Of a stretch of DNA of 64,000 nucleotides, positions 1-64,000 are shown in pieces. How positions within the stretch are numbered: position 1 is the first letter of the stretch; every line of letters starts with the position of its first letter. The position numbers and the translations under genes were made by a program. Source of the DNA: Candidatus Bathyarchaeota archaeon (GTDB lineage: Archaea > Thermoproteota > Bathyarchaeia > TCS64); contig CAVYVF010000002.1 of the NCBI GenBank assembly GCA_963771885.1, positions 160,001 to 224,000 on the forward strand, read 5' to 3'. Below the pieces are notes generated by a model. That model was not told the origin of the DNA, searched no databases, and saw nothing but the letters and a program-made list of their open reading frames with translations.

Positions 1-54
1 CGCCGCTCGTCGGCACTCGGCTACTAGCCGAAAGGGTCTATATCCACGGAATCC

Positions 55-681
55 GTGGAACTACCAATGGTCAAGAGGGCTGTCGTCGAGATAGACGAGG
101 AGAAGTGCAACGGCTGCGGCGAGTGCGTCCCCAAGTGCGCGGAAGGTGCGTTGAAGATTATTGGCGGCAAGGCGAAGCTAGTCAGCGACGTATACTGCGA
201 CGGATTAGGCGCCTGCTTGGGCACATGCCCTCAAGATGCGATAAAGGTTACTCAACGCGAGGCACAGCCCTTCGACGAGGAGGCCGCCAAGAAACATGCG
301 AGCGCCGAGAAGCGCCCCTCGCGCTTACGGAACTGGCCCGTCCAGCTCAACCTAGTCAACCCCAAAGCCCCATTCTTCAAGGGAGCAGACCTGCTTATCA
401 TGTCGGACTGCGTCCCCGTCGCCAGCCCCGATTGGCAGGGCACGCTCCTCAAAGGCCAGGTCGTCCTTATCGGTTGCCCCAAGTTCGATAACGTCCCCGC
501 TTACGTCGAGAAACTCACCACCATATTCAGGGACAGCGACTTGCGGAGCGTCACCGTCGTCAACATGGAGGTCCCTTGCTGCAACGGGCTTGCCGGGCTC
601 GTTATGAAGGCGATGAAGGATGCCGGGAAGAAGGTACCCTTCGAGCAGCTCGTACTCAGCGTTGAGGGGGAGCCACTCTAG
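55..681 (+). CDS. 4Fe-4S ferredoxin-domain protein
   Basis: CNGCGECVPKC and CDGLGACLGTCP ferredoxin motifs; C-terminal NWPVQL/GCPK/MEVPCC motifs. Confidence 0.85.
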   Translation: MELPMVKRAVVEIDEEKCNGCGECVPKCAEGALKIIGGKAKLVSDVYCDGLGACLGTCPQDAIKVTQREAQPFDEEAAKKHASAEKRPSRLRNWPVQLNLVNPKAPFFKGADLLIMSDCVPVASPDWQGTLLKGQVVLIGCPKFDNVPAYVEKLTTIFRDSDLRSVTVVNMEVPCCNGLAGLVMKAMKDAGKKVPFEQLVLSVEGEPL

Positions 682-715
682 TCAGTCTTTTATCCCTAGG
701 CTCCTTTCAAGCGCC

Positions 716-1009
716 GTGTACACGTTTCAATACAGCCCTAGCTGGTACCTACTCCTAGCCGCGTTCTTCATCGGCTGGCTCTCGGTGACCCTCTACAGGA
801 AGAAACTGTTCGATCGAATTGAGGCGAGGCAGCAGCTCCTCCTCGGAGCCCTCGGAATGGTAGCTCTGGCTAGCATGGAGTTCTTCGCCATATCTAATAA
901 CCTCTGGAACTACGTCCCCGCCAACTGGCCAGTGATACTCTGGCCCACTTACTTCATCGCCATTCTATTTGGTTACCAGCTACTCAGGTTCGTGGAGAAG
1001 ATAGTTTAA
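716..1009 (+). CDS. small membrane protein, hypothetical
   Basis: Three hydrophobic segments; likely GTG start at 716, after the upstream gene's stop. Confidence 0.55.
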   Translation: MYTFQYSPSWYLLLAAFFIGWLSVTLYRKKLFDRIEARQQLLLGALGMVALASMEFFAISNNLWNYVPANWPVILWPTYFIAILFGYQLLRFVEKIV

Positions 1010-1041
1010 CGCGCGCGCTCCGGTTACTAATAATTCTTCCT

Positions 1042-1566
1042 TTAACGTGCGTTGAGGGCCCGTTCGAGGGATACTAAATTAAACAATCCGTAATTGGCGT
1101 AAAAGACTCTCCCCTCTTCATCAATAAGGAATTGAGCGGGGCTCTGTGTTTCCTTTCCTTCATATAATCCATGTTCCTTGCCGAGGCTTCTAGCCCGTTT
1201 AGCTTTCTGGAATATCCCAATAAAGCTATTTACTCCTAAATTGCCGACTCCGTAAAGATCGTATAACTCGTATTTTCCATTGGTCTTTTGGGAGGTAATT
1301 ATTGGGAAATCAACGTTTTTTCCCTCGATGAACTTTTTAGCGGATTCTGGGAACGACTGGTTCACATAGATAACTTTCAAGTCACTGTGTTTCTTCATGA
1401 ACTCTCTGAGCTCATCGAACTCCAGCTGGCATACAGGGCAGCCAAAGTATCTGCTGAAGTTGAGTAATGTCTTGTTTCCCTTGAACTCGTTTAGGTTTAG
1501 TATCCCTTTATTGATTGATTCGGCGGCGAAATCTGGAGCTTTGTCACCTGGTTTAATGCGAGGCAT
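1042..1566 (-). CDS. AhpC/TSA (peroxiredoxin-like) redoxin
   Basis: GDKAPDF N-terminus, FSRYFGCPVC, PAQFLIDEEG. Confidence 0.8.
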   Translation of the reverse strand: MPRIKPGDKAPDFAAESINKGILNLNEFKGNKTLLNFSRYFGCPVCQLEFDELREFMKKHSDLKVIYVNQSFPESAKKFIEGKNVDFPIITSQKTNGKYELYDLYGVGNLGVNSFIGIFQKAKRARSLGKEHGLYEGKETQSPAQFLIDEEGRVFYANYGLFNLVSLERALNAR

Positions 1567-1718
1567 AATACGCGTATAGCTGCAGTGGGATAATTGGTTT
1601 ATGAGTAAATATTACTTAGTCATGACATTACAGTAAGCTGAGCGTGTGTGCGCGAGACTAAGCGTCCGCTGGGGGTGGCACACTCCAGCCCTTTATGTGC
1701 CGCCTGGTTCAAATCATA

Positions 1719-2015
1719 CTATTTTAGGGGGAATCTGGTAACAGCTTTCTGCATGGCTCCTCCCTGGCCATCTATGACCGCTTCAAGCCACCAGTCCTCC
1801 GTGGGCCACCAGAACGCGACTAGGTTCGCTAGTTGTTGCTCGTTGTCGGCCTCAATGAGCCTGAAACCCTTACCTCTGCCCGTGTATAGCGTATTTGTAA
1901 GCATCCTTGGGAATTGACTGGGGTCCTCCTGCAGCGCCTTGGCAAATTTGTCAGCGATTTCCTGTTCCCTATCAAAATTCTCCATGCTCCACTCCCAGTG
2001 CCAAACATACTTCAT
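1719..2015 (-). CDS. DUF3303-like small protein
   Basis: MKYVWHWEW...GKGFRLIEADNEQQLANL pattern. Confidence 0.5.
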   Translation of the reverse strand: MKYVWHWEWSMENFDREQEIADKFAKALQEDPSQFPRMLTNTLYTGRGKGFRLIEADNEQQLANLVAFWWPTEDWWLEAVIDGQGGAMQKAVTRFPLK

Positions 2016-2226
2016 TTTTTTTCACCTGTTTTACCCTGGACGGTACAACAAGAACGGTATGCTGTACCTGTTTGAATCTTGAAACCCTTGATATTTAGAA
2101 CTTTTCACATGGTAAATTTTCGCGTGCGCACGCGAGTAAGAGAGAGTGTAGGTAGGAGAGAGTAGTTGGGTTTGGGGCTAAAGTCTTTTCACTCATATCC
2201 TTTAGTTAGTGTACAGAGGACAAGCG

Positions 2227-4200
2227 ATGAACCATTTTCCCAGACTCTTCAGCACGATGAAGCTAGGACCTTACACGCTCAGGAACCGCATCGAGGCGGC
2301 GCCCATGGGGGCGCACGGCTCTCCGGATGGGTTCCTGACACCCGAGAACGCGGCTTACTACGAGCTACGCGCCAAGGGTGGACCCGCAATAGTCACCCTC
2401 GGGGAGAGCATGATCGACTCGAAGGGGACATCGCACGGGAGGGTAACGCCACTGGACGACCCGGGCATACTGCCCTCACTCATCAACACAACTGACGCCA
2501 TCAAGAGGCACGGCGCCCTCGCCTCAATCGAGCTGCTGCACGCGGGCATCAGGTCGGGTACTCCGCGGCCTGACGACCCCGTCTACGGCCCCAGCGCTGG
2601 GACATCATTCTACGGCAAGAAGATCATCGAGATGGGGGACGCTGAGATCGATAAGGTGGTGAACTCCTTCGGTGACGCTGCGGCGATGGCGAAGCTGGGT
2701 GGCGTCCAGATGTGCATGATCCACGGCGGCCACGGCTGGATGCTATCCCAGTGGTTCTCCACGCTCCACAACCATAGGACGGACATGTTCGGCGGGAGCA
2801 TCGAGAACAGGGCCCGAATCGCCCTTATGATAATCGACAACATGAGGAAGAAGTGTGGGCCGAACTTCCCCATAGAGATCCGGCTCAGCGGCGACGAGTT
2901 CACGCCCGGCGGTATGCCTCTCAGCGAGGTAGTAGAGCTCGCTAAAGTGTTGGACGGCAAGGTCGACATGATACATGTCTCCGCCACTACATTCAACGAC
3001 AGATCCGCAGGTCTCAGGATGTTCCCCAGCGTCTTCCTCCCCCACGGCGCCAACGTCTACCTCGCTGAGGCAGTCAAGAAGGCAGTGAAGACCCCCGTCG
3101 CCACAGTCGGCTCACTAGATGACCCTGCACAGATGGAGGAGATACTCGAGAGCGGTAAGGCTGACATGGTGACACTCGGCAGGGCGCTACTCGCCGACCC
3201 CTACCTGCCCGAGAAGGCTAGGAAGGGAAACGCGGACGACATCACGCCCTGCCTCCGATGCAACTACTGCATCAGCCAGAACTTCACTCCATACGTCAAG
3301 TACCCAAGAGGCATCGTGCAGTGCGTCGTTAACCCTATAATAGGCAGGGAGATGGAGGCTAAATTCGCCCCACCTTATAGCAGCCCGAAGAGGGTCATAG
3401 TAGCTGGCGGAGGACCCGCGGGGATGCAGGCAGCAATAACGGCGTCTGACCGTGGTCACGAGGTCGTCCTCTGCGAAAAGGGCAAGCGCCTCGGCGGCAC
3501 CCTACTCTACGCCGAACATGAGTACTTCAAAGAGGACATTAGGAAGCTAACCGAGGTCCTGATACGCCGCGTCAAGAAGAGGCCGATAACCGTGATGCTG
3601 AACACGGAGGTCACCCCCGAGTTCGTCGAGAAGATACACCCCGACGTCCTCATTGCCGCGGTTGGCGCCGAGCCCATAATTCCCAAGATACCCGGCGTGA
3701 ACGGCAAGAACGTCGTCGTCGCAGCGAGCATGTACGACGAGGCCACCATCGGCAAGAAGGTCGTCATAATAGGCGGAGGGCTCGTCGGCTGCGAGGAGGG
3801 GCTGCACCTCGCCCACGCGGGCAGGGACGTGACAATATTGGAGATGCTCGAGAAGGCGGCGCCTGAAGCGCCTTATCTTCACTGGCTCGCCGTTATGAAG
3901 GAGATCGAGAAGATCGGTGTCAGACTGCAGACACGCCACAAGGTTACCCGGGTGACCGAGGAGGGTGTCTACGCGGTGGACGAAAGCGGGAAAGAGAAGC
4001 TCTATGAGGCAGACACGGTGCTATTGGCCGTTGGGCTCAGGCCGAGGACCGACTTGGTTGAGTCGCTCCGCAACTCCGCGCCCGACTTCATGGTAATTGG
4101 AGACTGCCAGAAACCGGCGACCGTCATGGAGGCGATCCACGGGGGCTTCTTCTCTGCCCTCGGATATAATGGAATCTCGCGTGTGGGCGTAACGATATAG
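2227..4200 (+). CDS. NADH:flavin oxidoreductase (old yellow enzyme family with FAD/NAD domain)
   Basis: LRNRIEAAPM, HGGHGW, NHRTDMFGGS, CLRCNYC...C Fe-S motif, GGGPAG and GGGLVG Rossmann motifs. Confidence 0.9.
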   Translation: MNHFPRLFSTMKLGPYTLRNRIEAAPMGAHGSPDGFLTPENAAYYELRAKGGPAIVTLGESMIDSKGTSHGRVTPLDDPGILPSLINTTDAIKRHGALASIELLHAGIRSGTPRPDDPVYGPSAGTSFYGKKIIEMGDAEIDKVVNSFGDAAAMAKLGGVQMCMIHGGHGWMLSQWFSTLHNHRTDMFGGSIENRARIALMIIDNMRKKCGPNFPIEIRLSGDEFTPGGMPLSEVVELAKVLDGKVDMIHVSATTFNDRSAGLRMFPSVFLPHGANVYLAEAVKKAVKTPVATVGSLDDPAQMEEILESGKADMVTLGRALLADPYLPEKARKGNADDITPCLRCNYCISQNFTPYVKYPRGIVQCVVNPIIGREMEAKFAPPYSSPKRVIVAGGGPAGMQAAITASDRGHEVVLCEKGKRLGGTLLYAEHEYFKEDIRKLTEVLIRRVKKRPITVMLNTEVTPEFVEKIHPDVLIAAVGAEPIIPKIPGVNGKNVVVAASMYDEATIGKKVVIIGGGLVGCEEGLHLAHAGRDVTILEMLEKAAPEAPYLHWLAVMKEIEKIGVRLQTRHKVTRVTEEGVYAVDESGKEKLYEADTVLLAVGLRPRTDLVESLRNSAPDFMVIGDCQKPATVMEAIHGGFFSALGYNGISRVGVTI

Positions 4201-4226
4201 TCTTTGACTATCTGCGGACACATTGA

Positions 4227-5453
4227 TCATGGGTTGGACTGGTTTTCGGGGATATGACCCTCGAGTGCCCGAGCCGCCGTATTCATCTTCTCAGCCGATT
4301 CCTGGATGCATTCCTTTACTACCTCCCAGCTCTGGTCGTGTATGGGGGTCTTAAGGTGCGCTTGGGTCACGTTAGCCGCTGCCTTAAGGGTCTTCACGAG
4401 GAGGTTGAATGCGTCCAAGGGTTCCATATTGATGCCCTGCGGGTTCTCTAAGAGGTGAATGACTCTTCTGACGTCGCTGTTTTCGTTGTAAACCCTAATC
4501 GCCTCCGCCAACTGGTATTGATAAGCGTTGAGCTCGAGTTTTATCTCGCTTGCCTGTTTGCTGAGTTTAGCCTTCTCCCCCTCGAGGTTGATGATTGGGC
4601 CCTGTTTGTTGATGGCGCTGAGTACCTTCGCGGCGTTTCCAAAGGTCCGTGTAGCCTGCAGCGTTGCTGCGAGGCTCTGCTCATCGTGACCGAGCGCGAT
4701 GAGTTTGTTGGTGATGGTGTATTCTTTTTTCAGGTTCTCGTTGTCTGTTTCTATCTTCAACTTTTCTATCTGCTGCTGCATAATTTGCGCATTCTGGAAG
4801 TCGTTTAATACCTTGAGGTCAGCGACATTGGTTTTTAGCTGACTTAATTCTTTGTCTAATACTTGCTTTTCGATGACAGCGTCTACCGCTTCGAGGGTAT
4901 CTGAGGCTCCACCAAATTTGGTGAAGGCGGTTTTAAGCCTTAGTCTCGCTAATCGGTCAAACCCCTCCTCCTCGAGTTCCTTGTCTCGGTGAATCCACCA
5001 TCTGACATCATCTATCATGAGGGGATCCGTCCCGTCTCCTTTGAGCTGCCCAACGAGGTCGATGATTTTCCCGACTGCTCCGGGTTTAAGATCATATGGT
5101 CTTAGCGCGGCGACGAGCTCCGCAACCTCAAGTAGGGTGGACTTCTTGGCCTTGACGGCTGTGTCGAGCCTTAGGACCGCCTCCACGTCGTCTAGAGATA
5201 AACCCGAGTTGACGAAGTCCCGGAATACGCTCATAACGTTAACCCTCTCAGCGTTCAATGTTCCGTCTATGCCTCCCCATTCAAGCGTGTATGTCCGTAT
5301 GTTGCCTTCATCCCAGCGGTCACCCGAGAATCTGCTGATGTCCCCGCTTGAGTACCCCGCCCTCCGAAGAGTCACCATTAACTCCTTGACTCTCTGTGGG
5401 GCACCCCTGATATCTAGTTTAACTCCCAAGTAGGCGTAACGATATAGTTTCAC
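4227..5453 (-). CDS. hypothetical coiled-coil protein
   Basis: 408-aa ORF with a heptad-rich central and C-terminal region; family not recognised. Confidence 0.6.
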   Translation of the reverse strand: MKLYRYAYLGVKLDIRGAPQRVKELMVTLRRAGYSSGDISRFSGDRWDEGNIRTYTLEWGGIDGTLNAERVNVMSVFRDFVNSGLSLDDVEAVLRLDTAVKAKKSTLLEVAELVAALRPYDLKPGAVGKIIDLVGQLKGDGTDPLMIDDVRWWIHRDKELEEEGFDRLARLRLKTAFTKFGGASDTLEAVDAVIEKQVLDKELSQLKTNVADLKVLNDFQNAQIMQQQIEKLKIETDNENLKKEYTITNKLIALGHDEQSLAATLQATRTFGNAAKVLSAINKQGPIINLEGEKAKLSKQASEIKLELNAYQYQLAEAIRVYNENSDVRRVIHLLENPQGINMEPLDAFNLLVKTLKAAANVTQAHLKTPIHDQSWEVVKECIQESAEKMNTAARALEGHIPENQSNP

Positions 5454-5575
5454 ATCTCGGAGATCAACGGTTCAAGTAGATGTGTGGGACTAAGTTTTTT
5501 CAAACATAAGCCCCATCAGATCCAGTCAGATGCGGAGGTACGGAACACGAAGATAACAGACATTAAGACTTACCC

Positions 5576-6637
5576 ATGTGGATACCCCTAAAGGAGACTG
5601 AGCCCCTCTCCGCCTATCCGAAGAGGCGGAGCGTGCACATACTCGTCGAGGTTACAACCGACGAGGGGATAAGCGGCTACGGTGAGGCGATCCCCTACAC
5701 CTATGGCGCCGTTGGTGGCCACATCGAGCAGCAACTCAAGCCCCTCCTCGTCGGGGAGGACCCGATGCAGGTGGAGAGGCTCTGGAACAAGATGTACCAC
5801 ATCAGCTTCGGTCACGGTGTCATGGGCATGAGCATACACGCCCTCAGCGCCGTCGAGATAGCCCTCTGGGACATCATAGGCAAGAAGCGTAGGCTCCCCG
5901 TCTACGAGATGATAGGCGGCCTCGCCAAGCCCAGGGTCAAGGCATACGCCAGCCTCATGGAGTACAAGAAGCCCGAGGAGGTCGCCAAGATCAGCCAGCG
6001 CTGGGTCGAGGAGGGCTACACTGGCATCAAGCTTCACCAGGGCAAAGACGATGGCGTTAGCTGTACGAAAGCTGTCCGAGACGCAGTGGGCGACGACGTC
6101 GATATCATGCTCGACGTCAACGGGGCATGGACCCCTGGGCAGGCTCTCAAGGCGGTGCGTCAGCTCGAGCGCTACAACCTCACGTGGCTCGAGGAGCCCA
6201 TCTGGCCGGTACACGACTACGCTAGCCTAGCCTGGCTCCGCACGAAGACGGACATACCCATCGCCGGCGGCGAGAACGAGTACACTGTCCACGGCTTCAA
6301 GAAGATAGTCGAAGCACAACCATACGACCTCCTACAACCAGACGTCATCATGACCGGCGGCATCTCCTCGATGAGGAAGATATTCGCCCTCGCCGAGGCA
6401 TGGAACCTCGACGTCGCCACGCACAGCTTCTTCTTCGGCCCAGGCATACCCGCAAGCGTCCACCTCAGCCTTAGCAACGTCCGAAACGAGTGGGTGGAGA
6501 TCAATGCGGTGCCCCTCGAGGCCTACTTCATCCAACCCGCCTATCGACCCGAGAGGGGCTGGCTTACAGCCCCAGACAAGCCGGGGCTCGGCTTCGAGGT
6601 CGACTGGGACGTCGTCAAGAAGTACGCCATCAAGTAG
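5576..6637 (+). CDS. mandelate racemase/muconate lactonizing enzyme (enolase superfamily)
   Basis: GISGYGE, EIALWDIIGK, DVN, WLEEP, GENE, QPD motifs; N-terminal KITDIKTYP lies in another frame at 5550-5576. Confidence 0.9.
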   Translation: MWIPLKETEPLSAYPKRRSVHILVEVTTDEGISGYGEAIPYTYGAVGGHIEQQLKPLLVGEDPMQVERLWNKMYHISFGHGVMGMSIHALSAVEIALWDIIGKKRRLPVYEMIGGLAKPRVKAYASLMEYKKPEEVAKISQRWVEEGYTGIKLHQGKDDGVSCTKAVRDAVGDDVDIMLDVNGAWTPGQALKAVRQLERYNLTWLEEPIWPVHDYASLAWLRTKTDIPIAGGENEYTVHGFKKIVEAQPYDLLQPDVIMTGGISSMRKIFALAEAWNLDVATHSFFFGPGIPASVHLSLSNVRNEWVEINAVPLEAYFIQPAYRPERGWLTAPDKPGLGFEVDWDVVKKYAIK

Positions 6638-6670
6638 CCTAGAACGACGTTTATACCAGGGGTATCCTTC

Positions 6671-6952
6671 TTGACGGCGATGTCAGACGAGGAGATAAGG
6701 CGGCAGCTAGGCGTATGCGAAGCGGCTAGGGGGACAAAGGAGTTCGCCCCCGCCGTCGAGGCACTCCTCGCTATGTTGCCCCCGGATATCCGCTCCGAAG
6801 TTGAGAATGTGGAGGGCGTCTACAAGGAGACTGAGCAATACACAAACCGTTTCGTAAACATGGTGCTAGTCTCCGTCGAGTTCGCTACAGTCAGGACATT
6901 AGACCCCGAAGCGGCCCTAGCTGCGATTAAGAATCGAGTGGACAAGTCCTAG
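6671..6952 (+). CDS. hypothetical protein
   Basis: 93-aa ORF with protein-like composition. Confidence 0.5.
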   Translation: MTAMSDEEIRRQLGVCEAARGTKEFAPAVEALLAMLPPDIRSEVENVEGVYKETEQYTNRFVNMVLVSVEFATVRTLDPEAALAAIKNRVDKS

Positions 6953-7211
6953 ACTCTATACAAGTGCAGCTTCCGACCAAGGAGGCGTCTCAGTCAAGCA
7001 GCATTACCTTCCACCTGGACAGCACACGCCTACCATCCCCTGAACAATTAAGGATTAGGATCAGCACCGTACTCGTCTCGAAGTGCAGCATCCTGGGCAC
7101 GAACGTGACCGCACCCCGTTCACGCTGCCCACACTCGGTAAAGGTGGGATTAGCATAATGGGGCGAGAACTAGATGATATGCGTCTGAATAAGTAGGGTG
7201 ATCTTCGGGAT

Positions 7212-7499
7212 CTAGTTTGCGATGATAGACTCCGTCTTTAAGATGTCCCTCGTCTTCTCGAAATAGCCTAGCACCGACTCCCCCTTCTCGGTTATCCCAT
7301 AAAGGTTCTTCGAGCGGCCATCCTTTCCCTCGTCTAAGGCCACGATAAGGGCCTCCTTCTCCAAGGAGCCGAGTATCTGCATGAGGGGCTTCCAGGAAAG
7401 GTTTGTAGCATACATTATTCGTGTCGGCCGTGGCTCGCCATCCCGTATGGTTGTTAGGACTGCGAGATAGATCTCAATCTTGGCGCGCCGAGTCGTCAT
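7212..7499 (-). CDS. winged helix-turn-helix regulator (archaeal ArnR1/DUF4364-like)
   Basis: RRAKIEIYLAVL...PTRIMYATNLSW...YGITEKG; paralogue of 50793-51095. Confidence 0.8.
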   Translation of the reverse strand: MTTRRAKIEIYLAVLTTIRDGEPRPTRIMYATNLSWKPLMQILGSLEKEALIVALDEGKDGRSKNLYGITEKGESVLGYFEKTRDILKTESIIAN

Positions 7500-7789
7500 G
7501 TTTCTTGCCCATGTCTTCTGTAAATAAATCAAATGCGGAGCACTAATACTGATTAGTTAACCTCGTTTAGACGAGGATAAAATAAAAATAAAAATAAGAA
7601 TCGTCTCTTTGAAGGATAATATTGCCGGTAAATATCAATTTTACTGCTTTCTGTGAAGACCTGGCATCTCGCCACGCTTCTTAAACTGAGCATGTTCCGT
7701 TTCAGCTCACGTTTGCGAGGATCAAAATGACATCCGCACGCGCAGCTAATTGATAATGCAAAATGGTCTTCTCATAATGAAACACTATA

Positions 7790-8182
7790 CTATGCGATCG
7801 GTACTTTGATCGAATCCATAGTTGGTTTTTCCGTGAGTTCTCTTAAAGCCTCAAATAACGCAGATATATCGAGCGGTTTCTCCAGTACATAGTCAAAGAC
7901 TTTTACAGAAGTTGGGTGCATTATTATCTTATAACCTGTAACTAGAATCAGGTGAATATCAGGGTTAATACCTTTAATCAACTTAGCCAGTTCATCACCC
8001 TGATAATATGGCATAACATAGTCTAAAATCGCCACAGTATGTTTCTGAGCTTTTACCCTATCCAAAGCCTCGAGTCCATGTCTTGCCACATCAATTGAGT
8101 AGCCCTTATTCCACAATATTTGACTCAATACATTGACTGAGTCCCAATCATCATCAACTAAGAGGACGGAACCTTTCGACAT
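7790..8182 (-). CDS. single-domain response regulator (receiver)
   Basis: VLLVDDD, ILDYVMP, VTG, LEKP. Confidence 0.85.
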   Translation of the reverse strand: MSKGSVLLVDDDWDSVNVLSQILWNKGYSIDVARHGLEALDRVKAQKHTVAILDYVMPYYQGDELAKLIKGINPDIHLILVTGYKIIMHPTSVKVFDYVLEKPLDISALFEALRELTEKPTMDSIKVPIA

Positions 8183-8340
8183 GCCTCTTTATTATTTCAA
8201 CTATTATTAACAGTGATGGATTTTTAATAGATATTATTTTATAAAAATTGTAGATGATGTAATAGCGCAGCGTAGAGATCCAAACAAACCATCTAATTGA
8301 ATTAATGTATATCATTACAGTATGATTAACAAGCTTAGAG

Positions 8341-8856
8341 TCAACCCCGAATACGTTGATTCTTAAGAGACTCTATGCTTGAAAAACACTCAGACTCACC
8401 CCACCCGCCATCATTCCGCCTCTTAACACACTCTGCGTACAATCTCTCAAGGAGTGTCTCTCTATCAACTCCTACCGTTCTCAAAGCCTCATCGAGGGCA
8501 TCCACTGCCCCGTCGTAATACAACTTCAGTGTCTTTTCGTAGTGGGGATCAAGGTTCTCACTCTCCCCCTTCCACTCGAAGCTAGTCTCATACTTGTATA
8601 CGGCTATGGCAGTTATGTAGACTCCCCATTTGGATGCGAGGCAGTCAACTTTCTCTTTCCCTTCGAGTAGTTCGCATGCCTGCGATAAACAGCGGGCTTC
8701 TTTAATGTAGGAACCTAGCTCATGGTGTGCCGCTGCGGCCTTTCTGAAGAGAGCTATTCTCTGTTGGTCGTCTATGGCTTGCGCCGCTTGATCCTCGTAG
8801 AGCCTAGCCAACTCGAAGCGGTTACCCGAAGTCTCCGTGGTGTCTGATTCTTCCAC
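8341..8856 (-). CDS. hypothetical helical protein
   Basis: 171-aa ORF, no recognised motif. Confidence 0.55.
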   Translation of the reverse strand: MEESDTTETSGNRFELARLYEDQAAQAIDDQQRIALFRKAAAAHHELGSYIKEARCLSQACELLEGKEKVDCLASKWGVYITAIAVYKYETSFEWKGESENLDPHYEKTLKLYYDGAVDALDEALRTVGVDRETLLERLYAECVKRRNDGGWGESECFSSIESLKNQRIRG

Positions 8857-9149
8857 AGTGTATTACTTATGCAACTCATCTAAATAACCAATTTCTATCA
8901 AGACGCTCCTTAAAAGTGGCGTAAAAACACCACGCGTGCGCAACTAGTTCAAGGGTCTAACAGACCGTGGAGGGTAATACTTCTTTGTCCCTCGAATCGT
9001 CTTCAACGCACCAAGAATTTGATCGTCCCGCTTTTCAGATTCTGTTAATGGTCTATACCCTTTCTTCGCATCTTTCATCTTCATCAATTAGTCAACTCCA
9101 TTAATCTTTTTTTGAGGGAAATTTAGAACCTCTACACGCACCCGCGCAT

Positions 9150-9470
9150 TTGGGGGGTGCCCAGGCGAGATTACCTCGCTGAACCCCGCTTTGGCGTTGT
9201 CAACTGGGGAGTGCAGAAATCTCAACCAGCCAAAGCCAGTCAAGCTCCTTTACAGTCCACTCCTCAAGGCTCCGCGGCTTTCAGGTCTTACACTGCTTCG
9301 ACCTTTCGTCCGCTCCCACCTGGACAAATGCAATCAATGCCGCCAGGATATAAGCGCATTCCATTGTTCTCAGCTATCAACTAATGATTTTTCAGCCTAT
9401 AATAATGCCCCTACATGCGCTGTATCAAGCAAATCTCAATCGAGGTCTAAATACGTCAAAATATTGTATC
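9150..9470 (-). ncRNA. candidate structured ncRNA, element A copy 1
   Basis: Aligns over ~320 nt to 12466-12785 with an indel that breaks reading frames; several self-complementary segments conserved in both copies. Confidence 0.55.
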
Positions 9471-9532
9471 CCTTAGCACGATATCTTATTGACGCGTTTA
9501 AGAATAATGAAATTCATAGAGCAGTAAAGACG

Positions 9533-9859
9533 TTAGTCCTTTGACTTCCTCTTAGCTTTCCCAATCTCTTCCTGAGCCTTCCCCTCGAGTTGCTCAATCT
9601 TACCCTTAAGCTGCTCAGTCTTATTATCAGTAATTTTCCCAATTTCCTCACGAATCTGGCCCTTGATCTTCTTTCCTCTACCCTCAAATTCAGCATCGCT
9701 CATATCGGTAACTTTACCCACATTCTCTTGAACAGTCCCCTCCGCCTGCTCAAGTTTGCCCTTGAGCTGCTCCGTCTTATTATCCGTGATTTTGCCTACT
9801 TCTTCACGGATCTGGCCCTTGAGTTTCTTCGCTCTACCTTCAACTTCGTCTTTGTTCAT
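9533..9859 (-). CDS. CsbD-family protein with two tandem CsbD repeats
   Basis: MNKDEVEGRAKKLKGQIREEVGKITDNKTEQLKGK unit occurs twice. Confidence 0.85.
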   Translation of the reverse strand: MNKDEVEGRAKKLKGQIREEVGKITDNKTEQLKGKLEQAEGTVQENVGKVTDMSDAEFEGRGKKIKGQIREEIGKITDNKTEQLKGKIEQLEGKAQEEIGKAKRKSKD

Positions 9860-9976
9860 GTTTGCAGGATAAGAAGCGCGGTTTATAAATGAAGGCAGAT
9901 AGAAGAGGACCCGCAATTTTGACTATGTTGAATTTTTTATATTTAATCACGCATAGATTTTTTTAATTATTTTGGG

Positions 9977-10074
9977 GTAAGGGTTTATCTTTATGATTTT
10001 CATAAAACTATGCTAAAGGAACGCCATACTCCCTTAGCCTCCGTAGTAGGGGCCGAAGAGGCCCCGAACCCTCA
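9977..10074. ncRNA. candidate small RNA, element B copy 1
   Basis: Core TATGCTAAAGGAACGCCATACTCCCTTAGCCTCCGTAGTAGGGGCCGAAGAGGCCC is identical at 14.7 and 54.0 kb; two hairpins; upstream GTAAGGGTTTATCT box. Confidence 0.55.
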
Positions 10075-10169
10075 ATATCGCTCACAAATCGAATGCGATT
10101 ATATAATTAATATTATCATTAGTAAAACGTGTATCTAGGTAAAGTAACTATTAAGCAGATAATAATGCT

Positions 10170-10355
10170 CTAATGTCCGATATCTGCCTCATCTTGCTTG
10201 GCTGTTTCTACATAGCAATCCATGCAAGCCTCCCCAAGTGTGGGGATATAGGCTATAAAAGTCGTCAATTTTTTATCACATTTGATGCATCTCCGCACCA
10301 AACTAGGGCTTGTAATATTTATCATCCAAAATTCCTCACTACTGCATCCACACAC
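10170..10355 (-). CDS. small Cys-rich (putative zinc-binding) protein, copy 1
   Basis: CGC, CxxC and CxxC; paralogue at 14889-15074 keeps the frame and all cysteines. Confidence 0.7.
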   Translation of the reverse strand: MCGCSSEEFWMINITSPSLVRRCIKCDKKLTTFIAYIPTLGEACMDCYVETAKQDEADIGH

Positions 10356-10373
10356 TATTCAGCCCGAAAGCAA

Positions 10374-10532
10374 TCATCCGGTAGCAATATTTCTACCCTG
10401 AATGAATCGGATGAGCACGACTATAACCGCGATGACCAGCAATGCATGGATCAAACTTCCGCCGATGTTACCAATCAGCCCAAGCACCCAGAGAACCACG
10501 AGGATCGCTACAATAGTCCATACAATATCCAT
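10374..10532 (-). CDS. lmo0937/DUF5670-family small membrane protein, copy 1
   Basis: Manual translation MDIVWTIVAILVVLWVLGLIGNIGGSLIHALLVIAVIVVLIRFIQGRNIATG (below the ORF-track cutoff). Confidence 0.85.
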   Translation of the reverse strand: MDIVWTIVAILVVLWVLGLIGNIGGSLIHALLVIAVIVVLIRFIQGRNIATG

Positions 10533-10537
10533 TCAAC

Positions 10538-10729
10538 TCAACTCCTGTGAGCGCGCTCGAGTTTATCCTTCTCCTTCTCGATACCTTTCTTAAGGTTATG
10601 AGCGCCCTTACCCAAGGCTTTTCCCACTTCCTCAGCCTTATCCTCGATGGCATCGCCTGCCTTTTTTGCGCCTTTAGCTAGGTCTTTTCCCGCTTTCTCT
10701 AACTTTTTCTCAATTGTTTTTGGTGACAA
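10538..10729 (-). CDS. small hydrophilic K/E/A/G-rich helical protein (LEA/hydrophilin-like), copy 1
   Basis: TTG start; SPKTIEKKLEKAGKDLAKGAKKAGDAIEDKAEEVGK; paralogue at 15257-15448. Confidence 0.7.
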   Translation of the reverse strand: MSPKTIEKKLEKAGKDLAKGAKKAGDAIEDKAEEVGKALGKGAHNLKKGIEKEKDKLERAHRS

Positions 10730-11143
10730 GTAACATCTAATTTGATAGGGGAAGCATTCAATATAAACCGGCGCGCGCGCTTCATCGCTCACGCACACAG
10801 TTACTCCGGCGAATAATCACGATGAGTTGCGCGGGTGGCTCGATCTGCATAATTATTCAGTAACCACATTTCTTCCCTGAATGAGCCTAATGCACGCGCG
10901 CTCTTCTGGTTGGCGCTTTGGGTGACGAGACTCTAACTGTCAAGATGCGCTTGTTCTGAGTTTAGGGCCAAGGCAGCGTGTGCGCGATTTATTCAAAAGC
11001 CTTATTGTTCCGTAGTTTAGCTATGAAGAAACCGCGTGCGCACTATACGCCTCTCCACGGAAAGGGGGAGGTAAGTAGATGAATCGCATGCAACGGTGTC
11101 AGTTTTAAATTTATATGTTGGAAATGAACTATTATAGGTTAAC

Positions 11144-12361
11144 TTGTACCTTGGATCGACTTCTTCAATCAAAGTTCTACTTGTCGACGACGAACCCGCC
11201 GTTATGGACATAACAAAACTGAATCTCGAAGCAGCCGACACATCGTTCAAGATAACCCTCGCCCCCACGCCAAAAGACGCACTCACCCTCCTCAAAGGAG
11301 AGTCCTTCGACTGCATAGTCTCCGACTACATCATGCCGGAGATGAATGGCATCGAACTCTGCACCGAGATTAAGAAGACCCGGAAAATCCCGTTCTTAAT
11401 ATACACCGCTAGGGGAAGCGAAGAAGTCGCCTCCGCCGCCTTCTCAGCGGGAGTCGACGACTATGTGAGGAAGGAACCGAATCTCGCCCATTTTGCCTTA
11501 CTTGCGCGAAGGATCAGACAGTCAGTAGAGAAGAATAAGGTTGAGGAGTTCAAAGCCGCGGCCAACAAGGAGCTAGCCGAAACAAATGTTGGACTGAAAG
11601 AATCCTACGCAGAACTAGCAAAGGCAAGAACGGCTGCCCAAGAACACGCGGACAAGCTTGAGGGGATAGTTGAGAATGGGAGAGCCAAGCTGCGGGTTAG
11701 TGAGGAGAGGCTGCGTAAGTTGCAGCAGATGGATACGATTAGCAGGATTGGGGCAGTCGTGGCGCATGATCTCCGTGGTCCGCTTGTGACTATTAGTCAG
11801 GCATCGGAGATGGCCCGGGTGAGGCAGGAGCTATCTGAGAAGATGCTTGAGTTGATCGCTGAGAACGCGAGGAGGTCCCTGGAGATGATTGAGGAGTTCA
11901 GGGAGGGCACAAGGGAGGTGAAGGCGGAGAAGAGAAGCGCGGATTTATCATCTCTAGTTAAGAAGACAGTGGAGGAGATGACTAGGCCGGGTAACGTCTC
12001 ACTCGACCTTAACCTGGGGGAGGGTTTGGATGCTGTTTCGCTTGACCCCGGGTTGATTCGTAGAGTGTTTGTGAATCTTGTCCAGAACGGTGTGGAGGCG
12101 ATGCCTGAGGGTGGAAGGCTTACCGTTTCGGCTAAGCGTAATGACGGCGATGCTGTGATTGAGGTCTGTGATACGGGTGTGGGCATCAAGGATGAGGATC
12201 AGAAGCACATCTTTGAGCCTTTATTCACTAGGAAGAAGGGTGGCTTGGGGCTCGGGCTGTACTTTGTTCAGATGGCTGTGTTTGCGCATGGTGGTGTTGT
12301 TAACTTTGAGTCAGGACCCGCTAAAGGGACAACTTTCAGGGTAGTATTGCCTATTGCCTAA
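11144..12361 (+). CDS. hybrid receiver / histidine kinase
   Basis: VLLVDDE...SDYIMP receiver; AHDLRGP H-box; NLVQNG, DTGVGI, FEPLF and GLGLGL HATPase boxes. Confidence 0.9.
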   Translation: MYLGSTSSIKVLLVDDEPAVMDITKLNLEAADTSFKITLAPTPKDALTLLKGESFDCIVSDYIMPEMNGIELCTEIKKTRKIPFLIYTARGSEEVASAAFSAGVDDYVRKEPNLAHFALLARRIRQSVEKNKVEEFKAAANKELAETNVGLKESYAELAKARTAAQEHADKLEGIVENGRAKLRVSEERLRKLQQMDTISRIGAVVAHDLRGPLVTISQASEMARVRQELSEKMLELIAENARRSLEMIEEFREGTREVKAEKRSADLSSLVKKTVEEMTRPGNVSLDLNLGEGLDAVSLDPGLIRRVFVNLVQNGVEAMPEGGRLTVSAKRNDGDAVIEVCDTGVGIKDEDQKHIFEPLFTRKKGGLGLGLYFVQMAVFAHGGVVNFESGPAKGTTFRVVLPIA

Positions 12362-12465
12362 ACAACTCCTAATAGATTAGTATCGGCTAGAAGTGAGAAT
12401 AAAAATAACCGGTGCGCACAGCTCCTATCCTATTGAAGAGAAGGAGAAACACTTCACGCTCGCTC

Positions 12466-12785
12466 TTGGGGGGTGCCCAGGGGAGATTACCGCGCTGACC
12501 CCGCTTTGGCGTGATCAGCTGGGGAATGTAGGTGTCTCAGCCAGCCAAAGCCAGCCAAGCTCCTTCGCAGCCCACTCCTCACGGCTCTGCGGCTTTCAGG
12601 TCTTCCACTACTTGGACCTTTCATCCGCTCCCACCTGGGCAAAAGCAACTACATCCGCCGGGGTATAAGCGCGTTCCATTGTACTCAGCTATCAATTAGT
12701 GGTTTCTCAGCCTCCAATAGCGCCCACATATGCGCTGAATCAGCTAAATCAATGTCGAGGCCTGAAAGGGCCGATATATTGTGTC
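12466..12785 (-). ncRNA. candidate structured ncRNA, element A copy 2
   Basis: Homologous to 9150-9470. Confidence 0.55.
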
Positions 12786-12844
12786 TTTTTGCGCGAACAC
12801 CTACTTGAAAACAGGATCGTCACGAAACCTGAATAGGTAATATT

Positions 12845-13057
12845 CTACTCCTCATCCTCTCCGCGTTCCTCCTCTTCTTTTTCCTCGGGATTCTCTACAG
12901 AATATTCCTCCTCCTTCTCCCACTCCTCCCGATCCTCTCTCTCATCCTCCTGACTTTCCTCCTCTTCTTTCTCTATTTCCTCTTCCTCGTGTTCTTTCTC
13001 GCGCTCCTCTTCATGTTCAGCCTCACGGGTCTCCCGCTCGCTTTCAGAGTAGTTCAT
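12845..13057 (-). CDS. Glu-rich low-complexity protein
   Basis: 70-aa ORF, more than half Glu; GGAG upstream of ATG. Confidence 0.5.
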   Translation of the reverse strand: MNYSESERETREAEHEEEREKEHEEEEIEKEEEESQEDEREDREEWEKEEEYSVENPEEKEEEERGEDEE

Positions 13058-13215
13058 CTACGTCTTCTCCTAAGACTGCCCTAAAGATCCCAGAATTTTA
13101 AATGATCCTTAATATTTCGTACACAATTTAACGGCGCGTGCGACTTTACCTGGCATTATCGGGGTATTTTGTTTATTGGAGATGCATTATCTAGTTTCGC
13201 GCCAATTACTGTGTC

Positions 13216-13575
13216 TTATACACCCCATACGCTTCGGAGGTAAACAGATATTTTACCCCCTTCTATCCTCAACTCGTACGTCTTCAGATCACTTGTAGTT
13301 CCCCTATGCATGAAGAGCTTCGGCCCCTGGATGTTCTTCCCGCTTGTTACATCGAATCGAGACCCGTGGACTGGGCAGGAGATTATGTTCCCTTCAATGA
13401 CACCGTTGGAGAAGTCTCCTAGCTTATGGGGACAATGATTGGCGATGGCATAGAATTTGTTGTCGACATTAATTATGAGGATCTCCTCCTCCTTGATCTT
13501 CACAACCTTCATCTTGCCTACGGGGATCTCGGCGGTCTCTGCGACATACGTGAATGATGACTCAGGGTTTGCCAT
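13216..13575 (-). CDS. Rieske 2Fe-2S ferredoxin
   Basis: CPH and CPVHGSRFD motifs. Confidence 0.9.
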   Translation of the reverse strand: MANPESSFTYVAETAEIPVGKMKVVKIKEEEILIINVDNKFYAIANHCPHKLGDFSNGVIEGNIISCPVHGSRFDVTSGKNIQGPKLFMHRGTTSDLKTYELRIEGGKISVYLRSVWGV

Positions 13576-13840
13576 AACAATCAATTAGGACTAAGGATTT
13601 GTATGTAATAAACAGTCCATAATCGCGTGCGTATGCGCGCGCATATCGATAATTTATCCAAAATTCTCCTGAACAGTTCTCTTCGCGCGCGAAATGTCAG
13701 AGTATAATAATCAAAATAATCTAACATATAAATTAAACCCATAATTAGCTAACCTTTTTTAAAATTTAGTTTCCAATGCATAAATTTAAACGAAAATGAA
13801 AGTCTTAATAACCTCAACCGAAGGTGCTAGTCGATAAGAT

Positions 13841-14140
13841 ATGACGATAACGGCACCAATCCAGAATGAAGTACTAAAGGTATTACTCCAAAGCAGAAGA
13901 CCCCTATCATTGAGACAACTAACTCATAGCTGCTCCCTCACATACCATCAGGTAGCAAGTTGCCTAGGAGCACTTCAGTCAAAAGGCTATGTGAGAAAAG
14001 TAAAAACTGGCATTTACGAGGTCACTGAAGACGCAAAACTTGTGGAGCTCTCTCCCGAGACCCAAATTAGGATACTTAAAGATAAGATTGGTGAACTCGA
14101 GAATATTATAAAATCCCTTATGATAAAAATTCATAAGTAA
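13841..14140 (+). CDS. helix-turn-helix protein with C-terminal coiled coil
   Basis: LSLRQL...QVASCLGALQSKGYVRKVKTGIYEV wHTH-like pattern. Confidence 0.65.
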   Translation: MTITAPIQNEVLKVLLQSRRPLSLRQLTHSCSLTYHQVASCLGALQSKGYVRKVKTGIYEVTEDAKLVELSPETQIRILKDKIGELENIIKSLMIKIHK

Positions 14141-14459
14141 ATAAATTAATTTGACCCTTAATCGTGCGCGTGTGAATTGCATCGTGGTTTAGCTCGCGCG
14201 CGGAAGATTTTCCAGTTTAAATTTCTAGCTTCTCTGAAAGCACTATATGCAATTTGGCCAAAAAAAGGTGAAAAAGTGGATGACGCTGGAAAAGACTTGG
14301 CACCGGGATTGGAGGAAGGCGCCGCTGAACTTTAGAAAGGAATCAAAGCCGATGAGAGATAAAATCGTGAAATTGTTAAGGAAATAATTAAATAAAATTG
14401 AATGCAATCAAACTGACTGATTTAAAAAACTTTCACATTCGCGTAACTAGGCCGATACT

Positions 14460-14630
14460 CTATTCTTTCGCCTTCCGCTTAATTTTCCCAACGGTCTCCT
14501 GGACATCGCCTTGGACCTGCTCGATCTTACCCTTGACCTGCTCAGTCTTATTATCCGTGATTTTGCCTACTTCTTCACGGATCTGACCCTTGAGTTTCTT
14601 CGCCTTACCTTCAACTTCGTCTTTGCTCAT
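14460..14630 (-). CDS. CsbD-family protein
   Basis: MSKDEVEGKAKKLKGQIREEVGKITDNKTEQVKGKIEQVQG. Confidence 0.85.
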   Translation of the reverse strand: MSKDEVEGKAKKLKGQIREEVGKITDNKTEQVKGKIEQVQGDVQETVGKIKRKAKE

Positions 14631-14698
14631 GTTTACCGGATGAGAAGCGCTGTTAATAAATGAGGACAGGATCGAAGGATGCACGTATTCGGCAATAG

Positions 14699-14799
14699 GT
14701 AAGGGTTTATCTATAGGGGTTTTTAATTTCCTTTTATGCTAAAGGAACGCCATACTCCCTTAGCCTCCGTAGTAGGGGCCGAAGAGGCCCGAACACTCA
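14699..14799. ncRNA. candidate small RNA, element B copy 2
   Basis: Same core as 9977-10074 with one C fewer in the second hairpin. Confidence 0.55.
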
Positions 14800-14888
14800 C
14801 AAGAGCTAAAAAATCGAATGTGATTATAAAATTTATGCTAATATTAATAAAACGTGGACCTGCGTGTGGTTACTGAGCAGATCATAAT

Positions 14889-15074
14889 TTAATGTCGAAT
14901 GTTTGCCTCATCTTGCCTGGCTGTTTCTACATAACAATCCATGCAGGCCTCCCCTAACGAGGGGATATAGGCTATAAAAGTGGTTAATTTTCTATCACAT
15001 TTTACGCATCTCGGCACCAAGCTCGGACTTGTTGTATTTATCATTCCAAATTCCCCTATATCGCATCCACACAC
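14889..15074 (-). CDS. small Cys-rich protein, copy 2
   Basis: Paralogue of 10170-10355. Confidence 0.7.
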   Translation of the reverse strand: MCGCDIGEFGMINTTSPSLVPRCVKCDRKLTTFIAYIPSLGEACMDCYVETARQDEANIRH

Positions 15075-15092
15075 TACTCAGCTTATTGTAAA

Positions 15093-15251
15093 CTATCCGG
15101 TGGTGATGTTTCTACCCTGAATTAATCGGATGAGTACGACGATAACCGCGATCACTAGCAATGCGTGGATCAAGCTTCCACCGATATTACCAAGCAGCCC
15201 AAGCACCCAGAGAACCACGAGGATCACTACAATAGTCCATATTATGTCCAT
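15093..15251 (-). CDS. lmo0937/DUF5670-family small membrane protein, copy 2
   Basis: MDIIWTIVVILVVLWVLGLLGNIGGSLIHALLVIAVIVVLIRLIQGR... Confidence 0.85.
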   Translation of the reverse strand: MDIIWTIVVILVVLWVLGLLGNIGGSLIHALLVIAVIVVLIRLIQGRNITTG

Positions 15252-15256
15252 TCAAC

Positions 15257-15448
15257 TCAACCCCTGTGAGCGCGTTCGAGTTTATCCTTCTCTTTCTCGA
15301 TACCCTTCTTGAGGTTATGAGCGCCTTTACTCACGGCTTTTCCTACTTCTTCAGCCTTATCCTCTATGGTGTCGCCTGCTTTTTTAGCGCCTTTAGCTAA
15401 GTCTTTTCCCGCCTTCTCTAACTTTTTCTCAATGGTTTTTGGTGACAA
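15257..15448 (-). CDS. LEA/hydrophilin-like small protein, copy 2
   Basis: Near-identical to 10538-10729. Confidence 0.7.
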   Translation of the reverse strand: MSPKTIEKKLEKAGKDLAKGAKKAGDTIEDKAEEVGKAVSKGAHNLKKGIEKEKDKLERAHRG

Positions 15449-15842
15449 GAAACATTCAATATGATCGAGGAAGCATTGAATATAAACTGGAATCTTTGCG
15501 TCTAGAAGCTTTATCGCGTCTCTCACAAAAAGATCAATTAGACGAGGTGGCCGCTTTAGGAAGGTCATCCTCACCCAGATTCAACTATAAGGATTTCAAT
15601 AAATTCGAACATGTGTTTTTTCACTCATCGTAATCATCATATGCCGTTGCTCTGAAGCTTGTGCATTGATGAGCGAGCGGCTTGGTCTGCATCATTATTC
15701 AGATACAATACTTATTCTCCGAATGAGCCTAATGCACGCGACTCATGGTTGATTGATAAATATCGCTGTTAACAAAGTAAAGAATGTAAGTACACCGTAG
15801 ATATCTAATAAATAGCAGGGTTCCTTACCTCCAACGAGTTAA

Positions 15843-16454
15843 TTGAGTAACACAAACCCACTTCTTGAAGCAAATAAAGTAGTACTCAAAAAGAGAATTC
15901 TCTCCTTATGGGAACATTACGATTTTGAGACTCCTGAAGGAATAAAACTCGGCGAAGCCGACGCCAACCTAATTCAGCTACCCGCAAGATTCAACATCCA
16001 CGACGCAAATGGCGCTGAAGCAATGCACATTGAAGGGAAACTGATCTCGCTAAGACCACAATACACCATATATGACCCCGAAGGAGTTGAACTTGGAACA
16101 ATTACCAAGAAACTGGTAAAGTTGATAGGCACCGAGTTCTGGGTGGAGAAGGATGGCGTTGAATTCATGCGAATCTATGGGGATTTCACGGAGCATGAAT
16201 ACAATATAATCGTCGACAAAGTCCAAGTAGCGACTGTTCACAGGAAGTGGATCTCAATACGCGACCAACTCGAAGTCTCCATCACAGGCGAGTTTGACCA
16301 CCGAGTTGTACTTGGAGCCGTCACGGTGATCGAGCACATATCTTATACGGAGAGGGAAAACAAAGCCGCTCTCTCGACAACTGCATCTAAGAAAGCAAAA
16401 AATCAAACCTCAGAAAAAGATAAGCAGATGAGTAAGAAGACCGCACACGCATAA
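15843..16454 (+). CDS. LURP-one-related / scramblase-like protein
   Basis: KLISLRPQYTIYD, IYGDFTEHEYNI, VATVHRKW pattern. Confidence 0.75.
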   Translation: MSNTNPLLEANKVVLKKRILSLWEHYDFETPEGIKLGEADANLIQLPARFNIHDANGAEAMHIEGKLISLRPQYTIYDPEGVELGTITKKLVKLIGTEFWVEKDGVEFMRIYGDFTEHEYNIIVDKVQVATVHRKWISIRDQLEVSITGEFDHRVVLGAVTVIEHISYTERENKAALSTTASKKAKNQTSEKDKQMSKKTAHA

Positions 16455-16537
16455 CTCCTTTTCACGTTTAATACGAACTAAATTCATTGTTACTGCGTCC
16501 GAACATAACGGTCATTTTTTTAGGAGGTGTGTTCTTT

Positions 16538-17053
16538 CTAGAAGTGATTCATGACAAAATCGCGAACACGTCTGTGATCAGTCATAATCAAAACTATCTT
16601 TTTCGCGACCCTGATTAGTTGCACATCAAACAATCGAGTGATGACGAGAGAAAACACGAACACAAAAACACCGATAAAAACTCCGCCAACCACATCTATT
16701 GTACCATATAACAAAATGATGAGGGCCGTTACTATACCGCTCATCAGACCCATTATTGAGGATCTTATGATAAAGTAAAGTCTCTGCAACCAGGTGGAGA
16801 GTAATAGGACCTTGATTATCGCTCTTTTTCCGACCTCGTTTTTATCTTCAGATCCAACTCCCCCAACTTCTTTTAGAATATGTTTAGTATAATTAATATC
16901 TGATAAATTCAATATTGTCTCTGCGTAATCCGCGTCATATAAATCAAAAGAGGTAGCGTCTTCAAGCTCCGCCAGTATTCTCTTCGAGATCTCCTCCACC
17001 TCATATTCTATCGCATTTACAAAGTAAGTTGTACTTTTTTCATCAGCCAACAC
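16538..17053 (-). CDS. hypothetical membrane protein
   Basis: Two C-terminal TM segments; downstream of the ABC1 kinase. Confidence 0.6.
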   Translation of the reverse strand: MLADEKSTTYFVNAIEYEVEEISKRILAELEDATSFDLYDADYAETILNLSDINYTKHILKEVGGVGSEDKNEVGKRAIIKVLLLSTWLQRLYFIIRSSIMGLMSGIVTALIILLYGTIDVVGGVFIGVFVFVFSLVITRLFDVQLIRVAKKIVLIMTDHRRVRDFVMNHF

Positions 17054-17115
17054 AATTCACCAAATTTTGCCTTGTATGCTCTCGCGTAATTTGACTTCTT
17101 TTTCAAATATTCAAG

Positions 17116-18753
17116 TCACTTAAAGAATAGGTACAAGATTATACCCGCTAGTATAATGAAACCAAATAATATCCTATTAGCAGCACTCTTCACGGATTTA
17201 CCAATATTATTTCCAAGACGATCAACATCTCCATCAGTTAACCTTACAATAAGATTCCCATTTGTTAGAACCTTACTCACATCGTTGACGCTACGCGGCA
17301 TCTTCGCAACCTCCTGTGTCGTATCTGGGAGATTGTAGACCGTTTTCTTAACCTGACTCACAATCCTGCCCACTAAGATTTCACCCAGATAGGGTTTAAC
17401 CTCGACGAGGAAATTAAAGTCCGGATAAATCCTCAGACTAAAGTCCCCAATCATCATGATTACCTTAATCATCAACATGGCAACCGTCGGGACTTTTAGA
17501 CGATACTTTCTCAAAGTGCTAGTAATTGCTAAGAATGCCTCAGTGTCCGGCTTATCGGGATCAATAGTTTGGCCCTCCAAGAGGCTAACGTAGAGTTCAT
17601 CCTTGAAAGACTCGACCCACGCATCGTTAATCTTCATACCTAATTCCTCAAACACGCGAACTAGCTCATCGACATCGGAATTGAGGACCCCTGTTAACAT
17701 TCTTAGTAATAGATCTCTTTTCTCAGGGCGAAGAACACCTACGAGGCCAAAATCAAGTAAAACAATATCGCCACTCTTCGTCACAAGAAGATTACCGGGA
17801 TGGGGATCACCGTGGAAGAATCCGTCACGGAATATTTGCTTCAAATATGCGTGTAACCCATTGCGGGCAACGTCTCGGGCATCGACTCCCATCTTCTTCA
17901 TTCCATCAATATCATCGATCCGAACCCCGTACATATGCTCCATAACTAGCATACGGCTTCCAGAGAACTCCCAATAGATCTTAGGAATACGGATGCCCTT
18001 CATTCCCTCCATATTCTTTGATATTAATTCAGCATTTTTTCCATCCCTAGTAAAATCGAGTTCGGAAGTTATCTGCTTGGAAAAATCATCAACTATCCCT
18101 GGGAAATTGTAGATGTTTAAGTCGTAGAGGGTATCGAATTTCTTTGCTATGAATTTTAATATGCTTAAATCAATGGCAACTTTCTCCCTTATGCCCGGCC
18201 GCTGTACCTTCAAAACGACCTCTGATCCATCTTTCAATTTTGCTTCATGTTCTTGGCTGAGGCTGGCCGCTGCAAAGGGCTGCTCATTCAAGTACGTGAA
18301 ACTCTTTTCGATTGGAGCGTACTCCTCAATCGTTGCCTTAATCTCTTCAAATGGCACCGGTTCTACTCGGTCGTTGAGCATCTTCAGCTCCTTGATCAAT
18401 TCAGCTGGCAAAGACTCCTGGCGGGTGCTCATTATCTGGCCAAATTTCACGAATACTGGGCCGAGCTCCTGGATAGCTAGACGGAAACGTCTGTAGATGT
18501 TCAAATTAGCGAGATTAGGATCCTGTTTCAGAATCTTTGCCTTTATTCCCCTAGGTACTAGTTTGGGAATAATATCTGGGATAACTATAGGAATGATCTC
18601 TGGTGCAGGAGTCTTGTCATATTTATGAAACCTTTCCCTTATCCTTCCCTGAAAAACATCCAATAACACTATCTCAAAACCATACTTCGTCAGTATGGCG
18701 GAGATTTCCCGCGCACGCTTACTACGACTATATGGATGAGTATTAACCAACAA
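17116..18753 (-). CDS. ABC1/UbiB/AarF-family atypical kinase
   Basis: LGPVFVKFGQ, AAASLSQ, VVLKVQRP, FFHGDPHPGN, LLDFG. Confidence 0.92.
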   Translation of the reverse strand: MLVNTHPYSRSKRAREISAILTKYGFEIVLLDVFQGRIRERFHKYDKTPAPEIIPIVIPDIIPKLVPRGIKAKILKQDPNLANLNIYRRFRLAIQELGPVFVKFGQIMSTRQESLPAELIKELKMLNDRVEPVPFEEIKATIEEYAPIEKSFTYLNEQPFAAASLSQEHEAKLKDGSEVVLKVQRPGIREKVAIDLSILKFIAKKFDTLYDLNIYNFPGIVDDFSKQITSELDFTRDGKNAELISKNMEGMKGIRIPKIYWEFSGSRMLVMEHMYGVRIDDIDGMKKMGVDARDVARNGLHAYLKQIFRDGFFHGDPHPGNLLVTKSGDIVLLDFGLVGVLRPEKRDLLLRMLTGVLNSDVDELVRVFEELGMKINDAWVESFKDELYVSLLEGQTIDPDKPDTEAFLAITSTLRKYRLKVPTVAMLMIKVIMMIGDFSLRIYPDFNFLVEVKPYLGEILVGRIVSQVKKTVYNLPDTTQEVAKMPRSVNDVSKVLTNGNLIVRLTDGDVDRLGNNIGKSVKSAANRILFGFIILAGIILYLFFK

Positions 18754-19078
18754 ATCACATCCAACTATCCACGAATGTATGATTCCTAATCTACGAAAGA
18801 CTAGACTTAATTCTGCTCCGTGGGATGGTTCTTAAACCACTCACGAAGGGCCTGAATCGCAATTATGGAAAGCCCACCTTTGATTCCAGCATAGTCAACC
18901 TCTGTTCTCTGCCTAAGCTCGTTCTCCAAATCATCGGGCAAACTCAGCGTTATCTTCTTCATCCTATACCACACAATATACCACCATATACCTCAATATA
19001 TATCTATCGTAGAATACATTGGTATATATACTATCATGTACCATTATAGTTGAGTAAGCTCGAAGGATTGAAAATAAA

Positions 19079-19474
19079 ATGACAAGTCACTCAACTACAG
19101 AAAACAAGACAATTGAAGAGACCGCATATGAGATCGGATTGGCCGTTGGGATGAGCACTGAGAAGGCCCGCACAGTAATGATGGCATTTGGAGAGGGAAT
19201 TAGAAAGGGTATCGAGGATAGTAGACCCCTAGAGGCGAAGGTCGGGGAAGCTAAAGAGGCCGTATTTAAGGGAGTTAAGGAGAGCGCCGAGATCCTCGGT
19301 AAGACTGCTGAAGCGTTTGGAGACGGCGTTAAGAAGGGCATCGACGACGCTAAGCCCTTGAAGGTTAAGGTGGAAGAGGCGGGGGATGCCTTGGTTAAGA
19401 GTGTAGCTGAAGGCGTCGATAATATTGCGAAAGATATCGAAGCTGAGAAAGACAAGATCGAGAATTCTGTATAA
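19079..19474 (+). CDS. amphipathic helical repeat protein (LEA/apolipoprotein-like)
   Basis: Internal ~40-aa repeat AFGEGIRKGIEDSRPL / AFGDGVKKGIDDAKPL. Confidence 0.65.
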   Translation: MTSHSTTENKTIEETAYEIGLAVGMSTEKARTVMMAFGEGIRKGIEDSRPLEAKVGEAKEAVFKGVKESAEILGKTAEAFGDGVKKGIDDAKPLKVKVEEAGDALVKSVAEGVDNIAKDIEAEKDKIENSV

Positions 19475-19494
19475 ATTTGAGAGGGATGTTGTAA

Positions 19495-19656
19495 ATGGAC
19501 CTTTTCTGGACGGTTGCCGCAATTCTAGTGGTTCTATGGCTGCTCGGATTTTTGGGTGGGATCGGTGGGGGCTTAATCCACATTCTGCTGGTAATCGCAG
19601 CCATCGTAATCGTAATTAGACTAATACAGGGAAGAAATATTGCAACTGGAAAGTAA
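19495..19656 (+). CDS. lmo0937/DUF5670-family small membrane protein, copy 3
   Basis: Manual translation MDLFWTVAAILVVLWLLGFLGGIGGGLIHILLVIAAIVIVIRLIQGRNIATGK. Confidence 0.85.
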   Translation: MDLFWTVAAILVVLWLLGFLGGIGGGLIHILLVIAAIVIVIRLIQGRNIATGK

Positions 19657-19735
19657 TCTCGTGAAGGGCGGTTTGACCATCACGCGATTTTTGTAACGGA
19701 TTAGACTGCCCATTTTGATCCCAAAATCCAAGTAT

Positions 19736-20320
19736 TTAGACCCTCAATGAGCCACGGAATCCTCTAACGCTATAGAACGATGGCGCGCTGTTGTGGTACA
19801 TGAAGACGGTGTCATAGCGGCGATCGGCGAAGATGGCGCCCCCGAGTATTCTAATTTTGGGCGGTGTCTTCACCCAGCTTGAAGTCTTCGTGTCGAATTT
19901 TCCTAGTTTCTGCAACTCTCTGTATTGTTCCTCTGTTAGAAGTTCTATGCCCATGGCGGCTGCCGTATCGATAGCGTTGCCTTCTGGATGTACCCCTTGC
20001 TTTTCTCTCTCTTTCTGCCCCTCACCGTCGTAACAGACGTTTCTGCGGCCTTTGGGAGTTTCCGCTGAACAATCGAAGAAGATGTACTCCCCCGTCTTTT
20101 TATCTTGGCTAACGACGTCCGGTTCGCCACCGGTTCTCTCCATTTCGTTGAGTGACCACAGTTTTTCTATTTTTACTTCCAGTTTCGCTTTTACTTTGAC
20201 CCATTCAATACTATTATGGCGGTTCATGTTTTCCTCAAAGCGGGCTTTTAGTGTTTGGAGTAGTTCTTCACGTTTCTCCGATGACAAGACTTTTTTAATA
20301 TCAATTGATGGAATGTGCAT
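19736..20320 (-). CDS. DUF4256-family protein
   Basis: RFEENMNRH, MERTGGEPDVV, DCSAETPKGRR, FDTKTSSW, GFRGSLRV. Confidence 0.85.
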   Translation of the reverse strand: MHIPSIDIKKVLSSEKREELLQTLKARFEENMNRHNSIEWVKVKAKLEVKIEKLWSLNEMERTGGEPDVVSQDKKTGEYIFFDCSAETPKGRRNVCYDGEGQKEREKQGVHPEGNAIDTAAAMGIELLTEEQYRELQKLGKFDTKTSSWVKTPPKIRILGGAIFADRRYDTVFMYHNSAPSFYSVRGFRGSLRV

Positions 20321-20443
20321 AATTATTGAATTTACATTGTTTTAATTAAATACATCTTTGAAGGGTAACGTCCTTGGAGCTAACAATTTACGCGTTTAAT
20401 GACTTTATGGCTAGTACTTGTCTAGAATAGTCAAAATATTTGT

Positions 20444-21211
20444 CTATTTCTTCCTGCCACGAATTATGGCAATGACCGAGTCTATTGCTACAACAGCGGC
20501 GCCGATTATTGCCGTATACGCGACAGGGGCCAGAGCGGACTGCTTAACGTAAATTCCCACGAGTGCCCAGACAATAACTGCCGCGTATCCCAAATCCCGG
20601 CGTTTCCAAAGCACAATTCCGGTTATTAGAACTGCGACCACTATCACGCCTATTGTCCAGTTGACTGCTCCAAGTATCAGCTCAGTCTGTCCCAATGATA
20701 CAAGCGCTGCGGCTATGTTAGCGATCGTTGCTACTGTTATCCAACCTAAATAGACGCTGAAGGGAAGATGTACGAGTAACATATCATTTCTAGAAACCTT
20801 TTCGACCCCGATTCCAAGTCGAGTGTATATAGTGATAAGTGATAGAAGCAAACCGAGCATGAGTAAGACTGATGCTGCTATCATCTCGTAGTGCCAGAGT
20901 AACAACCAGCATATGTTTATGATGCAGCTAGCGATGAATAGGTACCCAATTTTTTCTTGGAAGGGCGACTCCTTCATCTTCGCTGAGAGTTGATAGGCAA
21001 CAAAGCCAAGAAGGAGCAGATAGATTACTCCCCAGATGCTGAAAACGTACCCCGCTGGGGCGATTAAAGTCGCGTATTTGTCGGATATTGCTCCTGTTTG
21101 CAGCCCGTTGATGCCTATGGCTCCCGCTATCGAGTTGACTATCACAACAACAACGTAGGCAAGTAAATTGCCGAATCTAAGAAGTTTTGAATTGGATTTC
21201 AAATGGAACAC
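20444..21211 (-). CDS. TspO/MBR-related tryptophan-rich membrane protein
   Basis: PAGYVFSIWGVIY, PFSVYLGWITVATIAN. Confidence 0.8.
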   Translation of the reverse strand: MFHLKSNSKLLRFGNLLAYVVVVIVNSIAGAIGINGLQTGAISDKYATLIAPAGYVFSIWGVIYLLLLGFVAYQLSAKMKESPFQEKIGYLFIASCIINICWLLLWHYEMIAASVLLMLGLLLSLITIYTRLGIGVEKVSRNDMLLVHLPFSVYLGWITVATIANIAAALVSLGQTELILGAVNWTIGVIVVAVLITGIVLWKRRDLGYAAVIVWALVGIYVKQSALAPVAYTAIIGAAVVAIDSVIAIIRGRKK

Positions 21212-21518
21212 TGTTTTCTCTAATAGGAATTGGGAGTTAATTGTTTTTCTCTTAGGTACGTATGGTCAACAAGAGGCGCGCGCGATGTCGAGAAGGCAGC
21301 ATATTTTCAACTCATTAGTAAAGGAATTCTAAATATTGAAAAAAAAACATCGATCCGAATAATTCCGCACAGAGTATATGTTGGCTAGCCTCGCGCCCGA
21401 TTTGAGTTATTATTGACATTTTAAATGCGCGTGTATTCTATTGTAATACGTAGACATGCGCGCATACGTCGGCTTGGAAGTGCCGCACTCTGTCTGCATA
21501 GTTATATGGTGAGAGGAT

Positions 21519-22436
21519 ATGCAAGTCAAGGACCTTCGACGCTACATCAAGATCACCGAGAAGATGGTTGTACCAGCCAAGGTCGCATCAGTGACCCAAG
21601 GTAGCAATATGCTCCGCAAGCTGCCGCTCAGACTCCAGAAATATATCGTCAACAAAGGGGCTCAAACCAACCCATACCTGAGCTTCATCGTCGAACCATA
21701 CGCTATATTCCTCTCCTTTGAGGTCACCGACACAGAGGCGGCAGAACGATTGTTGCCACCGAACTACCGCTTGCTCCCTTCAGCGATGTTCAACGATACC
21801 CCCAAGAGACCATGCGCGATCATAAGCGCCTTCAACGTCCACACAAGCGTGTTTTGGGGAAGCCGCGTCGAGTTCTACATGATCGCTGAGAACTGCAAGA
21901 CCGGGCTTCTCTCATGGATCATCACCGAGTATGAGAGCAACACACACAGCTACGACCCAAGTAAGGGTTTCATCGGCCCTAGCACATCACATTCGGTGGT
22001 TACGACGTCTTATCTCGGAGAGATCATCATTGACGTTGCGAGTGGAAAGTCTGGCAACAGCCTCACCCTCGTTGCTAGTCTGAAGAATGGTGTGCTCACA
22101 GAACTTGATAAACGCCTTTGGGTCGAGGGTAATCTCTCAGTCGACTATGGCGGTGAGTTGCAGCAAAGCACCAAGCCGTTCAGTCTAGTGTTCGATCCGA
22201 AAGAGATGGCACAAGCCCTGAAGCTTCCTCTCGACGAAATCTCACTATGCACCAACACGTTCGGCGCTGGCGCACTGAACCCAATGCCGTTTGAAGCCGC
22301 TTGCTTCCCGTACGCTCAGCACTTCGTCACCACAAGCGTCCCGAAAGCTACCTCGATGCGGACGACCGAGGACCTTGAGCGGGCTGTGAACGAGATCAAC
22401 GAAAAGATGAGCGAGCCTCCGGAGAATGTCTGCTAA
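21519..22436 (+). CDS. conserved hypothetical protein (possibly acetoacetate-decarboxylase-like fold)
   Basis: 305-aa clean ORF; fold assignment tentative. Confidence 0.6.
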   Translation: MQVKDLRRYIKITEKMVVPAKVASVTQGSNMLRKLPLRLQKYIVNKGAQTNPYLSFIVEPYAIFLSFEVTDTEAAERLLPPNYRLLPSAMFNDTPKRPCAIISAFNVHTSVFWGSRVEFYMIAENCKTGLLSWIITEYESNTHSYDPSKGFIGPSTSHSVVTTSYLGEIIIDVASGKSGNSLTLVASLKNGVLTELDKRLWVEGNLSVDYGGELQQSTKPFSLVFDPKEMAQALKLPLDEISLCTNTFGAGALNPMPFEAACFPYAQHFVTTSVPKATSMRTTEDLERAVNEINEKMSEPPENVC

Positions 22437-22521
22437 TGATGTGCACGCGAGTCCTACCCCCTACCCTATAGCGCATGCGAGCAATTCGCGTAAACTCTAA
22501 ATTGTCCTCCTCTGAGAAACA

Positions 22522-23565
22522 ATGATCCAGTTGACCGGAGAAAAATCCTCAAGCGGGTACTCAGCAGCCAAGGCTTGGGTTATCGCAGTAGTTTTCGCTT
22601 TCATCTTTCCATTACTGATCTGGTACCTTTCACCTGGGTTAGCAAGATTCACCTCGATCCTACTTCCGGACCAGGGTGCAGACTGGTACTACTGGAAACT
22701 CCCCGCGAGAGATACCTTCACCATGGCAGTCGTCTGGGGGTTCTACCTCGCGCACCAAGTAAGTGTCTGGGGCTTGATCTGGTGGGCTCAACGAAACCTC
22801 CTCGAAAAAAACCAGTTAAGTAAAAACTTATCAAAATTCAATTTCGCGATGCTGGCTGTGAACATACTTTTTGTGGCATCACATCTTGTTGAAAGCCAGT
22901 ATCTATTCGATGGACTCGCACAAGATGTTCCGATCATGACTAGTCAGGGCTCCGTGATAGTCATGCTAGCGATTGTCCTCATCCTTGAGAACCCTCGCCG
23001 GGGGCTCCTCCTAGGTAGAAAGGCAGGAAAGCCCTTCACCGCTAGCGTAGTTGCTTGGTTCCGGAAGAGTCACCAATACCTCTTTGCATGGGCACTCGTC
23101 TACACTTTTTGGTTTCACCCCATGGCAGGGGATCCTCAACTCCTGACTGGGTTCCTATACATGATGCTGCTCTTCACACAAGTGAGCCTAGCGTACACCT
23201 GGATCCACCTTGATAAGAGGTGGGTTGTCTTCCTTGAAGGCTTCGTAGGTCTCCACGCGTTATTCGTCGCGGTCTACAACACGTTGCAGCATGGAAGCCT
23301 TGATATGTGGCCAATGTTCTTCGCTGGCTTCGCTGCGATGTTCGTCTTCACCGGACTGTATGCGTTCAAAGCAGAGAAGAGAGTTTACGGGGTGGTCACC
23401 GGTGCTTGGCTTCTTTTGTTAACGTGGATCTATGCACCGGCTCCTTATGGATATGCTAGACAGCTATCCGGGTTGATTAGGTTTGAACCATTCTGGATAC
23501 CTATAATACTCTATCTACTAGCAATAGTATTCGCCGGGGCAGCTTACCTGAAGATAAGGAAGTAG
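22522..23565 (+). CDS. polytopic membrane protein of unknown function
   Basis: ~9 TM segments with His/Trp-rich motifs (WYYWKL, HLVESQYLFDGLAQD, YTFWFHP). Confidence 0.7.
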   Translation: MIQLTGEKSSSGYSAAKAWVIAVVFAFIFPLLIWYLSPGLARFTSILLPDQGADWYYWKLPARDTFTMAVVWGFYLAHQVSVWGLIWWAQRNLLEKNQLSKNLSKFNFAMLAVNILFVASHLVESQYLFDGLAQDVPIMTSQGSVIVMLAIVLILENPRRGLLLGRKAGKPFTASVVAWFRKSHQYLFAWALVYTFWFHPMAGDPQLLTGFLYMMLLFTQVSLAYTWIHLDKRWVVFLEGFVGLHALFVAVYNTLQHGSLDMWPMFFAGFAAMFVFTGLYAFKAEKRVYGVVTGAWLLLLTWIYAPAPYGYARQLSGLIRFEPFWIPIILYLLAIVFAGAAYLKIRK

Positions 23566-23653
23566 AGTAGCCAGACGCACAAGGGAAACGCGTTTAAATA
23601 CCTGTGAAGTAAAAAGGAGGTCACAGTGGTTTTTTAAAAGTGCCGTAGGAGAC

Positions 23654-24412
23654 GTGATGACCTTTATTGACATATTTATTATTTTAATCGCGTTCTTAAC
23701 GGCAGTTATTGACATAATATTTGGTATGGGCTTCGGATTAACTTTAACACCGATACTATTATTCTTTAACTATACTCCTAAAGAAATTGTACCCGCACTC
23801 CTACTTAGCAGTCTAGGAGGCAACATTTTCAGCAGCTTCTTCAATCATAGATTCAAAAACGCTGATTTTACACCGGGTGGTCATCACTTCAAAATCGTCA
23901 TGGCGATTGGAGGGGTTGGCGTTGTGGGCAGTATAATTGGGGCAATGGTAAACACTGGAATATCAAACTTCACTCTAACCCTCTATATTGGCATCTTGAT
24001 AATAGGAACCGGATTCTTCTTACTACTGAATAAGACTCTTAGCATCAAATTCAGTTGGATTAAAATAGGCTTACTTGGCCTCTTCGGCAGCTTCAACAAA
24101 GGCATTAGCGGAAGCGGTTTCGGACCAATCGTGACTACCGGGTTGCTATACATGAATACTACGGAGAAGGAGGCAGTCTCCATTCAAAGCTTCTCTGAGC
24201 TATTCGTGAGCCTCGTTGGATTTGCAGCGTTTCTCGCATCGGGTACAACTATGAACTGGAACCTAACTTGGTCACTATTAATTGGCGTCATAGCTTCAAC
24301 TCCCTTGGCTGCCTTCATAGTGAAAAAGGTAAAGGGAGGTACACTACGTACCGCTATCGCAGTTGTGACTGTAATACTTGGAACGGCAACGCTTCTTCAA
24401 CTTTTCATTTAA
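23654..24412 (+). CDS. TauE/SafE (TSUP) sulfite exporter family
   Basis: GMGFGLTLTP, GISGSGFGP; ~8 TM segments. Confidence 0.8.
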   Translation: MMTFIDIFIILIAFLTAVIDIIFGMGFGLTLTPILLFFNYTPKEIVPALLLSSLGGNIFSSFFNHRFKNADFTPGGHHFKIVMAIGGVGVVGSIIGAMVNTGISNFTLTLYIGILIIGTGFFLLLNKTLSIKFSWIKIGLLGLFGSFNKGISGSGFGPIVTTGLLYMNTTEKEAVSIQSFSELFVSLVGFAAFLASGTTMNWNLTWSLLIGVIASTPLAAFIVKKVKGGTLRTAIAVVTVILGTATLLQLFI

Positions 24413-24429
24413 TGCGTTATTAGTCTGCT

Positions 24430-25488
24430 TCATTGAAATTGCAGGAATTTCTTTGGGTTATCAATGAGGAGTGAGTGTATCTCTTCTTCTGTGATCCCGT
24501 TCAATCGCATTAATGGAATTGTGGTTAATTGTATATGGCTATAACCGAAGCCACCGAATCTTTGTAGATCTGTTTTATGGAAGATATCGTGTGAAATAAG
24601 TAGCCTATCTAGATACCCATGATCTATCATCTTCCTTATACATGTGATACGCTGCCAATCGCTCAAAGCGTAGAATGTTTTCTCAGGGAGAATGATTGGA
24701 TTAGTATAGCTACCGAAGCTATCATACTCGATATAACACCCAGTCTTAGCGAGTTCTATGGTGAGTTCGACGTCCATTCCATGTCTGTTGCATATATGGC
24801 TTACAGCAGTATGGTGAATATCCCCGCCGAAGGAATTATACAATTCAATTATCTCCAAAGGTGAAGACTGGCTTCTTCCGGGGTGGATATTTACCGGTAC
24901 CCCGGTGGCATATTGGGTTTCTGCGACGGCTTGTAACACCTTAATCTCGTTGTCTTGTAATGGGTATGAGCAGCCTATCTCCCCTAATATTCCCGCCTTA
25001 ATCCCTGTTTTCCCAACCCCTACTAGTATATCATGCTCCATTTCCTCAGATAGCTCACTTACGCTTCGTTTAGAAAGGTCTGAGGGGTGGCTTGCCCCAA
25101 CATAATACCCGGACCCCATTATTATGTGAACGTTTGTTGTCTTAGAGATGTGGCTTAATCCAATTGGGTTGCGATGTAGTCCATTGTTTCCCATATCCAC
25201 AATCGCGTTGCCTCCGGCATTCTTGAATAGACGTAACTCATCCATTGCTACATCTTCTTCTAGTTGCTTCAAATTGTCAACACTGGCATGCTCATGTCTT
25301 TTTAACCAGTCAAGATTCTCCATTTTTACAGGTTCTAGCCCACGCGCACTCTCATCAGATTCTTGATACATATAGCTGGCATCCCATAGCAAATGCTCAT
25401 GGGATAGCGTTACGCCCAATAGGTCTGGATTAATAGGTCCAGATACACTTTGTATACTACCTGAAAATCCATGCCTTGGCATCATCAT
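24430..25488 (-). CDS. phosphotriesterase-family metallohydrolase
   Basis: LGVTLSHEHL, GEIG, VNIHPG, SH, LLISHD, DNPKKFL. Confidence 0.88.
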   Translation of the reverse strand: MMMPRHGFSGSIQSVSGPINPDLLGVTLSHEHLLWDASYMYQESDESARGLEPVKMENLDWLKRHEHASVDNLKQLEEDVAMDELRLFKNAGGNAIVDMGNNGLHRNPIGLSHISKTTNVHIIMGSGYYVGASHPSDLSKRSVSELSEEMEHDILVGVGKTGIKAGILGEIGCSYPLQDNEIKVLQAVAETQYATGVPVNIHPGRSQSSPLEIIELYNSFGGDIHHTAVSHICNRHGMDVELTIELAKTGCYIEYDSFGSYTNPIILPEKTFYALSDWQRITCIRKMIDHGYLDRLLISHDIFHKTDLQRFGGFGYSHIQLTTIPLMRLNGITEEEIHSLLIDNPKKFLQFQ

Positions 25489-25585
25489 ATAATGTATTGC
25501 ATTATTATAAAACACGTATCGCACGCGCGAAATTTGAGTTAATTTATTAAATTGCCAATCAATTAATATCGATAGGTGTTCTGTT

Positions 25586-26410
25586 ATGGATAATGATTTA
25601 AGGAGAGAACTCATAGCAAAATCCCCAATAACCATAAATGGGCTAAGAAAACTCAACATCGGTGCCGGTATTCTTCATCTAGTTCAGGGAATAATAATGC
25701 TGGGTTTAGGATTATCAATAACCTGGAATAGAGAAATCTACACATTCTACATTAAATTTAAGATATTATCATTAAACCCACCAAATTTCCAGGTGTTGCC
25801 CGACCCGAAAGTAGCCTTGAATCTAGAATATCTAGGAGTTATCCTATCCTCCTTTCTACTAATATCTGCTGCAGCTCACTTCATAATAGCCTTCCTCAGA
25901 ATTAAAAATTATGAGGAGAATTTAAAGAAGGGAATGAATCCATACAGATGGTATGAATATGCAATATCTAGTTCCATTATGCTGACGTTCCTCTCTACAT
26001 TCGTAGGCGTCTGGGATTTATGGTCTCTAGTGATGATTTTTGTCTTAAACACTATGATGATAATGTTTGGTTATCTTATGGAGAAGATCAATCAGTATAC
26101 TAAGAAGACGGATTGGTCTCCCTATCTACTTGGTTGCATCTCAGGGTTCACGCCTTGGCTAGTCACCGCTGCTTACTTTATTGCTGCACTAGGTTCAACT
26201 GATACTCGACCACCTACTTTCGTCTACCTAACACTGGTAATTTACTTCATAATGTTCAATACTTTCTCAATAAATATGATTCTTCAATACAAGGGAATTA
26301 GTAGATGGAAGGATTACTTATTTGGCGAAAGAGTATACATCATACTCAGCCTTGTTGCAAAGACAATACTTGCATGGCTGGTTTTCATAGGCATTTATGC
26401 GCCATTCTAA
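25586..26410 (+). CDS. heliorhodopsin
   Basis: ILHLVQG, SAAAHF, NPYRWYEYAISSS, GERVYIILSLVAK (Schiff-base Lys in the SLxAK motif). Confidence 0.92.
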   Translation: MDNDLRRELIAKSPITINGLRKLNIGAGILHLVQGIIMLGLGLSITWNREIYTFYIKFKILSLNPPNFQVLPDPKVALNLEYLGVILSSFLLISAAAHFIIAFLRIKNYEENLKKGMNPYRWYEYAISSSIMLTFLSTFVGVWDLWSLVMIFVLNTMMIMFGYLMEKINQYTKKTDWSPYLLGCISGFTPWLVTAAYFIAALGSTDTRPPTFVYLTLVIYFIMFNTFSINMILQYKGISRWKDYLFGERVYIILSLVAKTILAWLVFIGIYAPF

Positions 26411-26597
26411 ATTGATTATATGGTGTAACCTGTGAACTAATTATTAATTAAGACTTTTTCATTATTAAATGAGTATATTATGACTGATTTACTTTTACTT
26501 TTCAAACCGAACACTAACGTAAACTGCTGAGCTTTTAGTAAGCGTATATTCGCGTGCATTCCTGATTTATAAAAACGCGTGCGGTAAGGTGGCTGAT

Positions 26598-26888
26598 TTA
26601 TTGCACTGCTTCTACTGATTCGCTTCTCTTGTATGTGTTATTGAGATCCCTGTTCAAATCTTTCAGAAGTATGCTGACAGCGCTGTCTGAAGAGTGGGGG
26701 TTGTTGTCTCCCCATGCCTTAATCTTTGTGTATGGCGGGGGCACTTCGATAAGTAGGCACATAACGCCTCCTATGCCTCTATTGCAGTACTTGCTTGCTA
26801 GGAGGGTTCCTTCATTTTTTTCTATATGGTATTCGTTGGATGTGAGTACTTGGAGGGCTCTTTTACGGTTTTCTTCGAGGTATCCCAT
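26598..26888 (-). CDS. hypothetical protein
   Basis: 96-aa ORF, ATG preceded by GAGG. Confidence 0.45.
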   Translation of the reverse strand: MGYLEENRKRALQVLTSNEYHIEKNEGTLLASKYCNRGIGGVMCLLIEVPPPYTKIKAWGDNNPHSSDSAVSILLKDLNRDLNNTYKRSESVEAVQ

Positions 26889-27008
26889 CCTCTAATTCGC
26901 TTGATTTCAATTTAACTGCATTATGGATTACAAATTAGATTATATTCATCGGTTTTTACATGTCTTGTTTAATGCATATTCTACCTGCATGCGAATGTCA
27001 AAAAGCAC

Positions 27009-28136
27009 TTAAGTCTTAACTTTATATTTTTCATAAAGTCTCTTCAGTCCAGACTCAAGCTCCTTCTGACGGCCCTCCTGATCAAATGGTCCAAGCTCCT
27101 TACAGTCATACCCGACAACCTCCTTCATGTACTCAACGTTCTCATCACAGAACACAACGGTTCCATCAGACTTCACATCCTCGATCCCATCAATTCTACC
27201 CCCCGCCTCATTCACACTAATCGCCTCATCGAGACTAATGCCGGGAAGGACCAACTCGGCACCTTTTTCACTCAACTTACACGGGTAAGCACCCGGGAGA
27301 CCATTAGGCCCAGCAACACTGGCACAAACCTCACCAGTGTTATAATAGATGGCGAGACAATGCTTCAGGAAGCTGCTACTCGTCCTGAACTGATCGACGA
27401 GTGCGCTCGAGTACTGGATTGATTTACCGTACCCGAAGTCTTGGTACAACTCTACAAGCCTTTTATGTGGGTATTTGTCTGTGACGTCATTTCCGTCGGC
27501 TATGATCTTGTACCACATAGGTCCATCCATCCTAACTGTATAGTAGGTTCCATGGTGTCCCACACCGTAAACGAAGACATTCCTGAACGGTATCTTCAAG
27601 TCCCTTGCGACGATACGACGTACCCTACTTATGCCGAGATCCATGTTACCCCCACCGCATGTCGGAGCCATGCCAAGTTTTGAGAGGATAACGTTTGTGA
27701 GGTCGGGGAAGGCTCCGTTTACAACTTTTGTGTTGATCTTGGACTTCTTTACTGCCTGCATCAGCTTGTAGGCGAGTGTGAAGTGGTTTGGTATCCAGGG
27801 TCCTACGGGTCCAATTTTGTGGTAAATATCATCTGGTAGGAGTCTGGTTACCCACCAGCTGCCTAGGCTTCCTAGGTTGCAGATTACTTTTGGTTTAATC
27901 TCATCTAGTGCCTCAGCGGTGCCGTCGATGTCGAATAGGTTTATTTTTCGGAAGCTCAGGTCTGGGTAGTTGCCGAAGTTGTGGGCGGAGTGGAGGGCTT
28001 CCTCTATCTCGTATATTCCTTTCTCTTCGTTAACATCTGCGCCTATAACCTTGATGTCACTTCGCATTGATGCGATTTGGTACATCATGTCGTGTCCTAC
28101 GCTGCCGGCGGATCCTATAATCAGTAAAGAGTCCAT
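27009..28136 (-). CDS. NAD(P)-binding Rossmann-fold oxidoreductase, function unknown
   Basis: IIGSAGSVG N-terminus; NGAFPD and GPNGLPGAYP. Confidence 0.65.
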   Translation of the reverse strand: MDSLLIIGSAGSVGHDMMYQIASMRSDIKVIGADVNEEKGIYEIEEALHSAHNFGNYPDLSFRKINLFDIDGTAEALDEIKPKVICNLGSLGSWWVTRLLPDDIYHKIGPVGPWIPNHFTLAYKLMQAVKKSKINTKVVNGAFPDLTNVILSKLGMAPTCGGGNMDLGISRVRRIVARDLKIPFRNVFVYGVGHHGTYYTVRMDGPMWYKIIADGNDVTDKYPHKRLVELYQDFGYGKSIQYSSALVDQFRTSSSFLKHCLAIYYNTGEVCASVAGPNGLPGAYPCKLSEKGAELVLPGISLDEAISVNEAGGRIDGIEDVKSDGTVVFCDENVEYMKEVVGYDCKELGPFDQEGRQKELESGLKRLYEKYKVKT

Positions 28137-28561
28137 AGAGAAAAAATCTTATTAATTAGTATTTAAGATGCGTTTCTCAGCGCGTGCTAGTCTGTAGCTA
28201 AACGGCGCGCGCAGAAATGCTACAGCTAAAAATGCCTTGGTACATATTGCGCGCATAGGGCACGCGCTCTGTGGAAAATTAACTTACATTTACTTTATCA
28301 TTTCATAGTTTGTCCGCAGCAGACTAGTTGTCCAGCCCCCGATTCGAGAACTTGAACTTTGTTTCCACATACCTCACAGTAGGTAGATTTCCTTGACTTT
28401 AGTCATGTTGACCAAACTAACATTGAGGTATCTCTATTTAGCTTTGTTTAATAGTCGAATTAATGCTTTCAACGCCTACGCGCGTAATACTGTCCAAGTT
28501 TAATTCATGTCAGTGCGCATCCTTGAGATACATTAAAAAGCCAGAATATTTTAATCAAATA

Positions 28562-29929
28562 ATGTTATTCCGAATAATAAAATCTGAGATTGTATCTCAC
28601 CTAAGCTACATAGTAGCCTCAAAGGGAGAAGCTTTCGTTGTGGATCCTAGACGGGACAATGAAATCTATGTCGAAGTAGCTCAGGAATGGGGCGTCAAGA
28701 TAAAAGACATCTTCGAAACACATAGAAACGAGGACTATGTAATCGGGTCAATCGATTTATCCAAAAAAACAAACGCCAAAATTCATCACGGTCCGGGGCT
28801 TGACTGGAAATACGGCGAAACACTTCAAGACGGTGAGACATTTAAAATCGGTCAGTTAAGAGTAGTCGCTTTACACACTCCCGGTCACTCCCCCGATAGC
28901 ACATGCTATGCATTATATGATATCGAGAGTGGAAATGTACCAATCCTAGTATTCACAGGCGACACTCTCTTCATTGGGGATGTGGGTCGAACAGATTTCC
29001 TAGGACCAGAAAACACGGCGATGATGTCGGGAAAACTCTATGACGGCATACATGACAAACTCATACCACTCGGAGATGGGGTAGTCGTGTTACCTGCCCA
29101 TGGATTCGGGTCGGTCTGTGGCGGTAACATTAGTGAACGAGAGATCAGCACAATCGGCGCAGAAAGACTAACAAATCCAATGCTTCAGCAATCAAGGAGC
29201 GAATTCATAAAGAAAAAAGTCGCCGAGCTTCATGAAACCTCGCCTTACTTCAAGGTAATGGAGAAATACAATCTTGAAGGCCCACCGACGACATCGCACC
29301 TACCTATCCCCCCTGCACTCAAACCCGCCGAGTTCAAAGCTGCTATCGCCAAAGGAATACCAATCATCGATACGAGGGCACCGCCTGCTTTCGGGGGAGC
29401 ACACATCCAAGGTTCCTACAGCTTACCCCCTTCGAGATTATCTAACGCCGGTTGGGTCATCCCCGTCGAAAAAGAGTTGCTTCTCGTTGTCGATGACTCT
29501 GAAGCCCTAGATTTCGCTATCAGGAACCTATACCGTATGGGATACAACTCTTTTACCGGTTACTTGTCAGGTGGCTTAGAATCATGGTACAAGGAAGGTT
29601 TCCCCTTATCAAAAGTCGAGCTAATAACATCCCAGCAGCTGAAAACGATGCTTGACTCAGGAGCACCTCCAGTTATCTTGGATGTCAGAAGATACAATGA
29701 ATGGGATGAGGGGCACCTTAAGGATGCTATACACATCTACCTTGGAAGGTTACCGGAGAGATTAGGTGAATTACCTGAAGAGAAGACCATTGTAGTCATG
29801 TGTAAGACTGGGACACGTTCCAGTTTTGCTGCGAGTATACTCCTTAGAGCGGGTAGAACGAAAATCTACAACCTTCTTGGAGGAGTTGACTCTTGGAAGA
29901 AACTCGGCTATCCCCTGGTTAAAGATTGA
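28562..29929 (+). CDS. MBL-fold metallo-hydrolase with two rhodanese domains
   Basis: ETHRNEDY, TPGHS, GDTLF, PAHG; rhodanese IDTR/LDVR and CKTGTRS. Confidence 0.9.
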   Translation: MLFRIIKSEIVSHLSYIVASKGEAFVVDPRRDNEIYVEVAQEWGVKIKDIFETHRNEDYVIGSIDLSKKTNAKIHHGPGLDWKYGETLQDGETFKIGQLRVVALHTPGHSPDSTCYALYDIESGNVPILVFTGDTLFIGDVGRTDFLGPENTAMMSGKLYDGIHDKLIPLGDGVVVLPAHGFGSVCGGNISEREISTIGAERLTNPMLQQSRSEFIKKKVAELHETSPYFKVMEKYNLEGPPTTSHLPIPPALKPAEFKAAIAKGIPIIDTRAPPAFGGAHIQGSYSLPPSRLSNAGWVIPVEKELLLVVDDSEALDFAIRNLYRMGYNSFTGYLSGGLESWYKEGFPLSKVELITSQQLKTMLDSGAPPVILDVRRYNEWDEGHLKDAIHIYLGRLPERLGELPEEKTIVVMCKTGTRSSFAASILLRAGRTKIYNLLGGVDSWKKLGYPLVKD

Positions 29930-29964
29930 TCGAGTTTTTATGATATTGATAATAGAATCTAGCT

Positions 29965-30424
29965 ATGTTTCCACTCGGCATCGAACCCTACCTAGTAGGT
30001 GGGTTAATCGTTGGAACCGGGGTCAGCCTTATCTACATATTTACCGGGTTGCACGCTACACAGAGCAGCTTCTTCACAACAACCCTCTCATGGTTCACAA
30101 AACTAGCGCACTTTCAAGAGAAAGAGAAATCTAGAGGAACGTGACTGGCGGGTCGCGTTAGCGCTGGGTGTAGTAAGTGGAGCTCTAATCTATACGTTTA
30201 CCTTATCTCCATCAGGCCTATGGGTGACAAATGTCGAATTGTGGAGGCTTGCCCTAGGTGGACTACTTATTGGTTTTGGTACGCGACTCTCAAATGGTTG
30301 CACTTCTGGGCATGGCATTAGTGGTCTCGCTTCGCTTTCAACGACCTCACTATACGCCGTTCTAACCTTCATGGGATTCGGCATCATAACTGCTCACCTA
30401 CTTGAGCTATTGGGGGTCGTGTGA
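29965..30424 (+). CDS. YeeE/YedE sulfur transporter subunit (frameshifted near 30120)
   Basis: MFPLGIEPYLVGG... continues in another frame as DWRVALALG...GCTSGHGISG. Confidence 0.75.
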
Positions 30425-30831
30425 TGAACTCGAGAAACATCGTAACTTACTTGGGCGGCATTTTATTCGGCTTCGGCCTCGCTTATAGCGGCATGACAAA
30501 GCAGGAGATCGTCTTAAGCTTCCTTAGACTAGATGATCTAGGCCTCATCTTCGTAATGGGTGGCGCAGCAGTGGTCACGTTCCTAACTATCAACGTCGCG
30601 CCGAGGTTCATGCAGAAGCCGGTGTTGGGCGGGGTTTTCAAGCCCAGAATCAGTGTTTTAACGAGAAATACTTTGATCGGTGCAGCTATTTTTGGCGTGG
30701 GGTGGGGAATATCTGGTCAATGCCCCGGCTCAGCTGCGGCTAGTTTAGGAACTGGTAATTGGCCTGTAATAGTAGGCATCTCTTTCATGTTTGTAGGCGC
30801 TTACCTCAGAGGCAGATTCGTTAAAAATTAA
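30421..30831 (+). CDS. YeeE/YedE family protein
   Basis: GILFGFGLAYSGM, FGVGWGISGQCPG. Confidence 0.85.
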   Translation: MMNSRNIVTYLGGILFGFGLAYSGMTKQEIVLSFLRLDDLGLIFVMGGAAVVTFLTINVAPRFMQKPVLGGVFKPRISVLTRNTLIGAAIFGVGWGISGQCPGSAAASLGTGNWPVIVGISFMFVGAYLRGRFVKN

Positions 30832-30901
30832 GCTAACAATTAGCGCGCGCGACGCAGCAATCAATTCGTAAAAACTAAATTGCCTGAGAAAGGCTGACCT
30901 A

Positions 30902-32374
30902 TTGATCTATTTGTCCCTTGGCATCAGAGGCAGCTACATAGTAGGATTCGACGGCGCCGAGCACCGGATGATTAGAGACGGCGTCGTAGTCGTCGAGGAT
31001 AAGCGAATCAAGCATGTGGGAAGAAGCTACGACGGGCGAGTCGACAAGTGGATAGACGCGAGAGGCTGTCTAGTGACTCCCGGCTTCATCAATACACACA
31101 TACACGCATCGAGCGCCCCGAAGGACAAGAGCTTCCTTGAGGACATCGGGATTCGTCAGCTCTACGGGAGTAACCTGGGTGAGAACCTCACGGCTCTTGG
31201 AGCGAGCACCACCGAGGAGGACTTCAGGGCATTCGCGAGGTACAGCTTGAACGAGTGCCTACTGAGTGGCAACACAACAGTAGTAGAAATCGGGATGGTC
31301 ACGCATCTCGGCGAGGAGAATGCCTCCAAAATAATCGGCGAGGTCGGCATAAGGGCGTATGAAGGCCACGAGATAGAGGACGGGAGATTTGAGCGCGTTG
31401 ACCGGTTCGACTTTAAAACCGCCTGGTCGGAGCCTGAAAAAGGTATAAAAGAACTCGAGGCCGCCGAAAAGTTCGTTGAAAAGTACTCTGGCACCCATGG
31501 CGGGCGCCTGATGGGGGCGATCTACCCTAGCAGCCCCCTCGACGTCAGCTTGGGACTCATGTCCAGGGTCAAGCAATCCGCAGATAGGCTGGACTGCCCT
31601 GTCTCAATGCACGCCGGGGAGTGGGTTCTAGAGTTCCAGAATATGCTCAGGATGTATGGGAAGACCCCAGTCGAGGTAATTGCAGAATCCGGCCTCTTAT
31701 CCCCCCGCCTTATAATCGGGCACGGCTGGGCTGTGGCGGGTCACCCTCTCCTCGGGTACCCGGCAAGGGACGGCGGCGATCTCAGCATACTAGCCTCTCA
31801 CGGTGCAACGGTTAGCCACGACCCGGTCGTATTTGTGAAGAGAGGAAACCGCATGCAAAGTCACTCCACGTTCCTACGCGCGGGCGTGAACGTGAGCATC
31901 GGCACGGACACCGCTCCCCAGGATATGCTCAACGAGATGAGGATCGCCAGCTACGTAAGCAAACTAGCTGACTGGGACTATTCCTCGGGGACGAGCCGAG
32001 AGATATTCGACAGCGCGACCCTCCGGGGGGCAAAGGCGCTTGGCAGGATCGATATCGGTTTCCTCAGGAAGGGGGCGAAGGCTGACCTCGCGGTGGTCGA
32101 TATGATGACGATGAACAACGTGCCCTGCCGCGACCCCATCAGGAACCTCATCAATTCGACGCAGCGAAGCGATGTAAGGTTGGTAATGGTCGATGGCGAA
32201 GTCCTCGTCGAGAACGGCAGGCTCGTGAATGGTGATGAGGCGAGGCTCGCGGAGGATGTTCAGAGGGCATGCGAGTCGATATACCGTAGGCTACCGGAGA
32301 AACACCCCTTAAAGAGGAGCGCCGACGAAGTCTCACCTCCATCACTTAGAAGCTGGGAGGGCGAACCTCAGTGA
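30902..32374 (+). CDS. amidohydrolase (chlorohydrolase/deaminase-like)
   Basis: PGFINTHIH, MHAGE, GH, GTD, GAKADL. Confidence 0.85.
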   Translation: MIYLSLGIRGSYIVGFDGAEHRMIRDGVVVVEDKRIKHVGRSYDGRVDKWIDARGCLVTPGFINTHIHASSAPKDKSFLEDIGIRQLYGSNLGENLTALGASTTEEDFRAFARYSLNECLLSGNTTVVEIGMVTHLGEENASKIIGEVGIRAYEGHEIEDGRFERVDRFDFKTAWSEPEKGIKELEAAEKFVEKYSGTHGGRLMGAIYPSSPLDVSLGLMSRVKQSADRLDCPVSMHAGEWVLEFQNMLRMYGKTPVEVIAESGLLSPRLIIGHGWAVAGHPLLGYPARDGGDLSILASHGATVSHDPVVFVKRGNRMQSHSTFLRAGVNVSIGTDTAPQDMLNEMRIASYVSKLADWDYSSGTSREIFDSATLRGAKALGRIDIGFLRKGAKADLAVVDMMTMNNVPCRDPIRNLINSTQRSDVRLVMVDGEVLVENGRLVNGDEARLAEDVQRACESIYRRLPEKHPLKRSADEVSPPSLRSWEGEPQ

Positions 32375-33561
32375 GCGGCGGCGTGGAGATCCGCGCCTCA
32401 AAGCTAGTCGTGGGGGACGGGAGGGTCTACGAGGACTGCAGAGTCGGAATAAGGGACGGCGTCATCCTTGAAGTTTCACAGGGTCCCCTCCAGGAAACCT
32501 ACGATGTAGTACATGACTTCAGGGGCAAAACGATCATGCCCGGCATTATCGACGCGCACGTACACCTGAGGTACGGCCCGAAGAAGGACACTGAAGATCT
32601 ACCGGACGACTACCAGGCTATCAGGGCCGTTACCAACATGAGAAAAGCATTGGCTTCGGGTGCGACGACACTGATCGACGCGGGAGGGATACGTAATATG
32701 ACCTTCAGCCTCAGGAGAGCCCAAATCGATAGGCTAGTGGAGGGTCCAAGACTCTTCGTCTGCGGAGAGATGATAACGATTACGGGTGGCAGAAGCACGA
32801 AGCCGGGTGTGAGACTATACGAGGTTGATGGAGCCGACTCCGCGAGAAACGCAGCGAGGAGGCTTCTGATGCACCACAACGCCGACTTCATTAAGCTGGG
32901 GGCGACGGGCGCCATCTCCGCCTCCCATACAGGGCCCAGGCACCCTCAGCTGACCCTCGAGGAGATGACCGTCATCTGTGAGGAGGCACACGCATGCGGT
33001 AGAATGGTCCACGCTCACTGCTATGGGGAAGAGGGAATTCGGAGGGCGCTCGCCTCCGGCGTAGATGTAATTGTACATGGCCAGACGCTCAGTGGAGGGG
33101 ACATCGACACCATGTTAGAAGGTGATAAGATCCTAATCCCCACGCTAAAGCCCTATGTAGAGGCTGTTGAAGCCCATGGGGATAACGCTTCAAAAACTAG
33201 GCTACTTGAGACAGAAGTTTGGAAGGAGACTGAACCCAACTTCAGAAAAGCACTAGCAGCAGGAGTGAAGATCGCCCTTGGAACAGACTCGGGTATGCCA
33301 AAGGTATACTTCGGAGAGCACAGCACTGAACTCGAATATATGGTCCGTTGGGGCATGACAAAAGAACATGCGATAGCCGCTGGGACGATAAACGCTGCTA
33401 AGACCATAGGAATGGGAGACCGACTAGGTACACTGGAGCCGGGGAAAGCAGCTGATCTGCTGGTTCTTGGAAGAGACCCTCTGAAGGATATCTCAGCCAT
33501 CGGGAAAGACCTTGAAGCAATCATGCTCGGTGGAAACTTCATTAAAGAAGTGAAAATCTAA
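32371..33561 (+). CDS. amidohydrolase (Xaa-Pro dipeptidase-like)
   Basis: PGIIDAHVH, ADFIK, HAH, HG, GTDSG, GKAADL. Confidence 0.88.
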   Translation: MSGGVEIRASKLVVGDGRVYEDCRVGIRDGVILEVSQGPLQETYDVVHDFRGKTIMPGIIDAHVHLRYGPKKDTEDLPDDYQAIRAVTNMRKALASGATTLIDAGGIRNMTFSLRRAQIDRLVEGPRLFVCGEMITITGGRSTKPGVRLYEVDGADSARNAARRLLMHHNADFIKLGATGAISASHTGPRHPQLTLEEMTVICEEAHACGRMVHAHCYGEEGIRRALASGVDVIVHGQTLSGGDIDTMLEGDKILIPTLKPYVEAVEAHGDNASKTRLLETEVWKETEPNFRKALAAGVKIALGTDSGMPKVYFGEHSTELEYMVRWGMTKEHAIAAGTINAAKTIGMGDRLGTLEPGKAADLLVLGRDPLKDISAIGKDLEAIMLGGNFIKEVKI

Positions 33562-34235
33562 GTGCTTGAGAGTCTCAGTGTTGTAAGCGCGAGAATATAG
33601 CCGAAAACACACATGCGTAGTGCTCCCTCATCTGTTTAGCTGAAAGTGTGGCTAATCTGAGTGTGTTGCCTTTTGTAGTGTTTATGGGGCTTCATCAGCC
33701 CCGTCGCCATCGCCCCAAGGGGGCGGTGTAGGACTCGCGGCCTTGTGGTCAGAACCTAGCCGCAAGGCTATCGATGGCATGTGAGTTTTTAAGATTCATG
33801 GATTCCAGATACTAATATTATGCTCACGCAACTCATTCACAGATCCCACACCCTTCGTAATTATGCATAAATCTTATCAATCCAAGATTGCACCTGCAAC
33901 TCTACCTTAACCGCTTCATCCCACAAGTTCCATGAAGGTTCTATGCCTAGGTATTGAGGAGATTGAGACTCCTACATTGAGGTCGCGCGCGCCACGAAGG
34001 CTAACCTCACTGAGGCCCTTGACCGAAATGAGGCGGCACTTGGAAGGCTAGACGTCTAAATCCGTAGACATTTGCGTTGACTATCTCCGCGCGCGTGTGT
34101 GCGATAATCGCATTAGCTCGGTAGTTGATATGGTTGATATTTCCTATTCGCATGCGCGCGCGCCCACTTTTCGAAAATATTCATAGAGTAAGCTAAATTC
34201 GAGAACATTCACAATTTAGGCTGTGTGAGTGAATT

Positions 34236-34709
34236 ATGGAACCTTATAAATTACCTAGGATGAGCGAGGCTGAGATTATTGAACTCGTTGACTCACAAAT
34301 GATTTGTCGTATAGCATTAAATGGTGAAGATTACCCTTATCTTGCGCCTTTCCGTTATGTGAAGCGGAATGACACATTATATTTTCACTTCACAGACTAT
34401 GGTAAAAAAATGCGCTTCCTTAAAAAGAGTAAAAAGGCGTGTGTCCAGATTGAAAAGTATAATTCGGATTTAAGTAACTACAGATTCGCTTCATTCCGCG
34501 GACAACTTGAAGAAGTAATGGATGAAAATGAGTATAAAGATATAATAATACTTTTTTCAGAGTCGGGTAAAGAGAGAATATCAACTAATTTCCTTGCCGC
34601 CCATGGGATAAAGCCCGAAGAGGGTTGGGAATCATTCAAATTTTCAAATAAGTATGTAATAATGAAACTTGTCGATATTGTTGAGAAGATTGGTTTAAAA
34701 TCCCCATAG
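34236..34709 (+). CDS. pyridoxamine 5'-phosphate oxidase / NimA-like flavin-binding protein
   Basis: ICRIAL..DYPYLAPFRY..LYFH..GKKM. Confidence 0.8.
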   Translation: MEPYKLPRMSEAEIIELVDSQMICRIALNGEDYPYLAPFRYVKRNDTLYFHFTDYGKKMRFLKKSKKACVQIEKYNSDLSNYRFASFRGQLEEVMDENEYKDIIILFSESGKERISTNFLAAHGIKPEEGWESFKFSNKYVIMKLVDIVEKIGLKSP

Positions 34710-34927
34710 ATCAGCAACCGCGTGCGTATGTTGTTATCCTTTTATTTCTTTCTTCGCACGCCATCTTGAGAAACTTATAGAACGCGTATGAACTATTTAG
34801 AATATTTATGGAGTGCGCGCTTCATTATGAATGGTGGAGACATAAGGAGTACACGCACCTTTATTCAAGGCAAGTATGCAAGACTGCATCTGTAAACAGA
34901 TTTAACGCTACTGATTATCCTATATTC

Positions 34928-36008
34928 ATGACGCATGCGTGTGGTCTAGATGAAGTCTCTACACGCCAATACCAAGAAGGCGACGACGAGGAGATCGTAG
35001 CTCTCTTAAAAGCCTCCTTTCCCTCCTGGAAAAAAAGAAAACAAGCAGTTGATTACTGGCGATGGAGATATGTACGATCACCTCTCAAAACCCACATCGC
35101 CATCTCAACAGTGAAAGGTCGAATTGCTGGCGTGGGGCATTGCATGCAGCTAAAGATCAAACTTGGTGAAAAAATAGTCATCTCTTGTTATGATGACGAC
35201 TATGCTACTTACCAGAAGTATCGAAAAATTGGCGTCTACAAGGCAGTGACCAACCTCACCGATTCCCTCAAGACTGGCGTTGGCGCTGACTTTTGTTACT
35301 GGATTACAACAAACCCAATCGTGTTGACGAAAGCGATGATACACCAGCAGGTAACTTTTCCGACTCCATTCTCCGACTTAGTCAGAATACGTGATGTTGA
35401 TCGTTTCCTAGAGAAGGTGCCCGTAGAGAACCCCCAGACCCTTAAAGTCGAATTCTCTAATGCACCTGCTCCAATTCGTAATATATGATGCTGAGAGAAA
35501 AATCGAGTTTCGTGACTTAGACTTATTTGATGAAGACTTTGATAGATTTTTTGAGAAGATTGTTAATGGCTACGACTACATTATGATGAGAAGTCATCAA
35601 TACATGAATTGGAGATTTACTCAGAATCCAGAGGCCGTGTATAAAATTAAGGCGGCCGAGTTAGACGGTAAGATCGTCGGCTATGTGGTTCTCGAATTTG
35701 AGGATTATAATGGATACTCAATTGGTTCGATATTTGATTTAATTACTTTTCAAGATCGCTATGACCTGGTTTATTCTATCTTTGAGGCGCTTGTAACCTT
35801 TTTTGATTCGACTGGTATTGAATGCATCAGTCTAACTACAATGCGGGGTCATTCCTACCACGAGGCCGCAACATCCCTTGGCTTCATTAACGCCACATAT
35901 GCCTCAGGCTCTCATGTTAGGTTTTGGGGATACAACGACCAATTTTATAAATCCCTTAATAGATTAAAACCAGACAGGATCTTTTTCTCCTATTCTGATT
36001 TCTATTGA
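34928..36008 (+). CDS. tandem GNAT-fold protein (split by a frameshift near 35480)
   Basis: RQYQEGDDEEI, YWRWRY, YRKIGVY; second half YMNWRF..NP. Confidence 0.65.
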
Positions 36009-36081
36009 TTACTCACAAATAGTCCATTTGAATAAATATTCACGCGTATTTTGAACCACTTCGCGCACAGCTGGCCTTTCT

Positions 36082-36528
36082 TTATTTGCTCTTGAGGATC
36101 TTCAGCGACTCGTTGATGTGTGCCTTCATGTCGGTCTGCGAACTGAAAATGTACCGGATCAAGCCATCCCTACTTATTATGAAGGTGGTCCTGCCCGGCA
36201 GAAGAAAGCCGGAAACGCCGTAGAGTTTAGCAACCTCGCCACCAGGATCACTGAGGAGAGTGTAGGGCAGGAGATTCGACTCAATGAACTTCTTATGCGA
36301 CTCCACGCTGTCAGCACTCACCCCAATCACCTCCGCTCCCGCCTCCGTGAAGTCCTCAAAGCTGTCTCGGAAGTGGCACGCTTCCCTGGTGCACCCCGGG
36401 GAGAAGTCCTTGGGATAGAAAAACAACACCACTTTTCTCCCCCTGAGGGAAGAGAGCGCAACAGACTTGCCATCCTGGTTATTAAGGGCGAAATCCGGCG
36501 CTTTGTCCCCCAGCCTGAGTTTAGCCAT
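36082..36528 (-). CDS. bcp: peroxiredoxin Bcp/PrxQ
   Basis: FYPKDFSPGCTREAC. Confidence 0.9.
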   Translation of the reverse strand: MAKLRLGDKAPDFALNNQDGKSVALSSLRGRKVVLFFYPKDFSPGCTREACHFRDSFEDFTEAGAEVIGVSADSVESHKKFIESNLLPYTLLSDPGGEVAKLYGVSGFLLPGRTTFIISRDGLIRYIFSSQTDMKAHINESLKILKSK

Positions 36529-36862
36529 GTAACAGATTTGGGAACAGAAGATAAAAAAAGATCTGCGACAGAAGGGCAATCATCCATGCGTGAATGGTTT
36601 TTGATTCATTTTTGCGCGTGCAGCGCGCGTGCTCATTATTCAGAAAAGTAAGCCCCGGAAACGCTTGCCCTACCCCAGTCTTACCTCAAACTCATCCAGC
36701 CAAGACCTCACTATGACGTAGAAACGCTAGTGGAGATCGAGTTACCTATAACTGCGTCTATTTCAAGTAGTCACGCGCGCAAATGATATATACTCAGTTG
36801 ACAATCACCCATATAAGGTTCATCAATCACTAACTGATGAACCTTGAAAAATTGGGAAACTG

Positions 36863-37189
36863 GTGAAAAGAATGAAGTTTATAGCAGTTCACAAGTGGAC
36901 CAAAGAAACAAACATCGCATGCACGAAAGACATGGTAGCAGGTTTCACAGCCCTACTAAAGGGAGAGACCCCTAAAGACGTAATAATAGAAAACACCTGG
37001 ACAAGAGACGATTATGGCGCCTTCTGCTGTTGGGATGCGCCAAACAAAGAGGCTCTAACAAATCTGTTCAAGAAATGGCTGCCTACCATGTTGAAGTATA
37101 CCGAGTTTATCCCAGTCTCGCAGGCGTTCCCGGCGACTATCGAATATGAGCTTGGTTTACTCAAGATGATTACTGATATGGCAAAGTAG
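36863..37189 (+). CDS. small hypothetical protein (DUF3303/DUF4242-like)
   Basis: KFIAVHKW...AFCCWDAPNKEAL. Confidence 0.55.
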   Translation: MKRMKFIAVHKWTKETNIACTKDMVAGFTALLKGETPKDVIIENTWTRDDYGAFCCWDAPNKEALTNLFKKWLPTMLKYTEFIPVSQAFPATIEYELGLLKMITDMAK

Positions 37190-37377
37190 ACTACGTCATT
37201 CCCCTTTTTTTAAAAAAAAATATCCAAGTTTGCACACTTGAGTGAAAAAACGGTTATGATGTAATAGGATTCCAGATTTAATATGCTCCTATCACGCGCA
37301 CCTATGGGCACACACACGAGCATTACGCGTGTGAAAAGATGCGAAGTCTCATTATTCAAAACATATTTCTCTTAACC

Positions 37378-38613
37378 ATGAGGATCAAGGACGTCTACAC
37401 TTCCCCCGGGCTGACAGGCTACTTCTTCGACGATTTAGAAGCAATAAAACAAGGAGCCACATTAGATGGCGCAATATACAACGGAGCACCCGTAACACCC
37501 GGTTTTTCAAAGATAAGGCAACGAGGCGAATCCGTATCAATAATGCTCGAACTTGAAGATGGTAATATTGCCATAGGCGACTGCTCAGCGGTACAATACT
37601 CCGGAATAGCGGGTCGAGACCCAATATTCGCAGCCTCCAACCTAATAGACATAATAAATAATTTCCTTGCCCCAAGACTCACCGGCTTAGAACTAGATAA
37701 CTTTAAATCACTTTGCAACTGGGTCGATGAATTAGAATTATCGGGTAAGAAACTTCACACCGCGATTCGCTACGGCGCCACCCAAGCCCTATTGGACGCC
37801 TTCTCCAAATCGGAGAGTAAGACTATGGCAGAGGTAATTGCTGACTCCTACGGGCTCCAGATCTCACAAAAAATGATACCAATGTTCTCCCAGAGTGGAG
37901 GCGAAAGGTACTCAAACGTAGATAAAATGATCCTCAAGGGGGTAAAAGTCCTACCTCATGGCCTCATCAACAACCCAACACTCGTAGGACCCAATGGAAG
38001 AGGCCTCATCGAGTATGTAGAATGGGTCAAAGATCGCATTATAAAAATTGGTGGTGAGGATTACTCTGCAACTATTCTTCTCGGCGTTTATGGGACACTG
38101 GGCGGGGTCTTCAACAACCTCGAAACAGTGGCGCACTATATTTCTCAACTTGAGAAGACTGCTCATCCTTTTCCGCTATGGATAGAAACACCTATCTTGG
38201 CAGCGAATAAAAAAAGGCAAATCGAAGAATCGAAGTCCCTTAAAAACCATTTAGAGAAACTCGACTCAAAAGTCAAGATAGTTGCAGATGAATGGTGCAC
38301 TAGCCTTGACGATGTGAGAACTTTCTGCGACGAAAGCGCAGCCGATGTCATCAACATCATGACCCCACAATTTGGGACGATCGATAACGCTGTGGAGGCT
38401 GTGCTCTACTGTAAGAAAAGCGGAGTGGGTGCATACGTTGCAGGGTCATGTAATGAGACCGATATATCGGCCCGAGTATCAGCACATATCGCCCTTGCGA
38501 CTAACGCTGAATTAGTTGCAGCGAAGCCAGGAATGGGTGTTGATGAGGGGATCATGTTAGTTTATAATGAGATGCAGAGAGCCCTCGCGATGATAGCTAA
38601 ACATAGGAGATAA
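37378..38613 (+). CDS. mal: methylaspartate ammonia-lyase
   Basis: GYFFDD, GDCSAVQYSGIAGRDP, HTAIRYG, LPHGLIN, VADEWC, GSCNETD, AKPGMGVDEG. Confidence 0.9.
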   Translation: MRIKDVYTSPGLTGYFFDDLEAIKQGATLDGAIYNGAPVTPGFSKIRQRGESVSIMLELEDGNIAIGDCSAVQYSGIAGRDPIFAASNLIDIINNFLAPRLTGLELDNFKSLCNWVDELELSGKKLHTAIRYGATQALLDAFSKSESKTMAEVIADSYGLQISQKMIPMFSQSGGERYSNVDKMILKGVKVLPHGLINNPTLVGPNGRGLIEYVEWVKDRIIKIGGEDYSATILLGVYGTLGGVFNNLETVAHYISQLEKTAHPFPLWIETPILAANKKRQIEESKSLKNHLEKLDSKVKIVADEWCTSLDDVRTFCDESAADVINIMTPQFGTIDNAVEAVLYCKKSGVGAYVAGSCNETDISARVSAHIALATNAELVAAKPGMGVDEGIMLVYNEMQRALAMIAKHRR

Positions 38614-38777
38614 GGGATCTAAACACCGGTGCGCTTGTACGTTATATGAGGTTAATGCCAAAGAGACTTTGGTATAAGATTTCTCGAGAATAGCTAAGTG
38701 ATACTCTATTAGTAAGCGCTTATTCGAACAAATAGAACTTCCAACTATCCAAAAAATGTATCGTAAACGGGTTTTGA

Positions 38778-39155
38778 TCATTTAGGCGGAATACTTGAAG
38801 TCCAAATATCCCAGTGAAGCCTCCAGCCATCCGGAGTATTCTTCCAGACAACCACATACTTTCCCTTATCCTCAGCGGCTTGAAGCTTCAAATGGTATTC
38901 ACCCATCTCAGTAACAGTGTCCCCAGATCCGACGACCTCGACGGTCTTCAATATTGCATCCTTGAGCCCCATGCCCTTAATCGCTCCGCCCCAGAACTCC
39001 TCAATTGCTTTCCTCCCTTTGATGAAACTCATTCCGGCGGGCATTAGGCAGGCATCATTTGTATAAAGTCCAGATATCGCCTTTGCGTCGCTTCGCCTCA
39101 CAAACTCTCCGAATTTGCCGTTAGCTTTCTCGATCTCCTTCTTGATTTCAACCAT
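38778..39155 (-). CDS. SnoaL/DUF4440 (NTF2-like) protein
   Basis: LYTNDACLMP, GRKAIEEFW, GKYVVVWK, DIW. Confidence 0.85.
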   Translation of the reverse strand: MVEIKKEIEKANGKFGEFVRRSDAKAISGLYTNDACLMPAGMSFIKGRKAIEEFWGGAIKGMGLKDAILKTVEVVGSGDTVTEMGEYHLKLQAAEDKGKYVVVWKNTPDGWRLHWDIWTSSIPPK

Positions 39156-39346
39156 TTTGTATTCATCTTCTCCTTGTTTCTCGATGAAGGGGGTAACAAG
39201 CGGGGGTGTACCCAATAATTGAAAACACCCTAGTTACTATATATTACTATCCGTTAACGCTTACCAATTAAGGGTTAAATCTAAACTCACCATAGGTGAA
39301 AATTTCATATAACAATATGAAGCTTCCAAAACACATCATGCACACG

Positions 39347-40057
39347 CTATTGGGAAACGAGATGGATTAGATTAGCTGCAACCCGCTCCGCGTATAGACG
39401 CATCTGAGCGTCATTGAGTTTACACTCGGCTAAAACCTGTTCAGGCGTCTTTCCTGCTACGGCAGTAGAGGCGCCCCACACTTCCAGCCAACTTCCGAGT
39501 TCACGACTATTCAGCTCAAAGCGGAACAAGAATCCTCGGATGTTGTTAAACCTGAATCCTTGAATATGGCAGGGTTCCCCCGTAGCCACGAGCTCTCCGT
39601 CCTTCGGTATTTCAAACATGTTTCCGTGCCAGAGGAAGGCTGTGAACTCTTGGGGTATGCCTTCAAGCAACGGGTCACGTATACCTGCCTCGGTGAGCTG
39701 TATCCGATAGCAACCCACCTCTTTGGGTGAGCTGTGAACATTAGCACCGAGCCTATACGCTAGGAATTGGGCACCGCCACATATCCCAAAGCAAGGCTTA
39801 CCGCTCAGCCGTATCTCATCGACGTAATCCCAGAGCTGCTGGAGGAAGTAGAACCGTGGCATCTCGTGGACATCGGGAGCCATCGCACTTAGAATAAAAG
39901 CGTCGAAGCCATCTATTGAGGGATATTTCTCCGGAGGCTGTAATCTATAAGCGTGGAAGATCGTTACCTCTGCTCCGAGGCCGCGAAGGATCTCCGGATA
40001 TATGCCCATAGACTCGATGGGGTCGATTTGAAGTACAAGAATGTGGGCTGGGTGCAT
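39347..40057 (-). CDS. class I glutamine amidotransferase-like protein
   Basis: GICGGAQ, EVG, WHG; the usual HPE catalytic motif reads RFE. Confidence 0.75.
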   Translation of the reverse strand: MHPAHILVLQIDPIESMGIYPEILRGLGAEVTIFHAYRLQPPEKYPSIDGFDAFILSAMAPDVHEMPRFYFLQQLWDYVDEIRLSGKPCFGICGGAQFLAYRLGANVHSSPKEVGCYRIQLTEAGIRDPLLEGIPQEFTAFLWHGNMFEIPKDGELVATGEPCHIQGFRFNNIRGFLFRFELNSRELGSWLEVWGASTAVAGKTPEQVLAECKLNDAQMRLYAERVAANLIHLVSQ

Positions 40058-40189
40058 AAAGTACCGGAGTCATTGAGAGTTGAAGATAGTAATAATGCTT
40101 ATTGGAGTTTAAGGAGTTAGCGCGCGTGGCTGGAAACAGGTTTCGATGGAACGCACACGGCCGCGCGTGCGTGGGATGAGTTCGTTAAA

Positions 40190-40222
40190 TGGTGGGATCG
40201 GTGAAGTCCACTCATTGGAGAG
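40190..40222. repeat. att-like site: duplicated tRNA-Pro 3' end plus flanking direct repeat
   Basis: 40190-40204 TGGTGGGATCGGTGA equals 43958-43972; 40199-40222 matches 43925-43948 at 22/24. Confidence 0.75.
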
Positions 40223-40282
40223 TCTATATTTTAAATAATAATGGGTTTATATGAAATATTGTTCATGTATTTTTTAAAAATG

Positions 40283-41743
40283 TTATGATACTCCCGCAAG
40301 TTTACACATATTCAAATAGCTTTCAAAAGCATACTCAACGTCCTTCTTTGTACTTCTATGATTAGTGAAACAAACCCTAAAGCCTTCAACCCCTCTCACC
40401 TTAGTCAATAGCCCTCCACATTCAAATAACTCAGGATGTGAATATACGATTGGCATGAGTTTAGCATTCTGAGCGATAGTCTCCTCCTCGCTCCACTCCG
40501 GTTTCTTGCAGCGGAAGACCACAACATTGAGAATAACGGGTGCAATCAGTTCAAGACCTGGTTGTTCCACCACTAGCTCAGCGTAATAATGAGCTAACTC
40601 AATATCTTTCTCAATCATTCGCCTGTATTTGTCGACCCCGTGCTCCTTGATACTCATCCATACTTTCAGGGCACGGAGTGGCCTGGAGAGCTCCATTCCT
40701 AGATCCATCATGCTAGGATCGTGTGAAATGTAATCTCCGTGCATCGAGAAAGCCTGATAGTGAGCCGCCTTATCCTTAACAAGAATACAACCAACCCCGT
40801 ATGGCATATACATCCACTTATGCAGGTCGAATGCCAGGCTATCCGCTCGCTCCATTCCCTTGACTAGATGCTTGTATTTTGGAGAGAGCGCAACCCAAGC
40901 TCCGAATGCCCCGTCTATGTGAAACCATAGATCCTGTTCTTGGCAGAAGTCAGCAATTGCGTCGAGGTCGTCGAAGCTGGCGACGTTTGTGGCACCAGCA
41001 CAGCCGATAACCCCGCAGGGAGTATATCCAGCCTTACGATCTTCTTTGACTTTCTCTTCTAGTTCATCGATGTTTATCTTGAAATCGTCATCCACTCGAA
41101 TTTTCCTAAGGTTCTTTGAACCAATTCCCATTACTTCAATTGCTCGCTGTATGCTTGTGTGCATCTCCTGGGAGCCATAGAAAGTAAGCTTGCTTGAGAT
41201 GCCATTTTCTTTGATGTTGCCTCCGGCTTTGACATTCCTAGCTACAATCAGGCCAGTTAGATTTGCGTGGCTGCAACCAGATACGAGTATTCCGGATGAG
41301 TCAGCGGGGTAGCCAAGCATCTCTTTCAGCCAGGATAAAACCTGTAATTCGATCTCCGGCCCTAGGTTGAAGCGGTTGTTTTCTGCTGCTATATTGTTTA
41401 GACCTGACATCCACATATCTGAGAGGGCGCCGAAGGGTGTTCCTTGCCCTAATACTGTATACCAGCATCTAGGAGAACCAAAATGAGGCGTATTGTTTTC
41501 TAGTATTATTTTCTGGAAATCGTCGTAGGTTTTTTCTGCTCCAAGGCCTTCATGAGGTACCTTAGTCTTGAGTTTGCTTAGGATTTCATCTGTGATGTAT
41601 TTGAATTGAGTTTTGGCTCTTATGGTTTCTTGATATGTTAGCATATCTTCGACCATTTGTCTCCCTAGTTTCTTCATCTCGTCCCAGTTTTCAGGGTCAA
41701 GTGTTTCTTCTTTCCGGACAGGCTCCTGTTTATTCTCGCTCAT
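40283..41743 (-). CDS. PLP-dependent group II amino-acid decarboxylase
   Basis: ETLDPENW, HIDGAFG, DSLAFDLHKW. Confidence 0.9.
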   Translation of the reverse strand: MSENKQEPVRKEETLDPENWDEMKKLGRQMVEDMLTYQETIRAKTQFKYITDEILSKLKTKVPHEGLGAEKTYDDFQKIILENNTPHFGSPRCWYTVLGQGTPFGALSDMWMSGLNNIAAENNRFNLGPEIELQVLSWLKEMLGYPADSSGILVSGCSHANLTGLIVARNVKAGGNIKENGISSKLTFYGSQEMHTSIQRAIEVMGIGSKNLRKIRVDDDFKINIDELEEKVKEDRKAGYTPCGVIGCAGATNVASFDDLDAIADFCQEQDLWFHIDGAFGAWVALSPKYKHLVKGMERADSLAFDLHKWMYMPYGVGCILVKDKAAHYQAFSMHGDYISHDPSMMDLGMELSRPLRALKVWMSIKEHGVDKYRRMIEKDIELAHYYAELVVEQPGLELIAPVILNVVVFRCKKPEWSEEETIAQNAKLMPIVYSHPELFECGGLLTKVRGVEGFRVCFTNHRSTKKDVEYAFESYLNMCKLAGVS

Positions 41744-42363
41744 TTAACACACCTTGGTTGTCGTAGCATGAAGGTCAGTACTGGTCCGTTGGAGCCGAAT
41801 TGCTTAGTCTTTAGAACCTTGAATCCATGGCGCTCGTAGAGAGACGTGTTCACAGGATTTGAGTTTTCTAAATAAGTAGGGATTCTTGTTTCGTCAAACT
41901 TTTTTAATTTATACTTGAGTAGACCTGAACCTAGTCCTCTACCCTGATAGTTTGGGTCCACAGCGATGTATTCGAGGTAACCATGGGGGATGCTTGGCCG
42001 ATTCTCGACAAACGATTGAATCACCTCATTGAACCTATCTACCCTCGCCTCAGTCGTCCATCTCAATATCCTTGGACCGAGAGCCTCAAAGTTCTCAGGT
42101 GATACATCAAGCAGACCCTTACCCGGAGGAAACCATAAGGCGCAGGCCTTCAGATCCTTCGTTGAGTGCACTTCACCCTCGGAATAGGCAATATCGAGAC
42201 AAAATGTGAACAAGTCTCTTAGAGCAGACATCTTTAATCGGTCATCTCGGGTCATCCAACTGACACCGGGATCCGTTTTGAAAGCACGAGCCAGGGTTTC
42301 TGCAAGCTTAGCCGAGTCCCGGGGAGAGGCCGTGAATATCTCTGGATTGCTTGTACTCTGCAT
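41740..42363 (-). CDS. GNAT N-acetyltransferase
   Basis: YIAVDPNYQGRGLG, YLENS..N..LYERHGF. Confidence 0.9.
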   Translation of the reverse strand: MQSTSNPEIFTASPRDSAKLAETLARAFKTDPGVSWMTRDDRLKMSALRDLFTFCLDIAYSEGEVHSTKDLKACALWFPPGKGLLDVSPENFEALGPRILRWTTEARVDRFNEVIQSFVENRPSIPHGYLEYIAVDPNYQGRGLGSGLLKYKLKKFDETRIPTYLENSNPVNTSLYERHGFKVLKTKQFGSNGPVLTFMLRQPRCVK

Positions 42364-42372
42364 TTTCCCACC

Positions 42373-43845
42373 TCAGTTTTGAGGATGACTGATGGCCTTT
42401 TGGCCAAGTTCCTTTACTAGATTGAAGACGTAATCAAAGTCCTCTCGTTTGCTGCGGTGATTAGTAATTGCCGCTCGTAAAACCCAGTTACCTTTAACGT
42501 TGGTGTCACTGATCATCCAAAACCTGATCTTATTTGCCTCCGTGGCAATCGCCTTATTCAACTTGTTTAACTCGTCTTCGGACAGGTTACCCGGGTTAAA
42601 TCTGAAACACACGACGTTGCTCGCTACTGGGGCGCAGAGCTCCATCTCAGGATCCCGTTGAACCAATTCACCTAGGTATCTTGCCTGGTCTATGTTCTGC
42701 TGAATCAAACGACCGTATTTGCCCCAACCATGAGCCCTTAGTAACATGTAGGCCTTTAAACCTCTGAACTCCCTACTGAGTGGCAAAGCGAGGCTGTGAG
42801 GACTATCCAGAGTTGTGCTATTCTCCTTGATGAGATCCGAACCACTCTTAAGATATTGAGCCTCATGCCCGTAAACAAATGTACTATAGTGAGCGAGTCT
42901 ATCCTTGACAAGAGTGCAGCCAATCCCGTAGGGCATGTACATCCACTTGTGCAAGTCTACAGCTAACGAATCTGCTCGCTCAAAACCATCAGCTAAGTGT
43001 TTATGGGTCTTACTTATTTTGACCCAGCCACCAAACGCCCCGTCTATATGAAACCAAAGCTTCTCTTTTCCAGCTAGGTCCGCAAGTGCGTGAAAATCGT
43101 CGAATGCTCCCGCGTCAACAGTTCCCGCGTTCCCAATAATGCAAAAAGGCAAGTAGCCCGCTTTTTTATCCTCATTTATCGCCGCTTTTAGTGAACTCAA
43201 TTTAATTCTGCATTCGTCATCGCTTTCTATCCATCGGAGGTTTTCGCTTCCGATTCCGAGAAGTTCAACACTTCTCTCTAGGCAGTGGTGCCCTCCGTCA
43301 CTCACGTAGACTACCATTCTACGCTGCACACCCTGCATTCCCTTTGCCTTCATGTCTACCTCTGCTCTTGCGTTTCGTGCCACTGCAAGTGCCGTGTAGT
43401 TGGCTTCGCTTCCACCACTAACCAAAACTCCCCCCGCTTCTTTCGGAAATTCAAGCATCTGCTTGATCCAGTCTATGACCTGCTTGTGAACGTACCCGGC
43501 TGCCATCGGTTGGGCTTCGATTACGCTGTTTACCCCCGCAGTTAGCATCGAAGTCAACATGCCATAAGGTGAGCCAGTACCTGCTACTGCACCCCAGAAA
43601 CGTGGGGCGGAATTACTTCCTGAATAAGGCTGGATATTATTTTTAAAGATGTTATATACTTGTTCTTCTCCCTCGCCGTCTTCAGTCAAAGGGGTTAGTA
43701 TGTTTTTAGTTATTTCTTGTGAAGGAAAACCGAATGTTTTCTTCGCAATATCTCGTTGGTGATCAATCATGTCATCGAGCATCTTATGCCCGAGTTTCCT
43801 CAACTCATCCCAATTATCAGGGTCAAGTGTTTCCTCTCGGACCAT
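42373..43845 (-). CDS. PLP-dependent group II amino-acid decarboxylase
   Basis: ETLDPDNW, SGGSEAN, HIDGAFG, DSLAVDLHKW. Confidence 0.9.
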   Translation of the reverse strand: MVREETLDPDNWDELRKLGHKMLDDMIDHQRDIAKKTFGFPSQEITKNILTPLTEDGEGEEQVYNIFKNNIQPYSGSNSAPRFWGAVAGTGSPYGMLTSMLTAGVNSVIEAQPMAAGYVHKQVIDWIKQMLEFPKEAGGVLVSGGSEANYTALAVARNARAEVDMKAKGMQGVQRRMVVYVSDGGHHCLERSVELLGIGSENLRWIESDDECRIKLSSLKAAINEDKKAGYLPFCIIGNAGTVDAGAFDDFHALADLAGKEKLWFHIDGAFGGWVKISKTHKHLADGFERADSLAVDLHKWMYMPYGIGCTLVKDRLAHYSTFVYGHEAQYLKSGSDLIKENSTTLDSPHSLALPLSREFRGLKAYMLLRAHGWGKYGRLIQQNIDQARYLGELVQRDPEMELCAPVASNVVCFRFNPGNLSEDELNKLNKAIATEANKIRFWMISDTNVKGNWVLRAAITNHRSKREDFDYVFNLVKELGQKAISHPQN

Positions 43846-43957
43846 ATAAACTCAAAATTACTCATTTTGGAAATGATAAATCGAGGATGTTTACAAATGT
43901 ATACAAAAACGCGACTCATGAATGCGGTGAAGACCACTCATCGGAGAGGTCAGATTT

Positions 43958-44034
43958 TGGTGGGATCGGTGAGATTTGAACTCACGAACTCGTACGCCCC
44001 AGGCACGAATCTTACCAAGCTAGACCACGATCCC
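43958..44034 (-). tRNA. tRNA-Pro(GGG), CCA encoded
   Basis: GGGATCGTGGTCTAGCTTGGTAAGATTCGTGCCTGGGGCGTACGAGTTCGTGAGTTCAAATCTCACCGATCCCACCA folds as a cloverleaf. Confidence 0.95.
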
Positions 44035-44081
44035 GAACCAAACACTAGACACAGCCTCCACAGTAAAAAGGTTACGCGGAG

Positions 44082-45274
44082 CTACTTTGACTGCTTCTCC
44101 TGCTCGGCTAACCTGCGTCCGTGCTCCTTTTTCGCAAAGTCTAGGAGTTCGGGCTTCGAGATCAAGTCTATTGCCATAAATGCGAGGGCAGTCGCTGCCT
44201 TCATCATGACCTCGTGCGCTTCGTCGGTCGCCGTCATAGACGCCCCTTCGGGGCTGTGGAGGGTTACGTTGCCTATGTTTACATATGCGCTTAGGGCAGG
44301 GATAGCCTGACTCACATTGCCGAAGTCTGTGCTGCCCCCCCTTGGCGGGGTTCCTTTTCCTCGGGGAAGTCGACTCCGACCTCCTTCATCTCGGCTCGGA
44401 ATAGGTCCGTGAGCGTCTTGTTGGGGATGCTGTTGGCGTATGGGTTTGCGACGCGCGTGATCTTGCTCCGGGTTCCTGTCATCAGCTCAGCGCCTTTAAT
44501 GATGTTCTGGACCTTCGTGTAGTACTCGGTGAGCATCGGCATGGTTGGTGCTCTGACGTAGAGATGGGCGCTCGCGTAGTCGGGGACGACGTTGGGGCTG
44601 GCGCCGCCGTTCTTGATTATGCCGTGTATGCGGACGTCCCTGTTGATGTGCTGGCGCAGCGCGTTTATCCCGTTGAATGTCTCGATGACGCCGTTTAAAG
44701 CGTTTATGCCCTTCTCGGGGGAGCCGCCTGCGTGGCTGCTTTTGCCATAGAACTCGACTAGGAAGCTCTCACGGGCGTTGCTCGAGCTGTAGCTCCCCCA
44801 CATATTAGCGGGATGAACCATAATGGCGACATCAGCCTTCTTAATCTCGTCGAGCATGAGCACCTTGCCGCCGGCGTTCTCGACGACACCCTCTTCGGCG
44901 GGTGTCCCATAGATGACTATGTTACCGGGAAGCTTTTCGGCGACTGAGGCAAGCCCTATTGCGGCGCCGAGGGCGGAGGCGGCGATGAGGTTGTGACCGC
45001 AGGCGTGCCCGATGCCGGGGAGAGCATCGTACTCGGCGAGGATTGCGATCGTCGGCCCCTCTCTATTCACCCTTTTCGCGGTGAAGGCTGTCTTCATACC
45101 CGAGACGCCGAGCTCCACCTCATAGCCGTGCCCCTTAAGTGCCTCAGCGAGGAGTGCCGCCGACTTGTACTCTTGGTGGCCGAGCTCCGGTTCAGCGTGT
45201 ATCCTGTTGCTGACGCCTACTAGAACCTCCCTGTGCTCGTCGATGCTGCGGCGAGCCGCTTCCTTGGTATCCAT
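44082..45274 (-). CDS. M20-family amidohydrolase (AbgB-like), frameshift in a G7 run near 44335
   Basis: EYDALP.IGHACGHN, GTPAEEG; GSTDFGNVSQ continues in the second frame. Confidence 0.85.
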
Positions 45275-45277
45275 GCC

Positions 45278-46081
45278 CTAAGACTGCGCGGTGGCGGTGA
45301 AATCTTTTTCCAGCCCCGCGGCGCGAATGAGCGCCGAGTATTTGGCGTCGCTCATGTCCCTCCGATACTCCCTGAGTGCGGAGAGGAGCGTCTCCCTGTC
45401 GGGGAGCCCCATTATGCGCTCTACGACGAGGCTCGCCTGCGTATTCAGGAAAAGCGACTGCACGACGGTCGTGACGTTGGATACGCGTCTCGCAGTACTC
45501 GCTGACTCGAAGTCGATTATCACAGGCTCAAACCCACGCATCAGCGTATGCCTCCTGAGGCGGACGAGCTCGCCGTGGTCGAGCCCCGCCAAGTCAAGGC
45601 GCCTCGTCTGGTCGATCAACCTACGGAAGACGCCGCGGAGAATCCCCGCGTCACAGGTACCAAGCTGCCTGATCCAGTCGCTGAGATAAGGGCCCTCGAT
45701 GAGCTCCATCAGAAGGACGTCCTTCCCCCATGAGATGAGTTTCGGCCCTATTCCTACGTCGTTCGCCGCCCTGAGGAGCCTCGCCTCATCGTCAAAGCTA
45801 GTCCTGTCAGCGTCGGAGCGCCGTATCTTCGCAGCGCAGGCGCCGTCGCGAGTGATCGCCTTGAGGACTATGGAAGTGTTGCCCTTGCCGAGGACCGGTA
45901 TGGTCTCAACGCGGTGCGGCCCCTCGAAGACCACCGCCTCTACCCCCAGCGTCCTAAGTTCCTCGATCCTAGCCTCCGCAGCTCGGTAATCCCACCTTGG
46001 GAAGTGTATGAGGTAGCCCCGCGGGTGTGTGAGGAGCATGTCTAACGGGACATGTTCACTCAAGCCAGTCAGGCCTACCAC
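45278..46081 (-). CDS. archaeal Ser/Thr protein kinase (RIO/Bud32-like)
   Basis: LGKG, AAKIRR, GPKL, LDHGEL, IIDFESAS. Confidence 0.85.
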   Translation of the reverse strand: MVGLTGLSEHVPLDMLLTHPRGYLIHFPRWDYRAAEARIEELRTLGVEAVVFEGPHRVETIPVLGKGNTSIVLKAITRDGACAAKIRRSDADRTSFDDEARLLRAANDVGIGPKLISWGKDVLLMELIEGPYLSDWIRQLGTCDAGILRGVFRRLIDQTRRLDLAGLDHGELVRLRRHTLMRGFEPVIIDFESASTARRVSNVTTVVQSLFLNTQASLVVERIMGLPDRETLLSALREYRRDMSDAKYSALIRAAGLEKDFTATAQS

Positions 46082-47453
46082 ATAGGAAGTCGGCGAGGTA
46101 ACCGGAAAAGTCCCCCCTTAGCTCGCCCTCTACCTCCTCGTTAATGAAAATGTCCCCGCCCTCCCCGAGGAGGTCCGCAAGGCGCTTCGAGACTCCGAGC
46201 TCCTCATAGTTGTCCACTAGAACCTTCCGGAGGTAAGTGCGTGTGAGAACATGCTTCCTCTTGACAATTACCCACCACTTACCCCCCTCAATACCTGGGC
46301 CGCTGACGAGGTCAGGGGACTCCAGGTAGGTCCCTAGGAAGTCACGGCTGTCCTTCTGGAGGCGGACGGGTGGCCCCACCTTCTTGATCAGGGGCGGGAG
46401 GGCGATCGACTCGAGCTCGTAGACGAATATGTGCCTGCTCGCCTCGTCGCTCCAGGTGCCAGAGCGGAAGACCTTGAATCCCCTCTCCCCGAGCGCCCTG
46501 CCGAGGGCCTTCTCAGTCCGATAGAGCTGCCCCCAGAGAGTGTCAGGCACTGGCGGCTCCTCGTCGCGTATAACTATGAAGAGGAGGTCGGAACCCCTGC
46601 CCTCCAGCTTCCCCTTGAGCCCTGAGGCCTCTTTGGCTGAGGACTTGAAGAACTTCTCGCTGGGCTTCTCGAGCAGTGCGCGAGCCGCGGCGACAAATGT
46701 CCAGAGCGCCGTCTCGGTGACCGCGGAGGCGACGTTCCTGTTAGGGTCGACGGGATCAATTACGACGAGGGGCTCCTTAATCTTTGGCGCAGCCCCCTGC
46801 TCCAGCTGGATGACGGGGCGCTCATCCCAGTTACCCGCCGCCTCGACCAGCGCCTCGAATCCGCCGTGGGCGACGACGAGGAGCTCGCAGAGGTAGCCGC
46901 TGAAGCCCCCCACCTTGATCTCGGCCCCGTATACGCCGATACCCCTCATGAACGCCTTTAGGACCCTGATGTCATCACGTAGCCGCGCGTTGAGTCGTGG
47001 GAGTAAGTAGCTCGTGTGCAATGGCGTCCAATCCGTCGCCGACATGAAGCCACTCCCAGCCACAGCTCTGAAGCAGGGGATGAACTCCACCTCGAAGCCC
47101 TCAATCATCTTCTTCACATACGGGTGCTCCGCGTAAGCCTCGACCCAGCCCTTCCCCACATAGTCCTTCACGACCTCGTTGACCCTTAGCAGCTCGTTAC
47201 GCCCCGTACCGTGACGGAGTACAATAAAGATGTCAATGTCCCTCTGCCCGACGAGCCAAGTGTCTCGGGCAACCGAGCCATGGACCTCGACGTCTGCGTC
47301 TACGCCACCCTTCCTGAGCGCCTCAGCGAGGTCCGCCTTCAACTTCACTATGAATGCTTTTATCGCCTCGTAGTCGCGCTCGGACGGCTTGACCCCAACT
47401 GATATACTACGTTTAAGCTGGCTCCAAGGCTCCGGAAGGGGCAATGATGTCAC
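46056..47453 (-). CDS. cca: CCA-adding enzyme (class I)
   Basis: GSVARDTW, DIDIF, YAEHPY, GVYGAE, GGFSGYLCEL, DPVDPNRNVA. Confidence 0.95.
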   Translation of the reverse strand: MTSLPLPEPWSQLKRSISVGVKPSERDYEAIKAFIVKLKADLAEALRKGGVDADVEVHGSVARDTWLVGQRDIDIFIVLRHGTGRNELLRVNEVVKDYVGKGWVEAYAEHPYVKKMIEGFEVEFIPCFRAVAGSGFMSATDWTPLHTSYLLPRLNARLRDDIRVLKAFMRGIGVYGAEIKVGGFSGYLCELLVVAHGGFEALVEAAGNWDERPVIQLEQGAAPKIKEPLVVIDPVDPNRNVASAVTETALWTFVAAARALLEKPSEKFFKSSAKEASGLKGKLEGRGSDLLFIVIRDEEPPVPDTLWGQLYRTEKALGRALGERGFKVFRSGTWSDEASRHIFVYELESIALPPLIKKVGPPVRLQKDSRDFLGTYLESPDLVSGPGIEGGKWWVIVKRKHVLTRTYLRKVLVDNYEELGVSKRLADLLGEGGDIFINEEVEGELRGDFSGYLADFLCGRPDWLE

Positions 47454-47504
47454 TAATTGAGCTTAGGCGTGTGCACCATAGAAATAGCTACCGAATGCGA
47501 GTGG

Positions 47505-48065
47505 CTATAAGAGCGCCTTCGACTCTACGACATTCGAGTAGATCGGGCCGCTACGCGTCAGCAGGCTCTTCTTGAGGCATATGTGCTCGACCCTCTGGAG
47601 TCCGAACTCCTCGTCTGCCATCGCCTCAACCGCCTCGGCAAGCTTTGCCCTGTTATGTCCTCCTCGTACTCGGCATAGTGTCACGTGGGGCTGGAAGGGT
47701 CTCCTCTCCTGTTCAAAGCCAAGTGCCCTTAGTCCGCTCTCTAGTTCTGTGAATACGGCGAGCATCTCTAACGCCTCCCCAGCGACACCCGCCCATATGA
47801 CGCTCGGCCTGCTCAGCGACGGGAAGACGCCGACACCCCTGAAATCGAGTGTGAACGGCTTGAAGGCAATGCCCCTAATAAGCTCGGCGACTCGCGTCGT
47901 CCTCTCCTCAGTTATCTCGCCGAGGAATTTGAGTGTGACATGTATGTTCTCTTCCTCGACCGCCTTCAAATCCGCCCCCGTCGCTACGAGTGCCTCTTGT
48001 ACGCGCCGTAGCGCTGCCCTGAGCCGCGGCTCGTCAACTTCCACGGCTACAAAGCACCTATCCAT
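47505..48065 (-). CDS. thpR: RNA 2',3'-cyclic phosphodiesterase (2'-5' RNA ligase)
   Basis: HVTLKF and PHVTL 2H motifs, GPIY; adjacent to cca. Confidence 0.92.
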   Translation of the reverse strand: MDRCFVAVEVDEPRLRAALRRVQEALVATGADLKAVEEENIHVTLKFLGEITEERTTRVAELIRGIAFKPFTLDFRGVGVFPSLSRPSVIWAGVAGEALEMLAVFTELESGLRALGFEQERRPFQPHVTLCRVRGGHNRAKLAEAVEAMADEEFGLQRVEHICLKKSLLTRSGPIYSNVVESKALL

Positions 48066-48122
48066 GGTGTAGATGCCGTCTCGGCTGCTAATGATTTTAA
48101 CCCTTGTGACCCCCGTACCTGC

Positions 48123-48995
48123 ATGGACTCCCTCGCCGTGGTACTCGTCCTCGTCAGCGCGGCGTCGCACGCGGCGTGGAACTTTCTCGCCAAGGGTTCA
48201 CGCGACAAAGACAGCTTCATGCTACTTACCAACGCGACGAGCCAGGTCACTCTCCTCCCCGTCTTCATTGTGCTGCTCCGCGACTGGCGACTTCCCCTGG
48301 AGGCGGTACCGTTCCTCGTGGTAAGCGCGCTGGCGGAGGTGGTCTACTTCCTCGCTCTGAGCCGAGCTTACGACGCGGGTGACCTGAGCGTAGTATACCC
48401 CGTCGCGAGGAGTGCTCCTCTCTTCGTTGCCATAGCGGGAGCCCTCTTTTTTGGTGACCCACTCTCCGCCTCGGGACTCGTCGGCATATTACTCGTCCTC
48501 GCAGGCGTCTATATACTCCATCTAAAGTCCCTGAGGCTAGATAGCCTACTCGAACCCCTGCGCAGCTTCCGTGGACCTGCATTCGGCTTCGCCCTCATTG
48601 CCGCCATCGGCACCACTGCCTACTCACTCAGCGACAAGGCCGCCGTGAGCCGCGTCGACCCTGTCCTCTACAACCTCTGGCTGGAGTTCGCAATAACCCT
48701 CGTCCTCCTGCCCATAATCCTACGAGGCAGAGGCTGGGGCAATATACGCGCCGAGTGGCGTAGCGACTGGAAGAAAATCTCACTAGCGGGCGCCTTAATG
48801 CGTGGTGGCTACCTCCTAGTCCTCGTGGCGATGACTCTCGCCCCCGTCGGTTACCTCCTCGCCTTCAGGCAAGTCAGCGTCGTTATAGGCGCACTCCTCG
48901 GTCTCACCCTCCTCGGTGAGGGATACGGCGCACCTCGCATACTCGGCTCTGCTACAATCTTTGCTGGCGTCTACGTCATAGCAACCCTTGCCTGA
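48123..48995 (+). CDS. EamA/DMT transporter
   Basis: HAAWN, DLSVVYPVARSAP; ~10 TM segments. Confidence 0.88.
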   Translation: MDSLAVVLVLVSAASHAAWNFLAKGSRDKDSFMLLTNATSQVTLLPVFIVLLRDWRLPLEAVPFLVVSALAEVVYFLALSRAYDAGDLSVVYPVARSAPLFVAIAGALFFGDPLSASGLVGILLVLAGVYILHLKSLRLDSLLEPLRSFRGPAFGFALIAAIGTTAYSLSDKAAVSRVDPVLYNLWLEFAITLVLLPIILRGRGWGNIRAEWRSDWKKISLAGALMRGGYLLVLVAMTLAPVGYLLAFRQVSVVIGALLGLTLLGEGYGAPRILGSATIFAGVYVIATLA

Positions 48996-49058
48996 GTTGA
49001 TCAACATAAAACGATTAGGATGGAAGGAGTGCACTCGTATAACGTGGCGCCAGCGATT

Positions 49059-49826
49059 CTAGTGAATAAATAAGCTCATTATGTATAAGCCGAAGTCGCC
49101 GAAGATGATAGAACTCACATACCCAACCCCCAATACGAGTAGGAAAGGCAAACTGTAAGCGACCCAGACCCGGCTTCGTCCAAGGGAGCGCAGCCTGTTA
49201 AACGTGTTCGAGGCGTCCGCGTCATCTGACAGGTCGGGCTTCAGGAGGAGCGTAATGACTCCTTCCTCGTTAACTGCCTCCAGCGGATATTCAAACGGGG
49301 GCCCCCTCACACTTGCGATTTCCTTTCTTATACCCGTCATCAGCAGAATGGCTTTCCTCCAACTGGTTGCCCCCGAATAGCCCTCGAAGAATGCACTCCT
49401 TCCCCGCGAACTGAGGTTGTACATGAGAACGATAATAACACCAGAGGCACTGATCATAGCCGAGTTCGAAATCACTGTCAGTGGATAGAGTACGGGTGTG
49501 AATAACATCGGTTTAAACACAGCTAAAGGCGCGATAGGGTTGAGTAAACCAATAACGACGAAGGCGAGGAGATCCGCCCCTCCAAATAACCCCGTGTAAC
49601 CAGCGGCGAGCGCGAACAGCACCGAGAACCCGACGGTGACGACGAGAAGGCTCAAGTCTAGCGCCCCCGAGTACACCTCGAAAGCGTCGATCCCGAGAGC
49701 CGCTACGCCAAATACGATCCAGACGAGATCGTTAACTTCCCTCGTCTTAACATCCTTGTAAGCAACGTAACCAAACATCACTATAGAGAGGGCGACTCTG
49801 AGCACATCGAACATATAGCTCCCCAT
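49059..49826 (-). CDS. A24 prepilin/preflagellin peptidase
   Basis: YKDVKTREV, FGGAD, VWV...PF. Confidence 0.88.
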   Translation of the reverse strand: MGSYMFDVLRVALSIVMFGYVAYKDVKTREVNDLVWIVFGVAALGIDAFEVYSGALDLSLLVVTVGFSVLFALAAGYTGLFGGADLLAFVVIGLLNPIAPLAVFKPMLFTPVLYPLTVISNSAMISASGVIIVLMYNLSSRGRSAFFEGYSGATSWRKAILLMTGIRKEIASVRGPPFEYPLEAVNEEGVITLLLKPDLSDDADASNTFNRLRSLGRSRVWVAYSLPFLLVLGVGYVSSIIFGDFGLYIMSLFIH

Positions 49827-50195
49827 CGCAAACTCTCAGTCTCTACGACCATTCTTAGGCTTATATAATTTCTAGAGCAAAGCTCCTGATCTTCGTAGGG
49901 CATAATATCTGAACATCTCATCTGAAGAATGTTTTTCAATCCCTTATCGATCCGCTTTGGTTCACCTGAGTAAAAGACAAGGCTAGAAAGAGTCTTCGTA
50001 GACGGGTGCGAGACTCGTTACCTCAAGTTCTTTGAGCTCTCGACGACCAACGTGGTCTTAAAAACTATCTTTTCTTAAAATAATCCATGTTATATGAGTT
50101 ATATTAATTCATGACCTTATTATGAGTCTATAACCCTATCTTCTTTATTAATCGTAAAAGTTCTCCTATGTCTCTGAGGAGGCCTTAAGCAACAA

Positions 50196-50762
50196 TTGAG
50201 CTTCGACGAGAGGGTCGACGCAGTTGACCTAATTTTAAAGGTGCTACAGGACCATGAAAAGAGTCTCGACACCCTCGTATCTCAGATGGGTGAGACTCTC
50301 ACCCAGTCGCAGGCCACTGGAGCAGGCCAAGCTAAGGGGCTTAATCGATATAAGGTCGTCCTCCGTAGATGGTTAGATTTCCGGGCGAGGTGCATGAATT
50401 CTGAACTCGTCACCTTCGACATGATCGGGGACATGTTCCACGTTACCGTCGTGAAGAACGGTAGCTTTTACGCCTACTCGGAGACGATCCCCGAGGTAAC
50501 CATCAAAATGGAGAAGGAAGGGGACAAAGTACTCATCGAGGGAGACGAGTTGATGAGCCACAAAGATGTCTCTTACATCTTCAACGGGAAACTTCAGTGT
50601 GGCCTTGCCGTCAACACTAAAAAAGGAAAGGTCAACCTGCCCAACGGGGACGTAGTGCATAAGATCATGTATGAAGTCGACCCCGAGGAAGCAAGTAAAT
50701 GGCTGTCAGACGAACTGAAGACCGATACAAAGTCGATAGTCTTCGGCAGTATAACGCCCTAA
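50196..50762 (+). CDS. hypothetical protein
   Basis: 188-aa ORF. Confidence 0.65.
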   Translation: MSFDERVDAVDLILKVLQDHEKSLDTLVSQMGETLTQSQATGAGQAKGLNRYKVVLRRWLDFRARCMNSELVTFDMIGDMFHVTVVKNGSFYAYSETIPEVTIKMEKEGDKVLIEGDELMSHKDVSYIFNGKLQCGLAVNTKKGKVNLPNGDVVHKIMYEVDPEEASKWLSDELKTDTKSIVFGSITP

Positions 50763-50792
50763 AAAAATTATTAAAAAATATGAGTGGAGAAT

Positions 50793-51095
50793 TTACCTCC
50801 AACTCATGATCTCGGGCACTTTCTTATTATCCACGAGCTCCTTCGCCTTGTTGAAATAGCGGAGCACATTCATGCCCTTCTCCGTGAGTTTGTACGCTTT
50901 CTTCGTCCTCTTATCACCGTCCTCCGTCAGGTACTCTTCGATGAGCTCTTGGTTTGCGAGTGACTTCAGTATCTGCTGAAGGGGTTTCCAGGAGAGGTTG
51001 GCACCATACATTATGCGTGTCGGAATGACTACGCCCTTGTTGACTTCCTCGAGTATGTCTATGTAGATCTCAAGCTTGCTTCGTCTGTTCGTCAT
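50793..51095 (-). CDS. winged helix-turn-helix regulator
   Basis: RRSKLEIYIDIL...PTRIMYGANLSW...YKLTEKG. Confidence 0.85.
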   Translation of the reverse strand: MTNRRSKLEIYIDILEEVNKGVVIPTRIMYGANLSWKPLQQILKSLANQELIEEYLTEDGDKRTKKAYKLTEKGMNVLRYFNKAKELVDNKKVPEIMSWR

Positions 51096-51431
51096 CTTTT
51101 CAATCTTCTCCGTTTCTCTTTCTTGCCTGAACTTCACTGGATTTACCCGGTCCTTTTAGAGGTTTAAGCAGTTGTCATGTGGTAAATGTTACACACATGT
51201 ATCAGGGACACAGATTCTTACCATGATGGCTCAGATACTGATGTAATATTAGCGCATCGTTAATTTTCAGCGCATTTTCCTTAGAAAATATATCGAAAAT
51301 CATTTTTTTATTTGTATGATGTAGCGCACACAATCTGTCCTCCTAAACGTCCTAGTTTTCGCATTTTTCGTTTCTCCTGACCTTGGTAAATATTGATCAT
51401 ATAGATTTAAAATATAGAATAGAGATACATA

Positions 51432-51767
51432 TTGCGAACCAAGATGTTCAGCAACACGCCGTTATCGCGCTTTGAGGTAGGAGCCTACCTCATGCTCGTG
51501 GCCGGCGTTGTGGGTGATCACCTCTCAACAGGTCTGGCACTGGCTCGCCCGAATATATACGAGACCAACCCAGTGGCTCTTAATCTAATGCAGAGGAGCC
51601 TATGGGTTCCCACTGATGTGGCGCTTATACTCGTAAGCATCCTGGCAACATACGTTTTAATGAGGGTCATGAACAAACCAGTCGCGAAATACGTCATGGT
51701 CTACCCTGCACTTGCGGGCGCGATAAGATTGGCTGTGACCTTCTGGAACTTTTCACTAATAATCTAA
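51432..51767 (+). CDS. small membrane protein (DUF5658-like)
   Basis: D..ST...YETNP motif; 3 TM segments. Confidence 0.6.
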   Translation: MRTKMFSNTPLSRFEVGAYLMLVAGVVGDHLSTGLALARPNIYETNPVALNLMQRSLWVPTDVALILVSILATYVLMRVMNKPVAKYVMVYPALAGAIRLAVTFWNFSLII

Positions 51768-51778
51768 ACCTTTCCAAG

Positions 51779-52819
51779 TTACGTAGCGTAGGAGATACGG
51801 GAAACAAAGTAATTCGAGTTGTAAATGGCGATTACTGGAAGCCAAGTTTCTGAGAAAATTACTCTCCCGCGTGCAGCTGGAACAACATCTATCGGATGCT
51901 CCCTACGATCCTGACTCTTCCAGAGCAGGTCGAAGAGGTTGCCATACGACTTCAATATGGAGGCGTAGTTAGTCTCCATGGCGTAGAACTTGCCATCCTC
52001 GTTCTCCATCAGCAGCAGCATGTACCCCGCATCCGAGACAATGAAGCTCGGCTGATCCTTGATATGCAGGAAAGCGAAGTCGCAGTTTGAAAGGTCGACC
52101 TCCTCGAGGACGAAGGTGCTTGTGGTTGAATACTCTGTGAGTATCCTGACATCTATGTCCCTACTCTTTGAAATGTCCTCGAGCTCCTCGAAGAATGAGG
52201 AGTTGTAGATGTAGATGAGGTGCCTGTCCGTGACGACTGCGTTGAGCTTATTTGTTGACGCCTTGAGTATCTCGGAGATCCTCGCGCTTATCTGCTTCCT
52301 GCCCTCCAAAACCTGGAGCGTCTCTTTCTCCGACTCTGTCTCGCTCGCCTTCGGCAGGGAGTTCCATAAGTGGAGTAGCTCCGCCTTCTTCCTCTCCAAG
52401 TGGTGGATTCTCTGACGGCGCTCCTCTAGCTCCGTGTCAAGGACCTTCTCGAATGGGACGGCGGTGAATTTCATTGGTCTCTCGAGGACGCGGTATATTA
52501 CTCCCTTGTTCTCGAGCGTGCGAAGTATCTTGTAAGCCTCCGTCCTGTGTACTCCAAGGGACTCGGCAATTTTCTGCGCCTTCTGCGCCCCGTAGCGTGC
52601 GAGATACAAGTAGACCTTGACCTCGTTCTTCGATAGCCTGAACCGTGTAAGGGCGATATTGATGTCCCTCAACGCCTTGACCTGGTTCTCATGCTCGGCT
52701 TGTGGCTCGGTACTAAGGACGGGTTTCGTGAACTTGAGTAAAACGGGGTCTATGTCCGACAGAGGCTGCTGAGCGCTCTGCTTCTGCTTAAGAGTCCTTT
52801 CCGCTTGTACCGCCTGCAT
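51779..52819 (-). CDS. TrmB-family transcriptional regulator
   Basis: LSKNEVKVYLYL...RTEAYKILRTLENKG...PMKFTAVP. Confidence 0.88.
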   Translation of the reverse strand: MQAVQAERTLKQKQSAQQPLSDIDPVLLKFTKPVLSTEPQAEHENQVKALRDINIALTRFRLSKNEVKVYLYLARYGAQKAQKIAESLGVHRTEAYKILRTLENKGVIYRVLERPMKFTAVPFEKVLDTELEERRQRIHHLERKKAELLHLWNSLPKASETESEKETLQVLEGRKQISARISEILKASTNKLNAVVTDRHLIYIYNSSFFEELEDISKSRDIDVRILTEYSTTSTFVLEEVDLSNCDFAFLHIKDQPSFIVSDAGYMLLLMENEDGKFYAMETNYASILKSYGNLFDLLWKSQDRREHPIDVVPAARGRVIFSETWLPVIAIYNSNYFVSRISYAT

Positions 52820-53117
52820 CTGTATCCCGGTTTAGGATAATACAGATTATAAAAGGCGCTTGTGGAGGTATAATCTAGATTCACACTCCATAAATTATGG
52901 CATACTTTAACGTTCATTTTGGTGAGGCGGGCACTATTTGGGATGCCCTGGGTCACTTAGGGATAGTTTGAGGAATTATTGGTACGTTGTAGCGTGTTTC
53001 GCGCGCGCATGCGCTTTAATCGTCTGAATTTTTAGGCTCACATCGAGTATAATAAAGGGCATGTGCTAAAACACACTGAAGTGGATAAAACCCACTTTAT
53101 CACTGGAGTGAAGAGAC

Positions 53118-53327
53118 ATGAAAGTTGTAAAGATCGTTGAGTTGATAGGAAATTCACCAAATAGCTGGGAAGAGGCCGCTGAAAACGCTATGAAGGAAGC
53201 AGCTAAGACAGTGAGAAACATAAAGGGTGTTGATGTGAAGCGGTTTACTGCGAAGGTAAAAGAAGATAAGATTGTAGAATATCGCGCTGTTGTAAAGATT
53301 GCTTTCGTTGTAGATAGCGAAATTTAA
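53118..53327 (+). CDS. dodecin
   Basis: KIVELIGNSPNSWEEAA..A.KTVRNI..EYRAVVKIAF. Confidence 0.9.
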   Translation: MKVVKIVELIGNSPNSWEEAAENAMKEAAKTVRNIKGVDVKRFTAKVKEDKIVEYRAVVKIAFVVDSEI

Positions 53328-53396
53328 GTAATCTAATTTTTACGCATAAGAGGCAGCTAGATTTCGTTACTCAATTATCCTAACGTCGGTGTCACT

Positions 53397-53894
53397 TTAT
53401 GCTCTCCAAATTCTACAATTTAGGTACTTTTTCTTAGAATATGTCAGGTACCATGACTCACTTCTCTTCTTATCTACGGCGACCTGTATTCTCCTAGCCA
53501 AAAAATCGTAGTGAGCCAGCGATGCATCTTTTCTAACATAGTCGTCGATACCAACGGAAAACGCTTCTTTGGCAACTTCATCACCACCGCGACTCGTATA
53601 GAGTATGTATGGAATATCTTGTTCCCTAATCGTCGAGTGGAGCTGAATTCCGTTCATCTCTGGCATGGCATAGTCGGAGACTACGCAGTCTGGTCGGTGA
53701 GTTTGAAGATGAGTTATTGCTTCAGCGGGGCTTTGTGTTGCAGTCACCTTAATTCTCGGATCGCTGTTTTCAAGATTTAGTTTCGCGAGGGCAAGCTGAT
53801 CTGTTTCATCATCAACCATGAGAACACGAATGTCTTTATCTAAATTATTTTGTTTGATATTGTTTAAGGGTTGAGTATTGCGAAGAGAAATCAT
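53397..53894 (-). CDS. response regulator receiver protein (probably a truncated hybrid kinase)
   Basis: VDDE, SDYAMP, YTSRG, DDYVRK; closely similar to the N-terminus of 11144-12361. Confidence 0.8.
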   Translation of the reverse strand: MISLRNTQPLNNIKQNNLDKDIRVLMVDDETDQLALAKLNLENSDPRIKVTATQSPAEAITHLQTHRPDCVVSDYAMPEMNGIQLHSTIREQDIPYILYTSRGGDEVAKEAFSVGIDDYVRKDASLAHYDFLARRIQVAVDKKRSESWYLTYSKKKYLNCRIWRA

Positions 53895-53961
53895 GATTTT
53901 TCTTAGGGAAGCGTGTTATAAGAACTCCTTTCTTTTGCGCACAATTTTTGAAATTATTAAA

Positions 53962-54060
53962 GTAAGGGTTTATCTTTATGGATTTTCATAAAACTATGCT
54001 AAAGGAACGCCATACTCCCTTAGCCTCCGTAGTAGGGGCCGAAGAGGCCCCGAATACTCA
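53962..54060. ncRNA. candidate small RNA, element B copy 3
   Basis: Near-identical to 9977-10074 but outside the duplicated cassette. Confidence 0.55.
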
Positions 54061-54276
54061 CGCCAACTATCACGAAACTGCAAGTAAATTGTTTAAAATC
54101 GGTTAGTTTGCCTTATGCGCGCGCATGGCATACATTTAAAATTATTTTTTTAGGGTGGGCACTATTTTGGGGTGTTTTGGCGGGCGCAAATGATTAATCT
54201 CTTGAGAAATGGCTGACGTTGTGCGCACACACAAGGATCTGGGGAAGTTGAAATATTGATATTATTATGATTCATC

Positions 54277-54798
54277 CTATTTCTTCGAATTCTTTAGACG
54301 AACCTCTTTCACCTCATCAGGCAACTTTACCTCAATAAAACCCTCAAGCATCATACACACAATATCCTGAATCTGGGTTTCAGATCTCATCGGATAAATA
54401 ACATGAACAAGTTCTTCGATAAAAGAACCGCATAGATTTATGAGGAAATCTACGGATGTATCGCTCCAATGGTCTAAAACGTTGATGTGAACATTGAATC
54501 CCTCGCTTGTTCTCACAACCACTGCTCTTCTATCGGGCTTCTTCCCGAAACACTCTTCCAGTTTTCTAATCAGATCATCCCATTCCTCTTGGCGATAATA
54601 GTAGCTTACCTTTATTTCTGGAAACGTGAATTTCTGCTCTCTATCTAAATATTCTAGAGTATCGGTGAAGACTGTACCCATAAATGTCACTAATTGGTCG
54701 GGTGTGTCAAAGTTCTGGAACTTGTCCAGGTATTTCTCAATTCTGCCTCCTTTAGGCGGTGATGGTATTTCAATTGTCCTATGATCAAAGGGAGGCAT
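54277..54798 (-). CDS. hypothetical protein
   Basis: 173-aa ORF. Confidence 0.55.
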   Translation of the reverse strand: MPPFDHRTIEIPSPPKGGRIEKYLDKFQNFDTPDQLVTFMGTVFTDTLEYLDREQKFTFPEIKVSYYYRQEEWDDLIRKLEECFGKKPDRRAVVVRTSEGFNVHINVLDHWSDTSVDFLINLCGSFIEELVHVIYPMRSETQIQDIVCMMLEGFIEVKLPDEVKEVRLKNSKK

Positions 54799-54996
54799 GT
54801 TGATGAGAAAGCGATGGTGGTTAAAGAACTGGGAGGCAACTCGCTAATTGGCGTGCGTAGCTAATACGGTTCTCTCTATTTACGCACGTGCAGTTGCATT
54901 CTCGATACTTGACTACTGCTGAGGAAAGCCAAAGTAAAGAAAACCGCAGACAACCACTTTAAAGCGAGCCGCACGCAGGGTTTCCAAGTTTAGCGC

Positions 54997-55896
54997 TTAA
55001 CAGATCTCTTCTAAGGATAACTTGGATACACTTACCACTGTATCCGCAGCCCCGTAGGAGATCAAGATATCGTTCCCGCGACGAATCGCGCCACAGCTGA
55101 ATACGACATTTGGAATGAACCCATTACATTCATAGTCCGTTTGTGGCTCGAAGATTGGCTCAAGAGATCTATACAATATCTTCTCAGGGTTGCCCTTCTC
55201 AAGCAATAGTGCGCCCAGTCTATAGACCCTGTTCTGGTCTACGCCGTGGTATATCTGCAACCACCCCTCATCAAGTTCAATCGGTGGCCCGGCTATTCCA
55301 ACTCTTAAGCAGTCCCAGCTGTTTTCCCTTGGAGTCATAACGATCTTCGAATTATTCCAGTTTTGCATATCATCTGAGTAGGCGATACATAGGTTGGGGT
55401 CTATTCTATGAAAAAGTACGGACTTTCCACCAATCTTTACTGGGAACAATGCACTGTTTTTGTTAGTGATATTTGGGAATGGGTATATCCTCTCTTCCCA
55501 ATCCCAATTTTTCGCCATTAGATCCCTGGACTTTATTGAGGTAATCCCGATCTGTGCCGTTTGCGCGTAGGCTGTATACGTCATATAACACCGATCCTCC
55601 ACTATTGTCACCCGAGGGTCCTCAACGCCCCTAATCTCTGAGGGATTTTTAGGTTCAAAAACTGGATAATCCAGCCGCTCATCAATGTGTTGGCCATCGA
55701 GAGAGGATGCATAACCCAGTCGGGAGACCATGTCATTCCCCATAGCTCTATATAAAAAGTGAACCCTGCCTCCGAGCTCGAACATCGCAGGGTTGAAGAC
55801 AAGCTTGGACTCCCAGCTATGTTCAGGGATCGGTTTCAGTATGGGATTGCCCTCGAAACGTGAAGCGACATAACGTTTAGTTTGATATTCCATCAA
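54997..55896 (-). CDS. GH130-family glycosidase/phosphorylase
   Basis: NPILKP, VFNP, EDPRV, NKNSALFP, YHGV, PNVVFSCG, YGAAD. Confidence 0.9.
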   Translation of the reverse strand: MMEYQTKRYVASRFEGNPILKPIPEHSWESKLVFNPAMFELGGRVHFLYRAMGNDMVSRLGYASSLDGQHIDERLDYPVFEPKNPSEIRGVEDPRVTIVEDRCYMTYTAYAQTAQIGITSIKSRDLMAKNWDWEERIYPFPNITNKNSALFPVKIGGKSVLFHRIDPNLCIAYSDDMQNWNNSKIVMTPRENSWDCLRVGIAGPPIELDEGWLQIYHGVDQNRVYRLGALLLEKGNPEKILYRSLEPIFEPQTDYECNGFIPNVVFSCGAIRRGNDILISYGAADTVVSVSKLSLEEIC

Positions 55897-56058
55897 GACT
55901 TACAGAACTCCTAATATGTATCCAGTTAATAAAACCCTGGGACAATTGGTTCTAACATGAATCATCGCTCTTATATAAATTGACTCAACGCACTTGTAGA
56001 CACTAGTTTTTGAAGCAAATAAAAAAGGTGTTAATACAAAGATGTATTAAAGTTACTT

Positions 56059-57663
56059 ATGGATAAAGCGAATACATACTTTAAAACCCTCTTCGACTTA
56101 CCGGTTTTAAACAGCACCGATTTAGAGCCTCCCACGATTTCTCAAGTCGAATCAGTCTCAAGACTGATTGATCTGCTGGTTACCCACGAAACAGGCGCGG
56201 TGATTGTGACAGAAGGCGAAAAACCCGTTGGCATAGTAACTGAAAAGGACATTGTTGAAAGGGTTCTAGGCCGCGGGAGAGACCTCGAAAGCACTCGGGT
56301 CGAAGAAATCATGTCCTCTCCCTTTGTATGTATAGAGTCTAATAAGTCGGTTAAAGAGGCCATTGAACTATTAAGGGAGAAAAATATCCAAAAACTAGGC
56401 GTAGTAGAAAAAGGGAAACTGATAGGTCTGACGACTGAGAGGAGGCTGCTTAACCTTGCACACGACACATACCTGGATGGAATCCAGGAAAGAGACGTAG
56501 ACGAAATCTATACCCCAAACGACAAACCCATCATTGCCTACCTAAGCACTTATCCTCCTCGCGAATGTGGAATCGCGACATTCACCTATGATTTAGTCGA
56601 CTCCATAAACCGCCAAGGCGCCCTATCTCCCCCCATGATTATCGCCATAAATGATGAGGGCGAATACTATGACTACCCCAACGAAGTCAAGTTACAGGTA
56701 GAAAGAGATGAGCGAGAGAGCTACAGAGCCGTGGCATCAAGGATCAACAACTCCGGCATCAATGCGGTGAATATTCAACACGAATATGGCCTGTTTGGCG
56801 GGTCCTGGGGAGATTACCTCCTGACATTCGCGGAAGAGTTGAAGAAGCCCCTAATCACAACCCTCCACACCATACTCCCGGAGCCTAACACGGATGCGGA
56901 GCGGGTTCTAAAAGAAATCATGGGATTTAGCGACAGGATAATAGTCTTGGCCAAAGCGGGATCCAAAATTTTAATCGAGCGCTACGGTGTCCCGACGGAA
57001 AAGATAAGATACATTCCACATGGCTGTCCAAATGTTCCCTTCATTAAAAGCAAAACACCCAAGATTGGTCTAGGGCTTAAGAATCGGTACATACTATCCA
57101 CTTTTGGACTCATCAGCAGTGGAAAGGGAATAGAGTACGCAATCAAAGCTATGCCCGAGATAATCTCGGCTGAACCACGAGTGCTCTACATCATAATCGG
57201 TGAGACGCATCCAGAAGTGAGGAAACATGAGGGCGAATCCTATCGACAATCATTATACGATTTGGTGGATTCTCTCGACATTGAACAGAATGTAAGATTT
57301 GTCAACCGTTTCCTAAATAAAATCGACCTGATCAGGTTTCTGCAGGCAACGGACACATATGTTCTACCCTATCCGAATAGGGACCAGATAAGCAGCGGTA
57401 CAATGCTCTACGCGCTATGTACCGGAAAAGCCATAGTAACAACCCCCTTTCTACACGCAGAGGAGGTTATAGATCAGGGAGCTGCCCTACGATGCGAGTT
57501 TAAAGACCCTCACTCAATCGCTGAATGCGTAAACACCCTCATCAAAGATGACGCAATGAAGGCGAAGTTTGAGAGAAGGGCATATGAAACTAGCCGCGAA
57601 ATGATCTGGCCTAGCGTCGCCATGAAATACATCAACGAATTCTACAAGGACCTCGGAATGTGA
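56059..57663 (+). CDS. CBS-domain-fused GT4 glycosyltransferase
   Basis: N-terminal CBS pair (GIVTEKDI, GLTTERRL); STYPPRECGIATF, QHEYGLFGG, IPHG, GKGIEY. Confidence 0.88.
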   Translation: MDKANTYFKTLFDLPVLNSTDLEPPTISQVESVSRLIDLLVTHETGAVIVTEGEKPVGIVTEKDIVERVLGRGRDLESTRVEEIMSSPFVCIESNKSVKEAIELLREKNIQKLGVVEKGKLIGLTTERRLLNLAHDTYLDGIQERDVDEIYTPNDKPIIAYLSTYPPRECGIATFTYDLVDSINRQGALSPPMIIAINDEGEYYDYPNEVKLQVERDERESYRAVASRINNSGINAVNIQHEYGLFGGSWGDYLLTFAEELKKPLITTLHTILPEPNTDAERVLKEIMGFSDRIIVLAKAGSKILIERYGVPTEKIRYIPHGCPNVPFIKSKTPKIGLGLKNRYILSTFGLISSGKGIEYAIKAMPEIISAEPRVLYIIIGETHPEVRKHEGESYRQSLYDLVDSLDIEQNVRFVNRFLNKIDLIRFLQATDTYVLPYPNRDQISSGTMLYALCTGKAIVTTPFLHAEEVIDQGAALRCEFKDPHSIAECVNTLIKDDAMKAKFERRAYETSREMIWPSVAMKYINEFYKDLGM

Positions 57664-57718
57664 CAAAATTTGGACTGAACTAAACAGACTGAGTGGACTC
57701 CGACTCTTCACAGATGAA

Positions 57719-58702
57719 ATGGGCATACTTCAACACTCAATGTTCGGCGTAATCGACAGAAGACATGGATACACGACAGATGACAACGCCAGGGCCCTCG
57801 TGGCCTCAGTGCGCTTTCATAATAGATTCGGCGGAGAGGAAGCCACTCACCTTGCCAAGAGATACCTCGAATTTCTCCTCTACATGCACATAAATGGGGG
57901 CGGACTTCACAACCGTGTCCAATACGATAAGCAGTATCTGGACGAGGTAGGAACCGAAGACAGCATCGGTCAAGCACTTTGGGCAACGGGCAGCGCATTG
58001 AATTCAAGTCTGCCCCTATCTCTGAAACAGTTATCGAAGTGGCTATTTAATGAAAGCCTACCCATTGCCCGGGGTTTCACCTCCCCGAGGGCGAAGGCTT
58101 TCACCCTTCTCGGTTTATGTGAATACTCACGGGCTTACCCCGACGATGAAAATCTACTAAAGGACTTGAACCAATTTTCGGATTTTCTGGTTCAGAAATA
58201 TTTCGATGCAATGTCGCCCGAGTGGCAGTGGTTCGAGCCATACATAACATATGCGAACGCCAGAATACCCCAAGCACTTATCGAATCTTATCAAATCCTG
58301 AAAAACCCGCGGCATCTTCAAGTAGCAAAAAAAACCCTCGACTTTCTAATCGACTTGCAGTTTGAAAACGGGATCTTCATTCCAATAGGAACAGATGGAT
58401 GGTATCACAAAGGGAAACAAAAAGCGGTTTATGATCAACAACCCATAGAATCTGCCTGCATGACCGAAGCTGCCTTTTTAGCTGCAGAGATCTTTGACGA
58501 CGAAAAATATGGACAGAGAGGGCACGAAGCTTTCCTATGGTTTAAGGGAAAAAACATATCTCGGCTGGCACTAGTTGATACAAATGACTACACCTGTTAC
58601 GATGGCTTGACTCCTAAGGGTGTGAATCAAAATAAAGGTGCTGAGTCATTGATCTCATATCTCTTAGCTGAATTATCTCTGCCCAGTTCTAAGGGCCCTT
58701 AA
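57719..58702 (+). CDS. six-hairpin glycosidase-like protein associated with GT4
   Basis: GILQH, GYTTDDNARAL, YANARIPQAL, DQQPIE, NKGAES. Confidence 0.8.
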   Translation: MGILQHSMFGVIDRRHGYTTDDNARALVASVRFHNRFGGEEATHLAKRYLEFLLYMHINGGGLHNRVQYDKQYLDEVGTEDSIGQALWATGSALNSSLPLSLKQLSKWLFNESLPIARGFTSPRAKAFTLLGLCEYSRAYPDDENLLKDLNQFSDFLVQKYFDAMSPEWQWFEPYITYANARIPQALIESYQILKNPRHLQVAKKTLDFLIDLQFENGIFIPIGTDGWYHKGKQKAVYDQQPIESACMTEAAFLAAEIFDDEKYGQRGHEAFLWFKGKNISRLALVDTNDYTCYDGLTPKGVNQNKGAESLISYLLAELSLPSSKGP

Positions 58703-58780
58703 TGAGTGCGCACATAAGGCCTATTTATATGCACATTTTTATCTCAGATTTCCGCGGAAATGAGGAGTCTTAAAAAGATT

Positions 58781-59431
58781 TTATTGCGTGGCCTGCGTCG
58801 TCGAGTTTCCTCTAAGGAAAAGCGCCAACACAAACCCAGCCACAAACCCGCCAATATGAGCCATATAGGCTACGCCGCCCGTTTCCGCCGAATTGGCGAT
58901 TGAGCCGATGCCGCTGAAGAACTGAAGAACGATCCAGAGCCCTATCACAATCAAGGCAGGTACCTGAGTCACAACTCGACCCTGCAACACCCTCACCTTT
59001 CCCTGAGGGAACAACAAGACATACGCGCCAAGCACCCCCGCTATCGCCCCTGAAGCCCCCAGATTCGGGATATCTGACCCTAGACTAAACGCTAGCTGAG
59101 CAAACGTCGCCCCCAATCCGCAGATCAGATAGAAGACTGTGAACTTGACGCTTCCGAAGCGGTCTTCCACATTGTCGCCGAAGATCCATAGGTAGAGCAT
59201 GTTTCCCCCGAGGTGAACCCACCCCGCGTGCATGAACATTGATGTGAGGAGCGTCATTGAATCGCCGATAGGGTCGGCTAGGAAGCGGCTGGGGATGAAG
59301 GCCCACTTAATGATGAAGGCGTCTCCCCCACTCAGTTCAACGAAGAAAAATAGGACGTTCAGGGCGATTAATGCATATGTAACGAGTGGAACGGTTTTAC
59401 GGGCGCTGTCATCGTCGCCGATAGGCATCAT
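58781..59431 (-). CDS. rhomboid intramembrane serine protease
   Basis: HAGWVHLGGNM, GASGAI, AHIGG. Confidence 0.92.
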   Translation of the reverse strand: MMPIGDDDSARKTVPLVTYALIALNVLFFFVELSGGDAFIIKWAFIPSRFLADPIGDSMTLLTSMFMHAGWVHLGGNMLYLWIFGDNVEDRFGSVKFTVFYLICGLGATFAQLAFSLGSDIPNLGASGAIAGVLGAYVLLFPQGKVRVLQGRVVTQVPALIVIGLWIVLQFFSGIGSIANSAETGGVAYMAHIGGFVAGFVLALFLRGNSTTQATQ

Positions 59432-59554
59432 AGAGAATCAATTGTTTGTTTGTAAGCTTAGTTAATAGAGGTTCTTTCCTTCTAGCGCATAAAGTAATTG
59501 CAGCCTCTGTATGGTGATAAAGCGCGCCTCCCGGTACTCGGTGGACACGCGCAT

Positions 59555-59699
59555 TATTTTGGGGGCCAGGGTCTGGATCAGGTCTAGGGCTTGGCATTGG
59601 ATCCGGGGTTGGATTGGGGTTAGGATCTGGGGTCGGGTTGGGCGTGGGGTCGGGTGTATTCGGATTAGGGTTAGGATTTGGTTTCAGATCTGGACACAT
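59555..59699 (-). other. Pro-rich low-complexity micro-ORF (PN/PD/PT repeats)
   Basis: MCPDLKPNPNPNPNTPDPTPNPTPDPNPNPTPDPMPSPRPDPDPGP; true stop uncertain. Confidence 0.45.
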
Positions 59700-59748
59700 A
59701 TCTTATCCTTCCCTATACTAACTTGTTCAAAAACATGGGTGCGCGTGC

Positions 59749-59806
59749 GGAGTATGGCGTTCCATTAGCAATAATTTATGAAAACCCATGAAGGCAAACC
59801 CTTACC
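59749..59806. repeat. truncated, inverted copy of element B
   Basis: GGAGTATGGCGTTCCATTAGC...AAACCCTTACC resembles the reverse complement of 53962-54020. Confidence 0.8.
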
Positions 59807-59927
59807 ATCGCGAGCGAATGAAGTGGAAAAACGGCTCGCGTCGTTTCTCATGAAAGCGCCCCTAGCTTTCGATTGAATGAGTGACCAGCTCTGTGCATAT
59901 CCTTTAGGGATGCTGAGATGCGCGCGC

Positions 59928-60047
59928 GGTCTCGGACCAGGACTTTATTATTGTCGAATGGCTCTGGAGGCGCATGGAGGGCGAATAGATTTTACTTCCA
60001 AGCTTGGGCAGGGAACAACCTTCATAATAATAATACCCATTGAATAA
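59928..60047 (+). pseudogene. C-terminal fragment of a histidine kinase HATPase domain
   Basis: GLGPGLYYCRMALEAHGGRIDFTSKLGQGTTFIIIIPIE*, similar to the C-terminus of 11144-12361. Confidence 0.8.
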
Positions 60048-60113
60048 ATCGCCCTGTGCACAAGTAACACTAGTTTATATCGTTTCATTCCAATAGATCA
60101 TATAGCGGATTAA

Positions 60114-61034
60114 ATGTATCAAAATAGTATGATTTCTGTCGTTGTACCCGCTTATAATGAAGAGTTACTCATAGAGCAAACTTTAGAATCGATACCAGAT
60201 TACATCGATAAAATATATGCAGTTGACGATGGATCATATGATGACACCTATAATATAATTAAAAAAACATCGATTAAAGATAATAGAATAATTCCATTAA
60301 AACATGAGATAAATAAAGGGGTTGGTGCAGCGATTATTACCGGGTATAAAAAAAGTGTAGATGATAACGTTGACGTAGCTGTAGTCATGGCGGGAGATTA
60401 TCAGATGGATCAAACTCAAATACCCAAATTAATCGAACCAATTATAGAAGGAAATGCGGATTATACCAAGGGAAATAGATTAACGAATAATACCGATATG
60501 AAAGGTATGAGTATATTTAGACGGTTTGGAAACGAGTTATTATCTATACTCACAAAAATCTCGTCAGGTTATTATGATATTATGGATCCTCAAAACGGCT
60601 ATGCGGCGATTTCTAGACAGGCACTTACTACCATCGAGTTAGATGAGATCTATCCAAAATATGGATACTGTAACGATATTTTAGTAAAGTTAAACGTATT
60701 TGATCTTAGGGTGAAGGATGTCCCTATACCGGCTCGATACGGTTCAGAAAAATCAAAGATAAAATATGGGAGATATATAATGAATGTCTCCTGGTTGCTT
60801 TTCGGAAATTTTTTGTACAGACTAAAGATGAAGTACATCTATCAGGATCTAAGTCTGATTCCTTTTCTTTTTATATTTGGTGCTTTATTAATGCCTCTTG
60901 GAATGTTCTCTATGTTTTATAATAACTTCACATTGTTTTCAAATGCGTTTTCTTTACCTATTATTATCCTAAGTATACTATTTGTTTTAATTGCATTAAT
61001 GCTTGATATTAAAAATAGCAGAAATATTCACTAG
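60114..61034 (+). CDS. GT2 glycosyltransferase (DPM-synthase-like)
   Basis: VVVPAYNEE, VDDGSYD, MAGDYQMD, DPQNGY. Confidence 0.9.
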   Translation: MYQNSMISVVVPAYNEELLIEQTLESIPDYIDKIYAVDDGSYDDTYNIIKKTSIKDNRIIPLKHEINKGVGAAIITGYKKSVDDNVDVAVVMAGDYQMDQTQIPKLIEPIIEGNADYTKGNRLTNNTDMKGMSIFRRFGNELLSILTKISSGYYDIMDPQNGYAAISRQALTTIELDEIYPKYGYCNDILVKLNVFDLRVKDVPIPARYGSEKSKIKYGRYIMNVSWLLFGNFLYRLKMKYIYQDLSLIPFLFIFGALLMPLGMFSMFYNNFTLFSNAFSLPIIILSILFVLIALMLDIKNSRNIH

Positions 61035-61061
61035 CACATGCAAATCGCCTCGTGTGAAATT

Positions 61062-61583
61062 TTATATCGGTACCTCACTTACAGTAAAGACCAATTCAGC
61101 GAGTTTGGCAGCCTCTCTGGTGAAGTCCTCCTCACCCAGATCGATCCAATTTGGACCGGTAATTACTCCCCTTAGATAAATGGTCGTGACAAACCTAGAC
61201 CCCCTCTCCACAACCTTACTCCGCAGCTTATCAACGGCTTTGGGGTTTGTTTCGTCGGCACCAACTAATCCCAAGATAACTCGTTTTCCGCGGAGATCGA
61301 TCTGTTCAAGGAATTCAATCATGGATGACGGAGGTTTCCCCTTCGATACGGCTGTTAGTAATATTATAGGGTCAAATTCAACAATAGCCGCGTTGGCTTT
61401 TGTTAGTTCTTCTTCTGCATGCGAATAGCGTCTGATCCTTAGCTTGTCTCTCCAGTCTCCGGGCTCAACTATTTTTCTGCTTTCGGCTTTGATTGTTGGT
61501 AGAACGATCTCCGCTATCTTGGCTGTTCTGCCTGTTTTGCTATAATAGAAGATGAGGGGCTGTAGAATTATGGTGCTCGACAA
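61062..61583 (-). CDS. flavodoxin-like protein
   Basis: YYSKTGRTAKIAE. Confidence 0.6.
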   Translation of the reverse strand: MSSTIILQPLIFYYSKTGRTAKIAEIVLPTIKAESRKIVEPGDWRDKLRIRRYSHAEEELTKANAAIVEFDPIILLTAVSKGKPPSSMIEFLEQIDLRGKRVILGLVGADETNPKAVDKLRSKVVERGSRFVTTIYLRGVITGPNWIDLGEEDFTREAAKLAELVFTVSEVPI

Positions 61584-61730
61584 AGTTTAATCCCATAAAT
61601 TATCTTTGAACCTTTTTTAATAAATGTTAACCCATTTTACGCGGGAATTTTTTCGTATTTTCACATAAATTCCTGTGTGCGATTAGCCAGCTCAATTTCC
61701 TTCATTTATTAGCAGCGGTATTTCGCGCGC

Positions 61731-61883
61731 GACGAAGTAGAGGGAAGAGGAAAGAAAATCAAGGGACAGATCCGTGAAGAGATAGGTAAGATTTCGGATA
61801 ATAAAACGGAACCTCAAAGGAAAGATCGAGCAAGTCGAGGGAAAAGTGCAAGTCGAGAAAATCAAGAGAAGGGTCAAAGAATA
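61731..61883 (+). pseudogene. degenerate csbD copy
   Basis: DEVEGRGKKIKGQIREEIGKISDNKTE with frameshift; start codon missing. Confidence 0.8.
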
Positions 61884-61990
61884 GAACCCTTCAATCGCCA
61901 TTCCGCTCGATTAGCATGCGCGCGCGCTCACAAATAGATAAAGGTAAAACAGAGGAGAACGAGATCATGCGCCTAAATGAGATATGGGTG

Positions 61991-62356
61991 CTAGAAGCTT
62001 ATTACGGCGTCAGCCTCTAGGAGAAGATCATTGAGTGTTGCCGCACCTACGATACCAGCGTCGCTCACAAAGCTACCCCTAGGAAGATTAAACAGCATAC
62101 AGCTCTGCTCACAAACCATAAGCTTCACACCGGCTTTAACCGCTTGATCCATGACCTCCTTCAGGCTCGGAAATCCCCCGATCTTTATCTTCTCGGCCTC
62201 ACCGGTTTTTACCACTGTAATTCCCTTTATTATGAAGTAGATTGTGGCTTCTATGCTCATGGCCGCGGCTGTTGAACCGAGGATGAAAGGTGCGTAAAGT
62301 CTCTCGGGTGTGTCTATTCCGCTTGTTTGGACGTAGAGTATCTTCTTCTTTACCAT
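61991..62356 (-). CDS. DsrE/DsrF-family protein
   Basis: PERLYAPF, AGVKLMVCEQS, VGAA. Confidence 0.85.
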   Translation of the reverse strand: MVKKKILYVQTSGIDTPERLYAPFILGSTAAAMSIEATIYFIIKGITVVKTGEAEKIKIGGFPSLKEVMDQAVKAGVKLMVCEQSCMLFNLPRGSFVSDAGIVGAATLNDLLLEADAVISF

Positions 62357-62484
62357 GTTTATCGTTTAGGAATACGAGGTTATATTGATATACCGAGATT
62401 CTTGGGTGAATGCTTTTTTAATGGTTGAATTCTACGCGCGAGCGAATAAAAACAGTATTTATACTGTTGAATGCGGTCAGAAGT

Positions 62485-62560
62485 TGGTAGCCCGGAAGAG
62501 ATTCGAACTCTTGTCAGAGGCTCCAGAGGCCCCGATCCTTGACCGCTAGACGACCGGGCT
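62485..62560 (-). tRNA. tRNA-Gln(CTG), CCA encoded
   Basis: AGCCCGGTCGTCTAGCGGTCAAGGATCGGGGCCTCTGGAGCCTCTGACAAGAGTTCGAATCTCTTCCGGGCTACCA folds as a cloverleaf. Confidence 0.95.
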
Positions 62561-62800
62561 ACTGCCGTTTCATAAACCCGGAGGGATAATATAAGAATAC
62601 CCCCATCTAACGCCACTTTCACATGCAGTGTACCCATCTATCAAAAAGGGCAAAACCTTAAATAATATCTTTTTAAGGATTTCTATGCCCCACGTGAACA
62701 GTTTTCGCATGCTTCCCGCAGGGCGGAGCATCTGCGATGGGCGCGAACAGAATGGTGATGCACAATCAAGCGAGGGCATAAGAGCCACGTCGATGGCGAG

Positions 62801-63694
62801 GACCGCTGCCCCGAGTGCGGGAGCGGGAACATGATACACGACGACGACTCGGGCGAGGTAATATGCGGCACCTGCGGACTCGTCGTAAAGGAATCCATGA
62901 TAAACGACGGGCCCGAGTGGCGCGCCTTCACACCCGGGGAGAAAGAGAGCAGGAGCCGCGTCGGGGTCCCCCTCAGCTTCGCCGTACACGACAAGGGGCT
63001 AACGACAGTAATTGGCCGCGTAGGAAAGGACGCCTACGGGCGCAACATACCCCTCAACACAAAGCTCCAGATGCTCAGGCTCCGAAAGTGGCAGATTCGC
63101 TCACGCGTGCACAGCTCTACGGACAGAAACCTCGCCCAAGCTATGGCTGAACTCGACCGACTCTGCGATAAACTCCACATCCCAGCAACCATCAAGGAGA
63201 GGGCCGCCATCATATACAGGAAAGCACTCGACACGGGCTTAGTAAGGGGGCGAAGTATCTCCGCCATCGCCGCCGCTGCCCTCTACGCAGCCTGCAGAAT
63301 AACCCAGACCCCTAGGACGCTCCGCGAGATAGCCCGACAGAGCCCCATAGAGAAGAAAGACATAGCCCGCTGCTACCGCCTAATGCTAAAAGACCTAAAC
63401 ATACAGATGCCAAAACCCGACGCCCAGCTCAGAGTCCCCAAAATAGCTGCAAAGGTCGGCGTAGGCGAGAAGACCCAGCAGGCAGCAGTAGAGATACTCC
63501 GCCGAGCCGAGAAAGTCCGAACCACCGCCGGCAAGGACCCCATGGGCCTCGCTGCCGCAGCCCTCTACATAGCCTGCGTCATGAACAACGAGAAACGCAC
63601 CCAGAAGGTAATTGCAGACGCCGCAGGCGTCACAGAGGTCACAATACGTAACAGGTACAAGGGACTCAAAGACGCCCTAGGACTCGAAGTATAA
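62801..63694 (+). CDS. tfb: transcription initiation factor IIB (TFB); true start upstream and out of frame
   Basis: CPECG..CGTCG zinc ribbon, GPEWRAF, two cyclin repeats, VTEVTIRNRYK. Confidence 0.95.
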   Translation, partial: DRCPECGSGNMIHDDDSGEVICGTCGLVVKESMINDGPEWRAFTPGEKESRSRVGVPLSFAVHDKGLTTVIGRVGKDAYGRNIPLNTKLQMLRLRKWQIRSRVHSSTDRNLAQAMAELDRLCDKLHIPATIKERAAIIYRKALDTGLVRGRSISAIAAAALYAACRITQTPRTLREIARQSPIEKKDIARCYRLMLKDLNIQMPKPDAQLRVPKIAAKVGVGEKTQQAAVEILRRAEKVRTTAGKDPMGLAAAALYIACVMNNEKRTQKVIADAAGVTEVTIRNRYKGLKDALGLEV

Positions 63695-63795
63695 TCACCA
63701 CCGAGTGTCTACAACAATCGACACACGACGAAAACCCCAAATTTTCTCAAAGAACAATATATATCTCAGAGCACTAATCGCAAGGGAGACACCCT

Positions 63796-64000
63796 ATGTC
63801 GGCAAAGGCAAAGACCCTGATCCTGTGCATAGACCAGGACGACGACATAGGTAAAAAGGGTGGAGTCCAAACACCGGTCGTCGGCGCATCGGCAAACCGT
63901 GAGGCGGCGGCGACACTCGCAATCGCTGACCCGGAGGAAGCCGACTCAAACGCGATGTTCGGCGCAATAAAACTCTACAAGGAACTAATTGTAAAGTACC
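63796..64000 (+). CDS. DUF373-family protein (partial)
   Basis: LILCIDQDDDIGKKGGVQTPVVG...DPEEADSNAMFGA. Confidence 0.85.
   Translation, partial: MSAKAKTLILCIDQDDDIGKKGGVQTPVVGASANREAAATLAIADPEEADSNAMFGAIKLYKELIVKY

Follow-up and report, generated by a model that had tools for sequence, protein, structure and literature searches.

Alternating CG tracts in a Bathyarchaeota genome as probable filler from error-prone end joining

The nearest described process is primase-promoted microhomology end joining (pp-MMEJ) by the primase PriSL in Saccharolobus islandicus, likewise archaeal, Ku-independent and error-prone. In the accessible parts of the two reports, PriSL of S. solfataricus anneals strands through two G:C pairs and performs terminal transfer (PADT, PMC3333859), and in S. 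islandicus it takes part in break repair in vivo, with C insertions favoured next to CG or GG (PMC12019639). The same parts give insertions in the Sulfolobus group as mostly 1–2 nt and not (CG)n (PMC12019639), whereas the genome treated here (G000) carries alternating (CG)n of 5–11 nt; PriSL is a candidate in it. Ku/LigD NHEJ, known from bacteria and from Methanocella paludicola, likewise yields deletion with added bases, and G000 has Ku, LigD polymerase and the ligase-phosphoesterase, but across 61 genomes these genes do not track the trait. LigD additions are short and not known to be stereotyped.

Eukaryotic filler DNA, the N-nucleotides of TdT and Pol mu, and the templated insertions of Pol theta also place at a joint new bases that are missing in both parents. 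That filler is random or copied from near flanks, whereas in G000 one alternating dinucleotide recurs at almost every filled locus. DNA polymerases can also build repeats ab initio, without a template, with short self-complementary units growing by slippage as here; this is described as an in vitro reaction (PMC13061963), while in G000 the repeat appears fixed at chromosomal repair junctions. The tracts belong to the sequence class of Z-DNA-forming CG and purine-pyrimidine (RY) tracts, which one survey gives as generally suppressed in prokaryotes (PMC4060949); those of G000 are over-represented in spacers and probably come with the break rather than before it. A literature search, made mostly outside the subscription journals and without supplements, returned no account of CG-repeat filler in archaea. 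Template-free double-strand break repair in most archaea is called an open question in a recent paper (PMC12019639).

Abundance, placement and window features

The window is the whole stretch of 64,000 nt that was analysed, from one contig of a Candidatus Bathyarchaeota archaeon. We compared it with the rest of its genome, G000, and with a 95%-identical relative, G003, both of them metagenome assemblies. Gene and spacer limits come from our own gene caller, with no curated annotation, and a spacer was called accessory-like when both flanking genes had less than 52% G+C. Rfam matches in the window are two tRNAs only.

Spacers of the window hold 41 alternating tracts (at least 8 nt, at least 70% G+C) against 4.4 ± 2.0 in dinucleotide shuffles; at 10 nt or more the count is 20 against 1.2, and at 12 nt or more 10 against 0.14. 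Genome-wide there are 439 in spacers against 165 shuffled, which bears out the excess over background that an earlier sequence-only reading required, while in coding DNA tracts are rarer than chance (991 against 1622). The top hexamer of the genome under a maximal-order Markov model is GCGCGC. Most tracts are 8–12 nt long. They are densest in short convergent spacers (~3 per kb), dense also within 60 nt of stop codons, and depleted in the 40 nt upstream of starts.

The tracts named in that reading lie where it placed them, with two exceptions: 36613–36632 holds a pair of tracts, and what it listed as weak near 51264 does not amount to an 8-nt tract. Its statement that most spacers carry tracts was too broad (28 of 63 window spacers, 17 of 35 within 7.5–44 kb). 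Its contrast with the core stands genome-wide, with enrichment 5.2-fold in accessory-like and 1.4-fold in core-like spacers, but the window's own housekeeping block, with two tracts in 1,183 nt, is too short to judge. The breakpoints it named at 10771, 10891/15733, 59749, 59927 and the csbD remnant start at 61731 were all verified by copy comparison. A tract does not mark every breakpoint that a paralogue reveals, as had been claimed; genome-wide, 12 of 123 sharp paralogue ends carry one, against 4.3 in shifted controls.

The window features tied to events are these, none with a strand assigned:

8931..8942, intergenic tract; a contig from sequencing run X2 skips 8891-8941
10771..10780, CG run at the end of homology with the paralogue at 14480-15490
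10890..10901, tract bounding on the left a 134-bp piece common to C23:458700-458567, from comparison with the paralogue and C23
10901..11033, the 134-bp piece, 88% like C23 in sequence, with one tract per end
11033..11043, tract at the right end of that piece, missing in the C23 copy and in a loose end of run X3
13684..13691, CG run where a run X1 contig rejoins the window after a 507-nt skip
15732..15740, tract at the end of the duplicated block, from comparison with the paralogue
53000..53014, tract by the left edge of a 9.07-kb block absent from G003
59739..59749, tract cutting off the inverted copy of a repeated ~100-nt element, from comparison of the copies
59918..59928, tract before a histidine-kinase C-terminal fragment; a 1.7-kb block that matches C11:5423-3712 at 94% has its left end here
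61724..61731, CG run in place of the start of the csbD remnant, whose paralogues are CsbD
61914..61927, tract by the right edge of the 9.07-kb block; one CG run lies at the G003 junction

An independent contig from run X1 has AATTTA inserted at the 10771 site, as the paralogue does, so the window allele looks derived. The first 8 nt of the tract at 10890 are common to the paralogue at 15733, and the C23 copy is without the tract. The kinase fragment starts at 59927, and the C11 copy runs on upstream with no tract; the C11 block has at its own right end a tract that is missing in the window.

Most tracts of the window are not tied to an event. Those below, again unstranded, are given from the sequence at their coordinates, except 47467..47476, which was compared with G003:

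1009..1018, intergenic tract, no event tied
2121..2134, intergenic tract and perfect palindrome, no event tied
13624..13646, the window's longest tract (65% G+C), no event tied
21276..21284 and 30843..30851, CG runs in spacers, neither linked to an event
34088..34103, 34149..34163 and 40162..40173, spacer tracts, none linked to an event
36613..36632, two 10-nt tracts end to end, not linked to an event
47467..47476, old tract of the housekeeping block, in G003 too with one change
54114..54127, intergenic tract (64% G+C), no event tied

Junctions, polarity and inheritance

Over the first two-thirds of G003, comparison with G000 gave 54 clean indel junctions, besides 35 events too complex to read. 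A CG run of at least 8 nt sits on the shorter allele at 14 of the 54 (expected 0.19 from spacers, 0.06 genome-wide) and at the edge of the longer allele at three more, making 17; the other 37 have none. For each of these 14 shorter-allele events, no CG run beyond 4 nt is present at either breakpoint of the longer allele. Fresh fillers are 70–100% C/G, are found in either genome, and lie at deletions of 17–835 nt, small deletions inside genes among them; in two tandem duplications they separate the copies. Of the 17 events, seven can be polarised, and all seven have the run on the derived allele. Genes interrupted in the filler allele but whole in the other genome are those for an MFS transporter, an ATC-hydrolase-like protein, an HhH-GPD glycosylase and a TetR protein, and a flavin reductase gene, also whole in the other genome, has lost its start; the two duplications polarise themselves. 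An outgroup search for one G003 contig polarised no further events. Tracts lie close to both edges of the 9.07-kb window block missing from G003, and the G003 junction itself carries a single CG run.

Ends that extend the CG alternation into the flank make up 19 of 28 (41–48% expected, P 0.003–0.03); flank matches of at least 2 nt occur at 7 of 28, which is not significant (P 0.08–0.30). Two one-sided tails would leave T and A in a preferred strand order within a tract, but the counts showed no such signal (34 against 31).

Older tracts pass down by descent, and the transitions that they gather fit neutral drift. In the regions covered by G003, 72 of 85 spacer tracts are shared, 34 of them with substitutions; there are 32 transitions in 546 G/C sites, against a background of ~4.4%, and divergence is at or above the neutral rate. 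Transitions keep the purine-pyrimidine alternation, so that pure CG becomes mixes of CG, CA and TG. CpG-specific hypermutation was considered and set aside, having little effect (transitions 4.8% at CpG, 4.3% elsewhere). Contigs from two other sequencing runs have joints starting GCGCGCAC and CGCGC; the best share of the window's sampled words in any one run was 0.12.

The position of the tracts at junctions, and their absence where the same DNA is undisturbed, make it likely that they were laid down as patches in the rejoining of broken ends. That they are junction filler we consider very probable, and the fuller statement, (CG)n filler from the error-prone joining of DNA breaks with PriSL as its possible writer, only slightly less so. 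The sequence-only reading had proposed scars of an undescribed repair process; the run is indeed new at the junction, missing in the intact allele and derived wherever polarity can be read, and its candidate of fill-in at breaks fits.

Candidate polymerases

Junction anatomy suggests how such filler might arise. A double-strand break would be trimmed, and a primase-polymerase would hold the two 3′ ends through one or two G:C pairs. Each end could then copy the tip of the other, slip back and copy again, growth that would be limited to a self-complementary dinucleotide; since G:C anneals with fewer bases than A:T, the product expected is (CG)n of 5–11 nt. The ends would then be sealed. Matches to (AT)n filler number zero in G001, G010, G018, G047 and G012.

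The replicative primase PriSL is our best guess for the writer, at somewhat less than even odds. PriS of G000 lies at C23:649149-650402 and was found in 57 of 61 genomes. The motif is patchy, being absent from G001, G010, G018, G036, G038, G043, G047, G048 and six f4 genomes, and neither PriS nor other AEPs track it by presence, so PriSL alone cannot explain the distribution.

That the same scars come from Ku/LigD, with the LigD primase-polymerase adding the CG filler and the LigD ligase sealing it, is an unlikely alternative. G000 has the genes for LigD polymerase, Ku and ligase-phosphoesterase side by side (C23:379234-382788), and Ku and LigD polymerase each occur in 14 of the 17 other genomes of the genus, home of the motif-richest genomes (G012 with 98 matches, G011 97, G016 80, G014 73). 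Yet G001, G010 and G018 have both with no motif matches; by motif counts only, six rich members of the family (G033, G034, G040, G041, G044, G045), one of them a single-contig genome, have neither, and in other families the rich genomes G266, G188, G065 and G093 have no LigD polymerase.

We give a similarly low chance to slippage synthesis by a family X polymerase, a relative of terminal transferase, or by PolB2. The PolX of G000 (C2:283939-285657) has its catalytic aspartates and a PHP domain, and the genome holds a PolB2-like gene with motifs intact; PolX occurs in 32 of 36 family members, and prokaryotic PolX genes are described in one study as often adjoining end-joining genes (PMC9226535). 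PolX is also in 15 motif-free genomes, however; by a quick tree, no residue splits the motif-rich from the motif-free group beyond kinship, and PolX was not found in G051 or in the four rich genomes of other families; PolB2-like matches are likewise present in motif-free G001, G010 and G018, and PolB paralogues across the genomes do not track the motif. Motif-rich genomes with neither Ku nor LigD polymerase, and others with neither PolX nor LigD polymerase, suggest a widely shared enzyme, though phase bias differs in G065 (55:20) and G093 (38:13), where the motif may be something else. Some other writer is about as improbable as either of these two. PolY was above the cut-off in five of 61 genomes, G000 not among them, and reverse transcriptase in none of five. 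Neither Ku/LigD nor PolX, PolY, reverse transcriptase or integrase follows the distribution of the trait.

Other origins, and meaning

Junction position, polarity, inheritance and the joints from other runs argue that the tracts are mainly end-joining scars rather than targets of Z-DNA, sites for a regulator or a cassette system, or errors of assembly. Among these the most viable, itself quite improbable, takes Z-DNA-prone or self-pairing tracts as pre-existing fragile or recombinogenic magnets for breakpoints, with nothing newly synthesised. It would account for the tract shared by both genomes at C22:196605, where a 194-nt difference ends, for the common tract at the end of homology at 10891/15733, and for the tracts by both edges of the 9.07-kb block with another in the G003 junction. 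Against it, the intact breakpoints bear only the short CG runs given above, several lie inside intact genes, and the tracts are mostly 8–12 nt. As a primary cause it is largely refuted, which leaves it a secondary role at most: old tracts may be joined at again, with only two or three cases seen.

A binding site for a regulator or chromatin protein, or a terminator element, is a very improbable reading. It would suit the density in short convergent spacers and within 60 nt of stops, but there is no fixed distance to promoters, judged by tract positions relative to genes, no flanking consensus and no purifying selection, and tracts are depleted ahead of starts, weak in core spacers, and arise de novo inside broken genes. 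Chimeric assembly or library joins padded with CG have still less chance: both genomes are metagenome assemblies, and G000 includes a contig inverted on itself and a T/A homopolymer run of 510 nt, but the 72 shared tracts come from independent assemblies and carry point substitutions, similar joints occur in contigs of other studies, and the motif follows lineage. Equally remote is an integron-like site-specific cassette system, for although tracts stand between single accessory genes and bound the 134-bp moved piece, they have no conserved arms or flanks, G000, G033 and G018 gave no tyrosine recombinase match, and fillers occur inside genes, at 17–42-nt deletions and in tandem duplications, which speaks against the dedicated cassette shuffling first proposed.

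On the end-joining reading, scars would collect where selection tolerates them, in spacers, pseudogenes and accessory regions and away from core promoters, so that they seem to punctuate gene cassettes, and old scars may serve again as microhomology. Filler this stereotyped leaves a signature in the genome itself, open to counting in whatever assembly is at hand. Roughly one in three readable indel junctions of the two strains bears it, and four candidate polymerases, all purifiable, could be put to a sharp biochemical test by it. The accessory DNA of this abundant sediment lineage, mosaic and rich in fragments, would be explained, as would the lineage's build-up of Z-DNA-type repeats, a class suppressed in most prokaryotes (PMC4060949). 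More speculatively, and at well under even odds, several archaeal lineages could repair breaks by synthesising a self-complementary (CG)n linker: an enzyme of the primase type would tail both ends alike, so that any end, even of foreign DNA, joins any other. If so, the linker would be a universal adaptor through which genes are gained, lost and reshuffled with no need of recombinases, and the genomes of uncultured archaea would keep in it a legible history of their breaks.

Tract counts and placement

Low-GC accessory DNA forms most of the window, which also encodes TFB (sources label members of the 90% cluster of this TFB as Candidatus Bathyarchaeota), archaeal CCA-adding enzyme and archaeal prepilin peptidase; among the 62 ORFs scanned there, no recombinase, transposase or polymerase was found. 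A heliorhodopsin gene lies within the accessory region (25586-26410). The parent assembly, G000, comprises 2.46 Mb in 23 contigs, and the window is C2:160001-224000 within it. We counted as tracts the maximal alternating purine-pyrimidine runs of at least 8 nt and at least 70% G+C, with spacer limits set by our own gene caller.

The sequence-only reading took such tracts, at gene-cassette junctions, for scars or substrates of a repair or recombination process. Its quoted examples are all present where it placed them, and the excess over dinucleotide-preserving shuffles that it proposed as a check is seen: the 63 spacers of the window hold 41 tracts, in 28 of them, against 4.4 ± 2.0 in shuffles, and genome-wide the excess extends to convergent (105 against 28.6), divergent (111 against 40.3) and tandem spacers (223 against 96.0). 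Coding DNA is depleted (991 against 1622 shuffled). Tracts had looked sparser in the housekeeping block; spacers flanked by two high-GC genes are enriched 1.4-fold, those of mixed pairs 3.1-fold and those flanked by two low-GC genes 5.2-fold, rising to 11-fold for tracts of at least 10 nt.

A binding site fits poorly: the tracts have neither a flanking consensus nor a fixed distance to genes, and few occur in the 40 nt upstream of starts. This scarcity, with a flat spread past stops, fits selective removal from promoters.

Non-coding elements also recur in the window:

9139-9481, ~340-nt element, copy 1, 80% alike to copy 2
12455-12796, ~340-nt element, copy 2, 80% alike to copy 1
9957-10074, ~100-nt element
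14699-14800, ~100-nt element
53944-54060, ~100-nt element
59749-59805, ~100-nt element, inverted and truncated

The ~340-nt element, found at 78-89% in four further genomes (G002, G009, G013, G017), matches no Rfam family at gathering score and is possibly an unlisted structured RNA. The ~100-nt element, also in G009, has a GC-rich hairpin-like stretch at its end and no Rfam match.

Junctions in a close relative and in paralogues

The decisive test of tract origin is comparison with a close relative, G003. We sampled 1.10 Mb of it (120 of about 170 contigs, the long ones cut at 20 kb, and six loci); 998 kb aligned to G000 at 95.3% identity with 114 length-changing gaps. Removal of duplicates and of one gap longer than 12 kb left 111, comprising 22 small (<8 nt), 35 complex and 54 clean gaps. 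Co-localisation of indel breakpoints with tracts, a further check proposed from sequence alone, is seen: 14 of the 54 clean gaps carry a pure CG run of at least 8 nt at the shorter-allele junction, against 0.19 expected in spacers. In three further clean gaps the CG run is at an edge of the longer allele; two of these are tandem duplications and the third is an insertion of 2.27 kb behind a tRNA. The remaining 37 have none.

In typical cases 109 nt are replaced by 11 nt of CG, 38 nt by 9, 81 nt by 8, 629 nt by 6, 42 nt by 8 and 835 nt by CGCGCGTG, while a 6-nt duplication has 9 nt of CG between its copies. In all 14 shorter-allele events the longer allele has no CG run above 4 nt at either breakpoint. 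Alleles with such filler (a CG run at the junction) occur in G000 as well as G003, and are derived in 7/7 polarised events, the other 10 being unpolarised. Two of the seven are duplications, which polarise themselves. In the rest the filler allele breaks a gene that is intact in the other genome: Pfam domains are cut in an MFS transporter, an ATC-hydrolase-like protein, an HhH-GPD glycosylase and a TetR protein, and a flavin reductase loses its start codon.

Tracts had also been said to sit on breakpoints revealed by paralogues. The named cases hold, and two stand out as clearest: a 134-bp piece (10901-11033) is 88% like contig C23 and has a tract at both ends, neither present in the C23 copy, and a block of 1.7 kb that starts at 59927 and is 94% like contig C11 has its left-end tract in the window and its right-end tract in C11. 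Genome-wide the effect is weaker: of 123 sharp paralogue ends, 12 have a tract of at least 8 nt, each in one copy only, whereas shifted controls give 4.3. This count left out contig C18, a self-inverted duplicate, and the genome's sole long homopolymer run (446 T then directly 64 A between two genes, C1:86304-86813, outside the window), which is probably an assembly error.

Age and possible re-use of tracts

Among 85 G000 spacer tracts in regions covered by G003, 38 are identical, 34 carry substitutions, 11 fall where an alignment stops and two differ more. Shared tracts have 32 transitions at 546 G/C sites against about 4.4% across spacers, the tract definition biasing this count towards transitions. 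From the sharing and the transition counts we infer that tracts are inherited and unconstrained, and that decay of pure CG accounts, at least in part, for the CA/TG steps seen in older tracts.

We also compared window 8800-15800 with contigs that come from publicly available runs of other studies. Among four lettered joints listed, a contig of run X1 skips 507 nt with a joint starting GCGCGCAC, and one of run X2 skips 1,313 nt with a joint starting CGCGC. Run X1, like the paralogue, has AATTTA in place of the tract at 10771. Such joints, and the sharing of tracts between two separately assembled genomes, speak against an assembly artefact. Where the window has a stretch of 9,075 nt (about 52.9-62.0 kb) with tracts near both edges, G003 has 74 nt with one CG run; at C22:196605 a tract common to both genomes stands where a 194-nt difference ends. 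Both are consistent with older scars having been sites of deletion or insertion, short of proof.

Distribution and candidate writers

We counted WWNNGCGCGCGCNNWW and the reverse of it, with a non-alternating pattern as control. The motif is abundant in most members of the genus (up to 98 v 6) and also in genera g12, g13 and g19, and is absent from G001, G010, G018, G036, G038, G043, G047, G048 and family f4. G001 and G010, which have low GC at the single locus measured, show no (AT)n substitute filler. A phylum scan of 300 genomes, by motif counts only (the signal sums two counts, the control four), gave a few other rich lineages: G065 (75 v 8), G093 (51 v 7), G266 (42 v 3), G322 (21 v 13) and G188 (14 v 3). 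Beyond the window's family, and in part beyond its class, seven motif-rich genomes (G065, G093, G124 of family f26, G266, G254, G188, G300) have GCGCGCGC far more commonly than CGCGCGCG.

The proposed search for end-joining genes found a stand-alone LigD polymerase, Ku and a ligase-phosphoesterase adjoining at C23:379234-382788, outside the window, a set reported in few archaea (PMC12019639). Among the 17 other genomes of the genus, Ku was found in 14 and LigD polymerase likewise in 14; G018 also has both. The presence of these genes does not track the motif: three genomes with them lack it and six family members rich in it are without them, which counts against Ku/LigD end joining as the writer. 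PolB paralogues do not track the motif either; most family f1 genomes, including G000, have no counterpart of the ~790-aa family B polymerase that occurs throughout the rest of the class, and keep ~860-aa and ~700-aa ones. PolX, canonical and near-universal in the order, shows no residues separating motif-rich from motif-free groups beyond kinship, and was not found in four motif-rich outsiders. Extra, broken PolX copies, nearest in sequence to that of G007, lie on C17 and C18, small contigs that possibly belong to another strain (6.7% contamination). No PolY, reverse transcriptase or tyrosine recombinase was found in G000. Elimination thus favours an enzyme that is widely shared.

Sulfolobus-group PriSL reportedly anneals strands through two G:C pairs, more A:T pairs being required, and performs terminal transfer and polymerisation across discontinuous templates (PMC3333859); in vivo it repairs breaks, and C insertions are preferred next to CG and GG (PMC12019639). 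In the model proposed here, two DNA ends paired at their tips would copy each other repeatedly, amplifying a self-complementary dinucleotide. In line with such mutual copying, alternation is carried into the flank at 19 of 28 junction ends (41-48% expected); flank matches of at least 2 nt are not significant there. Against the model, PriS is nearly ubiquitous and the trait patchy, so that it has to posit some variant or partner specific to the lineage.

Our literature search returned no description of CG-repeat junction filler; alternating Z-DNA-type tracts are, in one survey (PMC4060949), generally suppressed in prokaryotes. The tracts are real, and the scar reading is well supported in the form that they are junction filler. 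They behave as end-joining filler does, with primase-promoted microhomology joining (pp-MMEJ) a candidate kind, but the fixed alternating sequence sets the G000 filler apart from all end-joining systems compared.

What the first reader, a model, noticed from the sequence alone, without database searches (positions are those of the whole stretch)
9150..12785. Element A: duplicated ~320-nt structured non-coding element, candidate novel large archaeal ncRNA
Seen: 9150-9470 and 12466-12785 align end to end while their flanks are unrelated, and an indel breaks ORF conservation. On the minus strand both copies keep a long-range helix TG(T/C)CCAGG...CCTGGGCA, where the T/C change keeps pairing as G-U or G-C. 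They also keep nested stems GCGG/CCGC and AGGTC/GACCT with GAAA linkers, GCTTTGGC/GCCAAAGC and a 5' GCGCAT...A(T/C)GCGC pairing, and both end in GGGCACCCCCCA. A conserved GAYACAATAT box at the minus-strand 5' side could be a BRE/TATA promoter. It lacks the SRP helix-8, RNase P CR-I/CR-V and group II DV signatures. Both copies lie in the small stress-protein neighbourhood. Inference: an independently transcribed RNA or a non-autonomous mobile element.
Basis: partly seen in the sequence, partly recalled or inferred. Interest (0 to 1): 0.8.

Follow-up and report, generated by a model that had tools for sequence, protein, structure and literature searches.

The report
Circularly permuted archaeal RNA gene family
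These two repeats are genes for a small folded RNA that matches no catalogued RNA family, and sediment archaea appear to carry the same folded unit in two different strand orders and in one to three copies per molecule, which suggests a reusable binding module whose target is still unknown.

Summary
The repeat is real (80% identity), but it is not a 320-nt RNA. Each copy is a ~170-nt RNA gene on the minus strand (9154-9327, 12470-12642) plus ~145 nt of unstructured upstream promoter DNA, with a TATA box at -29 to -24 and a T/G start. The RNA is a three-way junction whose kinked hairpin loop pairs with an internal loop of the other arm; most helices covary. It has no Rfam match; RNase P, SRP and 5S RNAs are encoded elsewhere. 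This form occurs 1-6 times per genome in 51 of 70 relatives of one Bathyarchaeia family. A weak hit led to a second form in 68 of 401 Bathyarchaeia genomes. It has the same blocks in circularly permuted order; similarity peaks exactly when our RNA is reopened at its invariant tip (z about 5). That form holds 1, 2 or 3 cores inside one closing stem. Best reading: a stand-alone RNA whose pseudoknotted module binds a protein or small molecule, with dose tuned by duplication (about 50%). Expression and ligand are untested.

The parts
9154..9327 (-). RNA gene copy 1 (174-nt, P7-arm subfamily); inferred first base G at 9325; closing stem P1 9325-9314 with 9170-9159
   Evidence: CM R1 175 bits (the sequence is in the model's seed); helix coordinates
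12470..12642 (-). RNA gene copy 2 (173 nt); inferred first base G at 12640; P1 12640-12629 with 12486-12475
   Evidence: CM R1 191 bits (in seed)
9252..9296 (-). Pseudoknot of copy 1: hairpin-loop strand 9296-9292 pairs with internal-loop strand 9256-9252
   Evidence: 100% of cells paired in 25 sequences, 2 of 5 pairs with two-sided change; 97.6% in 33 short-class sequences
12567..12611 (-). Pseudoknot of copy 2: 12611-12607 with 12571-12567
9228..9237 (-). Invariant P6 tip GGCTT(T/A)GGCT of copy 1; the point at which the sister form attaches its closing stem
   Evidence: 57 of 58 sequences in A3 and A6 fit GGCTTWGGCT; the permutation scan peaks here
12543..12552 (-). Invariant P6 tip of copy 2
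9179..9204 (-). Optional P7 arm of copy 1 (absent in the 132-149-nt classes, branched in the 205-211-nt class)
12494..12519 (-). Optional P7 arm of copy 2
9349..9354 (-). TATA box of copy 1 (-29 to -24)
   Evidence: TATA-like word 26-28 nt before the first G in 20 of 22 parsed homologues; -28 to -25 all A/T in the A8 set
12664..12669 (-). TATA box of copy 2
9328..9470 (-). Upstream regulatory DNA of copy 1: conserved short boxes at fixed spacing, no RNA fold
   Evidence: a profile of it finds only the two copies at E<0.1 in this genome
12643..12785 (-). Upstream regulatory DNA of copy 2

Best explanation
Each copy is a stand-alone gene, transcribed from its own archaeal TATA/BRE promoter into a stable ~170-nt RNA (shown: sequence signals and covariation; inferred: transcription). 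The RNA's working part is a ~90-100-nt module. A hairpin is bent at a GA-rich kink so that its loop base-pairs with an internal loop of the neighbouring helix, and an arm carries an invariant GGC-UUWG motif. A GC-rich closing stem only holds the ends together and can be attached at two different places: at the kink (form A, this window) or at the GGC-UUWG tip (form B, other Bathyarchaeia). The module most likely acts in trans as a binding unit (a decoy or scaffold) for a protein or a small molecule, and binding capacity is tuned by copy number. Form A lineages duplicate the gene under different promoters (1-6 genes); form B lineages repeat the module 1-3 times inside one transcript. My odds: real structured RNA gene about 0.93; forms A and B homologous by circular permutation about 0.8; 'binds a partner in trans' as the mechanism about 0.5. 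The ligand is unknown.
For: Covariation: 12 of 56 pairs change on both sides in 25 sequences. In 33 MAFFT-aligned short-class sequences, 21 of 39 pairs and 147 cells change on both sides, against 45 in shuffles. Form B: 28 of 48 pairs and 75 cells against 29. G-U exceeds A-C in stems, 212:23 and 83:24, which fixes the strand. Between the two window copies, 11 of 14 changed pairs stay paired in both. Promoter: A at -39 (92%), A at -34 (87%), T at -1 (99%) in 134 copies; T-run after P1 in the short classes; these match the archaeal TATA, A-rich BRE, T(A/G) Inr and poly-U termination described in PMC7289017 (passages). Not cis-regulatory: downstream genes are unrelated and often convergent, as for copy 2, which faces the 3' end of a histidine kinase gene. 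Permutation: with closing stems removed, 60 form A sequences against 13 form B scored 8.2 in native order, 4.2+-4.7 shuffled (maximum 17.5 of 300), and 27.2 reopened at the tip (z 4.95, 95% above the best shuffle), with the peak exactly at the tip. Units per closing stem in form B: one in 11 elements, two in 16 (plus 2 mis-parsed), three in 1. Conserved bases cluster at junctions, the pseudoknot and the tip, with no variable guide segment.
Against: No expression data exist here. No partner was identified: no Ro60/TROVE. The AlaX-like neighbour is also in genera without form A. For the window's own subfamily the permutation signal is weaker (z 1.9, 48% above the best shuffle), and the profile-HMM version of the test was underpowered (best 9.7 bits). 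The reopening point was first chosen by eye. Shuffle controls for covariation ignore relatedness. P2a and the P6 tip pairs never vary in A6, so they are not proven by covariation. Some copies are broken in relatives, so single copies are dispensable. The two window copies lack the subfamily's usual T-rich tail. One antisense frame has no stop in 12 of the 13 sequences printed, though lengths differ modulo 3 (11/10/4 of 25).
Confidence: 0.5

Rival explanations
1. The module is a ribozyme, for example self-cleaving or ligating; circular permutation and tandem units are tolerated because only the 3D core matters.
For: Natural circular permutation is described for catalytic RNAs: type II hammerheads and permuted group II introns (search listing and abstract starts only). 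Compact pseudoknotted core with invariant junction purines.
Against: No Rfam ribozyme matches. Hammerhead, HDV and twister core motifs (recalled) are not seen by eye. The 5' and 3' ends are explained by a promoter and a T-run without cleavage.
Confidence: 0.15
2. Non-autonomous mobile element (MITE- or SINE-like) whose terminal inverted repeat is the closing stem.
For: The 173-211-nt subfamily occurs 1-4 times per genome at mostly unshared sites. The two window copies are not sisters in the tree. The ends read TG...CA.
Against: The promoter lies outside the inverted repeat at a fixed distance in every subfamily. One copy lies <=5 kb upstream of the same AlaX-like gene in 33 of 45 genomes that have both. 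No RVT_1 in the genome. No shared flanking repeats. No plasmid or phage match; 5 viral pattern hits did not score. All genes of this region are scattered in 5 relatives searched, so passive shuffling suffices.
Confidence: 0.08
3. A 5S rRNA derivative or mimic that titrates 5S-binding ribosomal proteins.
For: Form A shares 5S's Y-shaped layout, and the lineage's 5S loop D reads similar to the P6 tip by eye.
Against: A canonical 5S exists (67 of 79 order genomes). RF00001 scores none of the 5 copies at E<=10. Mean pairwise z against 5S is 0.03, -0.09 and -0.07. R2 without filters gave no match above 9.3 bits (E>=0.61) in 5S, RNase P and SRP loci. Form B is not Y-shaped.
Confidence: 0.07
4. Cis-acting riboswitch or leader controlling the next gene.
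For: The kink plus pseudoknot layout resembles class II c-di-GMP aptamers (PMC9495366 passage). Some copies lie 60-170 nt upstream of a same-strand gene. Copy 1 runs into a 46-aa ORF.
Against: Downstream genes share no function and are often convergent. A T-run follows P1 in most copies. The distance to the AlaX-like gene varies from 90 to 4708 nt. RF01786 does not hit these loci.
Confidence: 0.08
5. Antisense or guide RNA (C/D, H/ACA or sRNA) acting by base-pairing.
For: The 3' end reads stem-A-C-Y, loosely like an ACA box; kink-like motifs occur in archaeal guides.
Against: There is no variable single-stranded segment, and junction strands are 1-5 nt and conserved. No conserved C or D boxes in A6 or A8. 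No unique long match to other genome sites at 12-14 nt.
Confidence: 0.05

Closest known systems
raiA motif RNA (Rfam RF03072; PMC10861870 passages, PMC12968392 parts 1-3 of 6)
   Same: Stand-alone ~160-250-nt RNA of unknown function with a closing P1, a bent hairpin whose loop forms a pseudoknot, and optional peripheral arms
   Different: raiA is bacterial, at a single locus, and has two pseudoknots with PK1 in the P5-P6 linker. No RF03072 match at E<=10 in this genome. No permuted or tandem form is described in the passages read.
c-di-GMP-II riboswitch aptamer (RF01786)
   Same: Kink-turn plus pseudoknot fold (PMC9495366 passage); from recall, a hairpin folding back onto an internal loop, as form B does
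   Different: No RF01786 hit on any copy in 5 genomes. The RNA here has its own promoter and T-run instead of an expression platform, and its helices are longer.
k-junction (TPP riboswitch, DUF-3268; PMC10573300 passages and section 8)
   Same: The three-way junction has tandem G-A/R-A capping P3, with P1 placed as a third helix on the non-bulged strand. Form B has a two-way GA-rich loop at the same place.
   Different: The bulge is 1 nt in form A instead of L1-L3, so the assignment is a hypothesis. k-junctions were not folded by L7Ae in that paper.
5S rRNA (RF00001)
   Same: Y-shaped layout and size of form A; stand-alone gene with a pyrimidine-rich 3' flank
   Different: No sequence or CM similarity; it has a pseudoknot; the canonical 5S is present.

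Membership tests
Any Rfam 15 family | CM score at gathering threshold, or a significant E-value | tested here: not met
   Window: 2 tRNAs only; 9000-13000 at E<=10 gave chance hits; 4 homologue loci; form B loci
Archaeal RNase P RNA (RF00373) | RF00373 match; being the genome's RNase P RNA gene | tested here: not met
   The single match is at C23:455651, 185 bits; R2 does not score it
Archaeal SRP RNA (RF01857) | RF01857 match | tested here: not met
   The single match is at C23:4201, 132 bits
5S rRNA (RF00001) | RF00001 match or detectable similarity to the lineage's 5S | tested here: not met
   (pairwise z about 0; the nhmmer table in that output was a stale file and is disregarded)
raiA motif RNA (RF03072) | RF03072 match; two pseudoknots; single locus | tested here: not met
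   0 matches at E<=10; one pseudoknot; 5 loci in this genome
c-di-GMP-II riboswitch (RF01786) | RF01786 match at the RNA | tested here: not met
   3 weak hits in 5 genomes, none at an RNA copy
c-di-GMP-II riboswitch (RF01786) | Binds c-di-GMP | not testable with these tools
   needs in-line probing or calorimetry
Riboswitch (cis-acting) | Lies in the 5' leader of functionally related same-strand genes | tested here: not met
   neighbour survey of 112 distinct copies
k-junction | Tandem G1b-A1n and A2b-G2n pairs with a third helix on the non-bulged strand | tested here: met
   A2b 58 of 58; A1n 57 of 58; G1b 52 of 58; 2n is G or A in 57 of 58
k-junction | L1-L3 loop and kinked geometry | tested here: inconclusive
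   loop is 1 nt in most copies; geometry needs FRET or a structure
tRNA / tmRNA | Cloverleaf or tRNA-like domain found by ARAGORN | tested here: not met
   0 genes in L001 and L014; tRNAs found in other loci lie beside the RNA, not on it
Y RNA | Ro60/TROVE partner in the genome | tested here: not met
   0 matches; genome 92% complete
MITE / IS / SINE | Terminal repeats and target duplications enclosing the whole repeated unit; cognate enzyme | tested here: not met
   the promoter lies outside the inverted repeat; transposase families were not searched
Self-cleaving ribozyme | Site-specific cleavage | not testable with these tools
   no Rfam ribozyme hit; activity needs a bench test
Protein-coding gene | Conserved open frame | tested here: not met
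   sense frames carry stops; lengths differ modulo 3 (11/10/4 of 25); one antisense frame is open in 12 of 13 printed sequences; sizes 132-211 nt across classes

The most novel reading that the evidence does not exclude
A class-wide archaeal RNA aptamer or enzyme module that exists naturally in circularly permuted forms and in mono-, di- and tri-valent transcripts, and works in trans as a sponge for a signalling nucleotide or a regulatory protein: a riboswitch-like fold used as a stand-alone titrating RNA.
Probability: 0.3. Interest if true: 0.9.

Novelty: categorically new. Interest (0 to 1): 0.74.

Why it matters
Few structured non-coding RNA classes are known in archaea beyond the translation and modification machinery (own knowledge). 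This one is spread over about ten Bathyarchaeia families. The natural permutation and the tandem units define the minimal functional module and show that the closing stem's position does not matter, which narrows the possible functions and gives a ~90-100-nt construct that can be probed, screened for ligands and solved without culturing the host. It may also be a natural pair of the same kink with and without a third helix.

Tried and rejected
Expression: no RNA holder was listed; the three listed runs laid 0 contigs on 8900-13000. Neither result is evidence either way. Pattern scan for form B over 301 phylum genomes missed its own positives G066, G077, G160 and G162, so it is uninformative. 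The nhmmer permutation test was underpowered. Viral pattern hits (2, 3) did not score with the CMs. The G224 hit (25 bits) and the sixth own-genome hit (21 bits) lie in ORFs or lack the tip and were rejected; rows L222, L227 and L238 were left out of the tree and the 5S test. Rows without a complete core (L009, L022, L026) and L028 were left out of A3. raiA, 5S, RNase P, SRP, c-di-GMP-II, tRNA and Y RNA were tested and not met. The AlaX-like neighbour was rejected as a dedicated partner because it occurs in 69 of 79 order genomes, including genera without form A. The sigma-70 scan is not suited to archaea. No empty orthologous site was found in 5 relatives. No bacterial phylum was searched with a CM, and form B could not be searched with a profile, so its distribution and the absence from bacteria are lower bounds. 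ESM Atlas gave no usable hit for the 46-aa ORF.
Full report
Observation. The two stretches align at 79.9% over 343 nt and are flanked by unrelated genes. Rfam 15 gives no hit at gathering score in the window except two tRNAs, and only chance-level hits at E<=10 around the element. The genome's RNase P, SRP and 5S RNAs are single genes elsewhere.

What the repeat consists of. BLAST found homologues in 12 of 17 same-genus genomes and in none of the 23 other genomes searched. Their alignment splits the repeat in two. The 3' ~170 nt is 83% identical on average, 61% GC and folds to a consensus (structure index 0.74 on the minus strand, 0.48 on the plus). The 5' ~150 nt is 57% identical, 42% GC and has no consensus fold. 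A TATA-like word sits 26-28 nt before the first G of the core in 20 of 22 parsed sequences. Over 134 distinct copies, A is found at -39 (92%) and -34 (87%), and T at -1 (99%). Positions -28 to -25 are all A/T in the A8 set, and a T-run follows the closing stem. This fits archaeal TATA, A-rich BRE, T(A/G) Inr and poly-U termination (PMC7289017, passages). So the RNA is 9325 to about 9154 and 12640 to about 12470 on the minus strand; transcription is inferred, not shown.

Structure of form A. The closing stem P1 (10-12 bp) leads to a three-way junction. One arm is a hairpin (P2a, internal loop, P2b, 12-nt loop). The other is P3-P4-P5-P6, ending in GGC-UUWG-GCU, which is kept in 57 of 58 sequences. 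The P2 loop pairs with a strand bulged out of P4; the pseudoknot types include GAAGC/GCTTC, GCAGC/GCTGC, GAGGC/GCCTC and GAGAC/GTCTC. P7 is optional: absent in 132-149-nt copies, a hairpin in 171-174-nt copies such as the window's, and branched in 205-211-nt copies. On 25 sequences, 12 of 56 pairs change on both sides. On 33 MAFFT-aligned short copies, 21 of 39 pairs and 147 cells do, against 45 in shuffles and at most 31 in slid controls. On 87 model-fitted sequences the count is 436 against 144 (this alignment leans towards the model, and 79 of its 99 rows were found with a pattern that fixes the ends and the tip). The shuffle control ignores relatedness. G-U outnumbers A-C in stems 212:23 and 83:24. 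Folding energy alone does not beat shuffles for the window copies but does for three short copies (z -2.4 to -4.8). The junction carries a conserved G-A/R-A tandem in the polarity of a k-junction (PMC10573300 passages and section 8), but with a 1-nt bulge.

Distribution of form A. There are five copies in this genome. With model R2, 51 of 70 other genomes of family f1 match (one weakly): g1 16/17, g8 29/32, g5 4/5, g6 1/1, g83 1/1. None of 14 genomes of g2, g3, g4, g7, g20, g21 and g22 and none of 8 genomes of other families of the order match. R1 over 151 class genomes hit only f1; R2 over 151 phylum genomes gave one weak outside hit that I reject. All 79 with archaeal titles (78 Bathyarchaeia/Bathyarchaeota, 1 'archaeon') score with the CMs, and 1 of 39 with bacterial titles does. 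That one has flanks 83-100% identical to other loci of the family, so it is mislabelled or mis-binned. In metagenomes, 79 of the 80 fetched hits (of 116) score, and 71 of 80 have a flanking protein at least 55% identical to Bathyarchaeia loci. No plasmid or phage record matches. The lineage name comes from these record titles.

Neighbourhood and history. A tree of 71 copies gives supported subfamilies. Some are syntenic: next to an AlaX-like tRNA_SAD gene, next to RidA and Alba genes, or between CofE and SPFH genes. In 33 of 45 genomes with both, one copy lies 90-4708 nt upstream of the AlaX-like gene on the same strand, probably the ancestral site; the gene itself is order-wide. The window's P7 subfamily sits at mostly unshared sites, and the two window copies are not sisters. 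The other genes of this region are also scattered in relatives, and two homologues are cut at (CG)n tracts. Passive duplication with the promoter in a fluid region explains this better than transposition. The stress-gene context is incidental.

Form B. A third model gave an 18.9-bit hit in another family (G048) with the same closing stem, a TATA box and a T-run. BLAST with it and with a relative found matches at E<=1e-4 in 29 and 58 of 401 class genomes, 68 in union. They fall in f4, f11, f13, f16, f17, f19, f29, f59, f62 and genus g4 of f1, and in none of g1, g8 or g5. I aligned 30 of these loci. They contain the same blocks in a different order: P4 3' strand, GA, the hairpin with its pseudoknot loop, a GA-rich strand, the P4 5' strand with the pseudoknot partner, then GGCTTAG just before the closing stem. 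This is what form A becomes if P1 is removed from the junction and reattached at the P6 tip. The form B structure covaries on a plain MAFFT alignment of 13 sequences: 28 of 48 pairs, 75 cells against 29 shuffled, pseudoknot 100% paired. The formal test removed the closing stems and rotated form A through 19 reopening points. For 60 short copies against 13 form B sequences the mean global score was 8.2 in native order, 4.2+-4.7 shuffled and 27.2 at the tip (z 4.95), falling off on both sides. For the 25 P7 copies the peak is also at the tip but lower (z 1.9). The point was first spotted by eye, and a profile-HMM version was too weak to decide. Of 30 form B elements parsed, 11 hold one core inside the closing stem, 16 hold two (2 more were mis-parsed halves of two-unit elements) and 1 holds three. 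Rfam does not hit form B.

How it most likely works. Shown: two covarying folds with one shared core, stand-alone promoter signals, multiplication by gene copies or by tandem units. Inferred: the core is the functional unit and the closing stem is a protective handle. An RNA that lacks a guide segment and a consistent downstream gene, and that is multiplied in both of these ways, most plausibly binds something stoichiometrically, a protein or a small molecule (0.5). Five TFB genes and different upstream regions for each paralogue would allow condition-specific dosing; this is speculation. Ribozyme (0.15), riboswitch (0.08), mobile element (0.08), 5S mimic (0.07) and guide RNA (0.05) are the rivals.

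Comparison and novelty. It works like raiA motif RNA (a stand-alone pseudoknotted RNA; PMC10861870 passages; PMC12968392 parts 1-3 of 6) and is built like kink-plus-pseudoknot aptamers (PMC9495366 passages), but it fails each membership test. Ten literature searches (listings and abstract starts only, except the papers named) showed no description of it; two Bathyarchaeia-specific searches returned no paper. The library lacks most subscription papers. A 2026 atlas of intergenic clusters (bioRxiv 10.64898/2026.10.21.760802, passages) does not mention 'Bathy' in its main text, but its supplements and database were not seen and may hold these sequences as unnamed clusters. An earlier AI note of this scan (e1-7899277) describes the ~147-nt paralogue of form A; the lines shown do not mention the P7 subfamily, form B, the permutation or the tandem units, and a look-up with a form B sequence returned nothing.

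Verdict. A real, apparently undescribed class of archaeal structured RNA genes; the window holds two intact-looking members of one subfamily. Interest 0.74; function unknown but now testable on a ~90-100-nt module.

Noticed in passing
L421-L450, L454-L465 (e.g. L427:1469-1613 +; L435:1488-1728 +; L438 three units): Form B of the RNA, with 1-3 tandem cores in one closing stem, in about ten Bathyarchaeia families. It deserves its own model and survey.
   Followed up: partly
L416:1501-1621 - (G099, genus g22): Intergenic 121-nt stretch with the family's closing-stem ends and T-rich tail but only 19 bits; possibly a decayed or third form.
   Followed up: no
window 9977-10074 +, 14699-14800 +, 53962-54060 +, partial 59749-59806 -: A second small repeat: TATA-like box followed by ~60 nt with two hairpins, nearly identical in three copies; the fourth is cut at a (CG)-rich tract. 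No Rfam hit; not seen in other genomes' loci fetched. Candidate small RNA.
   Followed up: partly
window 8947-9084 -: 46-aa basic ORF with a conserved ~60-nt leader directly behind copy 1. It follows the RNA in 3 genomes but stands alone elsewhere; found in 7 of 17 relatives and 3 times in this genome; no Pfam or Atlas hit.
   Followed up: partly
whole genome; e.g. window 8934, 10771, 11034, 12412, 13136: GCGCGC and CGCGCG are 4.8- and 4.2-fold over expectation in intergenic DNA and mark the points where RNA copies are truncated (L022, L413). Agrees with earlier notes on CG seams.
   Followed up: partly
window 9553-10900 and 14480-15740: Duplicated block of small stress-type genes (CsbD, DUF5670, a 61-aa Cys-rich ORF, a LEA-like ORF) at 80-89% identity.
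   Followed up: no
L047, L054, L108, L112, L116, L140, L205, L210, L221: In these 9 loci a divergent tRNA-Arg(CCT) gene lies about 290-300 nt upstream of the RNA, and DNA of variable length is inserted between the RNA and the AlaX-like gene: a possible insertion hotspot.
   Followed up: no
window 9182-9195 with 9229-9236; 12503-12510 with 12544-12551: In 8 of 20 P7 copies the P7 tip is exactly complementary to the invariant P6 tip, with a matching U-A/A-U switch; the other 12 have a GNRA loop there. P7 may dock on or mask the conserved tip.
   Followed up: partly
G000:C2, C22, C23 (one at window about 63100-63700): Five TFB genes in this genome.
   Followed up: no
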